In this document: in pieces, positions 1 to 64,000 of the stretch
Numbering within the stretch: the stretch's first letter is position 1
How the letters are laid out: each line of letters opens with the position of its first letter
Assembly: GCA_025677605.1 (NCBI GenBank)
Contig: GCA_025677605.1_4110.1
Reading direction: 5' to 3' (one strand)
From: a phage
Length of the DNA stretch: 64,000 bases
Translations under genes and position numbers: made by a program
Notes under the pieces: generated by a model
What the model was told of the DNA's origin: nothing
What the model saw: the letters and a program-made list of their open reading frames with translations, nothing else
The model's database searches: none

Positions 1-34
1 ATTTTAACAGTACTTGCATGGTATAGAATCATCA

Positions 35-634
35 TCAATCCTCAGTGAGAATACAGTTCAGGTACGAACACAGTTCATCGTAGAAGAGTTTGTCCAGTAC
101 TGTAAGGTAACAGATACCGTTCTCTTTCATTGCAGCCTGTATCTTATCATAACCATTCACTGTGTCAAGGATTTCTTGATAAGATAATGCATCATCATTA
201 ACAGTACTACTCTGGAATGCCATTTCTTCTATGTTATCGATGGGTTCCTCATCGGAATTTAAGAAGCCTCCATTTTGATATATAATGTAATCTTCATTCC
301 ATGATTTAGTGAAACGGAGCAGGATAGGTTCATTAGCGAACATTTCGATATCACCACTTTCAATGTCGTATGAACAATATAGATTACAGTCTTCATCTAT
401 GAATTCTGCCATAAAGATTGCAGTTCGAGAACCATCATATACATAAACTCCAGTTTTGTTCATCTCAACATCAACTGCCATTCCATTTTTGAATTGCATT
501 CGAATCGTGATTTTAAGACTTTGGAGTATGTTATTTTCTGTATCTTTAACACTATACAATCCACGATATCGTAACCACAAATCTTTGATAGTACTTAAAG
601 AATTGATTAAGTCTTCATTGGGATCTTTTTTCAT
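35..634 (-). CDS. FQ-motif family protein (uncharacterized tandem paralog)
   Basis: 199 aa ORF; motif EEMAFQSSTV near C-terminus; ATGA overlap with next gene. Confidence 0.6.
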   Translation of the reverse strand: MKKDPNEDLINSLSTIKDLWLRYRGLYSVKDTENNILQSLKITIRMQFKNGMAVDVEMNKTGVYVYDGSRTAIFMAEFIDEDCNLYCSYDIESGDIEMFANEPILLRFTKSWNEDYIIYQNGGFLNSDEEPIDNIEEMAFQSSTVNDDALSYQEILDTVNGYDKIQAAMKENGICYLTVLDKLFYDELCSYLNCILTED

Positions 635-1248
635 TCAGGTATTACCATATTGTTAATTAGTGTTTCTTTCTTGATGCAATCAGGCTTGATATAAATGAAC
701 ATCTTTCGTAGACTCTTCACTTTGTACCAATCATTCAGTACTGAAACCATAAGCCATAATTCTTCTGGTGTAGTGGTAACCTCTGTGATTACACCCATCT
801 GAAACAATGCACCCTTACAATCTTCAAGTGATTTCAGATCAGTCTTATACCCAGATTCAATATCCATTAGTGTTTTAGTTTTGGCATCATATGTGATGAA
901 CGATTCTTTTAGCGTTTTTCTTCCATCATTTAAGGTTAAAAACACTGGATTACCTGGACTAAACATGCACTCTTCAAATTCAGGAAATAAATCATGTGCT
1001 TCTTCATCATCGTCTTGGGTTAATTCCAGTACTAATTCATCTGTATAGATATTACAAATCCCAACGCTATATCTATTATACAGCGTTGTATATTGTGTGG
1101 GTTTTCCCTTTTTTGATAGCTTGAGTTCACTTTTCGGACCGTACTTGTCAAATAGTGTTTGTTTAGCTCTAATTAAATCTGGTGCAATGTTTAGTAAATC
1201 ACGTAGTGCTTTCTCGTACTTAACATACTCTGTTCTAATGTTAGTCAT
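631..1248 (-). CDS. FQ-family-like protein (diverged)
   Basis: 205 aa ORF in array; weak motif KGALFQMGVI. Confidence 0.5.
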   Translation of the reverse strand: MTNIRTEYVKYEKALRDLLNIAPDLIRAKQTLFDKYGPKSELKLSKKGKPTQYTTLYNRYSVGICNIYTDELVLELTQDDDEEAHDLFPEFEECMFSPGNPVFLTLNDGRKTLKESFITYDAKTKTLMDIESGYKTDLKSLEDCKGALFQMGVITEVTTTPEELWLMVSVLNDWYKVKSLRKMFIYIKPDCIKKETLINNMVIPE

Positions 1249-1780
1249 TGTAACCCTCTAAAAAATAATCTAATGTATCAAGTACATCACTATCAAAAAA
1301 ACAATTATTAACTACAACGATACCAGTATTATGTTCTAAATCATAACATTTATCCAGTACATTGATGCATTCATTGTACTCAATGATATCATGAAGAGTA
1401 CTGTGCTGAAAGTGTTCTTCTTCAGTGTACTCACAGTAATTAATATCAACACTGAACGATTGGTCGTTTCTTTTGCACGGATATAATTTAGTAGACTTTC
1501 GTCCAGACCATGTAATTGAATAACAACCAATCGAATTCTGTGGGATTTGTGTACCAGCATGAAGCATAATGTACAGAGCTTGCGAACTGTATGATTCAAC
1601 GTACAAACGGTTCTTATCTGCATTCATAACACAACCATCAATTGACATGCTTAGTGAATGTGACATTCTACTGGCTTTCCTGATGCCACGGCAGAAATTA
1701 ACATAACGCTGACGTAAGCTGTTAACTTTCTCAGGCCATAGCTCAAATTCTTTAGTATTTGATAATGTTGCAATGTGCAT
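1241..1780 (-). CDS. FQ-motif family protein
   Basis: 179 aa; motif EEHFQHSTLH. Confidence 0.6.
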   Translation of the reverse strand: MHIATLSNTKEFELWPEKVNSLRQRYVNFCRGIRKASRMSHSLSMSIDGCVMNADKNRLYVESYSSQALYIMLHAGTQIPQNSIGCYSITWSGRKSTKLYPCKRNDQSFSVDINYCEYTEEEHFQHSTLHDIIEYNECINVLDKCYDLEHNTGIVVVNNCFFDSDVLDTLDYFLEGYND

Positions 1781-1782
1781 TA

Positions 1783-2385
1783 TTATTCCTTAATAACTGG
1801 TATAGCAGACCAAATTCGTTTCATTAGTTCATCTTCTAATACCACATCAGTACTGATCTTTTTGTAGTTCATTGATAATAGAAAATTACATTTCAGTTCT
1901 GATTTTAATTTTTCATAAAGATCAATGTTCATATACATTTCTTCATACGAAGGTAAAGAATGAATTAATGAATTTTGAAAATACCATTCTTCGCTGAAAT
2001 CTTTCACTTCAACACTTTTGATATTCTTAAATGAATCCTTATCAAAATAATATGAAACATCAGAACCATTATAATGTGAAAATGTTTTGAATAATTTTAT
2101 TTCATTTGTTCTACGAAGAATTCTTTCATAGGACAGAATTTTACTATCTTCTAATTCACCATGAAGTATCAGTGAAATATCAAAATCATTTGCAAGTCCA
2201 GCACCAAGGCGTTTGAATGCTAGTGTAATTCGTTGTTCACATGCCGAGATTTCAATCCTGTAAAAATCAGTTGCATACGTTAACATAGAGTATGGGAGAT
2301 GCAACTTTTCATTATTAGAAATACTTTTAGCTAACGTAATGACAGGGTTAAGCATTTTATTAAGAATAGGCATGTCAATGATCAT
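1783..2385 (-). CDS. FQ-motif family protein
   Basis: 200 aa; motif EEWYFQNSLIH. Confidence 0.6.
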   Translation of the reverse strand: MIIDMPILNKMLNPVITLAKSISNNEKLHLPYSMLTYATDFYRIEISACEQRITLAFKRLGAGLANDFDISLILHGELEDSKILSYERILRRTNEIKLFKTFSHYNGSDVSYYFDKDSFKNIKSVEVKDFSEEWYFQNSLIHSLPSYEEMYMNIDLYEKLKSELKCNFLLSMNYKKISTDVVLEDELMKRIWSAIPVIKE

Positions 2386-2386
2386 A

Positions 2387-2890
2387 TCATAATTCTCTTA
2401 GTTTTTTCAATACATAGTGTAGTACTTCATCTTCATTTACATACGATGTGTACATGAGAAATTTGCAACAAGTACTGTTAAGATAGCACATGTAGGTGAA
2501 CATTGCACTATAATTATTCACAGTACTGTTCTGAAATTCAACTTCATCAATTTCACCCAATGATACAGGTCGCATGTTGCAATCTACACCATCAATTTTT
2601 ACAACAGTAGTTCCTGGATGAAAGACTGCGGATTGTGAACCTATGGTGCTTGTATCGAAACTTGGTGCATCATAGATAGGACTATTGCTATCAAAGAGCA
2701 TGAAAATGTCATGGTCTAAACCTCTTTTCTGCTCAAATACAACTCGGATCATACCATCTTTTTGTATTTTAAGAATAATATCTGGAGCCAGTTCGAATCG
2801 ACCATATTGTTCATTGATATATTTTTCTTCAAGAATTTTATGCAATTCCACAAAGTCTTTAGTACTAAAGTGTTCCATCATATCCCTCAA
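2387..2890 (-). CDS. FQ-motif family protein
   Basis: 167 aa; motif EVEFQNSTVN. Confidence 0.6.
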   Translation of the reverse strand: MRDMMEHFSTKDFVELHKILEEKYINEQYGRFELAPDIILKIQKDGMIRVVFEQKRGLDHDIFMLFDSNSPIYDAPSFDTSTIGSQSAVFHPGTTVVKIDGVDCNMRPVSLGEIDEVEFQNSTVNNYSAMFTYMCYLNSTCCKFLMYTSYVNEDEVLHYVLKKLREL

Positions 2891-3323
2891 CTAATTTTGT
2901 AATTTCTGCTCTTCGTACATCAATGTCATGAGCAAATGATATGGATGTGAAACCACGTTCCGCTGCAATGGCTCTCAACTGTAGGAGAAGTAATAACGGA
3001 TATATCACTTCATCAGAATACAAAGTACTTAATTGAAATATGGTTGCTTCATCAATCTCAGTACTTAAATCTATACTTTTAATATCAATGATTAACTGTG
3101 TATTGAAATACCATACATTGTCATTGACATAATCTATAGTAGTATTATCCATTACACTATAATCAATGTATCTTTCATTTGACCATAATGTCATCATATC
3201 ATCGCCGTCCGATGGATAGCTTACGTCAAACCATGAACCTGATTTTCGAGCTTTACCATTATCCAGTTCATTGAGGCAGTACTGGATTAACTTTTTCAGT
3301 AATTCGTAATCGTCTTTATTCAT
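2865..3323 (-). CDS. FQ-motif family protein
   Basis: 152 aa; motif EATIFQLSTLY; true start may be internal. Confidence 0.55.
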   Translation of the reverse strand: MNKDDYELLKKLIQYCLNELDNGKARKSGSWFDVSYPSDGDDMMTLWSNERYIDYSVMDNTTIDYVNDNVWYFNTQLIIDIKSIDLSTEIDEATIFQLSTLYSDEVIYPLLLLLQLRAIAAERGFTSISFAHDIDVRRAEITKLVEGYDGTL

Positions 3324-3801
3324 TGCATTTCCAGAATATAGGATGTTTGTTAAGTGTTTGAAATATCATATCAAATGTAAATTTGTAATAAGAATAAACA
3401 CCGAAATTAATTGATATAGAATTTAAATTAGTTTCATGCACCATAGCACTATGTATCAGAACTGCATTTCTATGAAACTCATTATCAAGGCTCAATTCAG
3501 CCATAAAATCATCTAAAGTTCTGTCGCCGTTCTTTTTCTCGTATATGATTTCACCACTTGGTTCAATGAATACTGAACTTTCCCTTGATAGGATCATGAT
3601 TCGTTTCTCAATGACATTTTGAGATTCTTGACAGTTGAGTTCACAAAATGTCCATGAGCCACAGAACACAGCGATAATGTCGTTGTTTTTCACGAAGTTA
3701 AAGGGAATGCCATCAATCATTATCTGTACTTCGTGCACAAATTTATGAGAATACTTCTCAAGAATTTTACAAAATTTAATAACGTCTGCTGGATTTAACA
3801 T
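3316..3801 (-). CDS. hypothetical protein in FQ array (motif not evident)
   Basis: 161 aa ORF, tightly coupled in array. Confidence 0.5.
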   Translation of the reverse strand: MLNPADVIKFCKILEKYSHKFVHEVQIMIDGIPFNFVKNNDIIAVFCGSWTFCELNCQESQNVIEKRIMILSRESSVFIEPSGEIIYEKKNGDRTLDDFMAELSLDNEFHRNAVLIHSAMVHETNLNSISINFGVYSYYKFTFDMIFQTLNKHPIFWKCNE

Positions 3802-4355
3802 TGGATTGCCTTAATATGTTCAATCATTGCCTTGGAGTTAGTACTCATGTACTCAAATATATCATCATTCATGAGTTCTGTCAAGTTCAATTCAACCGTA
3901 CATCCATCTGGTAAGTTCTTCTGACAGAACGGAGCCAGTACTGCACCGTACAGTACATACGGATCATCAATAATTAAACTCTTCTGGAAGCAATCACAAT
4001 CCATATCTTCTTCATTATCGAAGTAAGTACTGATATCTATTGCAGTACTATCTTTACACATCAACTCTACATCACCTTTTTTAATTACTACACGCTTTGT
4101 CTTGGTATTGCGTAATCGGGTGTATTCTTTTATGTGTCGTTGTTGTGTATTGATTTCAATGATATCTTTGTGGTTGTACGTTATTGTGAAGTGCATATCA
4201 TTATTCAAATCACCACTCAGAAAAAAATTAAGATCTCTTAGTACAGTGTGATTGACTTTAATGTATTCACCTTCACGAATTAAACTCAGTGCAGCTACAC
4301 AATCTTCAATAAACTTCTCAAGGAACTTCCCTCTATAGTAAAGACTATATTTCAT
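3795..4355 (-). CDS. FQ-motif family protein
   Basis: 186 aa; motif DCDCFQKSLII. Confidence 0.55.
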   Translation of the reverse strand: MKYSLYYRGKFLEKFIEDCVAALSLIREGEYIKVNHTVLRDLNFFLSGDLNNDMHFTITYNHKDIIEINTQQRHIKEYTRLRNTKTKRVVIKKGDVELMCKDSTAIDISTYFDNEEDMDCDCFQKSLIIDDPYVLYGAVLAPFCQKNLPDGCTVELNLTELMNDDIFEYMSTNSKAMIEHIKAIQC

Positions 4356-4930
4356 GAGAACTCCCCAGTATTGTTGATAAGACTGTCCAGACCTTCATGA
4401 ATTCTTTTAAATTCACTACGTTTAAAACGATGAACAATTTGTTGTAATGGACAGTATTTGTCTTTCTTATCCAGTTCATGATTGACGATTGTACTGAAAA
4501 GTAATAAATCCAATTCGTTAGTACTGTACATAGTACTTAACTGGAATAGTTCTTCTTCTATAGTACTACTGTTAAGATTAATCTTTGGAATTTTTTTACC
4601 TGAAATAACAATCCCTGCAAATTCACTTGTCCCTGGAACTTCAGCATTTCCTCCAATAATATAATCGTAGTTAATGTACCCATCGTTATTGGTTAAATCT
4701 TCTTTATTGTACTTAATTATCAGAAAGACACGTAGATCATTCATCGAAACTACTGCATGATCATACATACCTTCCTGGTCTTTAGTAATCGCCAAACGCA
4801 TATATGGGAGATTAAATGTCTTTTTAGTTTTACATAAATCACTATTAAGAATAGCATTCACTTTCAAAACCATCTTAGTGTAATATTGATACTCTTCGGA
4901 CATGTAATTATAAAGATTTGAGAAAGGCAT
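4352..4930 (-). CDS. FQ-motif family protein
   Basis: 192 aa; motif EEELFQLSTMY. Confidence 0.6.
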   Translation of the reverse strand: MPFSNLYNYMSEEYQYYTKMVLKVNAILNSDLCKTKKTFNLPYMRLAITKDQEGMYDHAVVSMNDLRVFLIIKYNKEDLTNNDGYINYDYIIGGNAEVPGTSEFAGIVISGKKIPKINLNSSTIEEELFQLSTMYSTNELDLLLFSTIVNHELDKKDKYCPLQQIVHRFKRSEFKRIHEGLDSLINNTGEFS

Positions 4931-5480
4931 TTAATTCCTCCAATAATTCTTCTTGTGTTTCAGTACTTTCATTGTATAAATTATTGAAAGCGGAACACTC
5001 CCCACTACCAAGTTGCATTGATAGTTGATATACAAAATCAGCTTTAGCTATCATATCATAACCAGGAAGCAACGACAACTGGAAAAGATATGCTTCTCGC
5101 TCTTCTGGATTTTGTAGCTCAGGTGCAATATGAAGATATTCTTCATCATCATAATAATCATCGTACAAATTTCTGACGATTAATTCGTTAGTTTCTTTGA
5201 GTTTATTCACAGTAAGACTACAATCAGAAACTGAACCCAAAAATTTACTCTCTCTGCCTGATGCCACATAAGAAGCATCAACTGACCATATATTTTTGGT
5301 TTTATGTTGAATGCAGTGTTGTATTTGGATATTAGCATAACGATACAAAGTACTGCAATCAAAAACTAATCGGTACATTGGATTGTTGAAGTAATGAAAA
5401 ATATTCTCTGTTCTTTTTTGTTCATCTAACTTATGAGTAAGTTCTTCTAGTACTTTAAAAATATCAATTAGTGTTTTCAT
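4908..5480 (-). CDS. FQ-motif family protein
   Basis: 190 aa; motif EAYLFQLSLL. Confidence 0.6.
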   Translation of the reverse strand: MKTLIDIFKVLEELTHKLDEQKRTENIFHYFNNPMYRLVFDCSTLYRYANIQIQHCIQHKTKNIWSVDASYVASGRESKFLGSVSDCSLTVNKLKETNELIVRNLYDDYYDDEEYLHIAPELQNPEEREAYLFQLSLLPGYDMIAKADFVYQLSMQLGSGECSAFNNLYNESTETQEELLEELNAFLKSL

Positions 5481-6018
5481 GTTCTTTTCTCGTTTGTGCG
5501 TAGTTTTTCAAGTCCTTGAGTAATACTACTAATTGATCATCAGTGAGTAATGATGCTGTTGCACTATATGACATATAATAATTATTGAGATTGAAATCAA
5601 ATTTATAGTTACGTGCTAAAGCTTCAATCGTAAGTGCATCAGTGATTAATTTATCGTGAGTTACAGAACTCTGGAAATTTTGTTCTTCTAAATTCTCAGT
5701 ACTGAACAACGCAATAGGATCATATGATGGTTCTTTGTAATCCACTGCCTCTTTCATTCGAGGATTACGTGAAATAAAAGCCCAAGAACTGTCATATGAA
5801 AAATCAACAACACAGTCTTCCTCATCACCTTCATGTGGGTAAACGCACAGAATAGTTTTATTTTCTTCTGTGAACATCTGCTGCGTTGCAATACCCTCTC
5901 CTGTGTATTCAATTTCATAATCGAAACCGATTCTTAATTTACGTCCCTGTGAATTACACGTTTCAAGAAGTTTTCCCAGTTCGTTGTAAATTTGTAAGAT
6001 TAATAGGTAATTGTCCAT
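5464..6018 (-). CDS. FQ-motif family protein
   Basis: start moved to ATG at 6016-6018 (MDNYLL) with RBS gaggat; ORF-track extension reads through the upstream terminator; motif EEQNFQSSVTH. Confidence 0.6.
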   Translation of the reverse strand: MDNYLLILQIYNELGKLLETCNSQGRKLRIGFDYEIEYTGEGIATQQMFTEENKTILCVYPHEGDEEDCVVDFSYDSSWAFISRNPRMKEAVDYKEPSYDPIALFSTENLEEQNFQSSVTHDKLITDALTIEALARNYKFDFNLNNYYMSYSATASLLTDDQLVVLLKDLKNYAQTRKEHENTN

Positions 6019-6054
6019 ATGATATCCTCGGTTAAATAATATTAAAATAATAGC

Positions 6055-6086
6055 AAAGAAAAAAGCCAGAGTCAATACCCTGGCTT
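6055..6086 (-). terminator. rho-independent terminator after MCP-like gene
   Basis: hairpin GCCAG...CTGGC followed by T-run on minus strand, directly downstream of the 6092 stop. Confidence 0.55.
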
Positions 6087-6091
6087 TAAAA

Positions 6092-7504
6092 TTATTTCAC
6101 GTTAAAAATCGAAGTGGCTTTTTGTAAAGCATGTACTTCAGACTGTTGATTGTCTACCATCATCATTGTGTCCTTGACATGCTCCGCATTTTGCTGTACT
6201 GAACGGTCCATCATATTAACACTCTCGGTAACCTGAAGGATTGCAATGCTTTGTTGTTCAGCCATTATAGCTAAATCATCAATGAACTGCAAGAGAGAAT
6301 CAACATTTTTTACAATAGAATCAATATCACTTGCAGTTTCGTTGATTTGTTCTATTCCTTGGTTGTTGTTTTTTACAGAGTTATCAACGATTTCTTTAAT
6401 TTCTTTACTACATGCATCACATTTCATTGCTAAGTTACGAACTTCCTGTGCAACAACAGAGAATCCACGTCCATGTTCACCCGCTTTAGCAGCCTCAATA
6501 CTGGCATTTAAAGAAAGAATATTAGTCTGGAAAGCAATAGTTTCTATATTTTTGAGTATAGCAACTATAGCATTAGAATCTTCTTTAATTCTATCCATCT
6601 GCTCTTTGCAATTATTAATACTTTCAATTGCATTAGTACTGGATTCTTTTGTAGTTTTAACCATACTTTTTGCAGTATTGGAGTTATCAGATGTATTTGC
6701 AGATGTAGCACTTAATTCTTCCATAGCAGCAGCGATTTGAGTAAGTGCCTGTCCTTGTGTTTCAGTTCTGAAAGCTAAATCATTACTTTTACTTTCGAGA
6801 TGATAGGAGTTGCTTTTCATTGACTGAACTGTAATTTGTACTTGTTCAATTGCCTCACGCATAGCTGATATTGTTTTACTAAAAGTCTGTGCAAATTCTG
6901 AGTTGAAATGATTATTTTGTATTTCTAAAGTAATATTGCCGTCTTCAGAATTCACCGAATGGGCAATTCGTTGAATTTCATCTGCTTCATTTGCATCTTT
7001 CTCCATAATATACGCAACGTACATCAGAACTATTGCCTGTACTACTACATATATTGCGTGCTCTATAATGTGCCATAACGAAATATGGTGAAAAGAAAAC
7101 ACGAATAATATTGGAATTCCAGCACCCTGTAACAATCCAAATAATAAATGATGTATAGCAATCAGTACTGAACCTGCTAATACACAACGCCAGTCACGCC
7201 ATACAATCAATAAACTTAAAAAGACAAAAACTGTAAAGTGCCATTCCACCATCCCTAAGCCAAGATGTATTAGTAACGCACTCCAGCACATCACATTTAT
7301 ACTTAACAACGTTCGAGTGAACGCATTACTTTCAACAAATAGTAAAGGAGTTAGCATTACTAATAATAAAACTGCACCGATTAGTGCAATAATAAAACTA
7401 CCATGAACAACACCGGAAACTAAAGTAACAGCAAATAAAGCCCCTATACAACATAGTACTAAATTATCGGCTTTTTTGCGTATATTTTCTAAATTACTTT
7501 TCAA
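6092..7504 (-). CDS. methyl-accepting chemotaxis protein-like (N-terminal multi-helix His-rich membrane domain, C-terminal MCP signalling domain)
   Basis: 470 aa; signalling-domain signature [37 protein letters not shown]; about 6 hydrophobic helices in first 170 aa. Confidence 0.8.
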
Positions 7505-8049
7505 CGTACTTCTCCATAATTTAAATTATCATCAATATATTTTTTTAATAACAAATGCATTTTCTCTAGTTCCTCTTGGCTTTTGGTAAGTAACTTGTCC
7601 ATAATTGTAATTTCATAATGATCTTCTAATAACCTAAGTAATTTATAACCCATTTCTAGCTTATTATAAGTTAATTGATCATATGACATAGCAGCCATGA
7701 ACATTTGTTCTTTGAAAGTGTTTGAATCAATTTTAGCTACAGCTAACTTCTCGTCATCTTCATAAGAATGTTTTACCAGTATCTTAGTGTAGCGTGATAC
7801 ATTATATAGACGAATTTCACTATCTCCGCGTAGAATTTCCATCTTGTATTCTTGTCTACGTTGTGTTGCATTAATGATCTTTACGACATAACCTAAACCA
7901 CTAATGAACAATGTAATATTAGAATATACTGATGGAGATTCTTTTGGGTTGATATTTAATTCACCTAACTCAAAATTAACAGTCTTATTATCAGGACTGT
8001 TTTTAAAAATATAAATCATGCATTCAATAATATTTACAATGCTATCCAT
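7501..8049 (-). CDS. FQ-family-like protein (diverged; FM in place of FQ)
   Basis: 182 aa; [13 protein letters not shown]; first gene of promoter-to-terminator unit containing MCP. Confidence 0.5.
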
Positions 8050-8080
8050 AAAATACGCTCTCTTTTAAATAGGTTACAAT

Positions 8081-8109
8081 ATTCTAACACTCTACATTAC
8101 TAATGTCAA
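8081..8109 (-). promoter_or_regulatory. sigma70-like promoter for 7501..8049 + MCP unit
   Basis: minus strand TTGACA, 17 nt spacer, TAGAAT; about 30 nt upstream of ATG at 8049. Confidence 0.45.
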
Positions 8110-8116
8110 CCTATAA

Positions 8117-8141
8117 ACGAAAAAAGACCCATCAGGGTCTT
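8117..8141 (-). terminator. rho-independent terminator (possibly bidirectional)
   Basis: hairpin GACCC-atca-GGGTC flanked by A-run and T-run; overlaps stop of 8132..8683. Confidence 0.5.
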
Positions 8142-8683
8142 TTAAATGCTCGTAAGTCTCTCAGAATGTTTGGTAGAGTGCCTTGTTCCATTACAGAATT
8201 CAGTACATTAAGATCCATTGTAAGATAGAAACCATCAGGGATGTAATCACGCACTAACTTATCCAACTCAATGATATCCATTGTTAACTGATCATATAGA
8301 GTACTGTACTGGAAAAGCACCCCATCGTCAACATTTAAATCTATTAAGTTATCACCGTGATTGCATTGGCAAAAGTTATTAGCAAGATTTTTATGTTTAA
8401 TGCTGCTTATGTACACATATGGATAACGTGTGAGTACACGATTCTGTGCCTCCGAACAACCATCTGCAATTTCTTCATCTGATAACTCAGGGTGCAAAAG
8501 AAACAATGAACTATCACTAATGTACAAAGTACCTATAGAACCGTTTTTATTATTACTGTGTCGAATATAACATGAACCAAGATTTGATATAGGTTTTATA
8601 TCTTGTAGTACAATAGGAAAAAAGTTAATAATAACTTTAGATAGATCTTTTAGTACTGGGTTTATTGTTAATGGTAGACTCAT
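8132..8683 (-). CDS. FQ-motif family protein
   Basis: 183 aa; motif DGVLFQYSTLY. Confidence 0.6.
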   Translation of the reverse strand: MSLPLTINPVLKDLSKVIINFFPIVLQDIKPISNLGSCYIRHSNNKNGSIGTLYISDSSLFLLHPELSDEEIADGCSEAQNRVLTRYPYVYISSIKHKNLANNFCQCNHGDNLIDLNVDDGVLFQYSTLYDQLTMDIIELDKLVRDYIPDGFYLTMDLNVLNSVMEQGTLPNILRDLRAFKRP

Positions 8684-9312
8684 TTCATTATCCTTGAACC
8701 GCCTATATAGGTATCGTTAAAATAATTATCATTTTCAAACGCCATGTTATTCAAATCAGCAAGGTCATCGAAGTAACCGCCTTCAATACATATTTCTTTG
8801 AATACGTCACTGTACTTGAATAAATTTACTAAACTAAAGGTAATGTCTGCTCTTTGAACTTTAGTACATTTAAGGTGCTCATGTAGATATGGGAAAACAA
8901 TAGTATATAATAAATCATTCGGTTCATATATTAAACTATTTTGAAAGAATGATTCTTCTGAATAATCCATAACATTGAGGTTCAATCTAAGTACCTCATT
9001 ACTATCCAGTACTAATGTTTTATCTGACAAATCGAAGTTCAAGCAGTGCGTATAAAATGGTCCCAAATTACCAACTCTATTTTTATCTAAACCACTAGGA
9101 CTGAAATCAAGCCATACTTCATTCAACTCACTATCATCTGATTCTATGTACTCAAGAACATTGTTATGAAAACGCATGTCATAACATTCAAGGAACTTAT
9201 CATCCTTCAGACGTGGTAATATGTCCGTTAATGCTCGTGCATACGCAATGCAGTGCTTATACTCTAGGCGATGAAAAACGTACTTTGAAATTGGTTTTCT
9301 TTTTGTACTCAT
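8680..9312 (-). CDS. FQ-motif family protein
   Basis: 210 aa; motif EESFFQNSLIY. Confidence 0.6.
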   Translation of the reverse strand: MSTKRKPISKYVFHRLEYKHCIAYARALTDILPRLKDDKFLECYDMRFHNNVLEYIESDDSELNEVWLDFSPSGLDKNRVGNLGPFYTHCLNFDLSDKTLVLDSNEVLRLNLNVMDYSEESFFQNSLIYEPNDLLYTIVFPYLHEHLKCTKVQRADITFSLVNLFKYSDVFKEICIEGGYFDDLADLNNMAFENDNYFNDTYIGGSRIMK

Positions 9313-9316
9313 TCAA

Positions 9317-9931
9317 TTAATCTCCAATTGTACATATGTTTTCTTCAGTAATACTTTTTAATTTAAGTAATAAACCATCCCAGTCCTGTTCTTTGAATAT
9401 TTCAGGTTCTAATTTGATATACTTTGTTAATGGTAATTTAGGGGATAGATTTTTACAAAATTTAATAGCATCAATAACACAGGCGTTGTGAATTAATGAG
9501 TACTGAAACAATGTTTCGTCGAGTACATCATCATCTGGAATATCCAGAAATTCAGGTTCATGTGTTGTGACATAGTATTCTTCTTCTTCATCCATATCAA
9601 TGTAGACTTTATTAAGATAATTAAGTCCAGATGAACTAATAAAAATACCATCGCTTCTTGAGATACAAATATAAGAACTGGGCATATATATATCTAAATC
9701 TCTTTCTCTGTTGTGGTCGGTCAATTCTGTTCTTACGCAGATGATAGCTTTACAATTTTCATCCATTAAATCAAACCATTTGTCACCACGGTCAAATTTG
9801 TATGTAGAATTTTGTTCAGTACTGGTATGAAATGAAATAACACGATTTGTTAGACGCCATGCAAATTCATGAATACGAATTAGTTCTAAACTTATCTGAC
9901 TAATTTTATCTATTGTTTCGTTTGTCAGCAT
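9317..9931 (-). CDS. FQ-motif family protein
   Basis: 204 aa; motif DETLFQYSLIH. Confidence 0.6.
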   Translation of the reverse strand: MLTNETIDKISQISLELIRIHEFAWRLTNRVISFHTSTEQNSTYKFDRGDKWFDLMDENCKAIICVRTELTDHNRERDLDIYMPSSYICISRSDGIFISSSGLNYLNKVYIDMDEEEEYYVTTHEPEFLDIPDDDVLDETLFQYSLIHNACVIDAIKFCKNLSPKLPLTKYIKLEPEIFKEQDWDGLLLKLKSITEENICTIGD

Positions 9932-10412
9932 TTTTTAAAATCCTTACTTGTTTAATAAAGTGCTTCATTGAAGCAAATTCAAAACTAATTCTCTGAAACT
10001 CACTATATTTTTTAAAGTACGATAGAATAAACATAGCTTTAAGTTCAGAGTCATTGTAAATTAATGAATTTTGGAAATAATTTTCATCCGTTAAATCCGT
10101 AATGTACGGAAGTATATGATTAATAAATTGGGCTTTTCCTCTTTGGTGTGAAATATATTTTATATCAGAACCATCTGAACGAAATAGAATATAGTCTGTT
10201 TTACCTTTCTCAAACATAGAATGAGCCAGACGATCTTCAGCTTTAGTATGAAAATATATACTATGAGCACCGTGACGAATATTGAAAGACGATTCAGTAC
10301 TGTGATGGATAGCGAAATATCTATGCAAATTAACTTCATTAACGTACAAATAAGTTATTGTATCAAGACAATCCTTTGCGAACTTTATTAGTTCTGATAG
10401 TTTCCTCGACAT
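9906..10412 (-). CDS. FQ-motif family protein
   Basis: 168 aa; motif DENYFQNSLIY. Confidence 0.6.
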   Translation of the reverse strand: MSRKLSELIKFAKDCLDTITYLYVNEVNLHRYFAIHHSTESSFNIRHGAHSIYFHTKAEDRLAHSMFEKGKTDYILFRSDGSDIKYISHQRGKAQFINHILPYITDLTDENYFQNSLIYNDSELKAMFILSYFKKYSEFQRISFEFASMKHFIKQVRILKNADKRNNR

Positions 10413-10421
10413 ATAGCACCT

Positions 10422-10892
10422 TTATAAATGTTCCAAAAATGTATTAAAGAAATCCAAATCAATATAAAAGGAATTAAGTCCTTCGCTTCTTAAGTATGTT
10501 ACAATCACAGATAGTAAAAGTATATTACTTGTATATAATAATGAGTTTTGAAAGTACATCTCTTCATTACATATTTCAATATATGAAGGTAATACTTTAA
10601 AATCACTGTCATGAACACAAATTTTATCAAGGTATGAATGGTACTGAATATAATAGTAATCAAAGCTCATGAATGATTCATTATCACACACTGATTCCCC
10701 TATGTTTAAAACTTCAGTACCAGCGTAATACCATGCATTATGAGTATTTGATTTTTCAAACACTTTGTCAAATTTACCATTATTACCAGCATGATAAATC
10801 TTCATCAAAATCTTTGCAAAATCAATACACGCCGCATATGAATCGTATCGGATAACGTGACCATCCAGTACTAACTCGTCGGATTCTATCAT
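10422..10892 (-). CDS. FQ-motif family protein
   Basis: 156 aa; motif EEMYFQNSLLY. Confidence 0.6.
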   Translation of the reverse strand: MIESDELVLDGHVIRYDSYAACIDFAKILMKIYHAGNNGKFDKVFEKSNTHNAWYYAGTEVLNIGESVCDNESFMSFDYYYIQYHSYLDKICVHDSDFKVLPSYIEICNEEMYFQNSLLYTSNILLLSVIVTYLRSEGLNSFYIDLDFFNTFLEHL

Positions 10893-11371
10893 AGAGAAAG
10901 TTCCTCTGCAAGTAATTCCTCAATAAGTTCAAGATGTACTAAATCCAGATAGAAAGCACTGGCATTTACACTATTGAGATATGAATACAACATTATAGCA
11001 CGAACTGTTTCTTCTGTATAGATCAAAGATAACTGAAAGTGCGTCTCTTCAGTAGGCTTATAAGAACCTATATTATCAAGTACAATTGTCTCTTCCTCCC
11101 ATTGGAAGTAACATACAAGTGTATTCCCTGGGGTAAAGGTCATGTACAAATCCATTAGATTGTATTCTGAATCATCATAAATCGTAGCGTAGATGGCCTC
11201 TCTTTTGGATTTGAATGTAGGTAGTTTTATGACAAATGAACTTTTATCACAGCTTTTAATCTTATCGACATATGAACGCTTTTGGAACTCAGTACTTTCC
11301 ATTATAAGATGAATTTTGTAAATCTTTTTTGCAAAATCAATATCTTCCTGGAATGTCATTAATCTCTCCAT
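10889..11371 (-). CDS. FQ-motif family protein
   Basis: 160 aa; motif EETHFQLSLIY. Confidence 0.6.
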   Translation of the reverse strand: MERLMTFQEDIDFAKKIYKIHLIMESTEFQKRSYVDKIKSCDKSSFVIKLPTFKSKREAIYATIYDDSEYNLMDLYMTFTPGNTLVCYFQWEEETIVLDNIGSYKPTEETHFQLSLIYTEETVRAIMLYSYLNSVNASAFYLDLVHLELIEELLAEELSL

Positions 11372-11790
11372 TTTTTTCCTGGGAAATGCTTATCGTAGAA
11401 CTCATCATCACTAAGCATATAATCAGGAATTTCTCTTTCGATCTTTAAAAACTCTACATTAGTTGAAAAATATTCAGGGCTAGACTTAGGCACAAAGTCC
11501 ATTAAACCCTCCTGAATCTTCTTGAGAAGGTCAATATCACCACGGTAAGGACATACTAAGCTGTACTGAAATAGCTCGTCAGGTGGCATTACAGCGAGAT
11601 TCTCAATGTCATATTGTGAGTTATCTTTGTGAGAATAGATATAGAATTTATTCTCCGGTACTGGTTGTGTTACTTTAGAATAATACAATTCGTTATTATC
11701 ATCCAGCATTACACTATGAGTGCAACCATACGTTTGAAATCTTGTATTAAGTAAAGCCTTTGATTTAACTTTTATAATTTCAAAATACAT
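11359..11790 (-). CDS. FQ-motif family protein
   Basis: 143 aa; motif PDELFQYSLVC. Confidence 0.6.
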   Translation of the reverse strand: MYFEIIKVKSKALLNTRFQTYGCTHSVMLDDNNELYYSKVTQPVPENKFYIYSHKDNSQYDIENLAVMPPDELFQYSLVCPYRGDIDLLKKIQEGLMDFVPKSSPEYFSTNVEFLKIEREIPDYMLSDDEFYDKHFPGKKWRD

Positions 11791-12128
11791 TAATCCACCT
11801 CAAGTGTAAATTTGTGCATCATAAATGATTTAACCAGAAATAAATCTTTGTGTTTTAGTTTCTGAAGAGACTCCAACAAAATATTCTGTACATCTAATAA
11901 TTCGTATACATCATATTCAAATGCAGTGCTCATTTGAAATAGTTCTTCTTCACTTAAATTGTAAAGAAGTTCCAAATTCGTATCTTTATGTTTAGTAGAA
12001 ATAAAAGATACAATGGATTCATCCTCTTCTACAGAGAAGATAACCCAATGTCCAGCCTTGCATTCTTTTTGGACAATAAAAATTTCATCACCATCGTGCA
12101 TGTACTCAATATCAACTACTTTTCCCAT
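11790..12128 (-). CDS. FQ-motif family protein
   Basis: 112 aa; motif EEELFQMSTAF. Confidence 0.6.
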   Translation of the reverse strand: MGKVVDIEYMHDGDEIFIVQKECKAGHWVIFSVEEDESIVSFISTKHKDTNLELLYNLSEEELFQMSTAFEYDVYELLDVQNILLESLQKLKHKDLFLVKSFMMHKFTLEVD

Positions 12129-12615
12129 TTAGATATCCCTTGCATACTTCAAAATCATTCAAATCAAAATAGAAGTCAGTTTCAATTTCATGCTTATATC
12201 GGAGAAAACCGTAGAGTGTTATGACATTCAATACCAACATATTCATAGTAGTACTGAACTGAAAGTAATCTTCTTCAGAAATTAGTTTTACATCTTCTTC
12301 CTTGATACTACTCTTTTTATTACGACCATTTTCATCACGTAAATCTACTACAACTTCACCTTCTTTTGAGTAAGATAGGTAATTCATGCCTACACTATAT
12401 TCACTATCATCAAATGATTCACAGAAGATTTCCATCATTTCGCCTGATTTCTGTGTATATGTTAAACAACTTTTCCTATCCCTGTTAAGACTCTTTTTTC
12501 GAGAATACATTGAACCAAATGCTGTAGTATTGTTCTTGAATTCATCATAGATTTCGTAGATATCTTTTGCGTACTGTTCAATCTCATCGTAATTAAGTTT
12601 GCTAATATCAGGCAT
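12112..12615 (-). CDS. FQ-motif family protein
   Basis: 167 aa; motif EEDYFQFSTTM. Confidence 0.6.
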   Translation of the reverse strand: MPDISKLNYDEIEQYAKDIYEIYDEFKNNTTAFGSMYSRKKSLNRDRKSCLTYTQKSGEMMEIFCESFDDSEYSVGMNYLSYSKEGEVVVDLRDENGRNKKSSIKEEDVKLISEEDYFQFSTTMNMLVLNVITLYGFLRYKHEIETDFYFDLNDFEVCKGYLNGKSS

Positions 12616-13112
12616 TACAATTCTCCTACACGATTAATATGATCCAACATGATATCATAATCACTAAGGTCAAAGTAAAATTGGGCATCTGGTGGTAATT
12701 TTTTATGCAATTCAGATATTGCAGTTAATGCAAAAACCACATCTTCTGAATAGATTGTGCAGTACTGAAAGTATTCACACTCATCATTGATATCAATGAG
12801 ATCTATCTCTTCGCACTCCAAAAATTCTTTATAAAAACGAAGAGTACCTTTCGCTTTCGCATTGAATCCAAAGAATGACGAACCAAGAATTCTGACATTA
12901 TTATGTGCTTCAACTTTGCTGTATAACATATGCATACGAAATGACAGGATACTGGATACCTGTACTGTATCGGTAAACATTTCACCACTTTTGGGGTCCA
13001 CATATGTAACGTCAAAATTAGTTTCAACATCTCTTAAAAAGTTATGAATGCGAATTAAATTGTCTGCAAAAGTTATAGCATTACTGTATGAGAGTTCAGG
13101 ATTGAATTGCAT
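12615..13112 (-). CDS. FQ-motif family protein
   Basis: 165 aa; motif DECEYFQYCTIY. Confidence 0.6.
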   Translation of the reverse strand: MQFNPELSYSNAITFADNLIRIHNFLRDVETNFDVTYVDPKSGEMFTDTVQVSSILSFRMHMLYSKVEAHNNVRILGSSFFGFNAKAKGTLRFYKEFLECEEIDLIDINDECEYFQYCTIYSEDVVFALTAISELHKKLPPDAQFYFDLSDYDIMLDHINRVGEL

Positions 13113-13168
13113 GATATGATCCTTTTCGTATTAGATGAAAAAGATTATATCATGCACAGAAGGAGGTG

Positions 13169-13705
13169 TCAAGATGGATTACGAACAAAATTCCAAATTA
13201 GATCGTAAAAAGTAAGGTCAACATAAAAAGGAGGGAAGTTATTCTGTTTAAGCCAAGAGAACATGAATTGTACACCAACTATGTACGGGTCGTCAACAGT
13301 ACTCATCTGAAAGAACAGTTCTTCGGTAAGTTCTTCTTCTATAAATGGTATAACAATGTCTGCCTCTTCATAAAAGAACTTTATTCTGTCATAGTCAGGT
13401 GAATAACTTAAAAAGCCACCGCTGTATTTTGGATCATATTCAGGGTCATTAAATTTGTTGATATTGAACATATCAACACTGTACCCGTCATCATCCAGAC
13501 CTCTTGAACGAATACTGAAGTAATCATAACTTGAATCAATAAATCTGTCAGATTTTACCCAAATAGAAGTCTCTCTGTTATTACAAATGAACTCATGGAT
13601 TTGCATAAGATCTTGAGCAGTACTGCGAGCGTGTTCAAAAGTGTCAACCTTTAAATGGTGAGTACCGTCCCAATCATCTTTCTCTATTCTGTCATAATCT
13701 AACAT
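13169..13705 (-). CDS. FQ-motif family protein
   Basis: 178 aa; motif EELFFQMSTVD; preceded by RBS-like ggaggt. Confidence 0.6.
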   Translation of the reverse strand: MLDYDRIEKDDWDGTHHLKVDTFEHARSTAQDLMQIHEFICNNRETSIWVKSDRFIDSSYDYFSIRSRGLDDDGYSVDMFNINKFNDPEYDPKYSGGFLSYSPDYDRIKFFYEEADIVIPFIEEELTEELFFQMSTVDDPYIVGVQFMFSWLKQNNFPPFYVDLTFYDLIWNFVRNPS

Positions 13706-13707
13706 AA

Positions 13708-14046
13708 TTAAACCTCTTTGTATTGGACAATAAATTCCAGTTCTCTTTGTAGTTCACATGGATAGTTATTCATTATATCTTTCATTAGTTGTTGATACTT
13801 AAATAACTTTTCAATATCTACAATTCTATTATACTCCCATACTAATGATTCCTGAAATAACTCTTCTTCACTATAATCACTGTAATCAAAAATATGAAAT
13901 ACATCTCGTGCTAAATTATTAGTGATTATCTTGAACATATTCTTTTCATATGTAAGATAATAAAAATGTTCTTTCTTGTGGTTATAACCTAACTCAATCA
14001 TTACATAGTACTGATGTTTGGCTATAGTAACTTTAACTAAATCCAT
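13708..14046 (-). CDS. FQ-motif family protein
   Basis: 112 aa; motif EEELFQESLVW. Confidence 0.6.
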   Translation of the reverse strand: MDLVKVTIAKHQYYVMIELGYNHKKEHFYYLTYEKNMFKIITNNLARDVFHIFDYSDYSEEELFQESLVWEYNRIVDIEKLFKYQQLMKDIMNNYPCELQRELEFIVQYKEV

Positions 14047-14459
14047 CAGTACTCAACCTCTACATGAATAGATTCAGGAAACTTAGTCATATGATCTTCT
14101 GGATAGTTCTGCATTGCTTTGATCATCTCTACCTGTGTAGCACGGACGTATTCAATTGGTGCTCCTGGTAAATCCCAAACTGTACTTTCCTGAAAGAATT
14201 CCTCTTCTGACAGTACTGTAAGATTTACAAAATCATTACGATAATTTTTTGAATCATCATATGTGAAGATTTTAAAAGACCCATTTTCATATAGTACAAG
14301 AACAAAATGGGAGAATTTTTGTAATGCATCAAACCTTTCCACGACCGCATGATTCAGTGTACAAATGACCTCTTTTTTCCTCATACCGAATTGGATTCTA
14401 ATTTCTTTTTTCATAAAATCTCCTTCAGATGAGTACAAAATTTGTACAGTATATTGCAA
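14046..14459 (-). CDS. FQ-motif family protein
   Basis: 137 aa; motif EEEFFQESTVW. Confidence 0.6.
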   Translation of the reverse strand: MQYTVQILYSSEGDFMKKEIRIQFGMRKKEVICTLNHAVVERFDALQKFSHFVLVLYENGSFKIFTYDDSKNYRNDFVNLTVLSEEEFFQESTVWDLPGAPIEYVRATQVEMIKAMQNYPEDHMTKFPESIHVEVEY

Positions 14460-15061
14460 TCCGCAATGTACAATAACTCAAGAATTTTGGAATTCTGAAA
14501 TTCCTTACACAGAACATTAGAACTGTATACTGATGCTGAATCCACATTCATAATCAAATCCTGTTGGAATGCAACATCAGTACTTGGATTGAGATCCACA
14601 TCTTGTACTGCACCTTTATTATAAAATGAAGTACCTGTGCCTAAATTCTTACCCAATCCAATAATGAAAGAAGTACTGGAATTTAATGTAAGTTGATACA
14701 GATTGCTTCTTACATCGTAGAAGAAACGATTTAAATCACGATCAATCTTGAAATCATCATTGCATTTAATCAAATCACGCTTTGACATATATGGTTTAAT
14801 ATACATAAAGTTCACACCATTATATGAAAGCTCACATTCTTTTTGTGTTTTATTAAATGATTTAACTAAATCACGAAATGTAGAAGGTGATTGACTCAGT
14901 ACTGTATCGTAATAATATTCAGCAGTACTGATGAGTAGCTTAGCTTTCTCGTGAATATCAAATGTGGAAGTTTTGTTTAAATTGATCAATTCTTCTCTCC
15001 ATTTCATCAATACAAGTATCAATGTCTTCATAATTTGCATATACAAATACAGGAGCATCAT
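14411..15061 (-). CDS. FQ-family-like protein (diverged)
   Basis: 216 aa; TDVAFQQDLIM; start probably internal. Confidence 0.5.
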   Translation of the reverse strand: MMLLYLYMQIMKTLILVLMKWREELINLNKTSTFDIHEKAKLLISTAEYYYDTVLSQSPSTFRDLVKSFNKTQKECELSYNGVNFMYIKPYMSKRDLIKCNDDFKIDRDLNRFFYDVRSNLYQLTLNSSTSFIIGLGKNLGTGTSFYNKGAVQDVDLNPSTDVAFQQDLIMNVDSASVYSSNVLCKEFQNSKILELLYIADCNILYKFCTHLKEIL

Positions 15062-15506
15062 CCCTTAAACGAAGGATATTCCACAAAGAAATACCAAACA
15101 CTTCAATATCATTGTGCACTGTACTTAACTGAAAAACACTTTCTTCATTAATTTCAAGGTGTGGTAAATCTATGTGTTTGTCAACATCACTCAACGATGT
15201 AACATCAACTGCACTCGCTCCTGCATTAAAAGTATTCAGTACTGTCGAATCTTTTCTGTACACTAATCCATACAATTCCCCATTGTTATGGGTGCACATA
15301 GATAATTTTCCATTTGTTTCAGGAACAGAACCGAACTTAATAAGTGTTCGGCCTGAAGATCTGAAAGACATATACGTCATGTAATCGTGTTGTGAAACAT
15401 CTAGCTCACTACGGGCAAGTATACGCTCATCTTGCAGTACTACTTCCGTCAATTTGGTTAGTGTACTTAACTTATTTGCAAAAGAAATTATCTCATCATA
15501 GGTCAT
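14958..15506 (-). CDS. FQ-motif family protein
   Basis: 182 aa; motif EESVFQLSTVH. Confidence 0.6.
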   Translation of the reverse strand: MTYDEIISFANKLSTLTKLTEVVLQDERILARSELDVSQHDYMTYMSFRSSGRTLIKFGSVPETNGKLSMCTHNNGELYGLVYRKDSTVLNTFNAGASAVDVTSLSDVDKHIDLPHLEINEESVFQLSTVHNDIEVFGISLWNILRLRDDAPVFVYANYEDIDTCIDEMERRIDQFKQNFHI

Positions 15507-15732
15507 AGTGTTCGCTCATTTCATTCATATATTCATAGCACGATAGGTATATAATTTTTTTAATCATAAAAGACATATCAGATTTATCACTGTCCTCTGC
15601 AATACGAAAAATATAACGCATATTAGCAAAGATATAAAGAGGTATATCAGATGCTTCAGTACCAGAAAATATATCTATAATAAACCCATAACTGAAATCC
15701 GATGCTGGTGCTTGTTCAAAAGTATTGTCCAT
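15496..15732 (-). CDS. hypothetical small protein
   Basis: 78 aa ORF in array. Confidence 0.4.
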   Translation of the reverse strand: MDNTFEQAPASDFSYGFIIDIFSGTEASDIPLYIFANMRYIFRIAEDSDKSDMSFMIKKIIYLSCYEYMNEMSEHYDL

Positions 15733-15922
15733 TTTTCATCCTTATAATACCCAATAGGTACTTAATATACGTCTCAACTGAAGCCTCCTGGTATTGTGTC
15801 CCTATGTACATCAGTAACTGTAATTCCGACACGTCATTTTGATTGGAAGACCTGATTGCAGTGAACATTTGAGCACTGTATTGGTTAAGAATATCTTGCA
15901 TGTCTCTGTGTCTTATACCCAC
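15716..15922 (-). CDS. LGT-motif family small protein
   Basis: 68 aa; MYIGTQYQEASV. Confidence 0.5.
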   Translation of the reverse strand: MGIRHRDMQDILNQYSAQMFTAIRSSNQNDVSELQLLMYIGTQYQEASVETYIKYLLGIIRMKNGQYF

Positions 15923-16140
15923 GGTGACTCCCCCTTTCCTTGAACTTTATTCTGAATTAATTTCTGAAGGTTAAAAATGTAATCTTTCATCACAACCTCT
16001 TGATAATTAGTTCCAAGAAAATGATTCAACTTGTAATCATGATATGGTCGCCTCTTCTTCAAAAGGGGATGAAATGTATTCCATTTTGTGTAAATGTCAG
16101 AACACATCCTGTAGTACTGGTGTTTTGGAATATACTTCAT
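15913..16140 (-). CDS. LGT-motif family small protein
   Basis: 75 aa; HFLGTNYQEVVM. Confidence 0.5.
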   Translation of the reverse strand: MKYIPKHQYYRMCSDIYTKWNTFHPLLKKRRPYHDYKLNHFLGTNYQEVVMKDYIFNLQKLIQNKVQGKGESPWV

Positions 16141-16706
16141 AGTATACCATCAACGAATACATCTTCGAATTCAAATGTTGAAGTATCAATGTATAAATTA
16201 CTTCTGAAGTTCATTTGCATCTCCATATATAGACGTAGAATCATGTACATGTCATCAGTACATGACAATTGAAACATCTGCTCTTCAAATGCGTTGTAAT
16301 TGTATTTCGGGATTTCAATAGTACTACTCTTTACTGTATCCCACCAGTTCTGAATACCAAAATATAATTCAGTACTTTTTCCTGTATAAAACAAATTCAT
16401 GATTTGATTTTTTTCATTCAAGTACAAACGGTTCGTGCCGCATACGGCAATACCAATACCAATAAGTGTAAGTGCAGGAAGACCGTCACGTAATACACGA
16501 CAACGATGAAATGTACCACCCTTATAGACTGACTGTAGGTAGTATCCTTCTTTAATAATGTCTCGTGATGGAATCAAACCAGTACTGCAATCCTTAAGCA
16601 AAGGAACTATAATGTTGATTTTACGAGATAATTCCTGCATTTCCTCTGCATTGTAAGCATCAATAATCATTTCATGTGCACCTTTTGAATTAATATTACT
16701 GTGCAT
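16137..16706 (-). CDS. FQ-motif family protein
   Basis: 189 aa; motif EEQMFQLSCTD. Confidence 0.6.
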   Translation of the reverse strand: MHSNINSKGAHEMIIDAYNAEEMQELSRKINIIVPLLKDCSTGLIPSRDIIKEGYYLQSVYKGGTFHRCRVLRDGLPALTLIGIGIAVCGTNRLYLNEKNQIMNLFYTGKSTELYFGIQNWWDTVKSSTIEIPKYNYNAFEEQMFQLSCTDDMYMILRLYMEMQMNFRSNLYIDTSTFEFEDVFVDGIL

Positions 16707-16742
16707 TGTAACACAGTACAGGCTCTTGTCAATAGCATGAAC

Positions 16743-17189
16743 TCATTTTTTAGAACTAATCTTACGTAAGTACTCAAAGTAATCTAAATCAATGTATACC
16801 TGATCGTGCTTCAAGTTCATAGTACTAATAAGATAAAACAAACGTAATACATGTAGTTCTTCATGATTCAGTACTGTACTCAATTGAAAGTATCCTTCTT
16901 CATTACCTACACTTTGTATTGTCTCTCTGGTATACACTGTACGGTCATCACTACTGTCACGTACCACAATCAACTCGTCTGCAAGTGCATTATAGGAGAT
17001 GTAATTTGAATAAGAATTGAAAAATGATTGCTCTTCCGAGCACCCACCACAGAAAGTAAAATATACACACCCACCTTTCTCGTATTCAAGCTCACTACCC
17101 AATACGTTAGGATTATCATTGAAGTACTTGATTATTTGTACAATATCCTGAACCAACTTATCATTTACTTCATAATAATAAAAAAACAT
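16743..17189 (-). CDS. FQ-motif family protein
   Basis: 148 aa; motif EEGYFQLSTVL. Confidence 0.6.
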   Translation of the reverse strand: MFFYYYEVNDKLVQDIVQIIKYFNDNPNVLGSELEYEKGGCVYFTFCGGCSEEQSFFNSYSNYISYNALADELIVVRDSSDDRTVYTRETIQSVGNEEGYFQLSTVLNHEELHVLRLFYLISTMNLKHDQVYIDLDYFEYLRKISSKK

Positions 17190-17194
17190 TACAA

Positions 17195-17650
17195 TTACCT
17201 CTTATATTTCTGTGTCTCTATGTATTCATAATCCATATAGAAACATGTTGAATCTATACTTTTAAAGTACCACATAATGACCAGAGTATCGAGTTCATGT
17301 TCAGTATATACAGTACTTTGCTGAAAGTAATACTCTTCACTATCCCACGGACCATCCAGTACTGAAAACGGAATTGTCAAATCTTTAGCATAATAATCAG
17401 GGTTGTATACGGTTATATCTGACCCTGGGTAGTAATTGATAAAGTAGTACAAAGGGTTATAACCACAATTATCATGATCATAATCATCACATTGCAGTAC
17501 TAATGTATCAGAACCATCAAAATCCTCAATATTCTTCGTGCAATATTCAGTCTCTGACATTTTGAAGATACCTGGAATTTCTCCACCTTTGACCTTAATC
17601 ATGTACTCATGAATCTTCTTTGCTTCTTTTAATGCACTTTGTAACGACAT
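17195..17650 (-). CDS. FQ-motif family protein (close paralog triplet, copy 1)
   Basis: 151 aa; DGPWDSEEYYFQQSTVY; N-terminus MSLQSALKEAKKIHEY. Confidence 0.65.
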   Translation of the reverse strand: MSLQSALKEAKKIHEYMIKVKGGEIPGIFKMSETEYCTKNIEDFDGSDTLVLQCDDYDHDNCGYNPLYYFINYYPGSDITVYNPDYYAKDLTIPFSVLDGPWDSEEYYFQQSTVYTEHELDTLVIMWYFKSIDSTCFYMDYEYIETQKYKR

Positions 17651-18093
17651 TACAAATCCCCTGTACTTAAATATTCACATGCTCCCCAGTCAAGAAAGAA
17701 TGGTTCAAAATTCAATTCCTTAAAGTACCACAACACAACCAAGGAATCAAGCATTTCTTGGTTAAAAATGAGACTCTGTTGGAAGTAATACTCTTCAGTA
17801 CCCCACGGGCCATCAAGTACCCCGAAGTCAACAGGTGAATTTGATGTGTCAAAAGTAATCTTAGTACCTGGAATATATACCATAAAACTAGTATATTGAC
17901 TACATGAAGAGTACTGTATAGTATTGTCTTTATCATGACCCATAAGTAAAATATCAGCAGAGTATGTCTTTATACCTGATAGATAATACTCATTACCAAA
18001 TGCACTTACTTTATCACCATAGAACCCACTTTTTATGTTATCGTGGAAGTGATGTATTTTGTTGGCTAGTTCTAGTGCTCTTTCTAAACTCAT
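17650..18093 (-). CDS. FQ-motif family protein (close paralog triplet, copy 2)
   Basis: 147 aa; DGPWGTEEYYFQQSLIF. Confidence 0.65.
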   Translation of the reverse strand: MSLERALELANKIHHFHDNIKSGFYGDKVSAFGNEYYLSGIKTYSADILLMGHDKDNTIQYSSCSQYTSFMVYIPGTKITFDTSNSPVDFGVLDGPWGTEEYYFQQSLIFNQEMLDSLVVLWYFKELNFEPFFLDWGACEYLSTGDL

Positions 18094-18094
18094 T

Positions 18095-18577
18095 TCAACC
18101 CCTGTGAAGTTTATTAATACCGTTATCTACAGTTTTCTTTACGTATCTGTAATCGAAATAGAAGTTCTCAGAACCAATACTTTTAAAGTACCACATAATT
18201 ACAATACAATCAAGTTCTTCTTCATTGTATACAGTACTTTGTTGGAAGTAATACTCTTCACTATCCCACGGACCATCCAGTACTGCACACGGAATTATAA
18301 TGTCATCGGTATCGTGGACAGTACTGTAGATGGTAATATCTCCACCATTAACATAGACCATGTACTCATTATGCATATCAATGAAACATTCATAATCATT
18401 AGGGTCGGTATCTAGTACGCACGTTTCTGTATCTGGGAAGTCATTATCAATGAGGTTATCAGAGACATAATATTGAGTACTTGTGTCTTTGAAAATACCG
18501 TAAACTGAACCTTCTTTTGCCATATTCATGTACTCATGAATCTTCTTTGCTTCTTGTAATGCTCTTTTTAAACTCAT
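18095..18577 (-). CDS. FQ-motif family protein (close paralog triplet, copy 3)
   Basis: 160 aa; DGPWDSEEYYFQQSTVY; N-terminus MSLKRALQEAKKIHEY. Confidence 0.65.
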   Translation of the reverse strand: MSLKRALQEAKKIHEYMNMAKEGSVYGIFKDTSTQYYVSDNLIDNDFPDTETCVLDTDPNDYECFIDMHNEYMVYVNGGDITIYSTVHDTDDIIIPCAVLDGPWDSEEYYFQQSTVYNEEELDCIVIMWYFKSIGSENFYFDYRYVKKTVDNGINKLHRG

Positions 18578-18748
18578 TTCAACCCCTGTGAAGTGTCTTG
18601 ATATATTCTCTGTACGCCATGTGAATATTAGCTATATACAATTCTATACCGTACTTGTCATTTGTAATACAGTTCTTGTGTTGGATATCATTAACAAAAC
18701 GACGAATAACTGCATTCATTAATGATTCCATTTGTTCTTTTTTAAGCA

Positions 18749-19075
18749 TCAGTACTCCAGATTAATAGAATAAATGCAAGAACGAACTATTTGGTCCTTG
18801 TTATCTCTGTAGTACTTTTGTAATGCAAGGTACATAAAGAAATCGATTTCTTTATCCCATACTAATGATTCCTGAAATATAAAACTTTCATAGTTCTCCA
18901 TGTATTCACATTCGATGTAATTAGGAAGCTTATCTGTTTTGGATACGTACTCAATATTACATTCATTGAAATCACGAATAATCAATATAGGTGTTTTATT
19001 CAATGTAGTAAAAAAGCACGTATAAGTAAAACCACTTCCCATTGTACTTGAAGAAACATATATTTTAGTATTCAT
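18749..19075 (-). CDS. FQ-motif family protein
   Basis: 108 aa; motif YESFIFQESLVW. Confidence 0.55.
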   Translation of the reverse strand: MNTKIYVSSSTMGSGFTYTCFFTTLNKTPILIIRDFNECNIEYVSKTDKLPNYIECEYMENYESFIFQESLVWDKEIDFFMYLALQKYYRDNKDQIVRSCIYSINLEY

Positions 19076-19419
19076 TAGAATCTACTCTTAAGAAGTTTAT
19101 TACAGTGCTCATTGTATTCTTCCTCGGAAATAACTTGAGTACTGCTATTGTTGAAATGATTTCTATAATGACCAGTATTCAAACAGAATGATGCGTTATT
19201 GCGAGTTATAATGTATTTCACAATTTCTCCGCACCAGACTTCTCCAGTGAAAGTCTTTATTTTAATTTTAGTACCATTATGTTTTTTCTGAAGTACTACT
19301 TTTATTTCTTCGAACATTTCATTAAAGAACGAAAGACTTGTCCATCCGTGCATTAAATCTTCAATTTCATATAATGTATTCTGAAGAAGATCTATTTCAC
19401 GGTATTCATTGTATGTCAT
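19075..19419 (-). CDS. hypothetical protein (no FQ motif)
   Basis: 114 aa ORF coupled in array. Confidence 0.45.
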   Translation of the reverse strand: MTYNEYREIDLLQNTLYEIEDLMHGWTSLSFFNEMFEEIKVVLQKKHNGTKIKIKTFTGEVWCGEIVKYIITRNNASFCLNTGHYRNHFNNSSTQVISEEEYNEHCNKLLKSRF

Positions 19420-19430
19420 AGTTAAGACCC

Positions 19431-19787
19431 CTATAGATTGAAATAGTACTGAACAGTCTTGTGCTTATCTTGAGTTAATTCTATCATGCACTTCGCAGAG
19501 TATTCTTTCATGATATTCTGAATACCAATAACTTCATCTAGTGTACAAATATATTTCTTATCGAACACTAATGACTCCTGAAATAGAGTCGCCTCATCCA
19601 TTTCTGTATAGTCCAGTAGAGGTTCATTAACACCACCACCCACTCGACCGTAATCAATAAAAGAAAATCCATTTGAGGTGTACTTAATATATTGGTCCAA
19701 CGAATGATTGGTATCACCCTTAACGAGATTACAATAGAACTCAACCTTTTTGTAGAAAAAACTGTGAATAGCAAAATCATTGCTCAT
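19431..19787 (-). CDS. FQ-motif family protein
   Basis: 118 aa; motif DEATLFQESLVF. Confidence 0.6.
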   Translation of the reverse strand: MSNDFAIHSFFYKKVEFYCNLVKGDTNHSLDQYIKYTSNGFSFIDYGRVGGGVNEPLLDYTEMDEATLFQESLVFDKKYICTLDEVIGIQNIMKEYSAKCMIELTQDKHKTVQYYFNL

Positions 19788-20000
19788 AATAACCTCTACT
19801 ATAATTAATAAGGTAAACTACAATATAAGGAGCACGTTCGGCGGCGGGGTATTTTTTTGTTTAAGGAAACATGAACTGTACTCTGAAAAACACAATATAA
19901 AATTTTATATTAAACATATACCTTAACATGTTTTTCAGCGAAAATTTTTTTGACCCCCCAAAACGCCCCCAAAAACAAGCCTATATTTATCATTTTAAAA

Positions 20001-20567
20001 TTACCCCTTTTCCGCGACCTTATCAAACACGTACTGTATGTACTGATTCAATGCAATGAGATCGATATCTCTGTCAAATCTCAACGTTAACTTCTCTGTC
20101 AACTCCCCGAAGGTATCATAATAATGCTTAACAAAATAACGATATCGTATTGAATTATAATCGTGCAATGTACTGTACTGAAACACTACATCAGGACTAT
20201 ATGGCATCAAATCAATAAGCTCACTTACTTTTAATTTCTCATTTTCGCCATTATTTTTAACTGTTATATATTCATTTGAACTGAACCATGCACATGATAC
20301 ATCTGAACAAATTGATGTTGTACTGTAAAATCTATCTGTACTCACAAATAATACACTATGTGATTTGTTGGATTTTCTTTCGTAAATCGATAAATCCGAC
20401 ATAAGCGTAATGATTGGTTCGTGTCGAAATTTATTATGCTGGTACGTTTCCTGAAACGCATTCGGATTTTTGTAAATCCTATCTACAATTAAATACAACC
20501 CCTTGATGTATTCTAAATCATCTTCTATCGCTTTGCATGTACTTTCTATGTCCTGAAGGTCCAGCAT
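20001..20567 (-). CDS. FQ-motif family protein
   Basis: 188 aa; motif PDVVFQYSTLH. Confidence 0.6.
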   Translation of the reverse strand: MLDLQDIESTCKAIEDDLEYIKGLYLIVDRIYKNPNAFQETYQHNKFRHEPIITLMSDLSIYERKSNKSHSVLFVSTDRFYSTTSICSDVSCAWFSSNEYITVKNNGENEKLKVSELIDLMPYSPDVVFQYSTLHDYNSIRYRYFVKHYYDTFGELTEKLTLRFDRDIDLIALNQYIQYVFDKVAEKG

Positions 20568-21103
20568 TACTCCCCCTTAATCTCTTTGAGATCTTTTACT
20601 AACCTATCGTACCACGTTAAAGCTAAAAAGAAATTCGTTTTCACATTAGCACGTAATACATTATATACTTGCTGCACCTGTAAAACATAAGGATCTTGTA
20701 CTAAGGACTCCTGAAAATATTCTTCAGGACTCAGGATGTTAGGATTCAAGGTTGCAATATCAACGTGCTTTGTTAAACCAAAAAAGGTTTCTTCCTCTCT
20801 CTTGCTCATATCCAAATAACGAATCCAATTCACTGGAGCGAACTCTTCAGATGCTGATGTAGCCGATGTAATAGCATTGAACAAAAGACAATACTCTAAC
20901 TGCATCTTCTCACCTACAGCGTGCATTACCGTATCTCTCCTGTAATACACAATAGAGGGATACTTTTCAATATCGCTCTTAGGCTCAAGCCATCCTTCCT
21001 TGTGCTTAGGATAGATGTGGTCAAAATCCCCAGCCTCAAACGCCTGTACGATTTTTACTAAATTGTCAGCGAACTCGTACTCAAAATGTTTGTGCTGGAT
21101 CAT
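20567..21103 (-). CDS. FQ-motif family protein
   Basis: 178 aa; motif PEEYFQESLVQ. Confidence 0.6.
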   Translation of the reverse strand: MIQHKHFEYEFADNLVKIVQAFEAGDFDHIYPKHKEGWLEPKSDIEKYPSIVYYRRDTVMHAVGEKMQLEYCLLFNAITSATSASEEFAPVNWIRYLDMSKREEETFFGLTKHVDIATLNPNILSPEEYFQESLVQDPYVLQVQQVYNVLRANVKTNFFLALTWYDRLVKDLKEIKGE

Positions 21104-21130
21104 CTAAATCACTCCCGTCTTTGTTGTATT

Positions 21131-21166
21131 GTGTGTTATTGCATGTTATTGCATGTTATTGCGTAT
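21131..21166. repeat. short tandem repeat (TGTTATTGCA x3)
   Basis: tgtgttattgcatgttattgcatgttattgcg in intergenic spacer. Confidence 0.6.
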
Positions 21167-21804
21167 TATAACACAATCTCTTTTAACTTCAAAATGAAAT
21201 CTTCATATACTTTTATCTGAAAATGCGGACTCTGTGCACTGAAACTAAACCCAGGTTCAATCAATTTCTTGTACTCATTTGCATATTTGCACAACTTCAG
21301 GATTTCGGTAGGGTCCACCATATCCTTCTGTACTAAGGACATTTGAAAAAGCACTTCCTCTACACCCTCGTACTCTTGACCTGCAATGTAACATATGTCA
21401 TCGTCTAACGATAATGATATGAACGTCTTTGTACTTATTACATTACCATCTTTTGAAACACCATAATCTGCAACTGAATCCACAAAGGAATCCGGCTTAG
21501 ATGAACCTGCTATGTCGCAAATGTACTTGTCAATGTATGTGATGTTATTGTTGTTATCGAATATACCAAATGCTAATGACGTGTCAAATACTTCCCTGAA
21601 ACCAATTCTGTCACTACCGATAACTAAAACTAATTTACCACAGGATGCACTGTATCTGGATGCGGAATCAAATGGAATCTCCAATTTTGAATTCTCAGGG
21701 AAAATAGCATTGAACTTCTTTAGCATTTCAAACATATAAGGAACATGAGGCTCCATGAACTTCATCACCTCATACGGTGAAGCATTTCTGGGAAAATTAT
21801 GCAT
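21166..21804 (-). CDS. FQ-motif family protein
   Basis: 212 aa; motif EEVLFQMSLVQ. Confidence 0.6.
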   Translation of the reverse strand: MHNFPRNASPYEVMKFMEPHVPYMFEMLKKFNAIFPENSKLEIPFDSASRYSASCGKLVLVIGSDRIGFREVFDTSLAFGIFDNNNNITYIDKYICDIAGSSKPDSFVDSVADYGVSKDGNVISTKTFISLSLDDDICYIAGQEYEGVEEVLFQMSLVQKDMVDPTEILKLCKYANEYKKLIEPGFSFSAQSPHFQIKVYEDFILKLKEIVL

Positions 21805-22366
21805 ATGTACTTACCCTTAAATTTTCGAAATCCCATACATCACTGATTGTACCATTGTGCCTGTAATCATAATATTGTACTAATACATTATACAATAACT
21901 TCAACGATACAAATTCATGATTCCACGGGGCTTTATTCTCATGAACACATTTAGAGATATAAGGTATCATATATAAAGCAACCATCTCTAATGGTTCATG
22001 TACACATTGCTTTTGAAAATATTCTTCTTCTTGCATACAATGCTCAGGAATAATTAGATCACCATGTTTACCGAAGACATATGAACCTACTGTGTATTTT
22101 TTCACATCGCAAGCGAACCATATTGTACTATCCGAAACAAATGGAATGATACCATTATTGTTTGCAATGTACATCATATGGTAAGAGCTATTTGACTTGT
22201 TAAATACCTCTATACTTTTAATATTACTACAAATCGCGTATTCAATACAATCAATAATCTTATCTTTAAATACACCAATTTCATTGAATGTCATTGCTTT
22301 CTGTACTTGCGATGTTTGCGATGTTTGCATGGGGTTCTCCTTAAAAATGTTCAGGTATATTAGCAC
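21797..22366 (-). CDS. FQ-family-like protein
   Basis: 189 aa; EEEYFQKQCVH; N-terminal QTSQTSQ from 9-bp tandem repeat. Confidence 0.55.
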   Translation of the reverse strand: MLIYLNIFKENPMQTSQTSQVQKAMTFNEIGVFKDKIIDCIEYAICSNIKSIEVFNKSNSSYHMMYIANNNGIIPFVSDSTIWFACDVKKYTVGSYVFGKHGDLIIPEHCMQEEEYFQKQCVHEPLEMVALYMIPYISKCVHENKAPWNHEFVSLKLLYNVLVQYYDYRHNGTISDVWDFENLRVSTYA

Positions 22367-22410
22367 CGATTCGGTACTGTGTCAATACCAAAACGAAAAA
22401 AGCCCATATC

Positions 22411-22908
22411 TTACGATACAGGCTCGGTTGGGTAAAAGGACTCATATACATTTTTCATTTGCTGGAAATAAAAATATACATGATTCTTAAGCACACCATT
22501 CTCATAAAGCATCTTGTATATTGCGTAGAAAAAGATATCAATTTCTTCATGTATTGTACTGTACTGGAACCACAACTCCGGTGTCAAGGGTTCTGGACTG
22601 TATTTGATTTCCAACAAAGCATCATCCATTGGCTTATCACGTCCTGGATACATATACCAAAGGTCATCTCTTTCCAGACGAAGATCATCTTCATCAGGAT
22701 ATACATTGTCAGGAGCAAAATTTAAAAAACTAAAAAGCACTTTACCTGAATTTGATTCTTCTAACTGATTGTTAATATAATCATATTTGTGATTTATTGA
22801 AGCATATCCTTTTCCTTCATATGCTTTCATTATATTGTATACACCTTCAATGTACTTAACGTACTGTACAGCACTCTCTAAACTAAATTCCACTTTACAT
22901 TTTTGCAT
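22411..22908 (-). CDS. FQ-motif family protein
   Basis: 165 aa; motif PELWFQYSTIH. Confidence 0.6.
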   Translation of the reverse strand: MQKCKVEFSLESAVQYVKYIEGVYNIMKAYEGKGYASINHKYDYINNQLEESNSGKVLFSFLNFAPDNVYPDEDDLRLERDDLWYMYPGRDKPMDDALLEIKYSPEPLTPELWFQYSTIHEEIDIFFYAIYKMLYENGVLKNHVYFYFQQMKNVYESFYPTEPVS

Positions 22909-23279
22909 AATAAAATAATCTCAACTAAAGCAAGAACTGTATTGAATTCCACTATACTTGTAATTCCCTGAAGGTACATGTACTTTGCTATTACATATTT
23001 CTGTACTAAATTATCATTCTTCTTGAATTCATCAAACGCATCATTACAACGTGTCATGTATTCTGTACTCAAAAATATCTTATGCATCTCTAATGCACTC
23101 TGATAATATGCATACAACTCACGAATATCTATACTACGTAAATCACGTTGTTCGTACTTGTGATACGGAATAGCTTCAATTTCAATATTATAAAACCATT
23201 CTGTTAACTTATTAATATCAAATGTATTATTGTACTTCGAGGTCATAATATTTCCTTTCCCATTCGGATACATGGGCAT
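22878..23279 (-). CDS. hypothetical protein (no FQ motif)
   Basis: 133 aa ORF. Confidence 0.45.
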   Translation of the reverse strand: MPMYPNGKGNIMTSKYNNTFDINKLTEWFYNIEIEAIPYHKYEQRDLRSIDIRELYAYYQSALEMHKIFLSTEYMTRCNDAFDEFKKNDNLVQKYVIAKYMYLQGITSIVEFNTVLALVEIILLCKNVKWNLV

Positions 23280-23535
23280 TAAAATTCATAACAGCTTTCT
23301 GTATCTTTTTTAATAATAACACATCATATCCACCTGTGTCAATCACTAATTGCTGTTGAAACAATTCTTCGTCGGATAATGTATTGAAATCTACAAAATA
23401 ATCTGTGACTTCGTTATCATTTAAATGTGCCATGTACCAACCTGAACTACATGAATAAATCAAATTCCAACCGTCTTCATCGCCTTCTAATTCAACATAA
23501 ATCATATCTTTTGTATAAAGCATTCTATACTTCAT
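23227..23535 (-). CDS. FQ-family-like protein
   Basis: 102 aa; DEELFQQQLVI. Confidence 0.55.
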   Translation of the reverse strand: MKYRMLYTKDMIYVELEGDEDGWNLIYSCSSGWYMAHLNDNEVTDYFVDFNTLSDEELFQQQLVIDTGGYDVLLLKKIQKAVMNFNAHVSEWERKYYDLEVQ

Positions 23536-24040
23536 AACTATATCCTTGCATCAAAATATCATAAACTGCTTGAATGTCAGGAACTTTTATATAAAATTTA
23601 AAACCCTTAATTAAAGGATTCGCGTACAATGAACTGAATAACTTTAGATAATGCATTTGACGAGGACTATATAATAACGATTTCTGAAATAATTCAGCAC
23701 TACAATCTGTACTAATATCAATTAAATCAATTCGTTCTTCTACTTCATCATCTTGTTTCAAATCATAAAAGAAATAATCGTTTGTGTTTACCCACAAATA
23801 CCCTTCTTTATTTTCGTATACAACAGGAGATGTTTGTACCGGATTGGCTTGGGTAAATGCTGCAATACAAACGTTAACATTCCCTGCATTATTTGCATTG
23901 TGAAACATAAACGATAATTTACCATGCCTATCTTCTATGCGTAATTCATCTATATCAATGTACTTATGTATAGGATGATTATTTTTGAGCATAAGCATTA
24001 TTGTACTAATCTTGTGCGTTAATAATTCAATTTCATTCAT
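23525..24040 (-). CDS. FQ-motif family protein
   Basis: 171 aa; motif SAELFQKSLLY. Confidence 0.6.
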   Translation of the reverse strand: MNEIELLTHKISTIMLMLKNNHPIHKYIDIDELRIEDRHGKLSFMFHNANNAGNVNVCIAAFTQANPVQTSPVVYENKEGYLWVNTNDYFFYDLKQDDEVEERIDLIDISTDCSAELFQKSLLYSPRQMHYLKLFSSLYANPLIKGFKFYIKVPDIQAVYDILMQGYSYEV

Positions 24041-24046
24041 ATATTA

Positions 24047-24430
24047 TTACCTATAGCATTTGAGCACTGTAACCAATCCCTCTGCATTCTTGAAATGCAT
24101 TAAAGACAATGAACTATCAACGTACTGCAATGATATAATTACATCCTGTTCTGTGTGTTTGAATAAAAATTCCTGTACCGAATTCGTACCATAATACATG
24201 TACTTCGTTGCTTCAATCTGCAAATAAGGCACTTCTGTATTGTGTAAAAAGATATTGATTATTTCATTATTCTGTAATCTGCAATCAAATTTGTATGTTT
24301 CATATAACGGTACATCCGATGATGCCTGTACTGCCTGTACTGCCTGTGCTGCATGAGCGGTGTTTATAAATGATAAAAACACAAATGTTAAAATGAATAT
24401 GATTTTATTGAACATGTTTTGTTTCCTCAA
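24047..24430 (-). CDS. putative secreted protein (signal peptide)
   Basis: 127 aa; N-terminal hydrophobic signal FILTFVFLSFINTAHA then AQAVQAVQA repeat. Confidence 0.5.
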   Translation of the reverse strand: MRKQNMFNKIIFILTFVFLSFINTAHAAQAVQAVQASSDVPLYETYKFDCRLQNNEIINIFLHNTEVPYLQIEATKYMYYGTNSVQEFLFKHTEQDVIISLQYVDSSLSLMHFKNAEGLVTVLKCYR

Positions 24431-24624
24431 TAATGTTTGTACTTGTGTAAAATTCTATCCTGTACTGAAAGATGCTCAAATATAATTACACTCAAATAAT
24501 AATTGTAATCATTGATACCACCCCTCAAATGCATATTGTAATACAGCTTAATACTATCTAATAATGAATCCTGTAATGCATGTAATGCATTTAATGTCTT
24601 TGCATCTATCATCATCTTTCCCAT
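24427..24624 (-). CDS. hypothetical small protein
   Basis: 65 aa ORF, coupled. Confidence 0.4.
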   Translation of the reverse strand: MGKMMIDAKTLNALHALQDSLLDSIKLYYNMHLRGGINDYNYYLSVIIFEHLSVQDRILHKYKHY

Positions 24625-25013
24625 TTAATAGGGTATTCCGTTTCATTCACTACATACGACATAATCCATCCGTAATGGATAGGATGATATTTGTCTGAAT
24701 CAGGAATAAAATATAAAGCTGTACTGGGATTATAACTGAAGAAATCCCTCTCGTCAAATGTTAATCTGGCTAACTTAATTTTCCTTGGAATTGCATGAGG
24801 ACGAACTGCATTCTTTACACAGAATATACCATCTTTGTATTTTGGTTCGATAACACCCAATGCACTCTGGATTAACTCCTGAAAGACTAAATTGATTTGT
24901 GCAAATGAATCCTTGTTGTTATGCATTTCGTGCCATAAATCTCGTCTTGCATTTAACATCATTATTACTGGTCTAAGATCCTGTACTATTGTTAGATTCT
25001 GCATTGTATTCAT
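24612..25013 (-). CDS. hypothetical protein
   Basis: 133 aa ORF. Confidence 0.45.
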   Translation of the reverse strand: MNTMQNLTIVQDLRPVIMMLNARRDLWHEMHNNKDSFAQINLVFQELIQSALGVIEPKYKDGIFCVKNAVRPHAIPRKIKLARLTFDERDFFSYNPSTALYFIPDSDKYHPIHYGWIMSYVVNETEYPIKWER

Positions 25014-25230
25014 TTATCTCATTCTGTAACTTAACAACCAAAATTTGCGTATGAATTTTTCGCTCAAGGTGCTTGATAAATTTCTGTACCATTTCTTCTT
25101 GTACTGATGTACCAAGATAAAATAACATATTAAATTCTGATAATCGCAGAGCAAAATCTTCATCGCCCCCCTGTAAACAAAAATCCCTGTACTTCGATGC
25201 GTACAAATGATGGTTTACATTTTTGTACAT
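24973..25230 (-). CDS. LGT-motif family small protein
   Basis: 85 aa; FYLGTSVQEEMV. Confidence 0.5.
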   Translation of the reverse strand: MYKNVNHHLYASKYRDFCLQGGDEDFALRLSEFNMLFYLGTSVQEEMVQKFIKHLERKIHTQILVVKLQNEINEYNAESNNSTGS

Positions 25231-25433
25231 TTAGACTCCTTTGGTGTGCATACTATCTCTGTTCGTAAAGCCCTTATGTATGCATCAACGAATTGTGGCT
25301 GTGCTCTCGTTCCTAGATAAAATAATAAATCGAACTCTGCCATTTTAACATTAAAAGGATCTGAATCTACATTTCGAATAAACTGTCTGTACTTCAATTC
25401 ATATCCGTTAGGCATCTTCTTGTATACTATCAT
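25215..25433 (-). CDS. LGT-motif family small protein
   Basis: 72 aa; FYLGTRAQPQFV. Confidence 0.5.
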   Translation of the reverse strand: MIVYKKMPNGYELKYRQFIRNVDSDPFNVKMAEFDLLFYLGTRAQPQFVDAYIRALRTEIVCTPKESKCTKM

Positions 25434-25743
25434 ATTCTATACAATCACCTCTTTTAATCGAATCCCAAACTTCTTTCATCCTCTTCTGTAAACTGCACAT
25501 AATATCTATATCAAACATATAAGGGTCATGAATTAGACTGTACTGAAATAATTCATCTTCCTGCATAAGAGAAAGATCCTGAAGCAACTCGTACTTACCT
25601 AAACTCCTGGGACTCAAATAAGCAAAATATTCTTTACCGTCCTCAAAAACATAATGTACTTCATGATTCATGTACTTCTTGTAATTCTCATGCGTATAAG
25701 CAAATATACAACCGGAATTAATTCGGTGAATGTTGAATTTCAT
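25408..25743 (-). CDS. FQ-motif family protein
   Basis: 111 aa; motif EDELFQYSLIH. Confidence 0.6.
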   Translation of the reverse strand: MKFNIHRINSGCIFAYTHENYKKYMNHEVHYVFEDGKEYFAYLSPRSLGKYELLQDLSLMQEDELFQYSLIHDPYMFDIDIMCSLQKRMKEVWDSIKRGDCIEYDSIQEDA

Positions 25744-25752
25744 ATTAATCTC

Positions 25753-26109
25753 TTATACGTAAATTGGATGAATATTTTGAAGGAAATGCTTAGAAATATT
25801 CATACATGATATCATCTGCCTTTGTACTTCCTTCATCTCTTTGTATGTCAACCCAAAAGAATCATCGTATACTAACATGTACTGAAACTCTTCTTCTTCA
25901 GAGATATCAACTAGATTCGGTACTGCTATCGTATTTTCATATGATTTGATACCTTCTACCCAATAGAAACAATTATCAACTTTATTGTACTCAAATATCT
26001 TAACCCCAGGCCCACCCTGTACATTGGTCAACGCAATGAAACATGTATTCGCTCTTTTTATACAATTGATCTTACGCATTATCGCATTATCTCCATCTCT
26101 CTCCGTCAT
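25753..26109 (-). CDS. FQ-family-like protein
   Basis: 118 aa; EEEEFQYMLVY. Confidence 0.55.
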   Translation of the reverse strand: MTERDGDNAIMRKINCIKRANTCFIALTNVQGGPGVKIFEYNKVDNCFYWVEGIKSYENTIAVPNLVDISEEEEFQYMLVYDDSFGLTYKEMKEVQRQMISCMNISKHFLQNIHPIYV

Positions 26110-26332
26110 CGCAAGAGTACTGGTACGTTGTCGTTAGGGTAGGAATCATGTTCGTAATCGGCATATTATTCACAATAACCGTTACGGGCATCATAACCGT
26201 CTCTTTTCTACTCTGTCCTGTCTTTGTGCAATTCATCTTGTGCATTTCATCTGAATCCAGATACGCTAATACAAACGGTGCAATCCCAAGAACAATACAC
26301 AAGACGATAAGGAAATTTAAAAATTTTAACAT
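26087..26332 (-). CDS. small membrane protein
   Basis: 81 aa; N-terminal hydrophobic helix FLNFLIVLCIVLGIAPFVLAY. Confidence 0.45.
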   Translation of the reverse strand: MLKFLNFLIVLCIVLGIAPFVLAYLDSDEMHKMNCTKTGQSRKETVMMPVTVIVNNMPITNMIPTLTTTYQYSCDDGERWR

Positions 26333-26370
26333 AATCTGTACCCTATGATTAACGTTAGTGTACTATAGCA

Positions 26371-26601
26371 CTACAATAGAGTACTGTCAACTGCTTTGTT
26401 CTCTATTATACTCATTAAACCCCAAATTAGATAACGAACACTATCAGCTTGATAGTTAGTACCTACTGTGCATTTTAAAATTAACTCATCTTTCAGTACT
26501 GCACGTTCTTCTTGGGATATAGGAAGAGAATTTATTTGTTTTATTTGTGGTTGTAAAGTATTAATAAGCTTGCAGTACTCTTCGAATGATAATCTTTTCA
26601 T
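26371..26601 (-). CDS. LGT-motif family small protein
   Basis: 76 aa; KCTVGTNYQADSV. Confidence 0.5.
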   Translation of the reverse strand: MKRLSFEEYCKLINTLQPQIKQINSLPISQEERAVLKDELILKCTVGTNYQADSVRYLIWGLMSIIENKAVDSTLL

Positions 26602-26604
26602 GGT

Positions 26605-26946
26605 TCAGTACTCAATAATGTGTTCTTCATAAGCACTATTAGGCTCCTGTTTAGTTTCTTTTATTAGTACTATCATCTTATGTGCCAATGGCATAGGAAA
26701 CTCTAAATCCCATACTAATGATTCTTGAAAGTATTCTTCTTCAGATAAAGTACTTAAATCTTCAATGTCAATGTGTTCGTACATGTTATATTTGTAATCA
26801 GCAAAAGATATATAAAAACCTCTTGTAGAATCGTAAGTAATCGTGAATGGCTTACCTTTGTAGTCCATTACATCTTTACATAGACTGCATTTGATATATG
26901 TACTTGCAAATGATTTATAAACCTTAAGTTGAATATTAGTTTTCAT
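26605..26946 (-). CDS. FQ-motif family protein
   Basis: 113 aa; motif EEEYFQESLVW. Confidence 0.6.
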   Translation of the reverse strand: MKTNIQLKVYKSFASTYIKCSLCKDVMDYKGKPFTITYDSTRGFYISFADYKYNMYEHIDIEDLSTLSEEEYFQESLVWDLEFPMPLAHKMIVLIKETKQEPNSAYEEHIIEY

Positions 26947-26948
26947 TT

Positions 26949-27170
26949 TTAAACACCTATTCCATTAGCAATAGCAGTACTTAACGCTAACAAATACTTC
27001 TGTACTGCTTGCTCTTGATGATCTGTACCTAAAAGTATATACACCCATAATTCACTGTAGTGTACATCTTCTGTATAAGGGTTGTTGTAACTTTTTGATA
27101 ATATAGCATCAAATTCAGATGCATGAACCCTTGTGAACTTAAGAATATCTTGTTGTGTTATGATTCTCAT
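26949..27170 (-). CDS. LGT-motif family small protein
   Basis: 73 aa; ILLGTDHQEQAV. Confidence 0.55.
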   Translation of the reverse strand: MRIITQQDILKFTRVHASEFDAILSKSYNNPYTEDVHYSELWVYILLGTDHQEQAVQKYLLALSTAIANGIGV

Positions 27171-27382
27171 AGCTTTTCCTGTATAAGCTTCTTAAGTATT
27201 TCTATGTGTGAATTAACAGTTCTTTCTTGATGCTGTGTTCCTAAGAGTATCAGTACTATCATCTCTGAACGCAAAAGATTTTTTTCAAGTTCCCCTATAT
27301 CAGTTCTTGTATCAAGTACTAAAAATTTGTGATTATTCTTTCTGAATAGTTCTAAGTACTCTTGATTTGATATTGTCTTCAT
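27167..27382 (-). CDS. LGT-motif family small protein
   Basis: 71 aa; LILLGTQHQERTV. Confidence 0.55.
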   Translation of the reverse strand: MKTISNQEYLELFRKNNHKFLVLDTRTDIGELEKNLLRSEMIVLILLGTQHQERTVNSHIEILKKLIQEKL

Positions 27383-27609
27383 AGTTTATCCCTGATGCCA
27401 TTTAAAAGTGCTCTAATATGCTCCTGTACGAATTTGTACTGACTGTCTGTTCCTAGAGTGAGTAACAATCTTAAATCTGAACTTTTGATATGATATTCTA
27501 AATCATTATTTGATTCTTGCCTCAGTTTCTGAAAGGATGAGAAGTTTGCTGCCATTAGTTCAATGTATTCTGCTGTTCCTAGGGGTTTGTGTATGTGCTG
27601 TCTGTGCAT
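27379..27609 (-). CDS. LGT-motif family small protein
   Basis: 76 aa; LTLGTDSQYKFV. Confidence 0.55.
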   Translation of the reverse strand: MHRQHIHKPLGTAEYIELMAANFSSFQKLRQESNNDLEYHIKSSDLRLLLTLGTDSQYKFVQEHIRALLNGIRDKL

Positions 27610-27815
27610 TTTAATTGTATTACCCTTTTAAGTGTATTAATATAATCCACGATGATGTGTTCTTGATAGTTAGTTCCTATAGTAGCTAGAACATAGATTT
27701 CACTTATTAGAATATTTTTTTCATCCTGTGATAATTCTTCTGACCAGCTACGATGCAACTTTGGAATTAAACTACTTAATAGTTGGTTGTATTCAGTAGG
27801 TGAAATGATTTTCAT
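27579..27815 (-). CDS. LGT-motif family small protein
   Basis: 78 aa; LATIGTNYQEHII. Confidence 0.55.
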   Translation of the reverse strand: MKIISPTEYNQLLSSLIPKLHRSWSEELSQDEKNILISEIYVLATIGTNYQEHIIVDYINTLKRVIQLKCTDSTYTNP

Positions 27816-28027
27816 TTACATCTTCTCAGTACTGATTCTTTAAGTTCATCGATGTAGTCCTCAACAAATTGTTCTTGTAGGTTTGTTCCGAGATGTAACA
27901 GTACTCTTAAATCTGCTCTAAGTACTTCTTTGTCATCTTCATCTATATCAGACAGTGATATGTTTAAGAATTTACTTGAATTCTCTATAAGTAATATTAC
28001 TTCATCACCTTCGCTTAAAATTTTCAT
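27812..28027 (-). CDS. LGT-motif family small protein
   Basis: 71 aa; LHLGTNLQEQFV. Confidence 0.55.
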   Translation of the reverse strand: MKILSEGDEVILLIENSSKFLNISLSDIDEDDKEVLRADLRVLLHLGTNLQEQFVEDYIDELKESVLRRCK

Positions 28028-28239
28028 AATCTTTGTGTTTTCCTCGACAGTAGGTACAGGTAACGTTCAGTGCATTGTTCTTGATAGTTTGTTCCTAATA
28101 AATGAACTAATTGTTGTTCAGCTATAGAAAGCTGTTTATCTTCATAACAAGCGTATCGTTGTTTCCTATGGTATTCTTTATTGATAACATCAAGGATGAT
28201 AACACCGTATTCGTCATCTGTCAAGTGTTTCATGTGCAT
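28024..28239 (-). CDS. LGT-motif family small protein
   Basis: 71 aa; VHLLGTNYQEQC. Confidence 0.55.
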   Translation of the reverse strand: MHMKHLTDDEYGVIILDVINKEYHRKQRYACYEDKQLSIAEQQLVHLLGTNYQEQCTERYLYLLSRKTQRL

Positions 28240-28471
28240 TTCTTTTTCTTATATGTTTAGTTAAAAGGTATATTAGTTTTCTTACGTACTCGTCTTGATA
28301 GTTAGTCCCTAATAGTGCAAGAAGTTTTGCTTCAACTAAAGCTAATTGTCGTTCTTCAAATGTGTGTTCCAGAATGTACTTGGGGTTTGATTTTTTAGAA
28401 ATTGCACTATTAGTCTTCATTATAATCTTATGATATTCATTGACTGTTAAGATTTTTATATATTTGGTCAT
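28214..28471 (-). CDS. LGT-motif family small protein
   Basis: 85 aa; LALLGTNYQDEYV. Confidence 0.55.
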   Translation of the reverse strand: MTKYIKILTVNEYHKIIMKTNSAISKKSNPKYILEHTFEERQLALVEAKLLALLGTNYQDEYVRKLIYLLTKHIRKRNAHETLDR

Positions 28472-28727
28472 GTATCTTTTCCTGAATAGTCATTTTAAGA
28501 TATCTAAGAATCGATCGAACATAATACTCCTGTCTATCGGTTCCAAGAAAGTACAGGAGTTGTTGATATAATACTTCTGCACTCCTTGCAGCAGGGGTTT
28601 GATTTGGGTCTTTTGGAAGTTGATTTGTATGTTTTCTGGATTTAATTATTCTTTCTTTTATTTCATCGTCTGTTAAGTATATCATTTGCATTTTATGTTC
28701 CTCACATGAATTGTTTGGATTAAACAT
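28437..28727 (-). CDS. LGT-motif family small protein
   Basis: 96 aa; YFLGTDRQEYYV; start likely internal. Confidence 0.5.
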   Translation of the reverse strand: MFNPNNSCEEHKMQMIYLTDDEIKERIIKSRKHTNQLPKDPNQTPAARSAEVLYQQLLYFLGTDRQEYYVRSILRYLKMTIQEKIHDQIYKNLNSQ

Positions 28728-28918
28728 TCAATCCAAGATGTAACATATCTTGTTTGATATTGTGTGCCTAAGAGACTCTGCATTTTAAACTCTGCTTCAA
28801 GTTCATATCTCTTTTCTATCGTAAAGCTTAAATGACCATATTCTGCATCGTATCTTCTCAGTGATTCCCCAATTCTATCAAATCTTTCTGCTAAGTTGAT
28901 GTTATTCACAGTATTCAT
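28682..28918 (-). CDS. LGT-motif family small protein
   Basis: 78 aa; SLLGTQYQTRYV. Confidence 0.55.
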   Translation of the reverse strand: MNTVNNINLAERFDRIGESLRRYDAEYGHLSFTIEKRYELEAEFKMQSLLGTQYQTRYVTSWIECLIQTIHVRNIKCK

Positions 28919-29178
28919 CGATCAGTACACCTCAGTGGTTGGGTCATTTGATAAAAGTACAGCTTACCTCTGATTTCCATTAACAACTCGGCTATGACGC
29001 GATTTACTTCTGTCTCTTGATAGTTTGTTCCTAAGAAGACACCCATCTTTAACTCACGATGCATAATCATCTTCTTACTGTGTTGAATTTCTTGGCTGTA
29101 ATAGATTGCATTACGTTTAGGTGAGATTTTTGCTAGTCGCTCGTTATATTCATCTTGACTTAAATTAATCATTTGCAT
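28915..29178 (-). CDS. LGT-motif family small protein
   Basis: 87 aa; VFLGTNYQETEV; N-terminus MQMINLSQDEY. Confidence 0.55.
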   Translation of the reverse strand: MQMINLSQDEYNERLAKISPKRNAIYYSQEIQHSKKMIMHRELKMGVFLGTNYQETEVNRVIAELLMEIRGKLYFYQMTQPLRCTDR

Positions 29179-29393
29179 TTACTTTGGACCTCATTTTGAA
29201 GTGCATTAATGACCTTCAGTACAGCACTCGCTTGATAGTTTGTTCCTAAGACTGAAAGCATCTTGATCTCATTTACTACAATCCACTTATTTGATTGTTC
29301 AATAATGTGACTTTCATAAATGGCCTTGCGTAATGAATAAGTTTTTGCAAGACGTACATAATATTCATCTTTACTTAAATTAATCATTTGCAT
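29169..29393 (-). CDS. LGT-motif family small protein
   Basis: 74 aa; SVLGTNYQASAV; N-terminus MQMINLSKDEY. Confidence 0.55.
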   Translation of the reverse strand: MQMINLSKDEYYVRLAKTYSLRKAIYESHIIEQSNKWIVVNEIKMLSVLGTNYQASAVLKVINALQNEVQSKCK

Positions 29394-29602
29394 TTACTTT
29401 TAACCTCTTTCTGGAGTGCATCAATCCATAGGTCTATATACGTTTGTTGATAGTTTGTGCCTAAGAGTGCCTCTACATAGAGTTCAGCTACCTTTGCGTG
29501 CTTTAGGTCAACAGGGATGCTCTTATCGCTTGATAACATTCTCCTTCTGCTGGTGCATGTTTTCAGAAGCCTGATGTATTCAACACCTTGTAATTTTCTC
29601 AT
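29384..29602 (-). CDS. LGT-motif family small protein
   Basis: 72 aa; ALLGTNYQQTYI. Confidence 0.55.
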   Translation of the reverse strand: MRKLQGVEYIRLLKTCTSRRRMLSSDKSIPVDLKHAKVAELYVEALLGTNYQQTYIDLWIDALQKEVKSKCK

Positions 29603-29814
29603 TCTCTGGATATCACCTTGTTACGTAGACTTGCTAACCATGCGTCAGTATAGATGTTTTGATAGTTTGTCCCAATGAAGATAGATAGCTTCATTTCAGT
29701 TATTATAACACATTTGTCCACTTGTGCAATAGATTTGTTTAAAGAAATACTAGAAACTTTTGCTTGTATAGTTCGCAACAGCCTGTAATATTCATACCCA
29801 CTAAGGATTTTCAT
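29599..29814 (-). CDS. LGT-motif family small protein
   Basis: 71 aa; IFIGTNYQNIYT. Confidence 0.55.
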   Translation of the reverse strand: MKILSGYEYYRLLRTIQAKVSSISLNKSIAQVDKCVIITEMKLSIFIGTNYQNIYTDAWLASLRNKVISRE

Positions 29815-30061
29815 TCTCTCGTCTCCAGACTTCCGTTCTTATATGTTGTTGATATGCTTCCAGATAGTTCTCTATTGCCTTAGAGATTGTTTGTGTATCG
29901 TCGCCCGTCATCAGTACAAGCATCTCTGCTTCACAGTGTATAAGTCTGCTAATATCATTAGTGAGTTTATCAGATACCGTATCATAGTGTTTGTGGATTA
30001 GTTTCTGAAATAGTTTAACGTACATAATGTGATTTATTCTGGATCGCATTGTCTTTTCCAT
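29801..30061 (-). CDS. LGT-family-like small protein (diverged)
   Basis: 86 aa; VLMTGDDTQTIS at the family motif position. Confidence 0.45.
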   Translation of the reverse strand: MEKTMRSRINHIMYVKLFQKLIHKHYDTVSDKLTNDISRLIHCEAEMLVLMTGDDTQTISKAIENYLEAYQQHIRTEVWRRENENP

Positions 30062-30285
30062 TCTCTTTTGGCCTGTCGGGTTTTATACGCTACAAGGTTT
30101 CTTAGTGCATTGATATAACGATCAGTGAAGATATCTTGTTTATTAGTTCCAACGAATTTAAGAAGAAACACGTCACCATTAACTACATCATTCTCAGGGG
30201 AAGGATAAAGTTCATTGTTCTTGCGAAGGGTGTTTAGTAAAGAGAATAGGGCAGATTGATACTCAGTGCTTGATAATACTTTCAT
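30034..30285 (-). CDS. LGT-motif family small protein
   Basis: 83 aa; KFVGTNKQDIFT. Confidence 0.55.
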   Translation of the reverse strand: MKVLSSTEYQSALFSLLNTLRKNNELYPSPENDVVNGDVFLLKFVGTNKQDIFTDRYINALRNLVAYKTRQAKREWKRQCDPE

Positions 30286-30509
30286 TAGTTCATTCCCTTT
30301 CTTTCTATATGTTTCATAAGAACATTAAGATACTCACCCACAAACCTATTCTGATACTGCGTCCCCATGAATTCAAACAGCCATACTTCAGCAACCATTT
30401 CTTCAATTTCATTCCAAGATAAGTACATCATAGTGAAGTAAATGTGGTTCTCTTTTTGAGATGCACTCCTTGAGCGAGCCTCGTATTCAAAGTTATTAAT
30501 GCAGTTCAT
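30285..30509 (-). CDS. LGT-motif family small protein
   Basis: 74 aa; EFMGTQYQNRFV. Confidence 0.55.
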   Translation of the reverse strand: MNCINNFEYEARSRSASQKENHIYFTMMYLSWNEIEEMVAEVWLFEFMGTQYQNRFVGEYLNVLMKHIERKGMN

Positions 30510-30718
30510 AGTTTACTCCTGATGTATTTCTCAAGAGCTATTAGATACTCTTGGACATAAGATTTCTGGTGGTCAGTTCCTAAGAAGACACCCAGAAGTA
30601 ATTCTTTTTCCATAACTTTTGATAAGTATACATCATCCCTGTCTGCATATATCAGCAAGATTTCAATCTGCTTAGAATTGTAACGTTTCCTATATTGCTC
30701 TGGTGTTAATATAATCAT
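30506..30718 (-). CDS. LGT-motif family small protein
   Basis: 70 aa; VFLGTDHQKSYV. Confidence 0.55.
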   Translation of the reverse strand: MIILTPEQYRKRYNSKQIEILLIYADRDDVYLSKVMEKELLLGVFLGTDHQKSYVQEYLIALEKYIRSKL

Positions 30719-30924
30719 AGTTTACTCTTTATATCTTCAATTAAAAATCCAATACAATCATTGACATACTCTTCCTGAAAGTTAGTCCCCAGTACAGCCA
30801 ACATGCGATACTCTGCTGACCTTATCGCTCTTTCAGTTTTTGGTAAGTTACGTGGTATAGTTACCATCAATTCAAGATACTCCACCATACGACTCAATGC
30901 TTGTCTTTGTGTTATAGTTTTCAT
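30715..30924 (-). CDS. LGT-motif family small protein
   Basis: 69 aa; AVLGTNFQEEYV. Confidence 0.55.
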   Translation of the reverse strand: MKTITQRQALSRMVEYLELMVTIPRNLPKTERAIRSAEYRMLAVLGTNFQEEYVNDCIGFLIEDIKSKL

Positions 30925-31121
30925 AATTTACACCTCGCTCGTATGTCAGCTTTCAAAGATTCCAAATAGTGCGTTACCCACACTTCCTGATAGTTGGTTC
31001 CCATCGTAATCAACAGGTACAACTCAACTCTTTCTAAGTGCACATTGCTTTGGTAAATCCTTGCCGTGTTTTTACGTAGTATATGATGATATTCATCTTG
31101 GGTTAATGTACGCATTTTCAT
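30921..31121 (-). CDS. LGT-motif family small protein
   Basis: 66 aa; ITMGTNYQEVWV. Confidence 0.55.
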   Translation of the reverse strand: MKMRTLTQDEYHHILRKNTARIYQSNVHLERVELYLLITMGTNYQEVWVTHYLESLKADIRARCKL

Positions 31122-31315
31122 AGTTTACCATTTATCTCTAAACATAACTCTTTTACATATAGTTTAACATATTCATTTTGTAAGTTAGTTCCTAAGAATA
31201 GTTCCATAACTAATTCACGTTTATAGGCATTACCACGTTTATGAGACTTATACATTATCATAGCCATGTTATTGATAAGTCTTTCGTGATGCTCTTCTTG
31301 TGTTAAAATACGCAT
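31118..31315 (-). CDS. LGT-motif family small protein (first gene of array)
   Basis: 65 aa; LFLGTNLQNEYV. Confidence 0.55.
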   Translation of the reverse strand: MRILTQEEHHERLINNMAMIMYKSHKRGNAYKRELVMELFLGTNLQNEYVKLYVKELCLEINGKL

Positions 31316-31349
31316 AGGGCAAATTCCATAGGTTCATATATGAAAAAAC

Positions 31350-31378
31350 ATCATACCCCATATGAGGCATGATGTCAA
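31350..31378 (-). promoter_or_regulatory. sigma70-like promoter driving the LGT array
   Basis: minus strand TTGACA, 17 nt spacer, TATGAT; about 30 nt upstream of ATG at 31315. Confidence 0.5.
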
Positions 31379-31381
31379 GTG

Positions 31382-32203
31382 TTAAAGCTTACCCATGTAA
31401 GTAAGTTCTTCCATAATAAATTTTAGTCCAGCTTCGTCGGTGAGTTCAGTACAGCCATCTTTGATTTTAACATGTTGCATATGATTAATTAAATTAGTAT
31501 ACTTCAACATATCCTCAAGGTCAGCAGCTTCAACTGAGTTTTCAAACAGTACAGCTATGATTTCTTCAGAATCGAACCTATTGTTATATTTGAATAGTTC
31601 ACGACGATTTGTTAAATTATGAGTAACTCCGTATTTGTAAACAACTTCACTATTGTGGATGAACTTATTGACATAGAAATAAGCTTCATGCGAACCATTG
31701 AATGTCTTACGCTTATAACAATCTGGGCAGTTTGTTATATTACCATTTTCAACTATATGACACATTTTTCGTTCAAAAATACAACCACATTTACATTCAA
31801 GATTGCATGTGTAATTACCATATACTCCATGTCTATTTGATTTACCTGACGGAATATACCCATTACATCTTATATCATTTCCCTGAAATTCTAGAATGCA
31901 ATTAGCAACGTAAACTATATCTTTATCAGTATATCGTATACGAGAAATATTATTAGCTTTCATCAAATAATTAGCTGACCTTGTAAGTAAAACACCATTA
32001 TATTCATAAAGGATTGGTGTTTTATTTCCTATATATTCCGATGATTTTTTGATAGCATATCCTAAGATTTTTATCGATGTGTGTTTATTTGAAATTTCAT
32101 TTGTATAAAATTTCGGTGTTTTAATATTATGAGTGTTGTAAATTACATTTATATTTTCAGCCAACATATAATTGAATGTACGACCGCCGCGTATAATTTG
32201 CAT
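31382..32203 (-). CDS. possible GIY-YIG-like nuclease with Cys-cluster (zinc-binding) region
   Basis: 273 aa; AYFYVNKF...VVYKYGVTHNLTNRRELF resembles GIY...YIG...R pattern; CNLECKCGC...CPDC cluster; assignment tentative. Confidence 0.5.
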   Translation of the reverse strand: MQIIRGGRTFNYMLAENINVIYNTHNIKTPKFYTNEISNKHTSIKILGYAIKKSSEYIGNKTPILYEYNGVLLTRSANYLMKANNISRIRYTDKDIVYVANCILEFQGNDIRCNGYIPSGKSNRHGVYGNYTCNLECKCGCIFERKMCHIVENGNITNCPDCYKRKTFNGSHEAYFYVNKFIHNSEVVYKYGVTHNLTNRRELFKYNNRFDSEEIIAVLFENSVEAADLEDMLKYTNLINHMQHVKIKDGCTELTDEAGLKFIMEELTYMGKL

Positions 32204-32437
32204 ATTAAGTCTCCCTGATAATTGTAATTATTATATCACACATATATTTTTTATCCCATCTATGAACACATTCACACGCGACTAAGCATTAATAGCCTTT
32301 ACTTTGATAATAATATAATAACAGTCCGAAACTATTTCATACGTTATAGTGTACTGGTTAAAATAAAAAACGATGCATTTTTAAAATGCACCGATTATTT
32401 TCTGACTAATAGTTTTAGTACTGAATCATTTAATTCA

Positions 32438-32647
32438 TTAATCATTACTTACTGCAATGATAATCTGCGTATCCGCGTAGTCCTGCCAGACTTCACCGCC
32501 AGCCTTTGCCCTGGTTAGTCGTGCTGTCATCTGCTTAACAGTCTTAGGCTTTAGTGGAACCTGTTGCAGTACTGTACGCATAGCATCATCGATGTTATCG
32601 TGTACGCCTGCAATAGTACCTAGAACGCTGTATACTGTATAGATCAT
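32438..32647 (-). CDS. hypothetical small protein
   Basis: 69 aa ORF. Confidence 0.4.
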   Translation of the reverse strand: MIYTVYSVLGTIAGVHDNIDDAMRTVLQQVPLKPKTVKQMTARLTRAKAGGEVWQDYADTQIIIAVSND

Positions 32648-32715
32648 GTGTATGTACTCCTGATATAGTTAAGGCCGCTACAAGGCGGCCTATGATGTTT
32701 GGTGATGTGTAATGC

Positions 32716-33117
32716 TTACAGTCCTAAGATTGTGCGTGCTTCGTTACGCTCCTTAGTCTGCTGCATGATGTAAGCGAGCAAGTCCTTACTAATGTATCCC
32801 GTGTCCATAGCTTCACGGATGGATACATCATAAGCACCGAACCCCGTGCGAACGATACGCACATCATTCAGGTTAGTGTTATAGATACCGCCGAGATCAA
32901 CGGCTTCAAATACTGCATCAACAGTATATTCATTGTTACCATCATTGAAGTTTTCCAGTTCAATCGTATTGTTAGTTGCCCAACGTTTACAGCTTCCAAT
33001 GATGCGGCAATATTCAGGGTGCATGTGACCATTGTTTACAGCATACTCCATGCCAGCTTTACCAAAAGTCCGAGCCAGTACTAAAACGTCAGCGTAGGAA
33101 GTGATTGAGAAAGTCAT
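32716..33117 (-). CDS. hypothetical protein
   Basis: start moved to ATG at 33115-33117 (MTFSITSY) behind RBS aaggag; ORF-track extension reads into the 5' hairpin. Confidence 0.55.
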   Translation of the reverse strand: MTFSITSYADVLVLARTFGKAGMEYAVNNGHMHPEYCRIIGSCKRWATNNTIELENFNDGNNEYTVDAVFEAVDLGGIYNTNLNDVRIVRTGFGAYDVSIREAMDTGYISKDLLAYIMQQTKERNEARTILGL

Positions 33118-33136
33118 GGTAGTACTCCTTAAGTTA

Positions 33137-33160
33137 GGAGGGAGAACCATTTCCCCCCTC
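33137..33160 (-). other. GC-rich 5'-UTR stem-loop (PeSL-like)
   Basis: ggagggagaaccatttcccccctc between promoter and RBS. Confidence 0.5.
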
Positions 33161-33172
33161 TCTATGTAAAAC

Positions 33173-33200
33173 ATTATACACTTTACTAAGTACTATGCAA
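33173..33200 (-). promoter_or_regulatory. sigma70-like early promoter
   Basis: minus strand TTGCAT, 16 nt spacer, TATAAT. Confidence 0.55.
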
Positions 33201-33207
33201 GTACTTT

Positions 33208-33540
33208 TTACATTTTAATACCTGGATTCAGGTAGCGGTGAGATCCATATTCTGGATCGGTTTCGGTCCAGTACTGTAAATCGATAGTACCTTTAGCGTT
33301 AATCTTGTCTACCAGCTTATTCATCTTAGCGTATACTACGTCCGCATCGATGCGTTTAAAGCCAGTAGCTTTAGTGTAGTAGTAGTGATTTGCTTCACTA
33401 TCATTGAGGATATACCGAGCACCGTTTGCAGTTTGTGCGATAATGATTGAGTATTCTACTTCCCGATCCAGCCCGTCAATGAATACAGATGAAACATTGG
33501 TACGGATGAAAGCGTTTACGATAGCGATTGAAGTACTCAT
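33208..33540 (-). CDS. hypothetical protein
   Basis: 110 aa; ATG at 33538-33540 preceded by RBS aggag. Confidence 0.55.
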   Translation of the reverse strand: MSTSIAIVNAFIRTNVSSVFIDGLDREVEYSIIIAQTANGARYILNDSEANHYYYTKATGFKRIDADVVYAKMNKLVDKINAKGTIDLQYWTETDPEYGSHRYLNPGIKM

Positions 33541-33689
33541 TTTGAATCTCCTAACTTTGTGGACCGTCGCACCATTGCCGCCCTACGAGATACATTATTG
33601 CAGTACTGCTATACTTTGTCAATAGTTTTTTATTAATAGTTTTCACTCCACCAGCAGATAGTTACTCACCGTTATTAACTATATATTTT

Positions 33690-33730
33690 AGATACACCTA
33701 TGCACCCGGTGGGCTAGTTTTTGTCTATGC
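33690..33730 (-). repeat. conserved noncoding element (CCCACCGGGTGC core), copy 1
   Basis: atgcacccggtgggctag; follows a promoter-in-terminator on the minus strand. Confidence 0.5.
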
Positions 33731-33742
33731 GTATATAATAGC

Positions 33743-33774
33743 AAAGGGACTGACCGGAGTCAATCCCTTTTTTT
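33743..33774 (-). terminator. terminator hairpin with embedded -35/-10
   Basis: aaagggactgaccggagtcaatcccttttttt; stem contains TTGACT and is followed by TATTAT on the minus strand. Confidence 0.45.
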
Positions 33775-33785
33775 ATTCTTTTTTG

Positions 33786-33986
33786 TTAGATGATCTTCCA
33801 ATCTTCCACGATCATTGTAAGATACCGAACCATCGATTCGAGTGATTCGAATTCACGATAATCTGTCGCCCCACCAGCGGTACAAGTACAGCCGATTAAG
33901 CCGGATTGTAGTTCCTGGATCTTTACGTCGATCAGGTTAGCTTTAGCATCTTTCAGTACTTCAACCAGGGCGATAGCGATAGACAT
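33786..33986 (-). CDS. hypothetical small protein
   Basis: 66 aa; ATG at 33984-33986 with RBS ggag. Confidence 0.5.
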   Translation of the reverse strand: MSIAIALVEVLKDAKANLIDVKIQELQSGLIGCTCTAGGATDYREFESLESMVRYLTMIVEDWKII

Positions 33987-34075
33987 AATGTTTTACTCCA
34001 AACTATTGGCGGGAGAACTATTCCCCCGCTCTATGTAAAACATTATACACTATATGATAGTACTGTCAAATAGTT

Positions 34076-34333
34076 TTATGAGATATCCTCGATATAGTCG
34101 GCCCATTTCATTTTTTCAGTACTGTCAAGTGCAATCGGATTGTTAGGATCAAACCATTCACCATTACCGCAATACATCCCCACGGCAACGGTTTTATATC
34201 CATCCTGGGCCGTATTCCATGCAAGGCCACGATAGATACGGCCTTTAACTGGTTGCAGTACTGGTAACGTTTTATGGTCTTCTACGTAGGCCATAGCTTG
34301 AGGATTTACCCGATATTGTGTGAATTGTTCCAT
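34076..34333 (-). CDS. hypothetical protein (paralog of 34416..34682)
   Basis: start moved to MEQFTQ (ATG 34331-34333); shares LPxxxPxxG...Y...W...G-G-W-DP-PI with neighbour. Confidence 0.55.
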   Translation of the reverse strand: MEQFTQYRVNPQAMAYVEDHKTLPVLQPVKGRIYRGLAWNTAQDGYKTVAVGMYCGNGEWFDPNNPIALDSTEKMKWADYIEDIS

Positions 34334-34415
34334 GATGTTTCCCCTTTTAATATTGGGGGAGGATATCTCCCCTATGCAAAACATTATACACTATCAGTTA
34401 GTACTGTCAATACTA

Positions 34416-34682
34416 TCAATTAAATTTAGGATGTATTTCAATGTAGTCACAATAAGGAAAATATTCAATATAACGCGTAGTGATTGGATGTAACGGATCG
34501 GACCATACACCGTCACCCTCATAGCGTGCTATTGGGCCTTTTAAGTACTTTTGTTGTTTCCTTGACCAGTATATGGATTGATAGACTACACCAACGGCAG
34601 GAACAACGAGCGGGAGCATAGAGTGATCTAATACAACGGATTGATAATTTTTATTATAGCGATATGTTGTTTTCTTTTTCAT
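34416..34682 (-). CDS. hypothetical protein (paralog of 34076..34333)
   Basis: 88 aa; GDGVWSDPLHPI matches GNGEWFDPNNPI in neighbour. Confidence 0.55.
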   Translation of the reverse strand: MKKKTTYRYNKNYQSVVLDHSMLPLVVPAVGVVYQSIYWSRKQQKYLKGPIARYEGDGVWSDPLHPITTRYIEYFPYCDYIEIHPKFN

Positions 34683-34734
34683 TGTTAACCTATTATAGAA
34701 ATTATTAAGGGGATATTATCATCCCCTTTTATTG

Positions 34735-34959
34735 TTATACTAGATTATTTAATCCTCTTATGGTTGATGCTTTTTCTTCTTTCTCCCATTGGCGGTAATA
34801 CTTCCATGCTTCGTGATAGGTGGCGATCAGTTTATCTTTCTCTTCCTGGGGGCTATTCAGGAATGTATCCCGATAATCAGTACTATAGATTACATCGAAT
34901 GGTTTTTTCTCAAAGGCCAGGTCTGCAACTACTGATTCAAGTACTTCGTATGTGGTCAT
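34735..34959 (-). CDS. hypothetical small protein
   Basis: 74 aa; RBS aaaggtg before ATG at 34957-34959; PeSL-like hairpin upstream. Confidence 0.5.
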   Translation of the reverse strand: MTTYEVLESVVADLAFEKKPFDVIYSTDYRDTFLNSPQEEKDKLIATYHEAWKYYRQWEKEEKASTIRGLNNLV

Positions 34960-35026
34960 GATATTACACCTTTTAGTGGGGGAGGATATCTCCCCCTATG
35001 CAAAACATTATACTTTGTTTTACTTA

Positions 35027-35290
35027 CTATGCAAGTACTTTTTTCATATAAAGGTTATATTCTACACCGCCGTAACCTTCTACGATGATATGTTTTGCGT
35101 TATCACGTTTGCACATAGTGAAACCGTTGTTGATGTGTTCTGCATTTTCCAGGGATACATCACCGATAGCGGCACATACAGCACTTATAACAGTATTCCG
35201 CAAAGTACTGGTATCGTTAGCGGTCATAGTAGTTTGCAGTACTACGTTGTCGTATACGTGTGCATTGATAGTGATTTCGATAGTGTTCAT
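35027..35290 (-). CDS. hypothetical protein
   Basis: 87 aa; RBS aggag before ATG 35288-35290. Confidence 0.55.
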   Translation of the reverse strand: MNTIEITINAHVYDNVVLQTTMTANDTSTLRNTVISAVCAAIGDVSLENAEHINNGFTMCKRDNAKHIIVEGYGGVEYNLYMKKVLA

Positions 35291-35376
35291 GGTGTATCTC
35301 CTGGACTTGAGGGGAAACCATTTCCCCTCTCGATATAAAACATTATACGTTAATCTAACTACAATGCAAGTACTTT

Positions 35377-35568
35377 TTAAATTTTATTTCCGATATAGTC
35401 CGGCCTATTCTTTTCAGTCATACGCTTTGCTAATGTTTGTATATGGCTTATCGCGTTTAAGGTGTCTTCCTCCAGGGATGAATCAACATAATCAGGATCA
35501 TTCTTAACCTTGCAATGATTATGATAGCGTAGTACTGCAAGTACTTTTTTAACTTCTTCAACTGTCAT
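35377..35568 (-). CDS. hypothetical small protein
   Basis: 63 aa; coupled to 35565..35837. Confidence 0.45.
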   Translation of the reverse strand: MTVEEVKKVLAVLRYHNHCKVKNDPDYVDSSLEEDTLNAISHIQTLAKRMTEKNRPDYIGNKI

Positions 35569-35837
35569 AATAAGTATTCCACTTCGTTAGCTTTCAGGTT
35601 AGTATCAATCATTAGTGGATTTTTGTAGTCCACAAAACGTTTAGTTTTCTCGATAGCGAAGCCCATATAATCCATCTTGCTTACAGTGCATTCATTCTTA
35701 AAAACTTCTTTCGCTGCATTGATGGCTGATTCCATTGATAACCGACCATCTAAGTTAATATTTCCAAATGATCCACCAGCAGAAGTAGGATTACCGTTCA
35801 TATCTTTAATGATCATAGTAGCGGAGTAGCTAGACAT
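35565..35837 (-). CDS. hypothetical protein
   Basis: 90 aa; ATG 35835-35837, RBS aaaggaaa. Confidence 0.55.
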   Translation of the reverse strand: MSSYSATMIIKDMNGNPTSAGGSFGNINLDGRLSMESAINAAKEVFKNECTVSKMDYMGFAIEKTKRFVDYKNPLMIDTNLKANEVEYLL

Positions 35838-35859
35838 AATTTTGTTTCCTTTTATTGGT

Positions 35860-35878
35860 GGGGAGAACTATTCTCCCC
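35860..35878 (-). other. GC-rich 5'-UTR stem-loop (PeSL-like)
   Basis: GGGGAGA-actat-TCTCCCC perfect 7-bp stem. Confidence 0.6.
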
Positions 35879-35890
35879 TTGATGTAAACT

Positions 35891-35918
35891 ATTATACAGT
35901 ACTGATATACTTTGTCAA
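35891..35918 (-). promoter_or_regulatory. sigma70-like early promoter
   Basis: minus strand TTGACA, 16 nt spacer, TATAAT. Confidence 0.6.
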
Positions 35919-35924
35919 GTACTT

Positions 35925-36329
35925 TTATTCGCCCATATAGATTAGATTATCATCGCCCACATAGGGATCGCAAACGTTGATTTCTTCGCAGTACTTAGTG
36001 AATACATCGTCATAGTGACCGATATCACGATCCCAAAAGCCAGTACCGTGACCTTCGCGAGTAAGAAAGAGATCATGACCTGCATGATTATAAGTATAAT
36101 CAGGATTATGGTGTTTTTGTACTGCTTCCATTTCATTACTAAACTTTTCAAGGAAACGAGAACATGCAATCACCGCCGCTTGATGGGCTTGCTCTGATAA
36201 TTCGTAATCTTCCAGGTAGTCGCCGTTCTCATTGTGTACAGTACTGAATTGCATAGCTTCAATGTAACCAGCGACCATAGCAGCATGATTTTTATCGTTG
36301 GCGATGTTCCGGGCTTGATTAGTAGTCAT
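35925..36329 (-). CDS. hypothetical protein
   Basis: 134 aa; ATG 36327-36329; PeSL upstream. Confidence 0.55.
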   Translation of the reverse strand: MTTNQARNIANDKNHAAMVAGYIEAMQFSTVHNENGDYLEDYELSEQAHQAAVIACSRFLEKFSNEMEAVQKHHNPDYTYNHAGHDLFLTREGHGTGFWDRDIGHYDDVFTKYCEEINVCDPYVGDDNLIYMGE

Positions 36330-36410
36330 GATTTTATTCCTTTGTGCTGGGGAGAACTATTCTCCCCTTGATGAAAACTATTATACAGTACTAAGATACT
36401 TTGTCAATAC

Positions 36411-36632
36411 TTAATTACGTTTAAAATGATATGTGCCTTTATCATCCTGTACGCCCCATACTGATTTACCATCAACACCAGTGAAGCCGGATTGTAATTC
36501 AATATGGAAACCATTATTATCAACTACAAAAACTTTTTTATTTTCATCCCGATAACATTGATATTCTGAATCAACATTAAAGGCCGCATCATTCAGAAGA
36601 TTGGAAGCGTAAATGCAAGTCATTGTAGTCAT
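36411..36632 (-). CDS. hypothetical small protein
   Basis: start moved to MTTMTC (ATG 36630-36632) after RBS aagga. Confidence 0.5.
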   Translation of the reverse strand: MTTMTCIYASNLLNDAAFNVDSEYQCYRDENKKVFVVDNNGFHIELQSGFTGVDGKSVWGVQDDKGTYHFKRN

Positions 36633-36684
36633 GATTTTATTCCTTATTACCAGGGAGAACCGTTCCCCCCTCTCGATATAAAAC

Positions 36685-36712
36685 ATTATACTTGATTCTA
36701 AGTACAATGCAA
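36685..36712 (-). promoter_or_regulatory. sigma70-like early promoter
   Basis: minus strand TTGCAT, 16 nt spacer, TATAAT, followed by GC-rich hairpin 36651-36672. Confidence 0.55.
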
Positions 36713-36757
36713 GTACTTTTTAAAAATAGTTTTCAGTACTGACAATACTTATATTAT

Positions 36758-36800
36758 AGATACACTTATGCACCCTATGGGTCAGTGAGTTATCTCTCAA
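36758..36800 (-). repeat. conserved noncoding element, copy 2
   Basis: atgcaccctatgggtcag then terminator-like hairpin 36816-36846. Confidence 0.45.
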
Positions 36801-36854
36801 TGACTATATAATAGCAAAGGGACTGACTGGAGTCAATCCCTTTTTTAATCTTTT

Positions 36855-37439
36855 TTATCGTGTTATAGTTACGGCTTTTACGTCGCGTTGTTTATAGTAC
36901 TGATTCCAGATATTGCGGGTTAAACCGTAATCAAGTACTTTAATCAGGCCATTGCGATCTTGGCCTATGTTCTGCTTTCTGATATCTCTTATCGTTAGTG
37001 TTGATAAGGTATCATCAACGTGTTGTAGTGCATCAGCGAAATGGTGTTGGCGTTCAATAGTGTTACGTTTGACATTGTACTTTAATTCATTGCAAGCGTT
37101 AACGTGCTTTACACTGCCTTTGCTTGCAGTACTCAAACGATCCATAACAATAAACATATTATCAGGATCGCTTAAATGCATATGCACCTTAGCAAAGTAC
37201 TGTTTAAGGTGAGGGCGGTCATAATCTAAAAAATTCCATACCTTACATTCTGTTTCATTTTGTTCTACGCCAGCGTCACAATTAGCGACCTTAATCACTA
37301 ACCGATCATTTAAAGCGAATACGATACGGGATGATCCGGCCCCGATGATCTCCAGACCAGCCAACCGACAAGCTGTAAGGATCTCTTTGTTAGTTTCCAT
37401 TTCTGCCAGTGTACGGATGAATTTAGTATAATTACGCAT
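36855..37439 (-). CDS. minimal protein kinase-like protein (ePK-like fold, tentative)
   Basis: 194 aa; IGAGSSRIVF (Gly loop), VIKV (Lys), DIRKQNIG (catalytic-loop-like), KVLDYG (DFG-like). Confidence 0.45.
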   Translation of the reverse strand: MRNYTKFIRTLAEMETNKEILTACRLAGLEIIGAGSSRIVFALNDRLVIKVANCDAGVEQNETECKVWNFLDYDRPHLKQYFAKVHMHLSDPDNMFIVMDRLSTASKGSVKHVNACNELKYNVKRNTIERQHHFADALQHVDDTLSTLTIRDIRKQNIGQDRNGLIKVLDYGLTRNIWNQYYKQRDVKAVTITR

Positions 37440-37508
37440 TGCATTTACTCTTTAAGATAGCAGGGAGGTATTCCCTGCCTTGATGTGACTATTATATGTT
37501 AGTACTAA

Positions 37509-37736
37509 TTAGATTGCAACAGTTTTATTTGCAATTACAGAATGAATTGCGGTTTTACCTGATTTAGTACTGAATACATTAGCACGACCATTTTCAATAG
37601 TGATGCGGTATTCACCTTTACTATCAATGAGGTTGATAAATTCAGGAGTACTAAACCGAGTTACTTTAAAAGTCAGTACATTGAGTAGGTCCACCAGCGT
37701 AGTAGTTTCTTTGATGCGTTCTAAGATATTAATCAT
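37509..37736 (-). CDS. hypothetical small protein
   Basis: 75 aa; ATG 37734-37736; upstream 60-bp unit repeated before next gene. Confidence 0.5.
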   Translation of the reverse strand: MINILERIKETTTLVDLLNVLTFKVTRFSTPEFINLIDSKGEYRITIENGRANVFSTKSGKTAIHSVIANKTVAI

Positions 37737-37794
37737 TTTGTTTCTCCCCGTGTTGGTATAGATACATAGTACTAAAACAATTGAGTACTGTCAA

Positions 37795-38013
37795 TTAGAT
37801 AATTGCATATTTCTTTAAAGATAATGCGTCTTGTGTTGGCTGATACTCGATACCGTTACCGTTATCTACTTTAACTAATAAACCTTTGTCAATTAGTTTT
37901 TTAATAGTCCGTTGGCCTTGTTGAAAATTGGTAAAATGTGAATCATTACGAAAGGTATAACCGTGCTTAACTGCTTCATCAATAGTTTTCTTTTCGATTT
38001 TAGATAATTTCAT
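37795..38013 (-). CDS. hypothetical small protein
   Basis: start moved to MKLSKIEKK (ATG 38011-38013); same upstream unit as 37509..37736. Confidence 0.5.
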   Translation of the reverse strand: MKLSKIEKKTIDEAVKHGYTFRNDSHFTNFQQGQRTIKKLIDKGLLVKVDNGNGIEYQPTQDALSLKKYAII

Positions 38014-38066
38014 TTTGTTTCTCCCGTGTTGGTATAGATACATAGTACTAAAACAATTGAGTACTG

Positions 38067-38321
38067 TCAACGTGATATTAGTTTTATTTTCTTATTATAT
38101 TGTTGGTGTTCATATAGGTTTATCTTTCCTGTATTCTCGATTACTATTCTGTTGTTGGTGTCCACGTCGATTACACGCAGTTTGCCGTTGCTTAACTTCC
38201 TGGGCAATAGATTACCATTAATAAACTCATTAGCAAGCTGTACGGCCTTTGTGATGATTCTCTGTGGTGCTTTATAGTGTACCCGCAAGATATTATCTTT
38301 TGATAGTTGAACCTTAATCAT
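38067..38321 (-). CDS. hypothetical small protein
   Basis: 84 aa; ATG 38319-38321. Confidence 0.5.
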   Translation of the reverse strand: MIKVQLSKDNILRVHYKAPQRIITKAVQLANEFINGNLLPRKLSNGKLRVIDVDTNNRIVIENTGKINLYEHQQYNKKIKLISR

Positions 38322-38383
38322 TTTAGTTTATCCTATAAAAAAGGCGGGAACTGATCCCGCCGTGTTGTTAGTACTGCAAGTTA

Positions 38384-38779
38384 TTAGATAACCTGGCGGC
38401 GTTTACTGTATACGGTAACACGGTTTCCCTTACGGTCATGACGGATCTCTCGTTTGTTGCGAATCAGTTCACTTGGACGCTTCAGGTTTACCAGGTGATC
38501 CGCGTGAGTCCATGCATTCGAATTTACCTGTACTTTAATATCAGAACCAGCGATAAATTCATCTTGAGCGTTAAGTACTGCTGACAGTTCATCAGCTTTC
38601 TTCTGTTCTGCTGCTGTCAGTACTGGCTCCGGTGAATTCACAATATCAGAGATTTCTTTGAACTGTACGGCCCAGCGTTGACCTTTCGGTGCGGTCGTGC
38701 CCATGTCTTTAAATGCTGCTCCTTCCTCGCGTGCAACAATACGGGCAGCTTCACGGGTAGCGTAGAATTTAGTAATCAT
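38384..38779 (-). CDS. hypothetical protein (paralog of 50198..50464)
   Basis: FATRExAR...FKDMG...RWAV and C-terminal RHDRKGNRVTVYS shared with 50198 gene; start at MITKFY. Confidence 0.55.
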   Translation of the reverse strand: MITKFYATREAARIVAREEGAAFKDMGTTAPKGQRWAVQFKEISDIVNSPEPVLTAAEQKKADELSAVLNAQDEFIAGSDIKVQVNSNAWTHADHLVNLKRPSELIRNKREIRHDRKGNRVTVYSKRRQVI

Positions 38780-38874
38780 GGTATACATCCTATTAGTTAA
38801 GTTAGTACTACAAGTTAGAGTCTATTATAAAGTACTATCTGGGCAATGTCAAATAGTACTTTAAATGGATTCTA

Positions 38875-39198
38875 TTACATATCTTTCTTACGTTTTACAT
38901 CGTTGTAGCGAACTGTGATTTCTTTGTTGATCTCTTTCTCAATGTGGTGAATAACTTTTTCTTTCGGGTTGAAACCTATAACCGTTTCTTTAATGATCTC
39001 CAAGCCCGTGTATTCGCCTTGTGTACCGTAACCGTAAGTAAAGGTTTCATGTCCCAGGTCTTCCCAGCGGTCGCCAATCAACGCAGACACGTAGCAAGAG
39101 TGGTAAGTATTGCCGTGTGAATCAGTCCACCGATTAACTTTAATGTCAAAGGATGTTACAATTTTCAGTTCTACTTTCTGGGTAAGGATCATAGCCAT
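38875..39198 (-). CDS. hypothetical protein (paralog of 44672..45016)
   Basis: 107 aa; GNTY...YGYG...DVKRKKD shared. Confidence 0.55.
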   Translation of the reverse strand: MAMILTQKVELKIVTSFDIKVNRWTDSHGNTYHSCYVSALIGDRWEDLGHETFTYGYGTQGEYTGLEIIKETVIGFNPKEKVIHHIEKEINKEITVRYNDVKRKKDM

Positions 39199-39286
39199 TT
39201 TTATTTCTCTCTTTTAGTTAGGAGGGGAACCGTTTCCCCTCACTCGATGTAAACTATTATACAGTACTAAGATACTTTGTCAATAC

Positions 39287-39469
39287 TTATTTTTTGGAAA
39301 GTTTACGCATTAATTCTACGCTTTCTTGTGAACGTTTTGCTACCTGGCAATCTGCATGGGCAGTAAACATTTTTGTATAGTCTGACGCTTTGCCACCGAA
39401 CCGAGCGGCACGTTCACGGGCACTTGGAACTAATACAATTTCTTTCTTACAGATAGTGCACTTAGCCAT
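39287..39469 (-). CDS. small Cys-rich protein (possible zinc ribbon)
   Basis: 60 aa; MAKCTICKK...HADCQ; paralog of 45392..45535. Confidence 0.5.
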   Translation of the reverse strand: MAKCTICKKEIVLVPSARERAARFGGKASDYTKMFTAHADCQVAKRSQESVELMRKLSKK

Positions 39470-39556
39470 TTTTATTTCTCTCTTTTAGTTAGGAGGGGAA
39501 CCATTCCCCTCACTTGATGTAAACTATTATACAGTACTAAGATACTTTGTCAATAC

Positions 39557-39832
39557 TTAAGTATTGTAAATGTCGTGAATAGTGATAAAGTTTTTACGAC
39601 CGTAAACCTGTAAATCAGTATCAATGTAGTGCTTATCAAGTACATCCTCGACGCTTAACGCGGTGTCGTGAATATCTTCATAGAATTGAGGATCTACAAT
39701 CTTGCTTAAGTCATCCGGCGTTAACTTATCGTTAAGCCATTGAACCGCCTGGATATCTGCTTCACGTTTCCAGTCTTGCAGGTTAGTAGTCAGTACTTGC
39801 TCGATTTCGTTAGCTGTCAGTAGAATCCGCAT
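39557..39832 (-). CDS. hypothetical protein
   Basis: 91 aa; ATG 39830-39832. Confidence 0.5.
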   Translation of the reverse strand: MRILLTANEIEQVLTTNLQDWKREADIQAVQWLNDKLTPDDLSKIVDPQFYEDIHDTALSVEDVLDKHYIDTDLQVYGRKNFITIHDIYNT

Positions 39833-39864
39833 TTTATGTTTCCTTATCAGTAGTTGATGTAAGT

Positions 39865-39892
39865 ATTATACTCGTTTACTTTCTATTGTCAA
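39865..39892 (-). promoter_or_regulatory. sigma70-like promoter (proximal, P2)
   Basis: minus strand TTGACA, 16 nt spacer, TATAAT. Confidence 0.5.
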
Positions 39893-39900
39893 ACTATTTT

Positions 39901-39972
39901 ATCAGGGGAGTTTTTCGTATGTCTTACTCCTGGACTACTTAACGGGGTTACTTGTTTCATTCCCCGTCCTGA
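39901..39972 (-). other. conserved three-stem structured RNA element (leader or small RNA), copy A
   Basis: outer stem ATCAGG/CCTGAT enclosing hairpins GGAGT/ACTCC and ACGGGG/CCCCGT; near-identical copy at 49947-50021. Confidence 0.5.
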
Positions 39973-39980
39973 TGTAAAAC

Positions 39981-40008
39981 ATTATACTTGATTCTAAGTA
40001 CAATGCAA
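39981..40008 (-). promoter_or_regulatory. sigma70-like promoter (distal, P1) reading into structured element
   Basis: minus strand TTGCAT, 16 nt spacer, TATAAT. Confidence 0.5.
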
Positions 40009-40054
40009 GTACTTTTTTAAAAATAGTTTTCAGTACTAGCCACCAGCAAACAAT

Positions 40055-40095
40055 AGATACATTTATGCACCCGGTGGGCTAGTTTTTGTCTATGC
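40055..40095 (-). repeat. conserved noncoding element, copy 3
   Basis: atgcacccggtgggctag; hairpin 40107-40136. Confidence 0.45.
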
Positions 40096-40147
40096 ATATA
40101 TAATAGCAAAGGGACTGACCGGAGTCAATCCCTTTTTTCAATTTATT

Positions 40148-40297
40148 TTATGCCTCGCGAGGGTTGCGATATGTGATAGCGTTCGGGTACATTTGTTTTA
40201 AGTTATTCCACGCCTGGTTAACACTGTATCCGCTGGACCGTATCAGTTGATGCATACCTTTACCCAAAAACGTAACTTCGAAAATGTATTCTTTCAT
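40148..40297 (-). CDS. hypothetical small protein (below ORF-track cutoff)
   Basis: 49 aa MKEYIFEVTFLGKGMHQ...; ATGA overlap with upstream ORF. Confidence 0.35.
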   Translation of the reverse strand: MKEYIFEVTFLGKGMHQLIRSSGYSVNQAWNNLKQMYPNAITYRNPREA

Positions 40298-40467
40298 GCT
40301 ACGGCCCCCTTGTCGGCTTTACCTTTACGCCAGGACGTTACTAATTGTTCGCGTTGCCATAAGTCGAGTGATACAAAAAGTTTTGCGGTATCACCCTTCG
40401 GATATTCGCCAGTAGTACCCATCCGATAAAACAAATCTTTCAGTACTGACAATTCTACATGGATCAT
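40294..40467 (-). CDS. hypothetical small protein (below ORF-track cutoff)
   Basis: 57 aa MIHVELSVLKDLFYR...; RBS aggag 9 nt upstream. Confidence 0.4.
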   Translation of the reverse strand: MIHVELSVLKDLFYRMGTTGEYPKGDTAKLFVSLDLWQREQLVTSWRKGKADKGAVA

Positions 40468-40468
40468 T

Positions 40469-40558
40469 TTAGATAACTCCTGCTTTGCTTAAGTAAACTA
40501 ATACGGCCTGTACTGCCATAATGATTGCAATTACTACTATGAACGGATTCATGTGCAT
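40469..40558 (-). CDS. possible hydrophobic mini-peptide
   Basis: 29 aa MHMNPFIVVIAIIMAVQAVLVYL...; single predicted helix. Confidence 0.25.
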   Translation of the reverse strand: MHMNPFIVVIAIIMAVQAVLVYLSKAGVI

Positions 40559-40645
40559 AACTGTTACCCTTATATGGTGGGGAGAAAACTTCTCCCCTTG
40601 ATGTAATTAATTATACAGTACTGTGATACTTTGTCAAATACTTTT

Positions 40646-40858
40646 TTAATCTTTCAGCCAATGATCTTGGATGAATTTTTCACCGAAGCCTTGCTGCATG
40701 GATTGTAACAGGCGTTCACGGTGTGCGGCGGCAAACTGCTCAGTACTATGCGTTACACCTGGTTGATATCTGGATTCACCATTGGGGGCGATGTATTGTA
40801 CATCCCACGGTTTAGCGTTAGTATCAGACCATTTACGAACGATTAGTTGACCTTGCAT
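40646..40858 (-). CDS. hypothetical small protein
   Basis: start moved to MQGQLIVRKW (ATG 40856-40858); ORF-track extension is the reverse of the 5' hairpin. Confidence 0.5.
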   Translation of the reverse strand: MQGQLIVRKWSDTNAKPWDVQYIAPNGESRYQPGVTHSTEQFAAAHRERLLQSMQQGFGEKFIQDHWLKD

Positions 40859-40944
40859 TTTTCTTTCCTCAGTACTGGGGAGAATCATTTCTCCCCTTCA
40901 TGTAACTTATTATACAGTACTATAATCTATTGTCTAGTACTTTT

Positions 40945-41139
40945 TTAAAGTTTATGTATCAGTTCTTTATCTAAGCGATAGCGTACATTATTAATAGTAA
41001 CGGCATTGTTTTTAATGCTACGCTGTACAGGTCCACCAGCAATAACAAACGTTGCCTTATTACCCCGAACAATGATAGCACTTCCTGGATTGCCGTATTC
41101 ATCTTGTACTAAAATACTTGATAAGTTTTCCATTTTCAT
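40945..41139 (-). CDS. hypothetical small protein
   Basis: 64 aa; RBS aagaggaa. Confidence 0.5.
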   Translation of the reverse strand: MKMENLSSILVQDEYGNPGSAIIVRGNKATFVIAGGPVQRSIKNNAVTINNVRYRLDKELIHKL

Positions 41140-41293
41140 TTCCTCTTAGTAGGGGAAGATGTTTCCCCTTCATGTAAAACATTATACACTATCTTTCAGT
41201 ACTGTCAATTACTTTTTAGTACTTATTTAAACGCTCTCAATCGCATTCTAACGAGCTAATCTATTTTGTAGTACTATCGGATAGGTATATACT

Positions 41294-41323
41294 AAAAAGC
41301 CCACCAGCGTTAACCAGTGGGCT
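41294..41323 (-). terminator. rho-independent terminator
   Basis: AGCCCAC...GTGGGCT hairpin followed by T-run on minus strand. Confidence 0.5.
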
Positions 41324-41329
41324 ATAATC

Positions 41330-41473
41330 TTACATCTTGCGGATAATCTTAACAGTATCTTTCACCGATTTACCGTCTTGCTGGCATTGTTCGATCATTG
41401 CGTATTGTTCTGCGGTCAGATCTTCGCCAGTTTTTGCCAGTACTGCTTCGATGAATGAATCCAGTGCGATCAT
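41330..41473 (-). CDS. hypothetical small protein (below ORF-track cutoff)
   Basis: 47 aa MIALDSFIEAVLAKTGEDL... Confidence 0.35.
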   Translation of the reverse strand: MIALDSFIEAVLAKTGEDLTAEQYAMIEQCQQDGKSVKDTVKIIRKM

Positions 41474-41572
41474 TTTGTTTCTCTCTTAGGTTAAGTTAAC
41501 TACTGTTTATAAAACTTATTATACAGTACTATCAAACTATGTCAATATCTTTAATAGTACTGGTAATATATT

Positions 41573-41752
41573 TTAGCGGTAGTCGTCGTATGCTTTATTC
41601 ACCTGGCGAATGTAACTTTCAAAGGCTTCGTCTACCGTTTCATACTCCCGAACATAATCACCATAGGAAACTACATACATCCCTTTTTGATCTTCAAACG
41701 TCATGATGATAGAATCCAGGCCGATGATTTCAGTTTTTGCGATGATAGCCAT
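41573..41752 (-). CDS. hypothetical small protein (MAII family)
   Basis: start moved to MAIIAKTEII with RBS aaggaa; paralog of 45097..45309 with the same promoter sequence upstream. Confidence 0.5.
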   Translation of the reverse strand: MAIIAKTEIIGLDSIIMTFEDQKGMYVVSYGDYVREYETVDEAFESYIRQVNKAYDDYR

Positions 41753-41834
41753 TTTTAATTCCTTAGTAGTGTAGTTGATAAAATCTATTATGCCAGTACT
41801 ATCAATCTTTGTCAATAGTACTGTGATAATATTT

Positions 41835-42047
41835 TTAATCGATAATGGTTAATGTAAAGTTATAATCACCGCATCGATATAGCACGTTATTCCCAAATGT
41901 TCCAACCAATCGCACATCACACAAAACGCCAGTTTTTTCTTTTACTTCCTTGATACTTGTAACTCCTGTAATATCTTTATTAAAGTATTCATGGTCTGAA
42001 AATAAAACTTGTTTTGCATTTTTCAATTTCGACCGGATATTAGCCAT
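41835..42047 (-). CDS. hypothetical small protein
   Basis: 70 aa; ATG 42045-42047. Confidence 0.5.
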   Translation of the reverse strand: MANIRSKLKNAKQVLFSDHEYFNKDITGVTSIKEVKEKTGVLCDVRLVGTFGNNVLYRCGDYNFTLTIID

Positions 42048-42142
42048 TTTGTTTTCTCTCTCTGTTAGTGGGGAGAACTATTCTCCCCTTGATGTAAACT
42101 ATTATACAGTACTATAATCTATTGTCAAACTATTTTTTAATA

Positions 42143-42484
42143 TTATTCGAAATCTTCTGGACCGGACTGATAATCATCTTCACCGTATGCACTTTCTAAC
42201 TTCTCGCCAGTGCAATCATCAGTTAGTGAGTCATCCTCATAGTTCACGTCTACGCCCGTGATGTAAAACTGGCTATCGTATGGATCATTGAAATTAATTT
42301 TCTGAATGTTTACAATAACTGTATTGATGCCCAGGACACCGCCATCAGCCGTTACAAAGTACTGATAGTTTTCACATCCACCACTATTGAAACCGTAATT
42401 GATTTCGGCCCGACCATCATTTAAACGCAGTGCCTGAGCGATGAATTCGTTTTCAAAGTTAGATTGAGCAATTGCAATAGTCAT
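42143..42484 (-). CDS. hypothetical acidic protein
   Basis: 113 aa; ATG 42482-42484. Confidence 0.5.
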   Translation of the reverse strand: MTIAIAQSNFENEFIAQALRLNDGRAEINYGFNSGGCENYQYFVTADGGVLGINTVIVNIQKINFNDPYDSQFYITGVDVNYEDDSLTDDCTGEKLESAYGEDDYQSGPEDFE

Positions 42485-42583
42485 GATTCGTTTCCTTATT
42501 ACCAGGGGAAACGGTTTCCCCTTGCTATGTAAAACATTATACTTGATTCTAAGTACAATGCAAGTACTTTTTGCAAAATACTT

Positions 42584-42766
42584 TTAATCCCTTTGATACT
42601 CACATAACGCCATATCATACGCAATTGACGCTGATTTGAAATCATCGTGTCGCTCAATCTCTTTCATGTCAACATAGATGATCCATAGGTTTACGTCTTC
42701 CTGGCGTATGATAACGGCAGGTTTACCGATGATATGTGATGCCGCTAGTTCGATTGGATTAAACAT
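42584..42766 (-). CDS. hypothetical small protein
   Basis: 60 aa; RBS aaggag. Confidence 0.5.
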   Translation of the reverse strand: MFNPIELAASHIIGKPAVIIRQEDVNLWIIYVDMKEIERHDDFKSASIAYDMALCEYQRD

Positions 42767-42799
42767 TGTAGTACTCCTTATTAGATTGATATATTTTAT

Positions 42800-42840
42800 T
42801 TACACTTCCGCACCCTGTGGGCTAGTGAGCTATCTCTCAA
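42800..42840 (-). repeat. conserved noncoding element, copy 4
   Basis: ccgcaccctgtgggctag; hairpin 42859-42886. Confidence 0.45.
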
Positions 42841-43108
42841 TGAATATATAATAGCAAAATGGCTGACCGAAGTCAACCACTTTTTTCATTTATTTTTAGC
42901 TTTTAGAATCGCCGCTTTTCGCGTCATGCCTTGCTTGATGTACTCCTTTACTTTCGCTTTACGTGCTTTCGCTTTATCTGCTTTCGTTTTAGGAGTACTG
43001 TAAATTAAACCGTTAGGATTCATTTAAATCACCATAAAGAATAGATAGGTTACTAACAATGCCGCGATCAATGCACCGATCACCGCCGAACTGTAATAAG
43101 CCAATGAT

Positions 43109-43261
43109 TTCATTTTTTAGCCTGGAAGTAATGTTTAATTTGTGCGGCGGTCAATGCACAATTACGCAGGAAGTTTTCTGTATAACTGCGACGAGTACTG
43201 AAAGAAAATTGACCTTTGCCGTTGCCGATAGTAACATCAAACCGAGCATTATATTGTTTCA
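43109..43261 (-). CDS. hypothetical small protein (below ORF-track cutoff)
   Basis: 50 aa MKQYNARFDVTIGNGKGQF...; followed by two further mini-ORFs 43023..43112 and 42885..43022. Confidence 0.3.
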
Positions 43262-43575
43262 TTTTGATTCTCCTAGTATCAGGGGAGAACCATTTCCCCC
43301 CCCTCTATGTAAAACATTATACAGTACTAAAAACTAATTGCAAGTACTATTTTTTAGATTTACGCAAACTTTCTACCATCTCAGGAGTAAGGCCCGGCGG
43401 GTAGGAAACCACTTCATCAACGAAACGTAAAGGGAATACCCCAGCGAAAGGTGAACATGCTTTCTTAGTATTACTCTTTTTTGATGCTTTCATTTCATAT
43501 TCCTTAATTAGTGGGAAGTACTATTTCTCCCCTTCATGTAAAACATTATACAGTACTAAAAACTAATTGCAAGTA

Positions 43576-43818
43576 TTATTTTAAACTTTGTGCGACTAAT
43601 TTCGCACGGTCAATCATATACTGCCATTTTTTGATCTCTTCTGGTAGAAAACGATATTCACCAATAACAATAGTGATACACTTTTCAGCCTGGTCAATGT
43701 ATGTAGTGTCAATCTCGACTTGAACGGGTACACGTTCGCCGTAATCAGTGCCAGGGATAATACAATCATTATCATAAGTAACAGTAGTAGCAGTGTCTTT
43801 GATTAAAATTGTTTCCAT
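43576..43818 (-). CDS. hypothetical small protein
   Basis: 80 aa; ATG 43816-43818. Confidence 0.5.
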   Translation of the reverse strand: METILIKDTATTVTYDNDCIIPGTDYGERVPVQVEIDTTYIDQAEKCITIVIGEYRFLPEEIKKWQYMIDRAKLVAQSLK

Positions 43819-43888
43819 TATACTTTCCTCGTTAGGTGTAAGGGGAAAAAGTTTCCCCTCTATGTAAACAATTATACAGTACTGAAAA

Positions 43889-44098
43889 CTAATTGCAAGT
43901 ATTATTTTCTAAAAAATGATTGTATGCTGCATCAACCACTCTTTCGATAACATACGCCAACGGCACGTATCCAACTACATGACTACAATAGAAAGGACTA
44001 CGATTAGAATCATCGTATGCAAATACTTTACCAGGTACGGCATCAATCACATACATATTAACCTTTAAGATGTCGATCTTATCCTGTACAGTAAGCAT
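43889..44098 (-). CDS. hypothetical small protein
   Basis: start moved to MLTVQDK (ATG 44096-44098). Confidence 0.45.
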   Translation of the reverse strand: MLTVQDKIDILKVNMYVIDAVPGKVFAYDDSNRSPFYCSHVVGYVPLAYVIERVVDAAYNHFLENNTCN

Positions 44099-44099
44099 A

Positions 44100-44270
44100 T
44101 TACGCCGCCTTATCAGTACTAGCAACCGGACGGATACGGGCCATCGCCTGGGCTTGTTCTACGCTGTATTGTTCGTATAGTCTGCATTCTTCCGGTGTAG
44201 GAATAGCATCAATACGTTTCATTGGTTTAATGATGCTTTCAACTTCATTCAGTACTTGATTAACGTTCAT
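44100..44270 (-). CDS. hypothetical small protein (below ORF-track cutoff)
   Basis: 56 aa MNVNQVLNEVESIIKP... Confidence 0.35.
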   Translation of the reverse strand: MNVNQVLNEVESIIKPMKRIDAIPTPEECRLYEQYSVEQAQAMARIRPVASTDKAA

Positions 44271-44321
44271 GGTATTATCCTCAATATTAGCGGCCTAAAT
44301 CAACCGCTAACGATGTTTTGA

Positions 44322-44591
44322 TTAATAGGTGTATGGTTGACGCTCAAACAATGAATAGACGTTATACGCCCCGCTAATGGGCTTCGCTGGCAAATCAATT
44401 TTATATTGTTCACGCTTAAAGATAATAAAACGGCAATTGTTTTTTACATCAAAATTGATTGAACGTTCCAGGAGTTTTCCATCGTGTACAAATACAAGAT
44501 AACCGCTTGGTACTTGTTTTGTAGTACTGGTTGCAACCATAGACCGACGAACATGCGTACCTGCATCGATTAAAGTACTGATATTTTTCAT
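44322..44591 (-). CDS. hypothetical protein
   Basis: 89 aa; ATG 44589-44591. Confidence 0.5.
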   Translation of the reverse strand: MKNISTLIDAGTHVRRSMVATSTTKQVPSGYLVFVHDGKLLERSINFDVKNNCRFIIFKREQYKIDLPAKPISGAYNVYSLFERQPYTY

Positions 44592-44671
44592 TATACTATC
44601 CTCTTAAGTTAATTTAATTTCTTTCCCCTATGCAGACACTATATCAAAGTATCTGCATAAAGTAAAGCTAA

Positions 44672-45016
44672 TTAAAGATCTTTTTTGCGTTTAACATCAG
44701 TTACCGAACTGTAAACAGTGATATTATTGTCACGGCAAAAACGGGAAAGATAAGAACCGCGTAAAAACTCTTTACCTTCCATATCAATAACCTTGCTAAA
44801 TTCATCCATTGCTACGGTGTCAAAGTGATCCCCGTATCCATATTGGAACGGCACGTTTACTACTTCAATAAAATTACCATCAATTTCTACGTCTACACTT
44901 AAAGAGAAATAAGTGTTACCATATGAAGCCTGGAACCAACGCCGAGCGGCAATATGTACAACTTCAACAGAAGACAGGTTGATATTTTGTGCTGTGATAG
45001 TGTTGATGTTAGCCAT
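44672..45016 (-). CDS. hypothetical protein (paralog of 38875..39198)
   Basis: 114 aa; ...YGYG...DVKRKKDL. Confidence 0.55.
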   Translation of the reverse strand: MANINTITAQNINLSSVEVVHIAARRWFQASYGNTYFSLSVDVEIDGNFIEVVNVPFQYGYGDHFDTVAMDEFSKVIDMEGKEFLRGSYLSRFCRDNNITVYSSVTDVKRKKDL

Positions 45017-45096
45017 TTTTAGTTTCCTCAGTTGTTTTGATAAAATCTATTATGCCAGTACTATCAATCTATGTCAATAGTACTGTGATAATAATT

Positions 45097-45309
45097 TTAC
45101 TTACTTTCTTTCGATGCTTTATGTTGTGCAACTGCCATTACTACATCAGCACGAACAAAGTTTTTAACCGTGTCAGTGTAATAATTGATTGCATCGTCTA
45201 TATCTGCGAACGTCCGATACATACCGCACCAAGATACTTTATAACCTGCTTTCACTTGTTCCAGCTTAACCAGTGATTTGTTTACTTTGATTTTAGTAAT
45301 GATAGCCAT
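45097..45309 (-). CDS. hypothetical small protein (MAII family)
   Basis: 70 aa MAIITKIKV... Confidence 0.5.
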   Translation of the reverse strand: MAIITKIKVNKSLVKLEQVKAGYKVSWCGMYRTFADIDDAINYYTDTVKNFVRADVVMAVAQHKASKESK

Positions 45310-45391
45310 TTTTTGTTTCCTCTTAGTTGTCTTGATAAAATCTATTATGCCAGTACTATCAAACTATGTCAATAGTACTGTGATAATATTT

Positions 45392-45535
45392 TTACTTACT
45401 TTTTGCTTTCTTTGCTGCTTCCACCTGGTCGGCCCACTCTTTACCCCATACTTGAGCATTATAGTGATACTGACAAAGAGCAACGCCCCGCTTCAAACCA
45501 GTAATAGATTTTTTACCACATTGACAAGTTTTCAT
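45392..45535 (-). CDS. small Cys-rich protein (possible zinc ribbon; below ORF-track cutoff)
   Basis: 47 aa MKTCQCGKKSITGLKRGVALCQYH...; paralog of 39287..39469. Confidence 0.4.
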   Translation of the reverse strand: MKTCQCGKKSITGLKRGVALCQYHYNAQVWGKEWADQVEAAKKAKSK

Positions 45536-45622
45536 TTTAGTTTCCTCTTAGTGGGGAGAACCATTTTCTCCCCTTGATGTAATGTATTATACTTTATCTG
45601 ATTTACTTTGCAAGTACTTTTT

Positions 45623-45850
45623 TTAATTTAATTCATCCAGGCAAAGGATACGCTCAACGCCCAAATCAGTTAAACTAATAGACGGCACTTGATAGGTTTC
45701 AACGTATTCTACACTCGCCCACTGACCGAACTCATTCACCGCCCAGGTATTCATTGCAAAATGTAATTCCGCACCTTTCTTATTAGTAATTACAGCAACA
45801 GTAGAAGAATTGCCAGTAGTACCAGATACGCGAGTGATTACGATAGCCAT
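45623..45850 (-). CDS. hypothetical small protein
   Basis: 75 aa; ATG 45848-45850. Confidence 0.5.
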   Translation of the reverse strand: MAIVITRVSGTTGNSSTVAVITNKKGAELHFAMNTWAVNEFGQWASVEYVETYQVPSISLTDLGVERILCLDELN

Positions 45851-45920
45851 TGTTTTGATTCCTATTCAGTAGTTGATGTATGTATTATCGCAGTACTTAA
45901 AACTATTGTCAAACTATTTT

Positions 45921-46073
45921 TTAAAGTTTATCAATGATTGATGCCGTTTCATTGATAGTCTTGCCGTGTTTTGCACACGCGATAACTGCTTTAAATTCCT
46001 TTGATGACCAATCTTTTTTACTGCATACTGACATTACTTGTAAAGTGAAACAATCCAGTTCATAAGTATTCAT
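45921..46073 (-). CDS. hypothetical small protein (below ORF-track cutoff)
   Basis: 50 aa MNTYELDCFTLQVMSVCSKK... Confidence 0.3.
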   Translation of the reverse strand: MNTYELDCFTLQVMSVCSKKDWSSKEFKAVIACAKHGKTINETASIIDKL

Positions 46074-46253
46074 CTTTATATCCTCAGTTAGTTAAGGTGT
46101 CTCGCCTTGATGAAATTAATTATACGCTAATCTCTTAATCGTGCAAGTACTTTTTATTAGTTTTTGCAAAATACTTTAAACGCCCGCAATCGCATTCTAA
46201 CGACCTTAACGCCACCAGCTAGGGCGATGCATCAGATAATCAGTTTAATGCGT

Positions 46254-46267
46254 TAGAATCGATTCTA
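46254..46267. promoter_or_regulatory. perfect 14-bp palindrome TAGAATCGATTCTA (candidate operator)
   Basis: seen directly; half-site ATCGCATTCTAACG recurs at about 41236 and 51443. Confidence 0.4.
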
Positions 46268-46299
46268 GGCGGTGCTGGGGGCATGGTAAACGATAAACA

Positions 46300-46327
46300 C
46301 AAAAAAGCCCACTGTTTAAGGTGGGCT
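46300..46327 (-). terminator. rho-independent terminator
   Basis: AGCCCAC-tgtttaag-GTGGGCT with T-run on minus strand, just downstream of the 46349 stop. Confidence 0.55.
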
Positions 46328-46348
46328 AGTGATTCAGTACTTTAATTG

Positions 46349-46831
46349 TTATGCTTCAACTTTGCGATGAGCTTCGATCCATTCCTCGCGAGTCAATCCG
46401 CTTTCTTTGATAGCATCCAGTACTACGGCAATGCAGTTACCGCGTACTGGTACAGTGTATTCCTCGCCATTATCCAGAACTACCGGCACGCGTTCCTGAA
46501 TCCATTTTTTAGCTTTTACTTCTGGCTTGTCTTCCCCGTATTTCGCTGCCAGGGCTTTACGTGCCATTTCGGTTACTACTTCCAGATCAAGCCCAGCGAC
46601 GGCGGCGTTAATATCTTCAATCGTTTTCTGCAATTCAGCTTCGCGTGCTGCCTTCTCAGCTTCAAGTGCCGCCGCTTTATTAGCTTGTAGTTCTTTCGCT
46701 TCGCTGTACGCAATGTTAAAATTGTTGCGTACTGCTTTCATGGTATCGCTATCCAGTTCAGCCAGGATCTCAGCCGCTACGTTAGTTTCATTTGCTACCA
46801 GTGCTTTGATGAATGATTTTACATTAGCCAT
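46349..46831 (-). CDS. hypothetical Ala/Glu-rich protein (locally higher GC)
   Basis: start at MANVKSF (ATG 46829-46831) behind RBS gaggaa; coiled-coil-like AAALEAEKAAREAELQK. Confidence 0.55.
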   Translation of the reverse strand: MANVKSFIKALVANETNVAAEILAELDSDTMKAVRNNFNIAYSEAKELQANKAAALEAEKAAREAELQKTIEDINAAVAGLDLEVVTEMARKALAAKYGEDKPEVKAKKWIQERVPVVLDNGEEYTVPVRGNCIAVVLDAIKESGLTREEWIEAHRKVEA

Positions 46832-46884
46832 TATATAATTCCTCAATTAAAGTTTAGTTTACGTTTATTAGTGTATCAAAGTTT

Positions 46885-46948
46885 TCTTGACGTGTCCAGT
46901 TTTTCGTTCGACTTACTGGCGGTCTACTTAGTGTTCCCCGTCTTGATG
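46885..46948 (-). other. structured RNA element, diverged copy C
   Basis: CCAGT/ACTGG hairpin and CCCCGTCTTGATG tail; promoter TTGACA, 16 nt spacer, TAGAAT at 46955-46982. Confidence 0.35.
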
Positions 46949-47030
46949 TAATACATTCTACGCTTTTCTTCGGTAATGTCAACTACTTTTTTAAAACTAT
47001 TTTCAAAGTATCTCAGTACTACACCACTAC

Positions 47031-47058
47031 AAAAAAAGCCCACTGTTTAAGGTGGGCT
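47031..47058 (-). terminator. rho-independent terminator
   Basis: same AGCCCAC...GTGGGCT hairpin as 46300-46327. Confidence 0.55.
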
Positions 47059-47075
47059 ATTGATTCAGTACTAGA

Positions 47076-47375
47076 TTATAAACAGTTAATTACTCCTGTG
47101 TGCGTTACTTTCTCAGTATCCATAACCGTGACCGAACCGCGTTTTTTCTTCGCATCATAATAAATTGTTGTGCTACCTTTCGCATCTTCTTCATGGAACG
47201 GGCCATTTTTAAATGCTTCTGGCTGTAATTCCAGATCCTTTAAAACAATCTCGCCAGTACTTTCATCGGTCATTGCTACGGTGCACTGAATGAATTTATC
47301 ACCAGGTACATCTAACGACGCATTAACAGCGAAAGAGGAAACAGATAAAGCCAGGGCGATGATTGCTACTTTCAT
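47076..47375 (-). CDS. putative secreted/periplasmic small protein
   Basis: 99 aa; signal peptide MKVAIIALALSVSSFAVNAS. Confidence 0.55.
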   Translation of the reverse strand: MKVAIIALALSVSSFAVNASLDVPGDKFIQCTVAMTDESTGEIVLKDLELQPEAFKNGPFHEEDAKGSTTIYYDAKKKRGSVTVMDTEKVTHTGVINCL

Positions 47376-47460
47376 TTGATTATCCTTAGTTACCAGGGGA
47401 ACCGTTCCCCCCCTTGCTATGTAAAATATTATACAGTACTAAAAACTAATTGCAAGTACT

Positions 47461-47697
47461 TTATGATTTTTTATAAAACATTTCGGCAGTGATATTTTTA
47501 CCCGTTGGTTGTACTTTATCCAGGATTTTTTGATGCCCGGACCGTCCAAATGAATATGATCCGTAAACCGTAAACCAGTAGTTACCCTCAGTGTTTACAT
47601 GTACAGCACAATAGGGAACGCCCCGCGATTCATCACTAGTAAAGTGTGCTACCGTTCCCGTTACATTCGAAGACGTTGATTTGATTTGTTCGACCAT
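47461..47697 (-). CDS. hypothetical small protein
   Basis: 78 aa; ATG 47695-47697. Confidence 0.5.
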   Translation of the reverse strand: MVEQIKSTSSNVTGTVAHFTSDESRGVPYCAVHVNTEGNYWFTVYGSYSFGRSGHQKILDKVQPTGKNITAEMFYKKS

Positions 47698-47805
47698 TTT
47701 CTTATTCCTTAGTTACCAGGGGAACCGCTCCCCCTATGCAAAACATTATACGCGTTTAAAAACTATTAGCAAGTATTTTAATAAAAAGTATTTGAAAAAT
47801 AGTTC

Positions 47806-47834
47806 TTGACAACTGCATCCAATACTGGCATAAT
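47806..47834 (+). promoter_or_regulatory. plus-strand sigma70-like promoter
   Basis: TTGACA, 17 nt spacer, CATAAT on plus strand in an otherwise minus-strand region. Confidence 0.45.
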
Positions 47835-47840
47835 TACTAC

Positions 47841-47947
47841 ATAAAGACAAAACAGTCTCTAACCCACCGGGTGCATAGATCCGTCTATTAAATGATTCAG
47901 TACTGAAAAAAGAAAGGGGATCAATTGATCCCCTCGTTGTTATTTTG
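47841..47947 (+). ncRNA. candidate small RNA containing the conserved CCCACCGGGTGC element
   Basis: promoter upstream; palindromic hairpin GGGGATCAATTGATCCCC at 47916-47933 followed by T-rich tract; no ORF. Confidence 0.25.
47906..47933 (-). terminator. rho-independent terminator (bidirectional)
   Basis: GGGGATCAATTGATCCCC with T-run on minus strand after the 47940 stop. Confidence 0.5.
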
Positions 47948-48161
47948 TAAGGTATAAACAGAAGTCACCTTTATTTGCTACGCCGCCAGTGTAACGCGAT
48001 GAATAGTTAGAAACGTCCTGGACTTCTGCTATTACCAGTGTATCATCATTCAATTCGTCGCAGAAGCAAACGGCTGGATCTTTTACGCCGATATTGTCGG
48101 CATGTTCCCGCATAGATTTAACCAGTGCTTCAAGTTGGGAAAGGGTAGTAATGTTAGCCAT
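47940..48161 (-). CDS. hypothetical small protein
   Basis: start moved to MANITTLSQ (ATG 48159-48161). Confidence 0.5.
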   Translation of the reverse strand: MANITTLSQLEALVKSMREHADNIGVKDPAVCFCDELNDDTLVIAEVQDVSNYSSRYTGGVANKGDFCLYLTK

Positions 48162-48246
48162 TTTATTTTCCTCATTACCAGGGAGAACCATTTCTCCCCT
48201 CTATGTAAACCATTATACAGTACTAAAAACTAATTGCAAGTACTTT

Positions 48247-48450
48247 TTAATTTAATTGCTTAAAAACATACTCAAAGACACGACGCACATCATTGATCAT
48301 CGCCTGGCGGTTAGCAGGTAACGCATCAGGATCGCCACTATCCCAGGCATTGATAAAACTCCCCAAATCATGATAGATTTTATTCTGTAAGCCGATTAAC
48401 TGCAATTCTTTTTCTTCAAGCTCTTTGATACGTTCAATTAAATCACTCAT
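48247..48450 (-). CDS. hypothetical small protein
   Basis: start moved to MSDLIERIKELEE with RBS aagga. Confidence 0.45.
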   Translation of the reverse strand: MSDLIERIKELEEKELQLIGLQNKIYHDLGSFINAWDSGDPDALPANRQAMINDVRRVFEYVFKQLN

Positions 48451-48467
48451 TATATAATCCTTAGTAC

Positions 48468-48752
48468 TTAACTGTAAGATCCGCAACGGTCGCAGTAGTG
48501 CCCGTCCTCGTCATCGTCAACGAATTGACCGACGAAATGATCTACTTTCGCTTTCAGGTTATTATAATCGTTTTCTACTTCCTTTAAACGCTTCTGGTAG
48601 TATTCCAGTGCTTTAAGATATGCCGCATCAGCAGTTTTCTCCTGCATAGCTAAATTCATGCCACGCGTTTCATCGTACAGCCAAAAACCATCGGTGCACT
48701 GGCTAATAGATAATGACTTGCTTAGTACTGTATAGTTAATTACTTTGCTCAT
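48468..48752 (-). CDS. hypothetical protein
   Basis: 94 aa; C-terminal HYCDRCGSYS. Confidence 0.5.
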   Translation of the reverse strand: MSKVINYTVLSKSLSISQCTDGFWLYDETRGMNLAMQEKTADAAYLKALEYYQKRLKEVENDYNNLKAKVDHFVGQFVDDDEDGHYCDRCGSYS

Positions 48753-48837
48753 TAGATAATCCTCAGTAAAGGCGGGAACTATTCCCCGCCTCGATATAAA
48801 GTATTATACGTTAATCTAACTACAATGCAAGTACTTT

Positions 48838-49110
48838 TTAGTTTTTTAATTCTTTTACTGCATCAGGTGCGACAGAACCATCAATGTATTGAACATCGTT
48901 TTCAACTTCACGGGCGGCATCATTCAGCAGATCAAAATTAAATTCCATTTCTTCCAGATCATCAAAATCAGGCTCATAACCATTAATTGTTGAATAAGTC
49001 CAAGTACCTTTTTCATAAGTCACGACACTTACATCAGGGAAGAAATCTTGCACATGATCCATTGCATCCCGAACCAGTTGATGTGCAGTTGTGATATTTA
49101 AAGTTTTCAT
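48838..49110 (-). CDS. hypothetical protein
   Basis: 90 aa; ATG 49108-49110. Confidence 0.5.
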   Translation of the reverse strand: MKTLNITTAHQLVRDAMDHVQDFFPDVSVVTYEKGTWTYSTINGYEPDFDDLEEMEFNFDLLNDAAREVENDVQYIDGSVAPDAVKELKN

Positions 49111-49203
49111 TTTGTTACCCTTTTAGTGTGAGCGGGGAACCACTCCCCGCCTCGATATAAAGTATTATACGCTTTTAAACTTAGTATGCAAGTACTTTTT
49201 AAA

Positions 49204-49878
49204 TTAATATTCGATTGATTCTACTACGCCATCAATAACATTGAATTGATATTCGTTACCCTCAATCAGTGCCGTAATGTTTTCAGTAGTGAATTGATCC
49301 TCATATGCATTCTCTAAATCACGGTACAACTTGCGGGATAATTCACGAATAGTTTCAGTGAGTAGTTCCTCAAGCTCATTAACTAACGCTTCTTGTTTTG
49401 CGGTTAAATCAGTGTAAGCCGATTCAATGTACCCGCTTACAGTGTTTTCATGCGAGTAGTTGGAGTGAGAACGCTTTACACTCATTGCCAAATCATCTTC
49501 ATTCAGCAGGTGACGGATTGAGCGATACTTAGTTAATGCTCTAACCTTGCGTAAAAACTTCTCAGCGTCAACGTGGTCAGTACTAATTGATGCACCGTCA
49601 CCCTGCGACCAAAAACCACTGAATTGTATTTCAGCGTCATTAATGCCATATTCCGGTAGTACTGTTTCTTTATAGTATTCAATTTCACTTTCAGAAAAAT
49701 AATCGTCGTTTAAGTTTTTTTCACGTTCCCGAACCAGTTCGATAGCTGACGTTTGTTGTTCTGCGTTCAATTCAGAAAAATCCATAACGAAAGTAGTATT
49801 AGTGACAGTTTTCGCTTTGCAACCCTCATTCAATTCAGAAAAATCCATAACGAAAGTAGTAGTAGTGATAGTTTTCAT
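49204..49878 (-). CDS. hypothetical protein with N-terminal tandem duplication
   Basis: 224 aa; 21-aa unit TTFVMDFSELN repeated twice from a 63-bp direct DNA repeat near 49743-49870. Confidence 0.55.
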   Translation of the reverse strand: MKTITTTTFVMDFSELNEGCKAKTVTNTTFVMDFSELNAEQQTSAIELVREREKNLNDDYFSESEIEYYKETVLPEYGINDAEIQFSGFWSQGDGASISTDHVDAEKFLRKVRALTKYRSIRHLLNEDDLAMSVKRSHSNYSHENTVSGYIESAYTDLTAKQEALVNELEELLTETIRELSRKLYRDLENAYEDQFTTENITALIEGNEYQFNVIDGVVESIEY

Positions 49879-49946
49879 TTTGTAACTCTCATTCAGTAGT
49901 TGATGTAAGTATTATACGCTTTTAAAAACAATTGTCAAACTATTTT

Positions 49947-50021
49947 ATCAGGGGAGTTTTTCGTGTGCCTTACTCCTGGGCTACTTAACGGGGAGTTACT
50001 TATTTCGTTCCCCGTCCTGAT
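49947..50021 (-). other. conserved three-stem structured RNA element, copy B
   Basis: near-identical to 39901-39972; flanked by P1 (TTGCAA, 16 nt spacer, TATAAT) and P2 (TTGACA, 16 nt spacer, TATAAT). Confidence 0.5.
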
Positions 50022-50109
50022 GTAAAACATTATACGCCTTTAAACATAGTTTGCAAGTACTTTTTATCAAATAGTTTTCAGTACTGGCATTGTACTTAAT
50101 CACTTTACT

Positions 50110-50145
50110 ATAGATACACTTCCGCACCCTATGGGCTATCGCCTT
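50110..50145 (-). repeat. conserved noncoding element, copy 5
   Basis: ccgcaccctatgggctat. Confidence 0.45.
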
Positions 50146-50197
50146 GTGTCCGGCTTGTAAGTATTATCTCACTAAGCCGGATAATGGTCAAGTACTT

Positions 50198-50464
50198 TTA
50201 TTCAAGTACTGCAATCTTTTTAGTACTGTACACGGTAACACGGTTTCCCTTGCGGTCGTGCTTTATTTCTACCACTCGACGCGATACACTATCAGGACTT
50301 TTTAACGCCGCTAACCAGTACTGAATTGATCGGGCTGTACTTTGCTTTACTACGGCCCAACGTTTACCCCTGGCTGATTGTACGCCCATATCTTTAAACG
50401 TTGCACCGTCAACCTTTGCCGCTTGCCGAGCTTGTTCACGCGTCGCAAAGTATATAATATTCAT
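50198..50464 (-). CDS. hypothetical protein (paralog of 38384..38779)
   Basis: start moved to MNIIYFATRE; 3' end about 33 nt near-identical to 38407-38440. Confidence 0.55.
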   Translation of the reverse strand: MNIIYFATREQARQAAKVDGATFKDMGVQSARGKRWAVVKQSTARSIQYWLAALKSPDSVSRRVVEIKHDRKGNRVTVYSTKKIAVLE

Positions 50465-50546
50465 GCTGTTACCCCTATCGTTGTTGTATAAAAGAAATCT
50501 ATTATAAAGTACTATCACCGTGCAATAGTACTTTTAATCTATTCTC

Positions 50547-50786
50547 TTACATGCCAACCATTGCAGCACGGATCGCAGTAGTGCTATACTTGAATCCGTC
50601 CGGTGTTTTATCTTGTCCAGTCTGTTCTAAAAATAGCATCATATGACGGGCCGCATCATTTCGATTAGTGTTAGCGGCAATAAAGTCCAGGGCCAACCGG
50701 TATAATGATTCATCGTTATTAATCCAAAGGCTTACATTCCATTGAGTTTTGTTTTTGTGACCTAAGAACATTTTTGATTTAGCCAT
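50547..50786 (-). CDS. hypothetical small protein
   Basis: 79 aa; ATG 50784-50786. Confidence 0.5.
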   Translation of the reverse strand: MAKSKMFLGHKNKTQWNVSLWINNDESLYRLALDFIAANTNRNDAARHMMLFLEQTGQDKTPDGFKYSTTAIRAAMVGM

Positions 50787-50879
50787 TTTTAAATCCTCTT
50801 AATTATAGTGGGGAACTATTCCCCACCGGATAGAAAGTATTATACATTAATCTAATTACTTTGCAAGTACTTTTTTAAC

Positions 50880-51242
50880 TTATTCGTAAATCTTGCCACT
50901 GTCAGCCCATACCAGGAAACGAGGCATATTATCCCATGCATCTTGTTTTAAGTTTAAGCCGTGCAATACTTCGGTACTTTCCATCCCAGGCACTGGTTTA
51001 CTATACACCGCAAATAGTTCGCCCATGTACTGATAAGCCATCGTTAAATCACTGGCAATCATCTTGTGGATCATCGCATCAAGCATCACAGTAGCGGCGT
51101 ATTGTTCACGCTTAAGCGGCAACATTGCAATCAATTCCCGATAAGCTGATATATGAATCTTTACAGTCTCAGCCGGAAGATCTTTCATCTCTTCGCGAAA
51201 GTTAACCAGGTTAGCAATGATTTTAGTGATTTGAGTCGCCAT
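50880..51242 (-). CDS. hypothetical protein
   Basis: 120 aa; ATG 51240-51242. Confidence 0.5.
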   Translation of the reverse strand: MATQITKIIANLVNFREEMKDLPAETVKIHISAYRELIAMLPLKREQYAATVMLDAMIHKMIASDLTMAYQYMGELFAVYSKPVPGMESTEVLHGLNLKQDAWDNMPRFLVWADSGKIYE

Positions 51243-51534
51243 CGTTTTAATTCCTATTAAAGTGAGTTAGGAGCGTTTCCCCCGTCTCGATGTAAAACAT
51301 TATACGCCCTTAAACATAGTATGCAAGTACTTTCTACAAATACTTTTAAAATAGTTTTCTTTCTATATAGGAGTACTATCATTCAGTACTGAATCAATCC
51401 AGTGGTACAATTATTCAGTACTATACCCTTAAAACGGCCTCAATCGCGTTCTAACGCATTAATACACCTAAGCTATACATTTGCACCACTCCCAACAATC
51501 CAGGGCTTTACGGGCCGTTTAAACACCAGTACTG

Positions 51535-52044
51535 TTAAGAGTACTTTTTAAAATATTTTATTATTGTTTCCTTTGTAACTCCAAATTTTCTACCCAATGC
51601 AGTAGCACCATAAACGCGATCCCCTGGCTTATAATGTGTTATAATGTATTGTGTATCGTCGGCGGTCAAACGTGCCTTATCGTTATCATATCCCGTTAAA
51701 CGTGGTTTAACTAATCCAGAATCAAACGCATGTTTAACATTTTCGCTATTGGTTGCCCATTCCAACGCGGTGTAATGATTGTTCGCCTTTCCCTTTAAAT
51801 GATTAACTTGAACTATCTTATAGTGAGTTTTTGCAGCCCATGCGATTTGTTCCGCAGTAGGCGGTGATAGATAGTTATTAGCAACCAATCTATGAACAAA
51901 ATGATCCCCATCGTTTAACGATACTCTTTGATAACCTTTTTCGGTTATACGTGGTTTAAGATTGGTTGTAGTGCCAATCTTTCTAACATCCCCATACTCG
52001 CTAACTTCATATAAATTATTTTCTTTTAGTACCTTCCATTGCAT
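51535..52044 (-). CDS. HNH homing endonuclease
   Basis: 169 aa; LYEVSEYGDVRK...KGYQRVSL...HFVHRLVANNY typical of phage HNH endonucleases. Confidence 0.75.
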   Translation of the reverse strand: MQWKVLKENNLYEVSEYGDVRKIGTTTNLKPRITEKGYQRVSLNDGDHFVHRLVANNYLSPPTAEQIAWAAKTHYKIVQVNHLKGKANNHYTALEWATNSENVKHAFDSGLVKPRLTGYDNDKARLTADDTQYIITHYKPGDRVYGATALGRKFGVTKETIIKYFKKYS

Positions 52045-52118
52045 ACACGATCCCCTGATGTAACATTTATTTGATACTATTATATCATAAAAATATGTTC
52101 CATCTCATAAAATAGTAC

Positions 52119-52146
52119 TTGCATTCTGTACGGCATAGCGTATAAT
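52119..52146 (+). promoter_or_regulatory. plus-strand sigma70-like promoter
   Basis: TTGCAT, 16 nt spacer, TATAAT, then TACTACATAAG...CTAACCCACAGGGTGC element. Confidence 0.45.
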
Positions 52147-52200
52147 TACTACATAAGCCGGAAACAAGGCACTAACCCACAGGGTGCCGAGATCCGCCCA
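52147..52200 (+). repeat. conserved noncoding element, copy 7 (plus orientation)
   Basis: tactacataagccggaaacaaggcactaacccacagggtgccgagatccgcc. Confidence 0.45.
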
Positions 52201-52334
52201 AAATTCATATAATTTAAAAAGGATACACTCCCGCACCCTAGCAGGTCAAAGCACTTTCTCAGTACTGAATCATAGTACCATAGTACGCCCCAGGATGGCA
52301 AGCAAATTAATTAAAACTTTTTACACTTAGGCTA

Positions 52335-52363
52335 TTGCTTTTATAATTCAGTACTGCTATAAT
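52335..52363 (+). promoter_or_regulatory. plus-strand sigma70-like promoter
   Basis: TTGCTT, 17 nt spacer, TATAAT. Confidence 0.4.
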
Positions 52364-52374
52364 TATTTCATCAA

Positions 52375-52415
52375 GTCGAGAAAGACTCTAGCCCACCGGG
52401 TGCATAGTTACGCCC
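52375..52415 (+). repeat. conserved noncoding element, copy 8 (plus orientation)
   Basis: ctctagcccaccgggtgcatagttacgcc. Confidence 0.45.
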
Positions 52416-52587
52416 AAAATTCAGTACTAGATTATTTTTAAAAATATTCATCCAGGCGGTTGACATACCCCGCTAAAACTGGGATAATGTTTCCAGATTC
52501 AGAAAAATCTAACTCCAGATACTGCGGGGAAACCATCCCCACGCGGTAGGGGAACTATTGGAAAAAACAAAATAAAAATTTTGATTT

Positions 52588-52765
52588 AGCCGTCTATACA
52601 TCCAGACGTGTAACCATCTAGCCATCTAGCCGTCCAAACGTCTAGCAGTACAGCCATCTAGAAATCTAGCCATCTAGAAATCTAGCCATCCAGCCGTCTA
52701 GAGGGATAGCCATCTTTACTTCCAGACTTCTGGAGGGCTAGACATCTCTACGTCCAAAATCCACC
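52588..52765. repeat. CTAG-rich short direct repeat array
   Basis: about a dozen CTAG-containing 8-12 bp units (ccatctagcc, cgtctag, gaaatctagcc) within about 180 bp; no ORF. Confidence 0.6.
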
Positions 52766-53341
52766 CAGGGTTACTACGCCCAAAATCCGTCAGTACTATA
52801 CCATAGATCTATCTTTAAGAAGGGAGTATTCAGTACTGCCATCATAGTCCTCACTATGTTACCCTAGGAGGATGAAGACTATCATGTAGTACTGAATACT
52901 TTTAAGGGGAATATCATCACATTGCGTGATGCATTATATATTAGATTAATATCAGTACTGCTACCATTCTGTTAATAACAGTACTGTTTATATTACGAAA
53001 AAAGAGGTTGTCAAAGATGAACCACTGCATAGGAGGATTCAATCTCTTCTGTACTGTCTCACGACAGGAGGGTTAAGGCTCTGAATTGTTTGCGGCAATT
53101 CATCACTCTATGTAGAACATTATACAGTACTGAATCATAATGTCAATAGATTTCTTCCATTATTCAGTACTGAAAACATATCTTCTGTATCTCTTCAAAA
53201 CTCATTATATCCCACTAATCCTATATGTCCCAATGTAAATTTCAACTTTCGAAGATCCAACTTTTATTTCATAGGTACTCCAAAATTTTTACGATCCAGA
53301 TTTACGATGGAGTACTAACCAACTTTTTGCTGGAGCCTCAA

Positions 53342-53400
53342 GGGGTATTCGGAATTTTCCCCAATGGGTATTCGGGATTTTTGACGAAGGGTAAATTGAA
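53342..53400. repeat. tandem direct repeat GGGTATTCGGAATTTT
   Basis: two adjacent near-identical 18-20 bp units. Confidence 0.5.
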
Positions 53401-53590
53401 CTTTTTTGAATAGGTGATTGGGAGTTTTCAGTACTGGTCATTCCGTGATTACTTTTGATTGGAAATGATTTGTTTTGCAATTGTTCAGTACTGTAAAATT
53501 ATGTAAATTTTGGGCGACTTCATTTGCCTACTTAGTGGGATATCAGTACTGAATCATTCCTGCACTCTAGTACTCAATACTCTTCACTAC

Positions 53591-53653
53591 AATGATTATA
53601 AATGATTACTTAAATGTTTATATATGATTACTTATGACTACCTATGATTACGG
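53591..53653. repeat. ATGATTAC iteron-like repeats
   Basis: 5 copies of ATGATTA(C/T) in 63 bp. Confidence 0.55.
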
Positions 53654-53776
53654 GGTTTAGCCTGGGGAGAATCCTAGTGATCGCATTTGTCCAGGCTGAA
53701 TTTTAACATATGCAACATATGTTAAAGCCTGTATAATGCTTGCACTACGGAGCTTCCCCTAGCTATATGTGTTTAA

Positions 53777-53974
53777 TTACTTCCTATATATAAGCATTAA
53801 GATATAGTAGTACTGATTGTACTGTACATTCTCTAGAACAGGAGAAGGGTCTATTGCTATATTAGTACATTTATTAAATTCATATCGAGTCATTGGTAGA
53901 GGGATTAGAGCGTTAATCCATACTTGTTCATTCTCTTTGAGTTTACTTATATAGAATTCTTTATGGTCATTCAT
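53777..53974 (-). CDS. YKEFY-family small protein
   Basis: start moved to MNDHKEFYISKL; C-terminal LMLIYRK. Confidence 0.5.
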   Translation of the reverse strand: MNDHKEFYISKLKENEQVWINALIPLPMTRYEFNKCTNIAIDPSPVLENVQYNQYYYILMLIYRK

Positions 53975-53975
53975 A

Positions 53976-54167
53976 TTAGTGTCTGTATATAAGTAATAGT
54001 AAGAATACGTACTGCACCTGTTCATCTTTAGTATTGAGTACTGTACGTATTGCGTCCTTAAACAAGAATATAGAACTTGGGTCATGGGAATTTAAAGGGA
54101 TTACGGGGACGGCATCTTTGTAGTTCTCTTTAACAAATTGTTTATAGTATTCTTTATAATTATCCAT
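53976..54167 (-). CDS. YKEFY-family small protein
   Basis: 63 aa MDNYKEYYKQF...LLLLIYRH. Confidence 0.55.
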   Translation of the reverse strand: MDNYKEYYKQFVKENYKDAVPVIPLNSHDPSSIFLFKDAIRTVLNTKDEQVQYVFLLLLIYRH

Positions 54168-54360
54168 AGATATATACTAGCAACATTAGGTTAGAGTATA
54201 GTGCTTTAGTGTCATCTTGTTCTAGAGCTTCAATTGAGTTCGTTGTAGCTTTCCTAAAGCCCATTTTTGCGTATGCACTTTTTGGATTAACGGGGGCGGC
54301 GGCTTCGCACCAGATTCTTTCGGTGCTTGATAGTTTACTCATATAGAATTCTTTATACAT
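54160..54360 (-). CDS. YKEFY-family small protein
   Basis: 66 aa MYKEFYMSKL... Confidence 0.55.
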   Translation of the reverse strand: MYKEFYMSKLSSTERIWCEAAAPVNPKSAYAKMGFRKATTNSIEALEQDDTKALYSNLMLLVYIYG

Positions 54361-54361
54361 A

Positions 54362-54544
54362 TTAGTACCTGAATATTAGCATTGTTATGTAGTACAGCAT
54401 ATATGGATTGTCATCGTATATTAGGGTGTACTTAGTACATTGTTGGAACATTATCTTTGCGTGATCTTTTATTCCTATTGGTTCTGTTGGTACAAGGTGT
54501 TGGAGATGCATTGGGAGATGATCTTTATAAAATTCTTTATACAT
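54362..54544 (-). CDS. YKEFY-family small protein
   Basis: 60 aa MYKEFYKDHLP...MLIFRY. Confidence 0.55.
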   Translation of the reverse strand: MYKEFYKDHLPMHLQHLVPTEPIGIKDHAKIMFQQCTKYTLIYDDNPYMLYYITMLIFRY

Positions 54545-54552
54545 ATTAGTCC

Positions 54553-54741
54553 TTAGTACTGGAACGCGAGATACAGAGTGTGGTACAGTTGCACTTGAGA
54601 ATTGTTTTCATTAAGTACTTGTTCAGTACATGTGCGGAAGTAATCAGCTTCGTATATACAGTTAATATCGCGAGGTTCATCTTCTAATAGATTGCCTTGT
54701 AGAAACTTTGGTAGTTCTTTTATGTAGTATTCTTTATGCAT
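54553..54741 (-). CDS. YKEFY-family small protein
   Basis: 62 aa MHKEYYIKELP...YLAFQY. Confidence 0.55.
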   Translation of the reverse strand: MHKEYYIKELPKFLQGNLLEDEPRDINCIYEADYFRTCTEQVLNENNSQVQLYHTLYLAFQY

Positions 54742-54750
54742 ATGATTTCC

Positions 54751-54939
54751 TTAGTACACGAATGCGAGGTACAGGGTGTGGTACAGTACTCGATGATAGC
54801 TATCATAATCTTGTATACATGCTTTAGTGCACATAGTAAAGTACTTTTTATCGTTTTGTGCATTGATACCGCGAGGTTTATCTAATAGATTAGTTATGAG
54901 GTACATTGGGAAATATTTTGTGTAGTATTCTTTGTGCAT
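54751..54939 (-). CDS. YKEFY-family small protein
   Basis: 62 aa MHKEYYTKYFP...YLAFVY. Confidence 0.55.
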   Translation of the reverse strand: MHKEYYTKYFPMYLITNLLDKPRGINAQNDKKYFTMCTKACIQDYDSYHRVLYHTLYLAFVY

Positions 54940-54940
54940 A

Positions 54941-55123
54941 TTAGTACCTGTATATAAGTGTTAGTACATTGTACAAGTTATAGATATCATCTTCATTTAT
55001 TGCAGATTCTGTTTGATATCGGTAGAATATAGTTTGGCTTTTATCTTTGAAATCTACAGGTTTTTGGGGAATAAGTTTTTGGAGATCTATTGTAAGTTTA
55101 CTTACGTAGTATTCTTTATACAT
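54941..55123 (-). CDS. YKEFY-family small protein
   Basis: start moved to MYKEYYVSKL (ATG 55121-55123). Confidence 0.5.
   Translation of the reverse strand: MYKEYYVSKLTIDLQKLIPQKPVDFKDKSQTIFYRYQTESAINEDDIYNLYNVLTLIYRY

Positions 55124-64000: not shown

Follow-up and report, generated by a model that had tools for sequence, protein, structure and literature searches.

The window, that is, the whole 64,000-nucleotide stretch analysed here, comes from an Asteriusvirus jumbo coliphage with 98.6% identity to Escherichia phage A4. The phage is a 350-kb E. coli jumbo phage of the 121Q/RaK2 group, and the early-gene arm of its genome carries an array of tandem genes. Positions 1-27,000 contain 49 minus-strand ORFs with a length of 100 aa or more, and 41 of these, spanning 35-26,946, belong to one family. 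An iterative HMM search over all 243 ORFs of the window with 50 aa or more settled on these 41, every one of them on the minus strand. They are listed below, where E is the leave-one-out HMM value.

35..634, minus strand, family member, 199 aa, EEMAFQSSTV, phrog_30625, E 1.2e-6
1241..1780, minus strand, family member, 179 aa, E 2.7e-6
1783..2385, minus strand, family member, 200 aa, E 9e-11
2387..2890, minus strand, family member, 167 aa, E 4.7e-5
2865..3323, minus strand, family member, 152 aa, E 2.4e-12
3795..4355, minus strand, family member, 186 aa, E 2e-5
4352..4930, minus strand, family member, 192 aa, E 1.3e-7
4908..5480, minus strand, marginal member, 190 aa, LFQLS, leave-one-out failed, 123-sequence HMM E 2.8e-4
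5464..6075, minus strand, family member, 203 aa, E 3.4e-6
8132..8683, minus strand, family member, 183 aa, E 2.2e-7
8680..9312, minus strand, family member, 210 aa, E 9.5e-10
9317..9931, minus strand, family member, 204 aa, E 2.6e-11
9906..10412, minus strand, family member, 168 aa, the sole basic one (pI 9.3), E 3.3e-12
10422..10892, minus strand, family member, 156 aa, E 7e-14
10889..11371, minus strand, family member, 160 aa, E 1e-16
11359..11790, minus strand, family member, 143 aa, E 2.9e-5
11790..12128, minus strand, family member, short form, 112 aa, E 3e-8
12112..12615, minus strand, family member, 167 aa, E 9e-16
12615..13112, minus strand, family member, 165 aa, motif variant YFQYC, E 2.7e-14
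13169..13705, minus strand, family member, 178 aa, E 2e-11
13708..14046, minus strand, family member, short form, 112 aa, modelled, E 1e-12
14046..14459, minus strand, family member, 137 aa, E 1.7e-11
14411..15061, minus strand, marginal member, 216 aa, leave-one-out failed, 123-sequence HMM E 0.13
14958..15506, minus strand, family member, 182 aa, E 1.3e-10
16137..16706, minus strand, family member, 189 aa, E 2.8e-7
16743..17189, minus strand, family member, 148 aa, E 8.8e-13
17195..17650, minus strand, family member, 151 aa, youngest sub-cluster, E 6e-19
17650..18093, minus strand, family member, 147 aa, youngest sub-cluster, E 4e-19
18095..18577, minus strand, family member, 160 aa, modelled reference, E 5.6e-24
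18749..19075, minus strand, family member, short form, 108 aa, E 2.4e-5
19431..19787, minus strand, family member, short form, 118 aa, E 2.2e-8
20001..20567, minus strand, family member, 188 aa, E 2e-9
20567..21103, minus strand, family member, 178 aa, E 1.8e-12
21166..21804, minus strand, family member, 212 aa, E 2.3e-8
21797..22366, minus strand, family member, 189 aa, YFQKQ variant, E 3e-10
22411..22908, minus strand, family member, 165 aa, E 2.3e-5
23227..23535, minus strand, family member, short form, 102 aa, E 6e-7
23525..24040, minus strand, family member, 171 aa, E 3.7e-9
25408..25743, minus strand, family member, short form, 111 aa, E 1.3e-10
25753..26109, minus strand, family member, short form, 118 aa, EFQYM variant, E 4.5e-5
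26605..26946, minus strand, family member, short form, 113 aa, E 2.4e-9
55116..55787, minus strand, possible very divergent relative, 223 aa, EEDLFMYSTVID, uncounted, hhalign probability 34%, HMM E 0.33 and 0.011

The array is thus one family of about 40 very divergent paralogs, small acidic uncharacterised proteins of 102-216 aa, whose coding sequence sums to 20.3 kb or 75% of the interval. Only 34 of the 820 member pairs are detectable by pairwise BLAST, and the reading frames are intact across all of the about 40 copies. Leave-one-out HMMs recovered 39 of the 41 (E 5e-5 to 6e-24) and missed 4908-5480 and 14411-15061, while an independent HMM, built from 49 Klebsiella RaK2-type phage and metagenome sequences and free of E. 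coli phage sequence, found 38 of the 41 and matched no non-member ORF of the window. These tests bear out the preliminary description in its claim of a single, greatly expanded and unrecognised family with a sharp motif and extreme divergence elsewhere, and its outliers at 25408, 25753 and 26605 all fall inside. Its count of about 45 comes down to 39-41, and its outlier at 55116, which PHROGs places in the separate phrog_29152, is merely borderline. Eight array ORFs (631, 3316, 6092, 7501, 19075, 22878, 24047 and 24612) have no detectable kinship to the family; that at 6092 encodes an MCP-like protein. The median pI of the members is 4.9, 39 of the 41 are net negative (charges -4 to -21), and just two contain a hydrophobic stretch.

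The motif, derived from 123 sequences of four phage genomes, reads [ST]-[ED]-E-x-[YLF]-F-Q-x-S-[TL]-[VIL]-[YHFW]-[DN]. Its conservation is F 100%, Q 99% and S 89%, and the invariant F stands 29-88 residues, median 50, before the C-terminus. AF2 models were obtained for 18095..18577 (pLDDT 72.8, pTM 0.71) and for 13708..14046, in which five strands are followed by two helices and the motif opens the helix H60-73. The order of elements is identical in these two paralogs of ~25% identity, and both place the motif at a helix start with pLDDT of about 87-95; taken as a whole, the models reach moderate confidence (pLDDT 69-73), and the long-form model leaves its beta region ill-defined. The predicted alpha/beta scaffold, common to all members, consists of a beta-meander, which an N-terminal helix may precede, and of two or three helices at the C-terminus; the motif, as cap and core, opens the first of these helices after the beta-sheet. 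The conserved motif near the C-terminus was rightly noted before, but homology is not limited to a C-terminal module, as HMM alignments cover the long members nearly end to end; the short members (102-118 aa) are without the N-terminal helix segment.

Searches against Pfam, NCBIfam, PADLOC and PDB gave no sequence match to the family, in line with the earlier view that it was unrecognised. PHROGs scatters it over at least 28 unknown-function groups, and no similarity to characterised anti-defence proteins was found. The 'DNA ligase' annotation of A4_348, the A4 ortholog of 20567..21103, is unsupported, Pfam giving no match. Fold search with the models returned no convincing match. The acidic alpha-beta-alpha fold of p32/gC1qBP/MAM33 is a lead only: scores were weak for a query model of moderate confidence, Pfam MAM33 was not matched and the long-form model failed to retrieve these structures.

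The genes are tightly packed, with overlaps at 37 of 58 junctions; the ATGA coupling described earlier accounts for seven of them and a one-base overlap for another seven. Consensus scans, from which all promoter calls derive, contradict the earlier statement that internal promoters are lacking. At a threshold of at least 11/12, eight sigma-70 matches lie on the coding strand and none on the opposite strand; seven of the eight have the extended -10 TG and three fall within the non-coding 3.2% of the region. Two terminator-like hairpins are present as well; they are listed here with the three intergenic sites.

6062..6087, minus strand, terminator-like hairpin, 11 pairs, after the MCP-like gene
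8081..8109, minus strand, promoter-like site, 11/12 with TG, gap 8050-8131, just downstream of a terminator-like hairpin
8122..8143, minus strand, terminator-like hairpin followed by a T-run
13144..13172, minus strand, sigma-70 consensus promoter-like site, 12/12, extended -10 TG, gap 13113-13168
16705..16732, minus strand, promoter-like site, 11/12 with TG, gap 16707-16742

The sigma-70 pattern of the Klebsiella array is similar (6 vs 2). The upstream 32-52 kb is densely filled with early genes behind consensus promoters, and the array sits downstream of a small early-gene block on the same strand. From this position and from its own predicted near-consensus promoters, we infer transcription of the array by host RNA polymerase early in infection. 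The proteins are absent from the virion as judged from the related phage phAPEC6, where mass spectrometry detected 62 virion proteins, none from gp348-gp548 (PMC7247149), a negative result for an interval that includes the family at about gp415c-gp466c.

Comparison with close relatives revealed that the array evolves through birth and death of copies. Between the window phage and A4 (96-99% identity), 28 kb of sequence show just two large indels, each a whole family gene: 17650..18093 borders the site of one additional A4 copy and 21797..22366 adjoins that of the additional member A4_345. The youngest sub-cluster, in which 17195..17650 and 18095-18577 are 53% identical, has three copies in the window phage, four in A4 and five in phAPEC6. 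For only eight of the 41 members does the phAPEC6 array contain a reciprocal ortholog with an identity of 50% or more (seven at 60% or above), and 10889..11371 has an ortholog in A4 only, with tblastn identity elsewhere of at most 31%. Other Asteriusviruses cover 10-16% of the first 25 kb as against 40-78% of 32-54 kb. Adjacent copies have sequence in common at one deletion junction, which suggests unequal recombination between neighbouring copies as the route of turnover. The retained copies are under purifying selection (median dN/dS of retained orthologs 0.32, with no sign of positive selection). A RaK2-type Klebsiella phage with a related array of 31 members and an uncultured phage contig with one of 19 show long-term maintenance.

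Such gain and loss of copies between near-identical phages resembles that of host-interaction gene arsenals. We consider it somewhat more probable than not that this multigene family, specific to the RaK2/121Q clade of jumbo myoviruses, serves as a repertoire of host-takeover or anti-defence binders. The about 40 tandem genes, read early by host RNA polymerase from their own near-consensus sigma-70 promoters, would yield small (about 100-215 aa), mostly acidic, non-virion proteins, mostly without hydrophobic segments, as a set of binders built on the common scaffold. Each paralog may neutralise or redirect a separate host factor (a defence system, say, or some housekeeping target), and the paralog set of a phage would thereby tune the strains open to takeover. 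Copies are born and lost, perhaps via unequal recombination, and the survivors are kept by purifying selection. The anti-defence arsenal proposed in the preliminary description fits the early-type promoters, virion absence, strain turnover and purifying selection; the function itself we infer.

The near-invariant motif could instead reflect one common partner or co-assembly of all paralogs. An adaptor mechanism, in which the motif helix docks every paralog on a common hub, either a host machine (RNA polymerase, protease) or a phage hub protein, while the variable portions recruit differing cargo or targets, seems to us unlikely but worth keeping in mind. The poxvirus ankyrin/PRANC and BTB-kelch families offer a parallel for its logic.

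It is still less likely that the array is filler, tandem duplications with little or no function per copy occupying an oversized, headful-packaged capsid. Hua et al. 2017, who put forward the ratchet idea for such capsids, read the 121Q array as genome expansion via tandem duplication (PMC5646251), and near-identical phages do gain and lose copies freely. Nevertheless, neutral filler would decay, whereas about 40 reading frames are intact despite divergence beyond BLAST detection, dN/dS is about 0.3 in retained orthologs, and phages of E. coli and of Klebsiella, as well as uncultured ones, have kept both the motif and the array architecture.

A role as immunity or antitoxin proteins directed at toxins of phage or host, or as DNA-mimic anti-restriction proteins of ArdA/Ocr type, is very unlikely. 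Tandem arrays are typical of immunity genes, the composition is acidic, and one member gave a sub-threshold ArdA match (E 0.074, 14 bits where 27 are required). Nevertheless, SUKH, Imm, ArdA and Ocr stayed below threshold in all 39 members, no toxin domain or toxin-like gene was detected in the array, and the charges are nothing unusual among phage early proteins and fall far short of Ocr-like density; the immunity-protein idea put forward earlier thus finds no backing.

That E-E-x-Y-F-Q-x-S is a shared site cut by a TEV/3C-like or phage protease, freeing a ~50-aa C-terminal fragment, is highly improbable. The E-x-x-Y-x-Q likeness (E at -4 in 70%, Q in 99%) is superficial: the residue after Q varies (Y 30%, L 17%, Q 11%, E 11%, N 9%), the conserved S stands one residue later, and the P3-equivalent position is Tyr in just 31%. 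Both models make this segment a helix and give it their highest pLDDT, which argues for a structural core rather than a TEV-like cleavage site, and an invariant F-Q pair is expected of a packed core. No protease domain was found among the window proteins scanned. The phAPEC6 prohead protease we take to be T4 gp21-like, cutting after Glu in head proteins. It is the one protease on the phAPEC6 virion list, as 'prohead core scaffold and protease' (PMC7247149), and the family itself is missing from virions.

Inner-body proteins packaged and ejected with the DNA, like the T4 internal proteins or those of phiKZ, which are paralogous to one another, are hardly credible here. A bubblegram-visible inner body with unassigned proteins does exist in 121Q and phAPEC6 (PMC5646251, PMC7247149), but 0/62 phAPEC6 virion proteins map to the family's place and the genes lie behind early-type promoters, outside the late structural modules.

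The array was mentioned in one sentence each for 121Q in 2017 (PMC5646251) and for phAPEC6 in 2020 (PMC7247149), both times as an argument for genome expansion, which tempers the earlier remark that 25 kb for one family is exceptional. Window members match 121Q genes 349-388 and phAPEC6 gp415c-gp466c and no second array of comparable size was seen there, so the locus is almost certainly the same. Those papers give no family definition, motif, fold, distribution, expression context or function (PMC5646251, PMC7247149). The copies are 'very similar' in the literature, whereas here the median pair is below BLAST detection.

Among known systems, the African swine fever virus (ASFV) families MGF110/360/505 and the poxvirus Bcl-2-like and ankyrin/PRANC families have demonstrated roles in host range or immune evasion. 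The likeness lies in dozens of divergent tandem paralogs on one scaffold in a variable genome arm, early (here as predicted from sequence), non-structural and isolate-variable in copy number; the difference is that there is no kinship in sequence or fold, the host here is bacterial and the role putative. Comeau et al. 2007 reportedly described a 'plastic periphery' or hyperplastic early regions in T4-type phages, similar in their tightly packed, small, non-essential-looking genes with strong sigma-70 early promoters that vary between close relatives; those regions are mosaics of unrelated ORFans, whereas in the present array a single family takes up about 75% of 27 kb. The poxvirus 'gene accordions' that Elde et al. 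2012 are said to have described likewise shift copy number by recombination between tandem copies, comparable to the whole-gene indels between our 96-99% identical phages, but an accordion amplifies one gene transiently under acute selection, whereas this array is old and its diverged copies are kept stably across genera.

The array at 35-26,946 can be rated as a viral tandem multigene family, a rating which names a kind of system and not a homology group. In a regular-expression pass, [FYLWM]FQxS-type strings were found in most minus-strand ORFs of the array region. The motif ORFs seeded an HMM, which was run iteratively on the window's 243 ORFs of 50 aa or longer until the set settled at 41 members, every one within 35-26,946. 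Leave-one-out HMMs recovered 39 of the 41 (E 5e-5 to 6e-24), the two failing being ORFs 4908-5480 and 14411-15061. The strongest control on the reality of the family is an independent HMM, built from 49 sequences whose only sources were a RaK2-type phage of Klebsiella and a contig from an uncultured phage; at E ≤1e-3 it matched 38 of the window's 41 members and no other ORF. Both controls bear out the single expanded paralog family proposed in the preliminary description, with its count of about 45 lowered to 39-41. Of the 49 ORFs in 1-27,000 that reach 100 aa, 41 are members (102-216 aa), and their coding sequence, 20.3 kb, takes up 75% of this interval; 39-41 head-to-tail paralogs with detectable common ancestry are therefore present in 27 kb. 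Neither hhalign nor unfiltered (--max) HMM searches linked the eight other ORFs inside the array to the family. Among the ORFs listed earlier as outliers, those at 25408, 25753 and 26605 are members, and 55116-55787 is borderline only (hhalign 34%, HMM E 0.011-0.33). All genes from 35 to ~54 kb lie on the minus strand, and both coding strand and GC skew switch at ~54 kb.

The proposed motif holds in a proper alignment. For 123 family sequences from four phage genomes it reads [ST]55%-[ED]90%-E75%-x-[YLF]66%-F100%-Q99%-x-S89%-[TL]92%-[VIL]88%-[YHFW]70%-[DN]57%, and in the window members the invariant Phe is placed 29-88 residues from the C-terminus (median 50). Outside the motif the divergence is extreme, with a mean column identity of 8-12%, and BLASTP at 1e-3 detects only 34 of the 820 pairs of window members. 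The long forms align over their full length, profile positions 1-146 corresponding to residues 1 to ~160, while the short forms (102-118 aa) are without the N-terminal helix segment. Owing to this full-length homology, the earlier picture of a conserved C-terminal module joined to unrelated N-termini holds in part only.

AF2 was employed for two members. The 160-aa member 18095-18577, modelled with a 39-sequence alignment (pLDDT 72.8, pTM 0.71), is predicted to start with a helix and to continue through a beta region of poor definition into C-terminal helices of good confidence, where residues 91-140 reach pLDDT 86-95; the motif residues F111 and Q112 lie inside helix 107-113. In the model of the 112-aa member 13708-14046 (pLDDT 68.7, pTM 0.59), two helices come after five strands, and F64 and Q65 belong to the opening turns of helix 60-73. 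An [ST]-E-E preceding a helix is a classic N-capping arrangement. From these models, which are of moderate confidence, we infer that the motif supplies a helix cap and core-packing residues.

Foldseek against viral models matched only uncharacterised proteins of 121Q, SP27 and RaK2, and sequence searches of Pfam, NCBIfam, PADLOC and PDB, with all 39 members or the profile, gave no match at threshold, in line with the first impression of an unrecognised family. A p32/MAM33-like fold is a tentative lead: structural scores were weak, and no MAM33 profile was matched. In PHROGs, at HMM E ≤1e-3, the 39 members were spread across 28 groups, all of 'unknown function' (best E 1e-101), including 9317, 12674, 13866, 34017, 15629 and at least 23 others. 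The array genes of Escherichia phage A4 are annotated 'hypothetical protein' throughout, A4_348 apart. Public names have been given to two members, 'DNA ligase' to A4_348 (24035-24571 in the A4 sequence, 20567-21103 in the window) and 'amidohydrolase 3' to gp447c of phAPEC6. Both look spurious: the window ortholog of A4_348 is without a Pfam or NCBIfam match, and gp447c itself matches the family HMM.

By megablast, the window belongs to Asteriusvirus, a group of E. coli myoviruses of roughly 350 kb that includes 121Q, PBECO4 and phAPEC6, and its first 25 kb are 98.6% identical to A4 (ON286972.1). The family HMM found 44 members in A4 (32 kb), 38 in phAPEC6 (33 kb) and 31 in 31 kb of the Klebsiella phage, the last being 90-99% identical to genes of RaK2, K64-1 and Muenster. 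A 41-kb metagenomic contig of an uncultured phage (Logan ERR4503900) carries a run of small genes followed, in a 20-kb stretch, by 19 or more members in tandem; no GenBank phage matches it at the DNA level. The contig suggests that the RaK2/121Q clade has a relative not yet sampled. With arrays in A4, phAPEC6, the Klebsiella phage and the uncultured contig, the array is a conserved hallmark of this clade and is not peculiar to the window isolate. Searched exhaustively with the profile, 1.84 billion cluster representatives gave only 160 clusters at E ≤1e-3, all of 55-212 aa. For 146 of these, sequences were returned; 139 contain an FQxS-like string and ~100 are less than 50% identical to any window member. 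The named sources were Asteriusvirus genomes or roughly 350-kb 'E. coli' contigs.

Copy number and content differ between close isolates. The A4 and window arrays are 96-99% identical, and over 28 kb they differ on a large scale only by two whole genes of the family, A4_355 and A4_345, which are absent from the window. At the first indel site two alignment blocks overlap by 23 bp, and this overlap is conserved 5′ coding sequence (MSLERAL…) common to adjacent copies, which points to probable unequal homologous recombination between neighbours. The youngest sub-cluster (35-53% identity) has three copies in the window, four in A4 and five in phAPEC6. Reciprocal orthologs of at least 50% identity were found in the phAPEC6 array fetched for 8 of the 41 members, seven of these at 60% or more, and member 10889-11371 has an ortholog in A4 only (elsewhere ≤31% identity). 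In other Asteriusviruses, DNA coverage is 10-16% for the first 25 kb against 40-78% for 32-54 kb. Gene-wide dN/dS of the retained orthologs is 0.24-0.77. The median of 0.32 resembles the 0.36 of neighbouring small early genes. By these values the copies are selected coding genes; positive selection was rejected at this gene-wide level. The family thus diversifies via turnover and not by detectable gene-wide positive selection.

Genes of the array leave little space between them: overlaps occur at 37 of 58 junctions, and 50 of the 58 have either an overlap or a gap of no more than 15 bp. A consensus scan and a search for hairpins gave the following sites.

Promoter-like and terminator-like sites in the array
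13144-13172, intergenic: sigma-70 promoter-like site, 12/12, extended -10 TG
16705-16732, intergenic: sigma-70 promoter-like site, 11/12, extended -10 TG
8081-8109, intergenic: sigma-70 promoter-like site, 11/12, extended -10 TG
8122-8143: terminator-like hairpin
6062-6087: terminator-like hairpin, belonging to the chemoreceptor-like gene 6092-7504

Matches of at least 11/12 number eight on the coding strand of the window array and none on the opposite strand, and three of the eight sit in the non-coding 3.2% of the sequence; in the Klebsiella array, the numbers are six and two. Internal promoters had been described as lacking, a statement which does not survive these near-perfect intergenic sites. 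Upstream, on the coding strand of the array, 32-52 kb is filled with genes of 60-150 aa, each with a consensus promoter and hairpin. Such small-gene fields with consensus promoters are typical of the early regions that host RNA polymerase transcribes in T4-like phages. Taken together, the sigma-70-like promoters and the early-type field suggest that the array may be expressed early. Rfam and tRNA scans of the window gave no RNA genes.

Several further features were recorded in and around the array.

Other features of the window
6092-7504, minus strand: chemoreceptor-like (MCP) gene inside the array (Pfam PF00015, 6e-37; PDB 6s1k, E 5.7e-36)
19788-20000: largest array gap, 213 bp, without an ORF
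21104-21165, intergenic, upstream of member 20567-21103: tandem 10-mer, about four copies
32000-52300, minus strand: putative early-gene cassettes, dozens of genes of 60-150 aa
~33640-33790, 36708-36858, 40005-40155, 42748-42898 and 50062-50212, minus strand: five copies of a ~100-nt non-coding element
52302-53288 and 53481-53776: ORF-free stretches of 987 and 296 bp
57674-63456, plus strand: a second family of tandem paralogs, with five genes (310-408 aa)

The protein of 6092-7504 has several hydrophobic, transmembrane-like stretches in its N-terminal half, and its C-terminal half is an MCP signalling domain that aligns with residues 216-517 of E. coli Tsr (PDB 6s1k); its gene has its own terminator-like hairpin downstream, and the protein could interfere with host chemotaxis arrays. 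The gap at 19788-20000 holds G-runs (GGGGGCGTTTTGGGGGGTC) and a CCCCGCCGCC tract, and the 10-mer copies read GCAATAACAT GCAATAACAT GCAATAACAC ACAATACAAC. The 32000-52300 region looks like a highly regular early-gene cassette design. Each gene is preceded by a near-consensus promoter, AAAGTACTTGCA or TTGACA, N17, TATAAT, with a GC-rich hairpin (GGGGAGAA…TTCTCCCC) directly ahead of the ribosome-binding site, and AGTACTTGMMW occurs 20 times against 0.45 expected. The five-copy element consists of a hairpin (AAAGGGATTGACTCCGGTCAGTCCCTTT) holding a -35-like TTGAC, then TATTATA, followed by conserved sequence, GCCCAYMGGGTGC..GTGTA, that includes a small stem (GCCC/GGGT). The element has no Rfam match; a terminator-promoter cassette and a small RNA are both conceivable. 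The ORF-free stretches are rich in CAGTACTG motifs, adjoin the switch of strand and GC skew, and may form a divergent regulatory or replication-related region. The genes of the second family have common N-termini, MLPFVRM(L/F)(E/D/K)YGN…, and G/S/T/N-rich repeats; by ORF size and position alone they are taken as counterparts of the virion 'DNA condensation' proteins (RCC1 domain) reported in phAPEC6 as gp003-010, gp549 and gp551 (PMC7247149).

Window members have a median pI of 4.9, 39 of 41 carry a net negative charge (net charges of -4 to -21 were obtained), and only two of 41 have a hydrophobic stretch in the transmembrane range. Packaging in the virion or an inner body, as for T4 IP and phiKZ IB, was rejected: virion mass spectrometry of phAPEC6 lists 62 proteins, none between gp347 and gp549, and the family occupies ~gp415c-gp466c. 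Within the limits of that experiment, the members are not virion or inner-body proteins. The suggested likeness of the motif to a TEV/NIa-type site, E-x-x-Y-x-Q followed by S or G, was dismissed, as Q is followed by Y, L, Q, E or N with S (89%) one residue later, the P3 equivalent is not consistently Tyr (Y 31%, L 24%, F 11%), and the segment is predicted in two models to be helical (pLDDT ~87-95) instead of exposed and extended. As to a cognate 3C/NIa-like protease, no protease domain was seen among the window proteins scanned, from 64 kb of the 355-kb genome. The immunity-protein pattern fared no better: the 39 members have no SUKH/Imm match in Pfam, NCBIfam or PADLOC, and genes neighbouring family members have no toxin domains. 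ArdA/Ocr DNA mimicry was set aside: the single ArdA match was sub-threshold, 14 bits against a cut-off of 27, and the pI and net charges given above fall short of the extreme, regularly patterned acidic surface of such mimics.

The array itself had already been seen. It was mentioned for 121Q by Hua et al. (PMC5646251), the remark was repeated for phAPEC6 in 2020 (PMC7247149), and ~10% of RaK2 genes were reported as paralogues in the RaK2 paper. In the published literature on Asteriusvirus, 121Q/PBECO4 and jumbo-phage paralogs or anti-defence, we found no functional study of the family and no paper defining its motif, fold, distribution, expression context or function, or the family as such. 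Definition of the family by HMM, motif and core fold opens functional and evolutionary questions to testing; it merges at least 28 PHROGs and removes names such as 'DNA ligase' for A4_348. One database-unnamed family takes ~7-8% of a 350-kb genome (~28 kb of 355 kb in A4) and is kept at 20-45 copies in E. coli, Salmonella and Klebsiella jumbo phages being developed for therapy. As a natural case, the array also illustrates cleanly how phage genes evolve by birth and death and recombine unequally, and it bears on the growth of jumbo genomes.

The family is old, constantly remodelled and under selection, and comprises small acidic non-virion proteins on one scaffold with host-type promoters. We give about even odds to a host-directed role: the proteins would be binders serving takeover or counter-defence, and the composition of this repertoire would tune host range. 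The logic of a repertoire tuning host range is established for ASFV MGFs and poxvirus host-range families. It is possible, though rather doubtful, that expansion of a new fold has produced a counter-defence or host-takeover arsenal larger than any other single-family one known from a phage; each of ~40 paralogs per genome would then disable a different immune or housekeeping factor and the carried set would fix strain range. We consider it improbable that the members form a hub-adaptor family whose invariant helix docks one common partner. Pure 'filler' from the headful ratchet of Hua et al. is unlikely because reading frames are intact, copies are under purifying selection and the family is conserved across genera. 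Should the copies be host-specific effectors, as the binder repertoire would have it, the array would serve as a readable host-range marker, and the ~160 natural variants (clusters at 50% identity) as a library for new inhibitors, with bacterial defences or essential processes as possible targets. If the arsenal reading is true, the family would be to bacterial viruses what the MGF families are to ASFV and the Bcl-2-like families to poxviruses.

Follow-up and report, generated by a model that had tools for sequence, protein, structure and literature searches.

The window analysed here is a stretch of 64,000 nucleotides from a phage contig (GenBank assembly GCA_025677605.1, contig GCA_025677605.1_4110.1). 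Near one end lies a gene for a methyl-accepting chemotaxis protein (MCP), preceded by a second gene in the same orientation and surrounded by predicted transcription signals (Table 1). The open reading frame is as an earlier sequence-only reading by a model had placed it, and both protein strings quoted there (37 and 14 letters) are present in the product. The protein is made up of a six-transmembrane (6TM) sensor domain, a HAMP-like linker and an MCP signalling hairpin.

Table 1. Features of the chemoreceptor cassette and its borders, in window coordinates
Feature	Position	Strand	Description
Promoter-like site	6047..6075	-	TTGACT-17-TATTAT with TG, 10/12; consensus match only
Intrinsic terminator closing the MCP unit	6062..6087	-	5 nt past the MCP stop codon
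Chemoreceptor (MCP) gene	6092..7504	-	470 aa, TTG start, GGAG 8 nt upstream
Pfam MCPsignal domain, aa 281-434	6203..6664	-	Profile match
Hairpin tip, aa 322-362	6419..6541	-	Inside the MCPsignal domain
HAMP-like linker, aa 169-225	6830..7000	-	Helix continuing TM6, 18-residue connector, second helix
Six-transmembrane sensor domain, aa 1-168	7001..7504	-	N-in/C-in (predicted), conserved polar cluster
Upstream co-oriented gene, 182 aa	7501..8049	-	ORF; stop codon overlaps the MCP start codon
σ70-type extended -10 promoter	8081..8109	-	TTGACA-17-TAGAAT with TG, 11/12 consensus match
Intrinsic terminator of the preceding paralog gene (8132..8683)	8122..8143	-	Directly upstream of the cassette promoter

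The contig belongs to a virulent Asteriusvirus jumbo phage of E. coli and is 98.7% identical to Escherichia phage A4, in which the counterpart gene, A4_379, is already labelled 'methyl-accepting chemotaxis protein'. The sequence-only reading had named two outcomes that would undo it, a bacterial chromosome and a domain search without an MCP signalling domain. What was found is a phage contig and an MCPsignal match above its cut-off. The cassette sits inside an array of 40 paralogous genes, and the genes on both of its flanks are members of this family. The family has the motif EE-x-FQ-x-SLIY, and its 40 members score E values of 1e-10 to 1e-30 with an iterated family profile.

The proposal that the two genes form their own promoter-to-terminator unit agrees with our predictions. 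The promoter is the top-scoring site within the 8 kb from 4000 to 12000, and the pattern TTGACA-N14-TGN-TANNNT occurs six times in the window, all on the minus (coding) strand, against 0.13 matches expected. The terminator that closes the unit has an 11-bp stem, 5 of whose pairs are GC, ahead of the T-run TTTTTTCTTT, with a dG of -18.3 kcal/mol and a z-score of -4.6, and none of 200 shuffled sequences folds equally well. It had been placed at 6055-6086; the terminator exists, but the end of its stem was off by about one base. The terminator of the preceding paralog gene has a 9-bp stem with 4 GC pairs and a T-run (dG -12.9 kcal/mol, z -2.7). The promoter-like site at the far end of the cassette overlaps the MCP terminator and, judged by its consensus match, would start transcription anew towards the paralog gene that lies downstream.

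The product of the upstream gene has a sole homologue among 5.8 billion proteins, the A4-type copy, and it hits phrog_36809 ('unknown function') weakly, at E 9.7e-10. Membership of this gene in the paralog array is not supported, since BLASTP gives no evidence for it and the iterated HMM returns an E value of 3.7 with all filters off.

By its sequence, the MCP gene product is a bona fide MCP-family protein. The signalling domain is established by Pfam PF00015 (MCPsignal), which scores 127.5 bits (cut-off 34.6, E 6.3e-37), and by alignment with E. coli Tsr. NCBIfam MCP equivalog models match with E values down to 7e-50, yet fall under their full-length cut-offs. Residues 205-469 align with Tsr 253-517 (phmmer, E 5.7e-36). 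Because this alignment is ungapped, the phage MCP belongs to the same length class (36H, Tsr/Tar-like), which is the class required for mixing with E. coli receptors. In the AlphaFold model the hairpin is formed by two long antiparallel helices (203-340 and 342-464). Its tip shares 73% identity with Tsr 370-410 and keeps F348, E343, N333, E337, I329, V350, E354 and R356. The trimer-contact arginine (Tsr R388), which is an arginine in 234 of 241 aligned MCPs, is replaced by K340.

Other parts of the hairpin are less well preserved. One canonical methylation site is predicted (E262-E263-L-S-A-T), which corresponds in position to Tsr Q311, and T255-Q256-I-A-A-A forms a partial one; the other three of the five Tsr positions are degraded, with T249 and D445 not conserved and Q453-Q454 outside an A-S/T context. 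The NWETF tether and the C-terminal linker are absent. The glycine hinge (Tsr G340, G341 and G439) is lost, its positions being occupied by A292, I293 and A391, whereas the 33 closest homologues have glycine at 292 in 100% and at 391 in 91% of cases.

The protein had also been described as having no obvious HAMP domain. It has no match to Pfam HAMP (PF00672) even at E<=10, but to say that it has no HAMP is too strong, as a helix-connector-helix follows TM6. The full-length AlphaFold model has a helix at 143-184, coil at 185-202 and the helix 203-340, and the region aligns with the HAMP of Tsr (216-264) at 12% identity. In addition, the linker profile of the family falls on residues 223-274 in MCPs that have Pfam HAMP at 216-263, with a best domain E value of 1.4e-4 in a set of 81 proteins.

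The membrane part bears out the description of a histidine-bearing multi-helix domain without a periplasmic sensor, with six predicted TM helices and a longest external loop of 15 residues. Its periplasmic half holds a cluster of E87, H89, H118, H119, Q126 and H149, plus H80 and Q156. The first six are hallmark residues of a family of bacterial 6TM sensors, and all are retained in the phage copy. We suggest that the stimulus is likely detected within the membrane by this outer-leaflet His/Glu/Gln cluster, with a metal ion, protons or a heme/redox cofactor as candidates. The motifs A-x-H-H-L-x-F and E-x-H-F in the sensor presumably resemble those in helices VII and X of cytochrome oxidase. Residues 1-170 have no match in Pfam or NCBIfam, and neither these nor PHROGs or PADLOC provide a name for the N-terminal domain. 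PADLOC matches to DruC and JetC were discarded as weak coiled-coil hits. Sequence matches in the PDB start at residue 137 or later, and all are MCP/Aer proteins.

The AlphaFold model has a pLDDT of 90, and its nearest structures are the 6TM domains of membrane adenylyl and diguanylate cyclases. In Foldseek searches nothing significant was found in the PDB (best AC8, TMq 0.54, E 4.2) or among the viral structures of BFVD. As modelled, the sensor shares the six-helix bundle fold of class III adenylyl cyclases (AC9, 6r3q; AC5, 8sl3; M. tuberculosis Cya, 7yzi) and of the P. aeruginosa diguanylate cyclase ImcA (8wcn). Unlike these, the phage protein has an MCP hairpin as its output and a His/Glu cluster peculiar to the MCP family. 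The structural alignments show 10-11% identity, with no sequence homology detectable. The likeness seen in the model is one of fold and need not mean common ancestry. Another parallel is HtrVIII, an aerotaxis transducer of Halobacterium salinarum, which a review describes as having six N-terminal TM segments joined to an MCP domain and conserved histidines proposed to bind heme and sense oxygen (PMC13401364, citing Brooun et al. 1998); the phage MCP, as predicted, shares the six-TM and MCP architecture so described.

The 6TM sensor is found, for example, on MCPs of Enterobacter soli, Pseudocitrobacter corydidari, Pantoea, Siccibacter, Cupriavidus and Paraburkholderia. The phage protein shares 37-40% identity with those of Enterobacterales at 99% coverage, and about 31% with those of Burkholderiales. 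It has the same full-length architecture and every sensor hallmark residue. It keeps 69 of the 87 columns conserved in the family; the 18 that differ include both hinge glycines. The bacterial homologues look like genuine taxis receptors, and one of them directly follows flhB-flhA-flhF-fliA. Other contexts vary, with one gene adjoining exbBD and one adjoining an MHYT-GGDEF-EAL gene, and no conserved partner genes were found around the bacterial homologues. At the DNA level, 5,426 complete E. coli genomes gave no match to the 6TM part of the Enterobacter sequence.

Compared with the E. coli receptors Tsr and Tar, the phage MCP has the same ungapped kinase-control hairpin of the 36-heptad class, a closely similar tip, an EE-x-x-A-T site and a HAMP-like region. 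Unlike them, it has a 6TM bundle in place of the periplasmic four-helix ligand-binding domain, ends without NWETF or the C-terminal linker, has A, I and A at the hinge and one or two plausible methylation sites, and is carried by a virulent phage.

Beyond the present contig, the MCP gene is found in phage A4 and in one Logan contig. Complete Asteriusvirus genomes other than A4 have no match to the MCP protein, and the DNA of the cassette and array has no match in them even at distant sensitivity. The reading frame is intact in three isolates. Differences from the A4 copy comprise 21 synonymous and 4 non-synonymous codons, and the TM domain has no amino-acid change among the three isolates, all of which indicates that the gene is under purifying selection. 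The base composition is phage-like and unlike that of bacterial homologues: GC and GC3 are 0.345 and 0.251 for the MCP gene, 0.332 and 0.296 on average for the array, and 0.57 and 0.667 for the Enterobacter homologue. Such a composition points to long residence in the phage. The phage copy is AT-rich and lies in a phage cassette, whereas the bacterial 6TM-MCPs are chromosomal. The gene resembles phage morons in being non-essential and host-derived, in having its own predicted promoter and terminator, in lying between phage genes and in being confined to one sub-lineage. It differs from them in that its carrier is a virulent jumbo phage and not a temperate one, and in that its base composition is not foreign.

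Elsewhere in phages, MCP annotations are scattered and unstudied, and include phrog_8572 ('unknown function'), phages of ammonia-oxidising bacteria (AOB) and IMG/VR contigs. In IMG/VR we found 179 MCP-like stretches, and the 6TM sensor is present in none of the 80 MCP-like loci retrieved. In the literature on phage MCPs we found a passing listing in ammonia-oxidiser phages and no functional study.

We lean towards the reading that the cassette is self-contained and encodes a functional-looking chemoreceptor, which joins the arrays of the host and steers the swimming of the infected cell. Early transcription by host RNA polymerase would start at the extended -10 σ70 promoter. The MCP would insert N-in/C-in and dimerise via the 6TM bundle, and a conformational change would be relayed from TM6 to the hairpin by way of a degenerate HAMP-like linker. 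Through its tip the protein would then enter mixed trimers of dimers with the Tsr/Tar of the host, which would bias CheA and the rotation of the flagella. The net outcome would be an infected cell whose swimming is under phage control. Since no CheW-like sequence was found in phage A4, host proteins would be needed for the control of CheA. The sequence-only reading had suggested that the protein could rewire host taxis or act as a decoy. At the level of sequence, a working receptor is favoured over an inert decoy because the sensor residues are intact and the gene appears to be under purifying selection. The lost glycine hinge, the three degraded methylation positions and the change of R388 to K340 count against a working receptor.

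The same changes are accommodated by an alternative that we regard as unlikely, in which the protein, once inside the arrays of the host, does not steer but fixes CheA in an on or off state or jams the trimers. Chemotaxis would then be abolished or the rotation bias fixed; the gain could be, for example, a saving of energy, a cell that stays where it is or the exclusion of flagellotropic phages. The tip is sufficiently conserved to enter the arrays, and its trimer contact carries the lysine substitution. The hinge glycines conserved in the family are gone, and side-chain replacements in the Tsr hinge impair chemotaxis (PMC6606802). With a single canonical methylation site and no NWETF tether, adaptation would be weak. 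However, hinge alanines are not rare in the broader set of MCPs (24 of 241 at 292 and 17 of 241 at 391, in an alignment that mixes length classes), and the tip alone would suffice for such an effect. The full set of sensor hallmarks, together with a 6TM domain unchanged among the isolates, would be unexpected if sensing were dispensable.

A role outside chemotaxis is less probable still. In this case the protein would be a membrane sensor or scaffold independent of CheA, for example one that times phage development by sensing the state of the envelope or its redox conditions, or that acts at the membrane in superinfection exclusion. In some bacteria MCP-like proteins govern outputs other than motility. 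The CheW search revealed no further che gene in the phage, and the translationally coupled orphan gene upstream could encode a phage-specific partner. On the other hand, no output partner can be recognised among the phage genes, the PADLOC matches being weak coiled-coil hits, and the most conserved part of the protein is the tip that contacts CheA, CheW and the trimer partners, which argues for canonical partners. It is very improbable that the gene is a functionless host-derived fragment acquired by chance: only the A4 lineage carries it among Asteriusvirus genomes and orphan genes do accumulate in the accessory regions of jumbo phages, but the intact frame with its excess of synonymous changes, the long residence implied by composition, the strong predicted promoter with its terminator and the retention of most family-conserved columns all speak against this.

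What a lytic phage would gain from a working chemoreceptor is a matter of conjecture. In broth, phage A4 leaves its host unlysed, and an atypical infection strategy has been described in a paper in which the MCP gene is not mentioned (PMC9355613). The lack of lysis in broth leaves time for the infected cell to go on behaving. Tentatively, and with less assurance than for the steering of swimming as such, we propose that the phage may give its E. coli host a missing sense, in the form of a membrane-embedded sensor of histidine-ligated metal, heme/redox state or pH on the host CheA/CheW array, and that the infected cell navigates for the benefit of the phage. If this is true, the cell could be led to an oxygen, redox or metal niche, or to denser host populations in the gut, and a virus would control bacterial behaviour via a receptor that it encodes itself.

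The phage MCP is of interest in that it is intact, apparently under selection, equipped with its own predicted promoter, and suited by its length class and tip sequence to the E. coli array. Since A4 is a cultured coliphage with a tractable host, whether phages steer infected bacteria can be tested with the standard tools of E. coli chemotaxis. The 6TM domain with its histidine cluster also represents a large family of bacterial sensors (2,629 clusters at 50% identity) for which there is no Pfam model. Its resemblance to cyclase membrane anchors, as judged from the model, may bear on whether such anchors are receptors. Members of the family occur solely on MCPs or on short fragments. With the N-terminal alignment used as a profile against a word-indexed database, 12 fragments alone were recovered, and the entries returned by the cluster look-up are mostly metagenomic.

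From its sequence we show the phage protein to be, as far as can be predicted, an intact, selected methyl-accepting chemotaxis protein (MCP), compatible with host chemoreceptor arrays, with a conserved membrane-embedded sensor and a place in an autonomous cassette. The domain search bears out its identity (Pfam MCPsignal, 127.5 bits, gathering cut-off 34.6, E 6.3e-37, aa 281-434), and several NCBIfam chemoreceptor models also match (aa 150-469). At 98.7% identity, the MCP region matches Escherichia phage A4, an Asteriusvirus of E. coli LF82 (ON286972, 355.5 kb), and the contig is thus phage DNA and not a bacterial chromosome. The A4 record already annotates the gene as 'methyl-accepting chemotaxis protein' (A4_379), so it is not new by label, and MCP-like genes are listed occasionally in other phage genomes. 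Therefore, the gene as an object is of a known kind; the published A4 paper does not discuss it. The questions it raises concern a virulent phage changing the swimming of the infected cell through its own receptor, and the signal detected by a large, unnamed family of six-transmembrane (6TM) sensors with a histidine cluster.

The cassette comprises the MCP gene and one upstream gene (Table). Its promoter is a member of a real, enriched class: where chance predicts 0.13 matches to a stricter pattern, TTGACA-N14-TGN-TANNNT, the window has six, every one on the coding strand. These are presumably the phage's host-polymerase promoters. With this promoter and the flanking terminators, the two genes form an autonomous unit, as the sequence-only reading had proposed. 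The observation and structural interpretation in that reading stand, but two points need correction: the absence of a HAMP domain (see below), and the status of the upstream gene, which is not detectable as a paralog of the surrounding gene array with an iterated array profile (E 3.7). At a GC of 0.286, this orphan gene is the most AT-rich of its neighbourhood, and it is translationally coupled to the MCP gene. It has no homologue beyond A4-type phages among 5.8 billion proteins, and its sole PHROG match is weak, to a family of unknown function. It may encode a partner of the receptor that is specific to the phage.

Table. Features of the cassette and of the phage MCP. Residue conservation was computed across 150 divergent representatives of the 6TM family.
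Feature	Position	Strand	Detail
MCP gene	6092..7504	-	470 aa, TTG start, GGAG 8 nt upstream
Upstream gene	7501..8049	-	182 aa; stop codon overlaps MCP TTG start
σ70-type promoter	8109..8081	-	TTGACA-17-TAGAAT with TG extension; 11/12, top site in surrounding 8 kb
Terminator of preceding gene	8143..8122	-	ends 8132..8683
Strong terminator	6087..6062	-	5 nt after MCP stop codon; dG -18.3 kcal/mol, z -4.6
Promoter-like site	6075..6047	-	predicted restart of transcription into next gene
Tsr Q311	E262-E263-L-S-A-T		methylation site, perfect consensus
Tsr E304	T255-Q256-I-A-A-A		methylation site, partial
Tsr Q297	T249		methylation site lost
Tsr E493	D445		methylation site lost
Tsr E502	Q453-Q454-S-E-V-H		methylation position without consensus context
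Sensor residue	80 (H or Q)		91% conserved
Sensor residue	E87		99% conserved
Sensor residues	H89, F90, F93		100% conserved
Sensor residues	D104 / W105		96% / 95% conserved
Sensor residue	H118		96% conserved
Sensor residue	H119		100% conserved
Sensor residue	Q126		95% conserved
Sensor residue	H149		99% conserved
Sensor residue	156 (E or Q)		98% conserved

The sensor (aa 1-168) consists of six transmembrane helices (AlphaFold pLDDT 90.3, pTM 0.85). The predicted cytoplasmic loops hold nine Lys/Arg residues and the periplasmic loops none; therefore, the topology is N-in, C-in. Since the longest external loop has 15 residues, there is no periplasmic domain, in agreement with the earlier description of a multi-helix membrane domain lacking an obvious periplasmic sensor. 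Among 1.84 billion cluster representatives, a sensitive search with the 6TM domain alone retrieves 2,629 relatives at E<=1e-3, of which 511 reach E<=1e-10. Wherever the architecture was examined, the protein was an MCP, sometimes with a HAMP or GAF domain added, or else a short fragment, and none had a Pfam model in the membrane part. The phage MCP carries every hallmark residue of the family, and helix positions put H80, E87, H89, H118/H119, Q126 and H149 in that half of helices 3-6 which faces the periplasm. We infer that this buried polar cluster is of the type that binds a metal ion or heme, or titrates with pH.

Foldseek gave no significant match to the 6TM domain, the top TM-score being that of adenylyl cyclase AC8 (TMq 0.54), and BFVD viral structures held no analogue. 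Like the phage MCP, adenylyl and diguanylate cyclases have a 6TM bundle that dimerises and a cytoplasmic coiled coil, continuous with the last helix, that controls a dimeric output. Sequence identity to the cyclase domains is only 10-11%, so we see a likeness of design and draw no conclusion on ancestry. The diguanylate cyclase ImcA is described as a 6TM homodimer (PMC10904736). Archaeal HtrVIII has six TM segments, with proposed heme binding and aerophilic taxis (PMC13401364); by that description it is the sole described chemoreceptor we found with the architecture of the phage MCP.

For the linker (aa 169-225), the sequence-only reading saw no obvious HAMP, and Pfam HAMP indeed does not match the phage MCP, even with the linker scanned alone at E<=10. 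However, in the full-length AlphaFold model (pLDDT 86) the sixth helix runs on to residue 184, followed by a non-helical connector (185-202) and a helix from 203, so that the linker is, as modelled, of HAMP topology in the HAMP position. It aligns to the Tsr HAMP (phmmer), and the top matches of a family linker profile fall at residues 223-274 in MCPs that have their Pfam HAMP at 216-263. On these three grounds we call it degenerate HAMP-like.

MCP residues 205-469 align to E. coli Tsr 253-517 with zero gaps (phmmer, E 5.7e-36), and thus share their heptad-length class with the host receptors, a prerequisite for entering the same chemoreceptor array. Identity to Tsr is 73% in the core tip (Tsr 370-410), 51% over 351-430 and 10-29% elsewhere. 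The Tsr trimer/CheA/CheW contacts F373, I377, N381, E385, E391, F396, V398, E402 and R404 are all kept; R388 is K340 in the phage MCP. We consider it somewhat probable that this is an early-expressed receptor that enters host arrays and modulates CheA. It would be transcribed early by host σ70 polymerase, insert into the membrane and dimerise, and through its conserved tip it would join Tsr/Tar in mixed trimers of dimers. Host CheA would then be modulated according to the state of the His/Glu cluster, the candidate stimuli being a metal, protons, or a heme/redox cofactor and, through that cofactor, oxygen. Adaptation would be weak and aided by neighbouring receptors. The phage MCP stops where Tsr residue 518 lies, without the flexible tail or the NWETF pentapeptide, and in this resembles the low-abundance E. 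coli receptors, which depend on neighbours for adaptation.

On sequence grounds, a biased or non-switching output is suggested chiefly by the loss of the glycine hinge. The hinge positions are A292, I293 and A391 in all three phage isolates; among the 33 closest bacterial homologues, G is found at 292 in 100% and at 391 in 91%. The phage MCP retains 69 of 87 family-conserved columns, and its other changes are mostly conservative. Hinge replacements in Tsr impair chemotaxis, and kinase-OFF receptors bend there (PMC6606802), so signalling bias may be altered. We do not weigh the loss heavily, because a wider MCP set of mixed length classes has Ala fairly often in these columns. An 'array poison' with locked output would fit the lost hinge and the lost methylation sites but not the perfectly conserved sensor, and we regard it as unlikely. 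A role unrelated to CheA is more doubtful still, given that the tip is the best-conserved part of the protein.

Full-length homologues (99% coverage) are chromosomal MCPs, 37-40% identical to the phage MCP in Enterobacter, Pseudocitrobacter, Pantoea and Siccibacter and ~31% identical in Cupriavidus and Paraburkholderia. One lies directly downstream of flhB-flhA-flhF-fliA; the remaining contexts differ, with no conserved partner gene nearby. In one Paraburkholderia locus (L087, 7588..9708) the 6TM-sensor MCP adjoins an MHYT-GGDEF-EAL protein, also a membrane-embedded sensor with conserved histidines, a single case that may be coincidental. A search with the Enterobacter sensor DNA, at DNA-level sensitivity, found no counterpart in any of 5,426 complete E. 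coli genomes. GC and GC3 of the phage gene are 0.345 and 0.251, against 0.332 and 0.296 in the surrounding paralog array and 0.57 and 0.667 in the Enterobacter soli gene; with this phage-like composition, the acquisition is therefore old. Compared with A4, the gene in the window differs synonymously at 21 codons and non-synonymously at 4; for the third isolate the counts are 20 and 5, with no amino-acid change among isolates in the 6TM domain. This synonymous excess indicates clear purifying selection. A functionless passenger is scarcely credible, contradicted by selection, base composition and dedicated signals.

No CheW-like sequence was found in A4, and the 6TM sensor is absent from 80 MCP-bearing IMG/VR loci. 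Hypothetical proteins of other jumbo phages, namely Microcystis phage MaAM05 (274 kb) and Vibrio phages Yong XC31, XC32 and MS31 (290 kb), match the tip region only (~aa 247-445 of the phage MCP, 33-37% identity). Many further 'phage' records with MCP matches resemble bacterial contigs or contamination.

By iterated profile, the array comprises 40 paralogous small genes (35..26946, - strand), including both cassette neighbours, 8132..8683 and 5464..6075. Their products (~110-216 aa) share an EE-x-FQ-x-SLIY-like motif; none matches Pfam, and the PHROGs matched, e.g. phrog_9317 and phrog_35776, are all of unknown function. At distant-DNA and protein sensitivity, the array region and MCP occur only in A4 and one Logan metagenomic contig, and array DNA was not found in other Asteriusvirus genomes. 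Six extended -10 σ70 promoters (- strand; 3856, 8081, 13144, 22357, 26362 and 28196) are probably early host-polymerase promoters punctuating the array; additional 11-12/12 matches lie at 16732, 21587, 23342 and 24757. Near 32000, GC rises from its value of ~0.33 in the array; the stretch from 32 to 52 kb has values of 0.37-0.40 and is the one that many PBECO4-like jumbo phages match at ~90% identity. The GC skew flips sign near 54 kb, at a strand switch, and beyond it five tandem paralogous genes on the opposite strand (57674..63456, +) encode Kelch or RCC1-like beta-propeller repeat proteins of 310-408 aa.

Follow-up and report, generated by a model that had tools for sequence, protein, structure and literature searches.

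An Asteriusvirus-like E. coli jumbo phage carries, on its minus strand, two small open reading frames with N-terminal signal peptides that are predicted to be cleavable, so that their products should be small exported proteins; to judge from the sequences, export to the periplasm is very likely. We refer to them as ORF1 and ORF2 (Table 1). Both were found at the places where an initial annotation of the window (the whole 64,000-nt stretch of DNA analyzed) had put them. As the best overall explanation, which we consider fairly probable, both would be Sec pre-proteins, with ORF2 having an early, door-closing role in the periplasm and ORF1 a similar accessory role. The initial annotation had presented the two ORFs as a pair. 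This pairing did not hold up, as they are 23 kb apart, show no sequence kinship and occupy different genomic settings; on comparison of their sequences, they are unrelated to each other.

Table 1. Coordinates of the features of ORF1 and ORF2 in the window (SD, Shine-Dalgarno sequence; AF2, AF2 model).
Feature	Position	Strand	Details
ORF1 CDS, corrected start, 122 aa + stop	24047..24415	-	ATG 24415, SD GAGGA 8 nt upstream
ORF1 SD, GAGGA	24424..24428	-	overlaps stop codon of upstream ORF 24427..24624; direct reading
ORF1 signal peptide, residues 1-22	24350..24415	-	MFNK/IIFILTFVFLSFI/NTAHA; predicted cleavage after AHA, before AQAVQ
ORF1 variable linker, AQAVQAVQASSDV	24311..24349	-	9-bp (AVQ)n repeat; length differs among strains
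ORF1 mature domain	24050..24310	-	predicted all-beta; invariant C45 and C120 (alignment)
ORF2 CDS, 99 aa + stop	47076..47375	-	family phrog_31669
ORF2 signal peptide, residues 1-19	47319..47375	-	MK/VAIIALALSV/SSFAVNA; predicted cleavage after VNA, before SLDVPG
ORF2 mature domain, 80 aa, net charge -5	47079..47318	-	six beta strands and a short helix (AF2)
ORF2 sigma70-like promoter, TTGCAA-16-TATAAT	47428..47455	-	promoter scan
ORF2 5' leader	47383..47413	-	GC hairpin GGGGAAC-G-GTTCCCC, then CCTGGTAACTAAGGA with SD; sequence
Intrinsic terminator directly after ORF2	47032..47058	-	terminator scan; same-place terminator annotated in phage G17

To score the N-termini, we used a simple heuristic of our own (n-, h- and c-regions plus the (-3,-1)-rule), which is not SignalP. 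Eleven known signal peptides, including those of OmpA, PhoA, MalE, DsbA and T4 Sp, served as positive controls; the heuristic placed cleavage at the known site in 11 of 11, with scores of 3.3-4.6. ORF1 (4.54) and ORF2 (3.97) both fell inside this range, on the heuristic and not on SignalP. In a scan of the window, a score of 3.9 was reached by 4/156 minus-strand ORFs, the next best being 2.7, while residue-shuffled proteins yielded 0.1 ± 0.3 ORFs at ≥3.9. Both proteins have the short, positively charged n-region, uncharged hydrophobic h-region of ~7-15 residues and small residues at -3/-1 expected of Sec/signal peptidase I substrates, and direct reading confirmed AHA (ORF1) and VNA (ORF2) ahead of the mature protein. 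Translation starting 3' of the hydrophobic segment was not indicated, the next in-frame Met being M35 for ORF2 and, for ORF1, about M72. The pattern was also kept in homologues: 23/23 distinct sequences of the ORF2 family scored 3.4-4.3 and 5/5 members of the close ORF1 family 4.07-4.54, with differing signal-peptide sequences in each case, and in the ORF1 homologues (n = 5) it was retained though dN in that segment was 0.38-0.45. Further, a homologue in Klebsiella phage Muenster is called a 'putative secreted protein', an independent annotation from SignalP/InterPro, and the AF2 pLDDT of ORF2 was <50 over residues 1-24, as expected of a signal peptide. The original claim of two ORFs with N-terminal signal peptides is thus borne out by the control-range scores and by conservation.

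It is unlikely that the hydrophobic segments are instead uncleaved signal anchors, which would keep the proteins tethered to the inner membrane and leave the beta domain exposed on the periplasmic side. In favor of anchors, a single long helix covers residues 4-28 in the AF2 model of ORF1, but the uncharged cores, 13 residues in ORF1 and about 15 in ORF2, have the length usual for cleaved signal peptides and are short for a segment that crosses the membrane, and a conserved small-x-small site follows the core in every homologue. A third candidate in the window, 26087..26332, contains a hydrophobic stretch of ~22 residues and could well belong to the uncleaved signal-anchor type. Neither a lipobox (Cys at +1) nor a twin-arginine motif was present on direct reading of the ORF1 and ORF2 N-termini, and no Cys occurred within 10 residues of either predicted cleavage site, the predicted mature N-termini being A23 and S20. 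Like ORF1 and ORF2, the T5 exclusion lipoproteins Llp/Cor are small and exported, and they act in the envelope to block superinfection; unlike them, Llp/Cor belong to the lipoproteins and have the lipobox Cys in position +1. ORF1 and ORF2 were rejected as Llp/Cor-type lipoproteins or o-spanins because the predicted mature proteins lack Cys at +1.

ORF1 had been delimited as 24047..24430. Although the ORF is real, its proposed start, TTG 24430, overlaps with the upstream ORF's stop codon and forms part of the SD, and the ORF1 homologue of phage A4 is annotated from the same Met as ours. By these sequence features the true start is ATG 24415, which leaves the signal peptide in place. The gene is under purifying selection (dN/dS 0.13-0.19 vs. 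homologues), and in-frame indels (3, 6 and 13 codons) occur within its linker in P0010, A4 and P0011/P0012. The mature domain was modeled by AF2 with 8 strands at low confidence (pLDDT 57.6); P0023, a distant homologue, retains both Cys. ORF1 corresponds to a lineage-specific insertion of ~390 bp with very few relatives, and it is present or absent among strains while the flanking genes are unchanged. It is a strain-specific accessory gene between two conserved genes of a polycistronic array adjoining the terminal repeat, and, by analogy, its on/off pattern would be the patchiness typical of accessory exclusion or host-interaction genes. A weak match to an iota-carbonic anhydrase/NTF2-like protein (PDB 7c5x, E = 0.012-0.04) was also considered. 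This assignment was rejected, since the 11 repeats of P0021 each scored just 4.3-5.5 bits over ~27-30 residues; the low total E-value of P0021 for ORF1 arises because it is summed over the 11 repeats.

ORF2 matched the phrog_31669 profile over its whole length (E = 4.1e-60 over 1-99 of 99), as did 12/12 aligned relatives. Members of phrog_31669, which is an uncharacterized family without a solved structure, include 121Q gp276, G17_00043 and the Muenster protein (gp039), and the ORF2 family has a patchy distribution among large enterobacterial myoviruses, occurring in several of their lineages (Asteriusvirus, Alcyoneusvirus, Munch-like phages and some Vequintavirinae). It is under purifying selection (dN/dS 0.06-0.17), with C31, G94 and C98 invariant and the motifs MTDExTG and HEED..GSTT conserved. 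Homologues of both ORFs combine the signal-peptide pattern with exactly two Cys in the mature part, with the exception of one that has four, and the mature domains of both are acidic (net charge -4 to -5). The AF2 model of ORF2 has a pLDDT of about 86-93 over residues 31-99, the helix comprising 4 residues. Foldseek returned no PDB match at E ≤ 1e-3 for this model (0/1059), and the weak matches among the top 50 listed were to lipocalin, LolA, Cap15 and designed barrels. For clues to function, searches of Pfam, NCBIfam, PADLOC, PDB sequences and Foldseek (PDB, BFVD) gave noise or the proteins' own uncharacterized relatives only.

The fEgEco12 homologue of ORF2 is labeled 'protein spackle' in GenBank (PP777464, g10), which raises the alternative that ORF2 is a genuine, if divergent, Spackle or an MliC/PliC-type lysozyme inhibitor; we consider this very improbable. 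T4 Spackle (gp61.3; PF25676, phrog_1586) does resemble ORF2 in being an early gene, as ORF2 probably is, in its ~20-residue Sec signal peptide, in having an acidic mature part that forms a periplasmic domain of about 75-80 residues, with a Cys close to either end, and in overall length (97 vs. 99 aa). A short C-x3-MT-x-[DE]-x-T resemblance is likewise seen, and hhalign of full-length Spackle against the ORF2 family gave Prob 75% over residues 1-39. When signal peptides were removed, however, Prob fell to 0.5% over 10 columns; BLASTP found no alignment between Spackle and ORF2, the PHROG Spackle match to ORF2 (E = 0.17) covered residues 1-40 only, and the Pfam T4_Spackle model hit 1/16 ORF2-family members (E = 0.27). 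No homology was detectable beyond the signal peptide. The folds are mismatched as well: Spackle, an early periplasmic protein whose 75-residue mature form contains a disulfide bond, is an alpha-helical bundle (PMC7677548), whereas ORF2 is predicted to be all-beta. ORF2 was rejected as a Spackle family member, as no profile matched across the mature domain and the helical-bundle fold was not found. Since the match is limited to the signal peptide and the folds differ, the label of PP777464 (g10) is most likely, on sequence and model, a false positive driven by the signal peptide.

With the bacterial lysozyme inhibitors MliC/PliC, Ivy, PliI and PliG, ORF2 has in common that they are small, periplasmic and mostly beta, and in MliC, too, the small beta domain carries a Cys close to each of its ends. 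In contrast to MliC/PliC, ORF2 has no SxSGAxY loop motif, no profile similarity and six strands in its AF2 model; the MliC/PliC fold is an eight-stranded beta barrel (solved structures 2F09 and 3F6Z). A profile match together with the motifs SxSGAxY / YxxxTKG was looked for and not found. The Pfam MliC model (PF09864) matched 0/16 ORF2-family members at E ≤ 1, hhalign against a 3-sequence MliC/PliC alignment reached a Prob of 2.5-7% with ORF2 and of <1% with ORF1, and structures of MliC, PliC or Spackle were not among the top 50 Foldseek PDB matches listed for ORF2. Membership of ORF2 in the Spackle or MliC families is thus largely refuted.

The genomic setting of ORF2 points to early expression. 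Its promoter is one of at least 10 near-identical promoter cassettes (repeat families D1/D2), with 47417-47469 as the D2 reference copy. The SD in its leader (AAGGA) is 7 nt from the ATG, a 15-mer of the leader recurs at 47706-47720 upstream of the neighboring ORF, and the folding energy of the leader hairpin was not unusual (z = -0.65). The terminator has an identical copy at 46301-46327. By sequence, ORF2 stands alone between a promoter and a terminator, as a single-gene cassette. Homologues lie inside the annotated direct terminal repeats of vB_Ec-M-J, fENko-Kae01 and Muenster, and that of fEgEco12 (5284-5583) is inside a terminal repeat of 20,993 bp (PMC13070987). In the related jumbo phage PA5oct, terminal-repeat genes are mostly early and have TTGAC/TATAATA promoters (PMC7318152). 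Since its fEgEco12 homologue is in the ~21 kb terminal repeat, ORF2 is probably an early gene, its timing being deduced from the promoter consensus and by analogy with PA5oct. The cassette, together with the repeat position of the fEgEco12 counterpart, would fit an early periplasmic factor.

This setting also bears on whether the proteins could regulate the timing of lysis, either as periplasmic factors that, like T4 RI, behave as antiholins or inhibit lysis, or as accessory parts of the lysis machinery. T4 RI is small and consists of an N-terminal hydrophobic segment and a periplasmic domain, an arrangement shared by ORF1 and ORF2, and the h-region of ORF2 is rich in Ala and Ser. Such a role is nonetheless quite improbable: ORF2 lies among early-type cassettes in a region matching the terminal repeat and not in a late lysis cluster, no holin, endolysin or spanin is annotated in the neighborhoods inspected, where neighbors are all 'hypothetical protein', the cleavage site is a canonical AXA and not a SAR anchor, and, as there is no lipobox, neither ORF is an o-spanin or u-spanin.

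In the pathway that we favor, signal peptidase I would remove the first ~19-22 residues of the Sec pre-proteins, so that all-beta domains of about 80-100 residues, acidic, soluble and not lipidated, would be set free in the periplasm of E. coli. There the two conserved Cys, which lie close to the start of the mature domain and at its very C-terminal end, would be oxidized by DsbA and probably staple the fold shut. With a host-type sigma70 promoter and a terminator of its own, ORF2 would be transcribed alone, and its product would most likely appear within the first minutes of infection. As a best guess, its site of action would be the periplasm, with the cell envelope or incoming virions as its object, and it would close the door behind the infecting phage, with superinfection exclusion or protection from lysis-from-without as the outcome. 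It could, for instance, bind a tail-associated murein hydrolase or some other entry component exposed to the periplasm, which would make ORF2 analogous to T4 Spackle in function but not homologous to it; ORF1 may have a similar envelope-directed accessory role. The exclusion or envelope-protection function itself is, by analogy, a tentative possibility. The same evidence for export would also suit periplasmic counter-defense or host-takeover factors, which would neutralize a host envelope component (an anti-phage effector, protease or nuclease) and not exclude phages. The early-type cassette of ORF2 agrees with this, the acidic mature domains would suit a basic partner, and a recently described host defense, the HXS system, is reported to act on DNA entry in the periplasm (PMC13128918). 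Against it, no similarity to known anti-defense proteins was found, the PADLOC search being empty, and no conserved neighboring gene points to a target; we regard it as rather unlikely.

The finding is otherwise an ordinary one, with nothing to suggest an unusual mechanism, and other phage genomes inspected, such as that of Muenster, likewise list a putative secreted or membrane protein. For annotation, the 'protein spackle' label of PP777464 (g10) should not spread to other entries. To our knowledge, superinfection exclusion and envelope manipulation are essentially unstudied in jumbo phages. ORF2 is a compact candidate, having 99 aa, its own promoter and terminator, conservation across several genera and a confident AF2 model without a significant PDB match. 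More speculatively, phrog_31669 could be a new-fold, immediate-early, terminal-repeat-encoded periplasmic factor of jumbo phages and other large enterobacterial myoviruses that blocks wall penetration or DNA entry by later phages, perhaps through inhibition of a tail-associated murein hydrolase, a Spackle-like solution reached with an unrelated, disulfide-stapled beta domain, and ORF1 a second, strain-specific factor of this kind. Asteriusvirus phages are under consideration for therapy cocktails, in which it would be relevant whether one component excludes another.

The window derives from a jumbo phage of E. coli that resembles Asteriusvirus; it shows 97% identity to phage A4 over 23-26 kb and about 92% identity to phages G17 and Sharanji over 46-49 kb. 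Nearly every gene in its first 57 kb is small and encoded on the minus strand, as are the two genes considered here, ORF1 and ORF2, which the initial annotation had described as small exported-type proteins with signal peptides. The signal peptides are real and the AHA and VNA cleavage sites named for ORF1 and ORF2 are present, whereas the strand (minus) and the start codon of ORF1 had to be corrected. The TTG at 24430, listed as the ORF1 start, belongs to a GAGGA Shine-Dalgarno sequence and overlaps the preceding ORF's stop codon; the true start is the ATG at 24415, the same start used in the annotation of phage A4. This yields a protein of 122 aa that begins with MFNKIIFILTFVFLSFINTAHA, followed across the cleavage site by AQAVQAVQASS. 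The corresponding N-terminus of ORF2, whose ATG is preceded at 7 nt by an AAGGA Shine-Dalgarno sequence, is MKVAIIALALSVSSFAVNA followed by SLDVPG.

Signal peptides were scored with a simple in-house heuristic based on n-, h- and c-regions and the (-3,-1) rule. Eleven well-known signal peptides, used as positive controls, scored 3.3-4.6, and in all 11 the heuristic cleavage site coincided with the known one. ORF1 scored 4.54 and ORF2 3.97; a score of at least 3.9 was reached by 4 of the 156 minus-strand ORFs (next best, 2.7) and by 0.1 +/- 0.3 ORFs among shuffled proteins. Conservation is stronger evidence than this score. A charged start, hydrophobic core and small-x-small site are kept, despite differing residues, in all 23 distinct ORF2-family sequences and in all five close relatives of ORF1, and the predicted mature part contains exactly two Cys in every sequence of both families except one, which has four. 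The dN/dS values (0.06-0.19) show purifying selection on both genes; the signal-peptide segment of ORF1 is strongly diverged (dN about 0.4) and yet retains its physicochemical pattern. In addition, an independent annotation of the ORF2 homologue in Klebsiella phage Muenster lists it as SignalP-positive and names it a "putative secreted protein". Neither ORF1 nor ORF2 carries a twin-arginine motif or a lipobox, and the lack of a lipobox rules out the Llp and Cor exclusion lipoproteins and the spanins. Judged from these sequence features, export of both products is very probable.

The highest heuristic score of the window (4.83) belongs to a third candidate, which was absent from the initial annotation and has two Cys in its C-terminal part; its hydrophobic stretch of ~22 residues may just as well anchor the protein, uncleaved, in the membrane. 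The remaining ORF of the four that reach 3.9, a strongly hydrophobic one of 64 aa (35942..36136, minus strand), was discarded as probably spurious, since it is nested out of frame within a plausible 134-aa gene (35925..36329).

Coordinates (window positions) of the two genes, their associated elements and the third candidate
Feature	Coordinates	Strand	Description
ORF1	24047..24415	-	corrected gene
ORF1 variable linker	24311..24349	-	9-bp (AVQ)n repeat, just past the signal-peptide cleavage site and before the folded part
Third candidate	26087..26332	-	81 aa; MLKFLN/FLIVLCIVLGIA/PFVLA, then YLDSDE; signal-peptide- or signal-anchor-like N-terminus
Terminator of neighbouring cassette	46301..46327	-	identical to ORF2 terminator
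ORF2 intrinsic terminator	47058-47032	-	found by terminator scan
ORF2	47076..47375	-	99 aa
ORF2 promoter	47455-47428	-	TTGCAA-16-TATAAT

Over its full length, ORF2 belongs to the uncharacterised family phrog_31669. Homologues occur at 68-93% identity in essentially all Asteriusvirus genomes and at 26-40% identity in Alcyoneusvirus (Muenster, phiKp_21), the Munch/7t3/fENko-Kae01 group, Erwinia phage Hallingskeid and some Vequintavirinae. Further relatives were very few among 5.8 billion proteins and in IMG/VR, and a search for additional loci returned just three. C31, G94 and C98 are invariant in alignments of 12-16 sequences, and the motifs MTDExTG, HEED..GSTT and KG..T.MD are conserved in the closer relatives. 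The AF2 model, built on an alignment of 16 sequences, is confident over the mature part (pLDDT about 86-93), which has six beta strands and one short helix; residues 1-24 are disordered, in keeping with a signal peptide. Foldseek returned nothing from the PDB at E<=1e-3, the best being weak matches to LolA, lipocalins, Cap15 and designed barrels. Of its five matches in BFVD at this threshold, one is the 121Q homologue and the other four are unnamed; none is functionally annotated.

ORF1 is much rarer, its relatives being confined to phages A4 and Turkey3 and four metagenomic proteins, with none found in IMG/VR. An exhaustive search added one real distant relative, P0023 (121 aa; a single-domain match of 45.6 bits), encoded on an uninformative 1.1-kb contig. 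Its matches to the repeat protein P0021 and the junk repeat P0022 are artefacts of ~5-bit matches summed over 10-11 repeats, and identity of ORF1 as an iota-carbonic anhydrase was rejected. Since the flanking genes adjoin directly in G17, ORF1 represents a lineage-specific insertion of ~390 bp. The copy number of the (AVQ)n repeat in its linker varies between strains through in-frame indels of 3 and 6 codons, and Turkey3-type homologues lack the entire 13-residue linker. The AF2 model of ORF1 is all-beta and unreliable (pLDDT 57.6), and a PDB fold search with this poor model gave only insignificant FABP/CRABP-like barrels. For both proteins, searches of Pfam, NCBIfam, PADLOC and PDB sequences returned nothing significant. 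Nor are the two paralogues: BLASTP gave E=2.9, hhalign aligned only the signal peptides, and its probability for the mature parts was 0.4%. ORF1 and ORF2 are unrelated to each other.

The fEgEco12 homologue of ORF2 (PP777464.1 g10; 2818..3117 of locus L001) is annotated as "protein spackle", and ORF2 does resemble Spackle in its likely early expression, its predicted periplasmic location, an acidic domain of ~75-80 residues and two Cys. However, homology to Spackle was rejected. The T4 Spackle sequence used for comparison was confirmed to match T4 orf 61.3 at 100% identity. BLASTP of ORF2 against T4 Spackle gave no match; the PHROG Spackle match was confined to residues 1-40 (E=0.17); and Pfam T4_Spackle matched 1 of 16 family members (E=0.27). 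Hhalign of Spackle against the ORF2 family gave a probability of 75% with signal peptides and of 0.5% on the mature parts. Moreover, Spackle folds as an alpha-helical bundle (PMC7677548), whereas the ORF2 model is all-beta. Since sequence, profile and fold tests all fail, ORF2 lies outside the Spackle family, and because the likeness is confined to the signal peptide, the label of g10 is most likely a false positive. Homology to the beta-sheet lysozyme inhibitors MliC/PliC was also considered, as MliC has the same placement of an N-terminal and a C-terminal Cys and there is a loose "GSTT..Y...KKG" likeness; it was rejected on an hhalign probability of <=7% and no Pfam match.

ORF2 is a self-contained cassette in which a promoter is followed by a short leader, carrying a GC hairpin and the Shine-Dalgarno sequence, and then by the ORF and a terminator. 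The energy of the hairpin is not unusual, and Rfam gave no match anywhere in the window. The 27-nt terminator (AGCCCACCTTAAACAGTGGGCTTTTTT) recurs identically 731 bp away, the two copies closing two neighbouring single-gene cassettes. Between 45557 and 53160 on the minus strand there are at least 10 near-identical copies of this promoter, that of ORF2 included (repeat families D1/D2). They read AAAAAGTACTTGCA-N16/17-TATAAT, in many cases with a GC-rich hairpin leader after them, and each precedes a small gene. From the coordinate offset of the fEgEco12 matches, we estimate that the region is equivalent to that phage's ~21 kb direct terminal repeat. The fEgEco12 homologue itself (5284-5583) lies within the 20,993-bp direct terminal repeat, which is experimentally supported (PMC13070987), and the homologues of vB_Ec-M-J, fENko-Kae01 and Muenster likewise lie within annotated terminal repeats. 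The terminal-repeat genes of PA5oct, a related jumbo phage, are mostly early, with TTGAC/TATAATA promoters (PMC7318152). By analogy, given the terminal-repeat location of its homologues, ORF2 is probably early and transcribed by host RNA polymerase. A few kb past the repeat, ORF1 forms part of a densely packed, terminator-free gene array. No conserved neighbouring gene hinting at a partner was found across the lineages compared.

Several other features were observed. Just downstream of ORF2, 46854..46982 (minus strand) contains a TTGACA-16-TAGAAT promoter, and one frame reads "...KSVECITSRRGTLSR..VSR"; the stretch 1839..1952 of locus L005, downstream of the distant ORF2 homologue of phage UPEC06, reads "...KSVECITSGRGNISR..VSR". 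Instead of a genuine small ORF, this likeness suggests a conserved promoter or leader element common to Asteriusvirus and Vequintavirinae; Rfam returned nothing for the element. A 63-bp tandem duplication in perfect register (49766..49891; 90% identity; D9) occupies the 5' end of a 224-aa ORF (49204..49878). Between 53924 and 56476, near the expected end of the terminal repeat, several families of diverged direct repeats (D3, D4, D5, D12) are spaced about 184-198 bp apart where long ORFs are sparse. At 26949..30718 (minus strand), about 18 ORFs of 70-96 aa, tightly packed, often overlapping and without intergenic space, resemble a paralogous array of small genes.

Both products would be exported by Sec, cleaved by signal peptidase I and folded in the periplasm into soluble, disulfide-stapled beta domains. 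ORF2, probably produced straight after DNA entry, would most likely target the envelope or incoming virions, leading to superinfection exclusion or protection against lysis from without. The suggestion of the initial annotation that such proteins may mediate exclusion or modify the envelope is reasonable, and we advance this specific function for ORF2 only tentatively and with low confidence, since a target is indicated neither by homology nor by a fold match nor by any conserved neighbour. The main alternatives are a role in periplasmic counter-defence and one in lysis timing.

Small exported accessory proteins are a well-known class in phages, and ORF1 and ORF2 are ordinary new members of it. 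ORF2 is assigned to an already existing uncharacterised family, phrog_31669, and the "Spackle" label carried by its relative in that family should be dropped.

What the first reader, a model, noticed from the sequence alone, without database searches (positions are those of the whole stretch)
26949..31315. Tandem array of about 25 small paralogs (65-95 aa) with an L-G-T-N-Y-Q motif
Twenty consecutive coupled genes share an N-terminus like MKILSxxEY and a C-terminal core [LF]-L-G-T-[NDQ]-[YH]-Q-x-x-x-V...Y-[IL]-x-x-L. They are driven by one promoter at 31350-31378. Further copies are embedded in the FQ array at 15716, 15913, 24973, 25215 and 26371, while FQ members sit in the LGT zone at 25408, 25753 and 26605, indicating module shuffling between the two families. 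I do not recognise this family.
Basis: partly seen in the sequence, partly recalled or inferred. Interest (0 to 1): 0.75.

Follow-up and report, generated by a model that had tools for sequence, protein, structure and literature searches.

The report
Tandem small-protein gene family in jumbo coliphage
A giant E. coli phage carries 20 back-to-back genes (plus 5 scattered copies) for one family of tiny four-helix proteins of unknown function, probably made early in infection; the array is real and conserved, but similar arrays have been noted in these phages before.

Summary
The window comes from a Rak2/121Q-like jumbo coliphage (Asteriusvirus; 95% identical to phage A4). On the minus strand, 26949-31315 holds 20 consecutive ORFs of 65-96 aa that align over their full length. 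All 19 junctions overlap, and most starts have a weak Shine-Dalgarno or none, so the genes are probably translationally coupled. AlphaFold gives a very confident four-helix domain (pLDDT 96) with no significant PDB match. Pfam, NCBIfam and PADLOC find nothing; the family is PHROG 4148, "unknown function". It occurs only in Asteriusvirus isolates and a few uncultivated relatives. The array is syntenic across the genus with 20-29 slots. Paralogs are old (20-53% identity), selection is purifying (dN/dS about 0.4), and some slots carry swapped alleles. It lies directly downstream of an immediate-early region and is absent from the phAPEC6 virion proteome. My best guess, which is inference only, is a co-expressed set of diversified intracellular binder proteins for host takeover or counter-defence. 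Tandem arrays in 121Q and phAPEC6 were mentioned in 2017 and 2020, so this is an uncharacterised member of a known kind.

The parts
31347..31378 (-). Sigma70-like promoter TTGACA-N17-TATGAT (31378..31350), overlapping a 13-bp-stem hairpin plus T-run (31376..31347), in the 66-nt spacer upstream of slot W1
   Evidence: Conserved in A4 and PBECO4. Replaced by a different sigma70-like promoter in 121Q, ELP-22, UE-S1 and CMSTMSU.
31118..31315 (-). W1, 65 aa, first gene of the array
   Evidence: HMM E 3e-20; phrog_4148 E 6e-15
30921..31121 (-). W2, 66 aa
   Evidence: HMM E 2e-22; ATGA overlap with W1
30715..30924 (-). W3, 69 aa. Holds a divergent patch compared with A4 (72% aa identity).
30506..30718 (-). 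W4, 70 aa
30285..30509 (-). W5, 74 aa
30034..30285 (-). W6, 83 aa
29801..30061 (-). W7, 86 aa. The most divergent copy in the array (motif MTGDDTQ). Start codon uncertain.
29599..29814 (-). W8, 71 aa
29384..29602 (-). W9, 72 aa. This is the member used for the structure model. Its allele is only 60% identical to the A4 allele.
29169..29393 (-). W10, 74 aa. With W11 it is the youngest duplicate pair.
   Evidence: 198-nt repeat, 72% identity
28915..29178 (-). W11, 87 aa
   Evidence: HMM E 6e-28
28682..28918 (-). W12, 78 aa. Exists in two allele classes among relatives (85% versus 47% identity).
28437..28727 (-). W13, 96 aa from the longest ATG. The true start is probably the internal MQM at about 28691 or 28685.
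28214..28471 (-). W14, 85 aa
28024..28239 (-). W15, 71 aa. Its N-terminal codons (H-L-T-D-D) create the internal promoter-like match at 28224-28196.
27812..28027 (-). W16, 71 aa, acidic (pI 4.4)
27579..27815 (-). W17, 78 aa
27379..27609 (-). W18, 76 aa
27167..27382 (-). W19, 71 aa
26949..27170 (-). W20, 73 aa, last gene of the contiguous array. An FQ-family gene follows after 2 nt.
26371..26601 (-). W21, 76 aa, outlying copy
   Evidence: HMM E 5e-14
25215..25433 (-). W22, 72 aa, outlying copy
   Evidence: HMM E 1.5e-8
24973..25230 (-). W23, 85 aa, outlying copy
   Evidence: HMM E 8e-9
15913..16140 (-). W24, 75 aa, a copy embedded in the FQ array
   Evidence: HMM E 8e-12
15716..15901 (-). W25, 61 aa (68 aa if read from a GTG start at 15922), a copy embedded in the FQ array
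   Evidence: HMM E 1e-9
31382..32203 (-). Context: a 273-aa homing-endonuclease-like gene inserted at the 5' edge of the array. It is not a family member.
   Evidence: phrog_681 'endonuclease', E 4e-14. The A4 allele is 63.5% identical despite identical flanks. A 53% homologue sits 5' of the array in L009. The gene is absent from 121Q, ELP-22, UE-S1 and the Salmonella phage.

Best explanation
SHOWN: This is a multigene family of small (about 70 aa), soluble, single-domain four-helix proteins. Among isolated phages it is found only in Asteriusvirus jumbo phages. It has 20 tandem copies plus 5 dispersed copies. The duplications are ancient, and each slot is kept in the same order across the genus under purifying selection.

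INFERRED FROM THE ANATOMY: The array is one polycistronic unit. It is read by host sigma70 RNA polymerase from a promoter at its 5' edge, and possibly also by read-through from the immediate-early region just upstream. Translation is by stop/start coupling, because every junction overlaps and most starts have a weak Shine-Dalgarno sequence or none. All paralogs would then be made together, early, and in similar amounts.

The conserved residues are the N-terminal MK(I/L)L(S/T)xxEY, one face each of helices 3 and 4, and the L-G-T-N-Y-Q-E loop. These form the scaffold: the N-terminus pairs with the G-T of the loop, and N-x-x-E fits a helix N-capping box. The C-terminal K-L / K-C-K is constrained because its codons also encode the next gene's ribosome-binding site and ATG.

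The exposed surfaces differ between slots, especially helix 2 to the first half of helix 3, and net charge runs from -8 to +8.

INFERRED FUNCTION (the weakest step): each slot is an intracellular binder or inhibitor with its own target. Together they would form a fixed repertoire for host takeover or counter-defence. The repertoire would be updated by slot gain and loss and by allele exchange between co-infecting phages. The homing endonuclease at the edge of the array may help that exchange.
For: - Family and coupling. Only 8 of 20 starts have a Shine-Dalgarno core match of at least 4 nt, and 5 have none.
- Fold: pLDDT 96.3, with helices at 6-14, 17-25, 31-45 and 52-71 and a beta-bridge between residues 2 and 49. 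Independently predicted models of 121Q, UB and PBECO4 members have the same fold (TM up to 0.93).
- Conservation: the conserved pattern is on the buried faces plus the loop, while columns 14-39 vary. pI ranges from 4.4 to 9.7.
- Early context: the 31.3-54 kb zone has 55 small genes with a median 85-nt spacer, and 14 perfect plus 8 near-perfect sigma70 promoters on the same strand. The array itself has no spacer at all.
- Promoters: a sigma70-like promoter lies 5' of slot 1 in seven of the eight genomes, in two different versions.
- Not in the virion: none of phAPEC6 gp467c-gp489c are among the 62 virion proteins found by MS, although a 4.7 kDa protein was detected.
- Evolution: the array is syntenic with 20-29 contiguous slots. 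Paralogs are 20-53% identical. Orthologue median identity is 66-72%, against 85-93% for the neighbouring early genes. dN/dS is 0.36-0.49, against 0.18-0.21.
- Allele swaps: patches of 61-64% identity sit in a 98-100% identical background between the window and A4.
- Endonuclease hot-spot. There is a precedent for a homing endonuclease reshaping anti-defence loci (PMC13096335).
Against: - There is no direct evidence of any target, of the timing of expression, or even of the transcript.
- dN/dS stays below 1 even in the variable region (0.44-0.54). Every slot is conserved in order across the genus. This looks like stable, subfunctionalised genes rather than a fast arms-race locus.
- No member resembles any known anti-defence or host-takeover protein by sequence or fold.
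- The promoter at 31378-31350 overlaps a terminator-like hairpin. Slot 1 in this window has almost no Shine-Dalgarno sequence.
- Co-translation in equal amounts would fit a multi-subunit assembly just as well.
Confidence: 0.4

Rival explanations
1. The paralogs co-assemble with each other, and perhaps with the FQ-family proteins, into a non-virion hetero-oligomeric structure or scaffold inside the infected cell. Translational coupling would then serve to keep the subunits in fixed proportions.
For: All 19 junctions overlap and Shine-Dalgarno sites are weak, which favours roughly equal output. Every slot is retained in order across the genus. The LGT and FQ families co-occur and interleave even in a very divergent lineage. 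Size and scaffold are uniform.
Against: Slot number varies from 20 to 29, and truncated copies are tolerated. Surfaces and charges differ greatly between slots. I know of no precedent for an assembly built from about 25 distinct paralogs. I could not run a multimer prediction.
Confidence: 0.15
2. They are small nucleic-acid-binding regulators (DNA or RNA), each with its own sequence preference, that tune the phage or host expression programme.
For: They are small helical early proteins. 12 of 25 have pI above 8.5. Another jumbo phage, phage G, has a roughly 35-copy expansion of small zinc ribbons, proposed to be transcription factors or structural DNA-binding proteins (PMC7824862).
Against: Seven members are acidic or neutral, with pI down to 4.4. 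The model has no helix-turn-helix geometry: helices 3 and 4 are joined by a 6-residue loop that is tied to the N-terminus. No DNA-binding fold or family is hit. There is no conserved basic surface.
Confidence: 0.12
3. The array is largely neutral filler left by tandem duplication, which let the genome grow to fill an enlarged capsid. This is the idea proposed for 121Q and phage G by Hua et al. 2017.
For: PMC5646251 and PMC7247149 interpret the arrays in this way. Slot number varies, and some copies are truncated.
Against: dN/dS is 0.36-0.49 with dS of 0.5-0.7, so the proteins have been maintained for a long time. Paralogs are only 20-53% identical, yet each still has an orthologue in the same position across the genus. 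AlphaFold models are uniformly confident. The family persists in a lineage with no remaining nucleotide similarity.
Confidence: 0.05
4. They are packaged internal or injected proteins, like the T4 internal proteins. The conserved N-terminus would act as a capsid-targeting and protease-cleavage signal.
For: The N-terminus MK(I/L)L(S/T)xxEY is conserved on otherwise diverse small proteins. This recalls the T4 capsid-targeting sequence (my own knowledge). 121Q and phAPEC6 have an inner body whose proteins are unassigned.
Against: None of the array's products are in the phAPEC6 virion proteome. In the model the N-terminus is part of the fold (residue 2 is beta-bridged to T49), not a detachable leader. 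The genes follow sigma70-type promoters in the early region, not late ones.
Confidence: 0.04

Closest known systems
PHROG 4148 (with the short-form PHROG 28039), function unknown
   Same: It is the same protein family. All ten members tested match over their full length at E 1e-11 to 1e-21.
   Different: The PHROG entry is only a sequence cluster. It carries no structure, function or description of the array.
Tandem gene arrays noted in phage 121Q and phage G (Hua et al. 2017, PMC5646251) and in phAPEC6 (Wagemans et al. 2020, PMC7247149)
   Same: Same phage genus and same phenomenon. The published remark may refer to this array or to the larger FQ array next to it.
   Different: [quoted passage not shown] Here the copies prove to be old (20-53% identity), under purifying selection and syntenic. 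There are two unrelated families, not one.
Lineage-specific expansion of about 35 small zinc-ribbon proteins in Bacillus phage G (Iyer et al. 2021, PMC7824862)
   Same: A jumbo phage carrying dozens of copies of one small domain of unknown role.
   Different: The domain is different: a zinc ribbon versus an all-helical domain with no metal-binding motif. There is no homology. The phage G family was proposed to bind DNA.
Multigene families and 'genomic accordions' of large eukaryotic DNA viruses (poxvirus K3L amplification; poxvirus Bcl-2-like and ASFV MGF families)
   Same: Tandem paralog families of small proteins in a large virus, with varying copy number. They are usually host-interaction genes (review PMC13359090; the rest is my own knowledge).
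   Different: This is an analogy only. Accordion copies are recent and nearly identical. Here only W10/W11 keep DNA-level similarity (72% over 198 nt). No host target is known.
Host-takeover clusters of small early proteins (Bacillus phage SPO1 gp37-60; T4 early genes such as AsiA, Alc, Arn, Dmd)
   Same: Small proteins transcribed by host RNA polymerase at the start of infection, lying next to or within the early region (my own knowledge; the layout here is).
   Different: Those clusters contain unrelated proteins, mostly with their own promoters. Here one fold is repeated 20-29 times in a single coupled operon.

Membership tests
PHROG 4148 | Significant full-length match to the family profile | tested here: met
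   10 of 10 members match at E 1.4e-11 to 1.8e-21, covering profile positions about 1-72 of 74.
Any curated domain of known function (Pfam-A, NCBIfam, PADLOC) | A match above the curated threshold, or a weak match that recurs across members | tested here: not met
   All 25 members were scanned. There are only single-member hits, all below cut-off, and no family is hit twice.
Any solved structure | Sequence-profile or fold similarity to a PDB chain | tested here: not met
Helix-turn-helix DNA-binding proteins | Two helices joined by a tight 3-4 residue turn, a recognition helix, and usually a basic surface | tested here: not met
   In the model, helices 3 and 4 are separated by six residues that include a beta-bridge to residue 2. 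There are no HTH hits in the PDB or Pfam. pI is 4.4-9.7.
T4-type internal head proteins | Present in the mature virion | tested here: not met
   phAPEC6 gp467c-gp489c are absent from the 62-protein virion proteome.
T4-type internal head proteins | Cleavable N-terminal capsid-targeting sequence and late transcription | tested here: inconclusive
   The N-terminus is conserved, but it is modelled as part of the fold. The upstream promoters are sigma70-like, not late-type. Cleavage was not testable.
Genomic accordion (recent adaptive amplification) | Near-identical tandem copies whose number changes on short time-scales | tested here: not met
   Paralogs are 20-53% identical. Only one pair keeps a DNA repeat. 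Slot number does vary from 20 to 29 among species, but each slot has an orthologue.
Same superfamily as the neighbouring FQ family | Profile-profile similarity | tested here: not met
   hhalign probability 0.3%, E 0.19 over 10 columns.
Early (host-RNA-polymerase-dependent) phage operon | Sigma70-type promoter upstream, co-orientation with early genes, transcript present early in infection | tested here: inconclusive
   The promoter consensus and the layout are met. No transcript data exist for this genus in the library I searched.

The most novel reading that the evidence does not exclude
The LGT array, probably acting together with the interleaved FQ arrays, may be a hard-wired repertoire of about 25 inhibitors built on a previously unseen small helical fold. 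Each slot would be dedicated to a different host defence or housekeeping target. This would be a phage counterpart of the poxvirus and ASFV immune-evasion multigene families. It would be refreshed by homing-endonuclease-assisted allele exchange at the edge of the array. If true, one locus would yield dozens of new anti-defence or host-takeover proteins and a new binder scaffold.
Probability: 0.25. Interest if true: 0.75.

Novelty: new member of a known kind. Interest (0 to 1): 0.45.

Why it matters
About 31 kb of this phage, roughly 9% of the genome, consists of two unrelated tandem paralog families of unknown function placed right after the immediate-early genes. The LGT family is the more tractable of the two. 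It is about 70 aa long, its structure is confidently modelled, it has no known relatives, and each slot is individually conserved. If the slots are target-specific binders, the locus would help explain why these phages carry so many genes, and it would supply many new host-interaction proteins. If they instead assemble together, that would point to an unknown intracellular structure in jumbo phages that do not form a nucleus. Either way, the published "filler from duplication" reading does not fit the selection data.

Tried and rejected
- Known-domain searches on all 25 members (Pfam, NCBIfam, PADLOC): only scattered noise.
- PDB sequence-profile searches with 25- and 68-sequence profiles: nothing.
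- Search for distant relatives. The exhaustive HMM search of 1.84 billion representatives gave only 94 hits, all small proteins with the LGT motif. A broader profile added no new taxa. tblastn at E<=1 hit 36 phage records, all 310-386 kb Escherichia or Salmonella jumbo phages; those I examined are classified as Asteriusvirus. There was no match in 5,426 complete E. coli genomes.
- Fusion proteins as functional clues. P0172 (269 aa) is an in-frame run-on of an LGT gene into the next gene, seen in phages EC.P1 and UB. Its C-terminal part is a separate RaK2-conserved protein of unknown function, so it gives no clue.
- LGT-FQ homology (both have an aromatic-Gln motif): rejected by hhalign.
- FQ fold as a context clue. 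The AlphaFold model is only partly confident (pLDDT 72), and Foldseek found nothing.
- Positive selection in the variable region: not found (dN/dS 0.44-0.54).
- Internal promoter at 28224-28196 (11 of 12). It is produced by the codons of the conserved N-terminal motif (H-L-T-D-D), so I treat it as a coding by-product.
- Virion or internal-protein idea: rejected on the phAPEC6 proteome.
- Literature. I found no functional, transcriptomic or structural study of this family or of any Asteriusvirus early region.

Full report
**Where the window comes from.** The 4.4-kb region is 95.3% identical to Escherichia phage A4 and 78-85% identical to 35 other Escherichia or Salmonella jumbo phages of 310-386 kb, including 121Q, PBECO4, phAPEC6 and Sharanji; every one I examined is classified as Asteriusvirus. 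All genes under the match are annotated "hypothetical protein".

**Check of the observation.** The minus strand between 26949 and 31315 carries 20 consecutive ORFs of 65-96 aa.
- They align from end to end, not only at the motif. The consensus is MK(I/L)L(S/T)xxEY ... E..L..(L/F)LGTNYQE..V..YI..L...I..K(L/C).
- T49 is invariant. G48, Q52 and L63 are at least 90% conserved.
- An HMM built from the 20 scores them at E 1e-19 to 1e-28.
- The ORFs at 25408, 25753 and 26605 belong to the FQ family.

**Gene organisation.**
- All 19 internal junctions overlap: ten ATGA, one TAATG, two 10-nt ATGCAAATGA overlaps, and six longer ones that depend on which ATG is used.
- Only 8 of 20 starts have a Shine-Dalgarno core match of at least 4 nt, and five have none. 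Translation of most slots therefore probably depends on termination-reinitiation coupling. This is an inference.
- The conserved C-terminal residues (S-K-L, S-K-C-K) are encoded by the same bases that form the next gene's Shine-Dalgarno sequence and ATG (for example AGGAGTAAACTATGA and AAATGCAAATGA). Part of the C-terminal "motif" is thus a dual-coding constraint.
- At the DNA level only W10/W11 keep a long repeat (198 nt, 72%). The other copies share only the roughly 30 nt that encode LGTNYQ, with a period of about 210-215 nt.

**Wider layout of the window.**
- From about 54 kb down to 31.3 kb, the minus strand carries 55 small genes with a median spacer of 85 nt. It has 14 perfect and 8 near-perfect TTGACA-N16/17-TATAAT promoters. 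This is a textbook immediate-early region.
- The LGT array follows on the same strand with no spacer at all.
- After it come about 27 kb of FQ-family genes (median gap -1) with a few promoter-bearing gaps.

**The claimed promoter.** The site at 31378-31350 is TTGACA-N17-TATGAT (11 of 12). The same bases also form a 13-bp hairpin followed by a T-run, which looks like a terminator for the gene upstream.

That upstream gene (31382-32203) matches a phage endonuclease family (phrog_681) and behaves like a homing endonuclease:
- It is absent from 121Q, ELP-22, UE-S1, CMSTMSU and the Salmonella phage.
- PBECO4 has a different gene at this position.
- The A4 allele is only 63.5% identical although the flanks are 99-100% identical.
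- A 53% identical homologue again sits directly 5' of a divergent LGT array in a metagenomic contig.

Genomes without the insertion have a different sigma70-like promoter (TTGACT-N17/18-TATTAT/TATATG) and a strong GGGAG Shine-Dalgarno sequence in front of slot 1. The Salmonella phage has lost that promoter and keeps only a more distal one. So a host-type promoter 5' of the array is the rule, but its sequence is not conserved. "One promoter" is plausible but unproven.

The only strong internal match (28224-28196) is made by the codons of the conserved N-terminal motif, so I regard it as a by-product of coding.

**The protein.**
- AlphaFold2 with the 25-sequence alignment gives mean pLDDT 96.3 and pTM 0.80. 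There are four helices (6-14, 17-25, 31-45, 52-71) and a beta-bridge between residue 2 and T49.
- BFVD models of other members (121Q, UB, PBECO4, slurp01) superpose with TM up to 0.93. No other viral protein matches convincingly.
- Foldseek against the PDB gives no match at E 0.001 or better (best E 2.6). Profile searches of PDB sequences give nothing.
- The conserved positions lie on one face each of helices 3 and 4, at the N-terminus, and in the loop. Columns 14-39 (helix 2, loop, start of helix 3) are variable. pI ranges from 4.4 to 9.7 and net charge from -8 to +8.
- I read L-G-T-N-Y-Q-E as structural. Gly ends helix 3, Thr pairs with the N-terminal strand, and N-x-x-E forms an N-capping box for helix 4. 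This is an inference. A shared binding site at this polar cluster cannot be excluded.

**Family limits.**
- Pfam, NCBIfam and PADLOC give only single-member noise for all 25 proteins.
- PHROGs places them in phrog_4148 (and phrog_28039), function unknown.
- The exhaustive profile search of 1.84 billion representatives finds 94 proteins, all small and carrying the motif.
- The word-indexed searches return only E. coli or Escherichia-phage entries, on contigs up to about 350 kb.
- tblastn at E<=1 against 50,697 phage records hits 36, all of them 310-386 kb Escherichia or Salmonella jumbo phages. RaK2, K64-1, GAP32, CBB and PA5oct are absent.
- Complete E. coli genomes hold none.
- More than half of the representatives are under 60% identical to any slot in the eight genomes I examined.
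- One of them lies on a 41-kb contig with GC 28.7% and no nucleotide similarity to the window. On it, 11 LGT and 19 FQ genes are interleaved.

The family is therefore limited to this genus among isolates but extends to uncultivated relatives. Its association with the FQ family is old.

**Evolution.**
- Contiguous copy number is 20 in the window and in A4, 23 in 121Q, 25 in UE-S1, 27 in ELP-22 and Salmonella phage SD-15, 29 in PBECO4, and 27 in a metagenomic contig.
- Order is conserved. Nearly every window slot has a reciprocal-best orthologue in the same position, and relatives have extra slots intercalated.
- Paralogs within the window are 20-53% identical.
- Orthologue median identity is 66-72%, against 85-93% for the upstream early genes. 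dN/dS is 0.36-0.49, against 0.18-0.21.
- By region, dN/dS is 0.36-0.42 for the N-terminus, 0.44-0.54 for the variable part, and 0.28-0.36 for the C-terminal scaffold.
- This shows purifying selection throughout, more relaxed than in the neighbouring genes, with no sign of pervasive positive selection.
- Between the window and A4, most slots are 94-100% identical. W9 is 60%, W3 72%, W12 83% and W19 87%. These correspond to 100-200-nt patches of 61-64% identity.
- The window's W9 allele is 83-85% identical to those of ELP-22 and PBECO4. W12 has two allele classes (85% versus 47%). Alleles are evidently exchanged between lineages.

**Tests of specific ideas.**
- The two families are unrelated (hhalign probability 0.3%), and I found no chimeric LGT-FQ protein. 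"Module shuffling" therefore reduces to ancient interleaving at the gene level.
- In phAPEC6 the array is gp467c-gp489c. None of these is among the 62 virion proteins detected by MS, although a 4.7-kDa protein was detected. This argues against a T4-internal-protein-like role.
- The filler hypothesis in the literature fits poorly with long-term purifying selection and slot-by-slot orthology.
- The FQ model (pLDDT 72) also has no PDB match, so the neighbours give no functional clue.

**Interpretation.**
- Shown: a real, conserved, genus-limited family of small four-helix proteins arranged as an overlapping-gene array immediately downstream of the immediate-early region. It is not virion-associated.
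- Inferred: early or delayed-early polycistronic expression with coupled translation.
- Inferred more weakly: a repertoire of binders with slot-specific surfaces on a common scaffold, used for host takeover or counter-defence.
- Rivals: co-assembly into a complex, nucleic-acid binding, neutral filler, or internal proteins. The evidence for and against each is in the structured fields.
- A recent paper shows that a T-even homing endonuclease drives amplification of anti-defence loci (PMC13096335). The endonuclease hot-spot at the edge of this array makes a similar role in slot or allele turnover conceivable. That is an analogy only.

**Novelty.** Hua et al. 2017 (PMC5646251) and Wagemans et al. 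2020 (PMC7247149) mention tandem arrays in 121Q and phAPEC6 in one sentence each. The 2026 jumbo-phage review repeats this. The family is also a PHROG. I found no paper that separates the two families, or that describes their structure, selection, expression signals or function. I therefore rate it an uncharacterised new member of a known kind (lineage-specific paralog expansions in large viruses), of moderate interest.

Noticed in passing
window 35-26946 (minus strand): A second, larger tandem family (the "FQ" family). It has about 45-50 genes of 110-215 aa with an invariant F-Q and the motif (E/D)(E/D)x(F/Y)FQxS(T/L). The genes are also tightly packed (median gap -1). There are no Pfam hits, and members are split over several PHROGs of unknown function. 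The AlphaFold model is only partly confident (pLDDT 72), and Foldseek finds no PDB match. The family is unrelated to LGT by hhalign.
   Followed up: partly
window 6092-7504 (minus strand): A 470-aa ORF embedded in the FQ array. It has a multi-pass membrane N-terminus and a clear methyl-accepting chemotaxis protein signalling domain (Pfam MCPsignal, E 6e-37; phrog_8572). This is an unusual gene for a lytic phage.
   Followed up: partly
window 31316-54000 (minus strand): 55 small genes with spacers of about 85 nt, carrying 14 perfect and 8 near-perfect TTGACA-N16/17-TATAAT promoters. This looks like a very strong immediate-early region made of single-gene units.
   Followed up: partly
window 31382-32203 (minus strand); L001 24436-25254; L009 340-1146: A homing-endonuclease-like gene (phrog_681) at the 5' edge of the array. 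Its alleles are highly divergent (63.5% between two phages that are otherwise 99-100% identical here). It is absent from several relatives, and PBECO4 has a different gene at the same site.
   Followed up: partly
window 57674-63456 (plus strand): A third paralog family beyond the strand switch at about 54-57 kb: one Kelch-repeat and four RCC1-like beta-propeller proteins. These correspond to the virion "DNA condensation proteins" of phAPEC6.
   Followed up: partly
window 51535-52044 (minus strand): A 169-aa ORF with a NUMOD4 motif (E 5e-7). It is probably another homing endonuclease, lying inside the early region.
   Followed up: no
window 26087-26332 (minus strand), promoter-like site 26390-26362: An 81-aa hydrophobic, probably membrane, protein (phrog_8826) between LGT and FQ members. 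A TTGACA-N17-TATAGT match with a TG extension precedes it and lies inside the 3' end of slot W21.
   Followed up: no
L011 (Logan ERR4503900 contig, 20.2 kb shown): An uncultivated lineage with GC 28.7% and no nucleotide similarity to the window. It has 11 LGT and 19 FQ genes interleaved, including 117-aa proteins that contain an LGT-like domain. Its 236-aa neighbouring gene matches no isolated phage.
   Followed up: partly
P0172 (phages EC.P1 338002-338808 and UB 185239-186045): An in-frame run-on of an LGT gene into the following gene, giving a 269-aa ORF. The C-terminal 170 aa are conserved (40% identity) in Klebsiella RaK2-like phages, which lack the LGT domain.
   Followed up: partly
L001 23769-23921; L002 12202-12363; L005 (CMSTMSU) throughout: Truncated slots (50-53 aa) in A4 and 121Q suggest that individual copies can decay. 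The CMSTMSU record (marked UNVERIFIED) shows many broken ORFs in the array, which probably reflects assembly errors.
   Followed up: no
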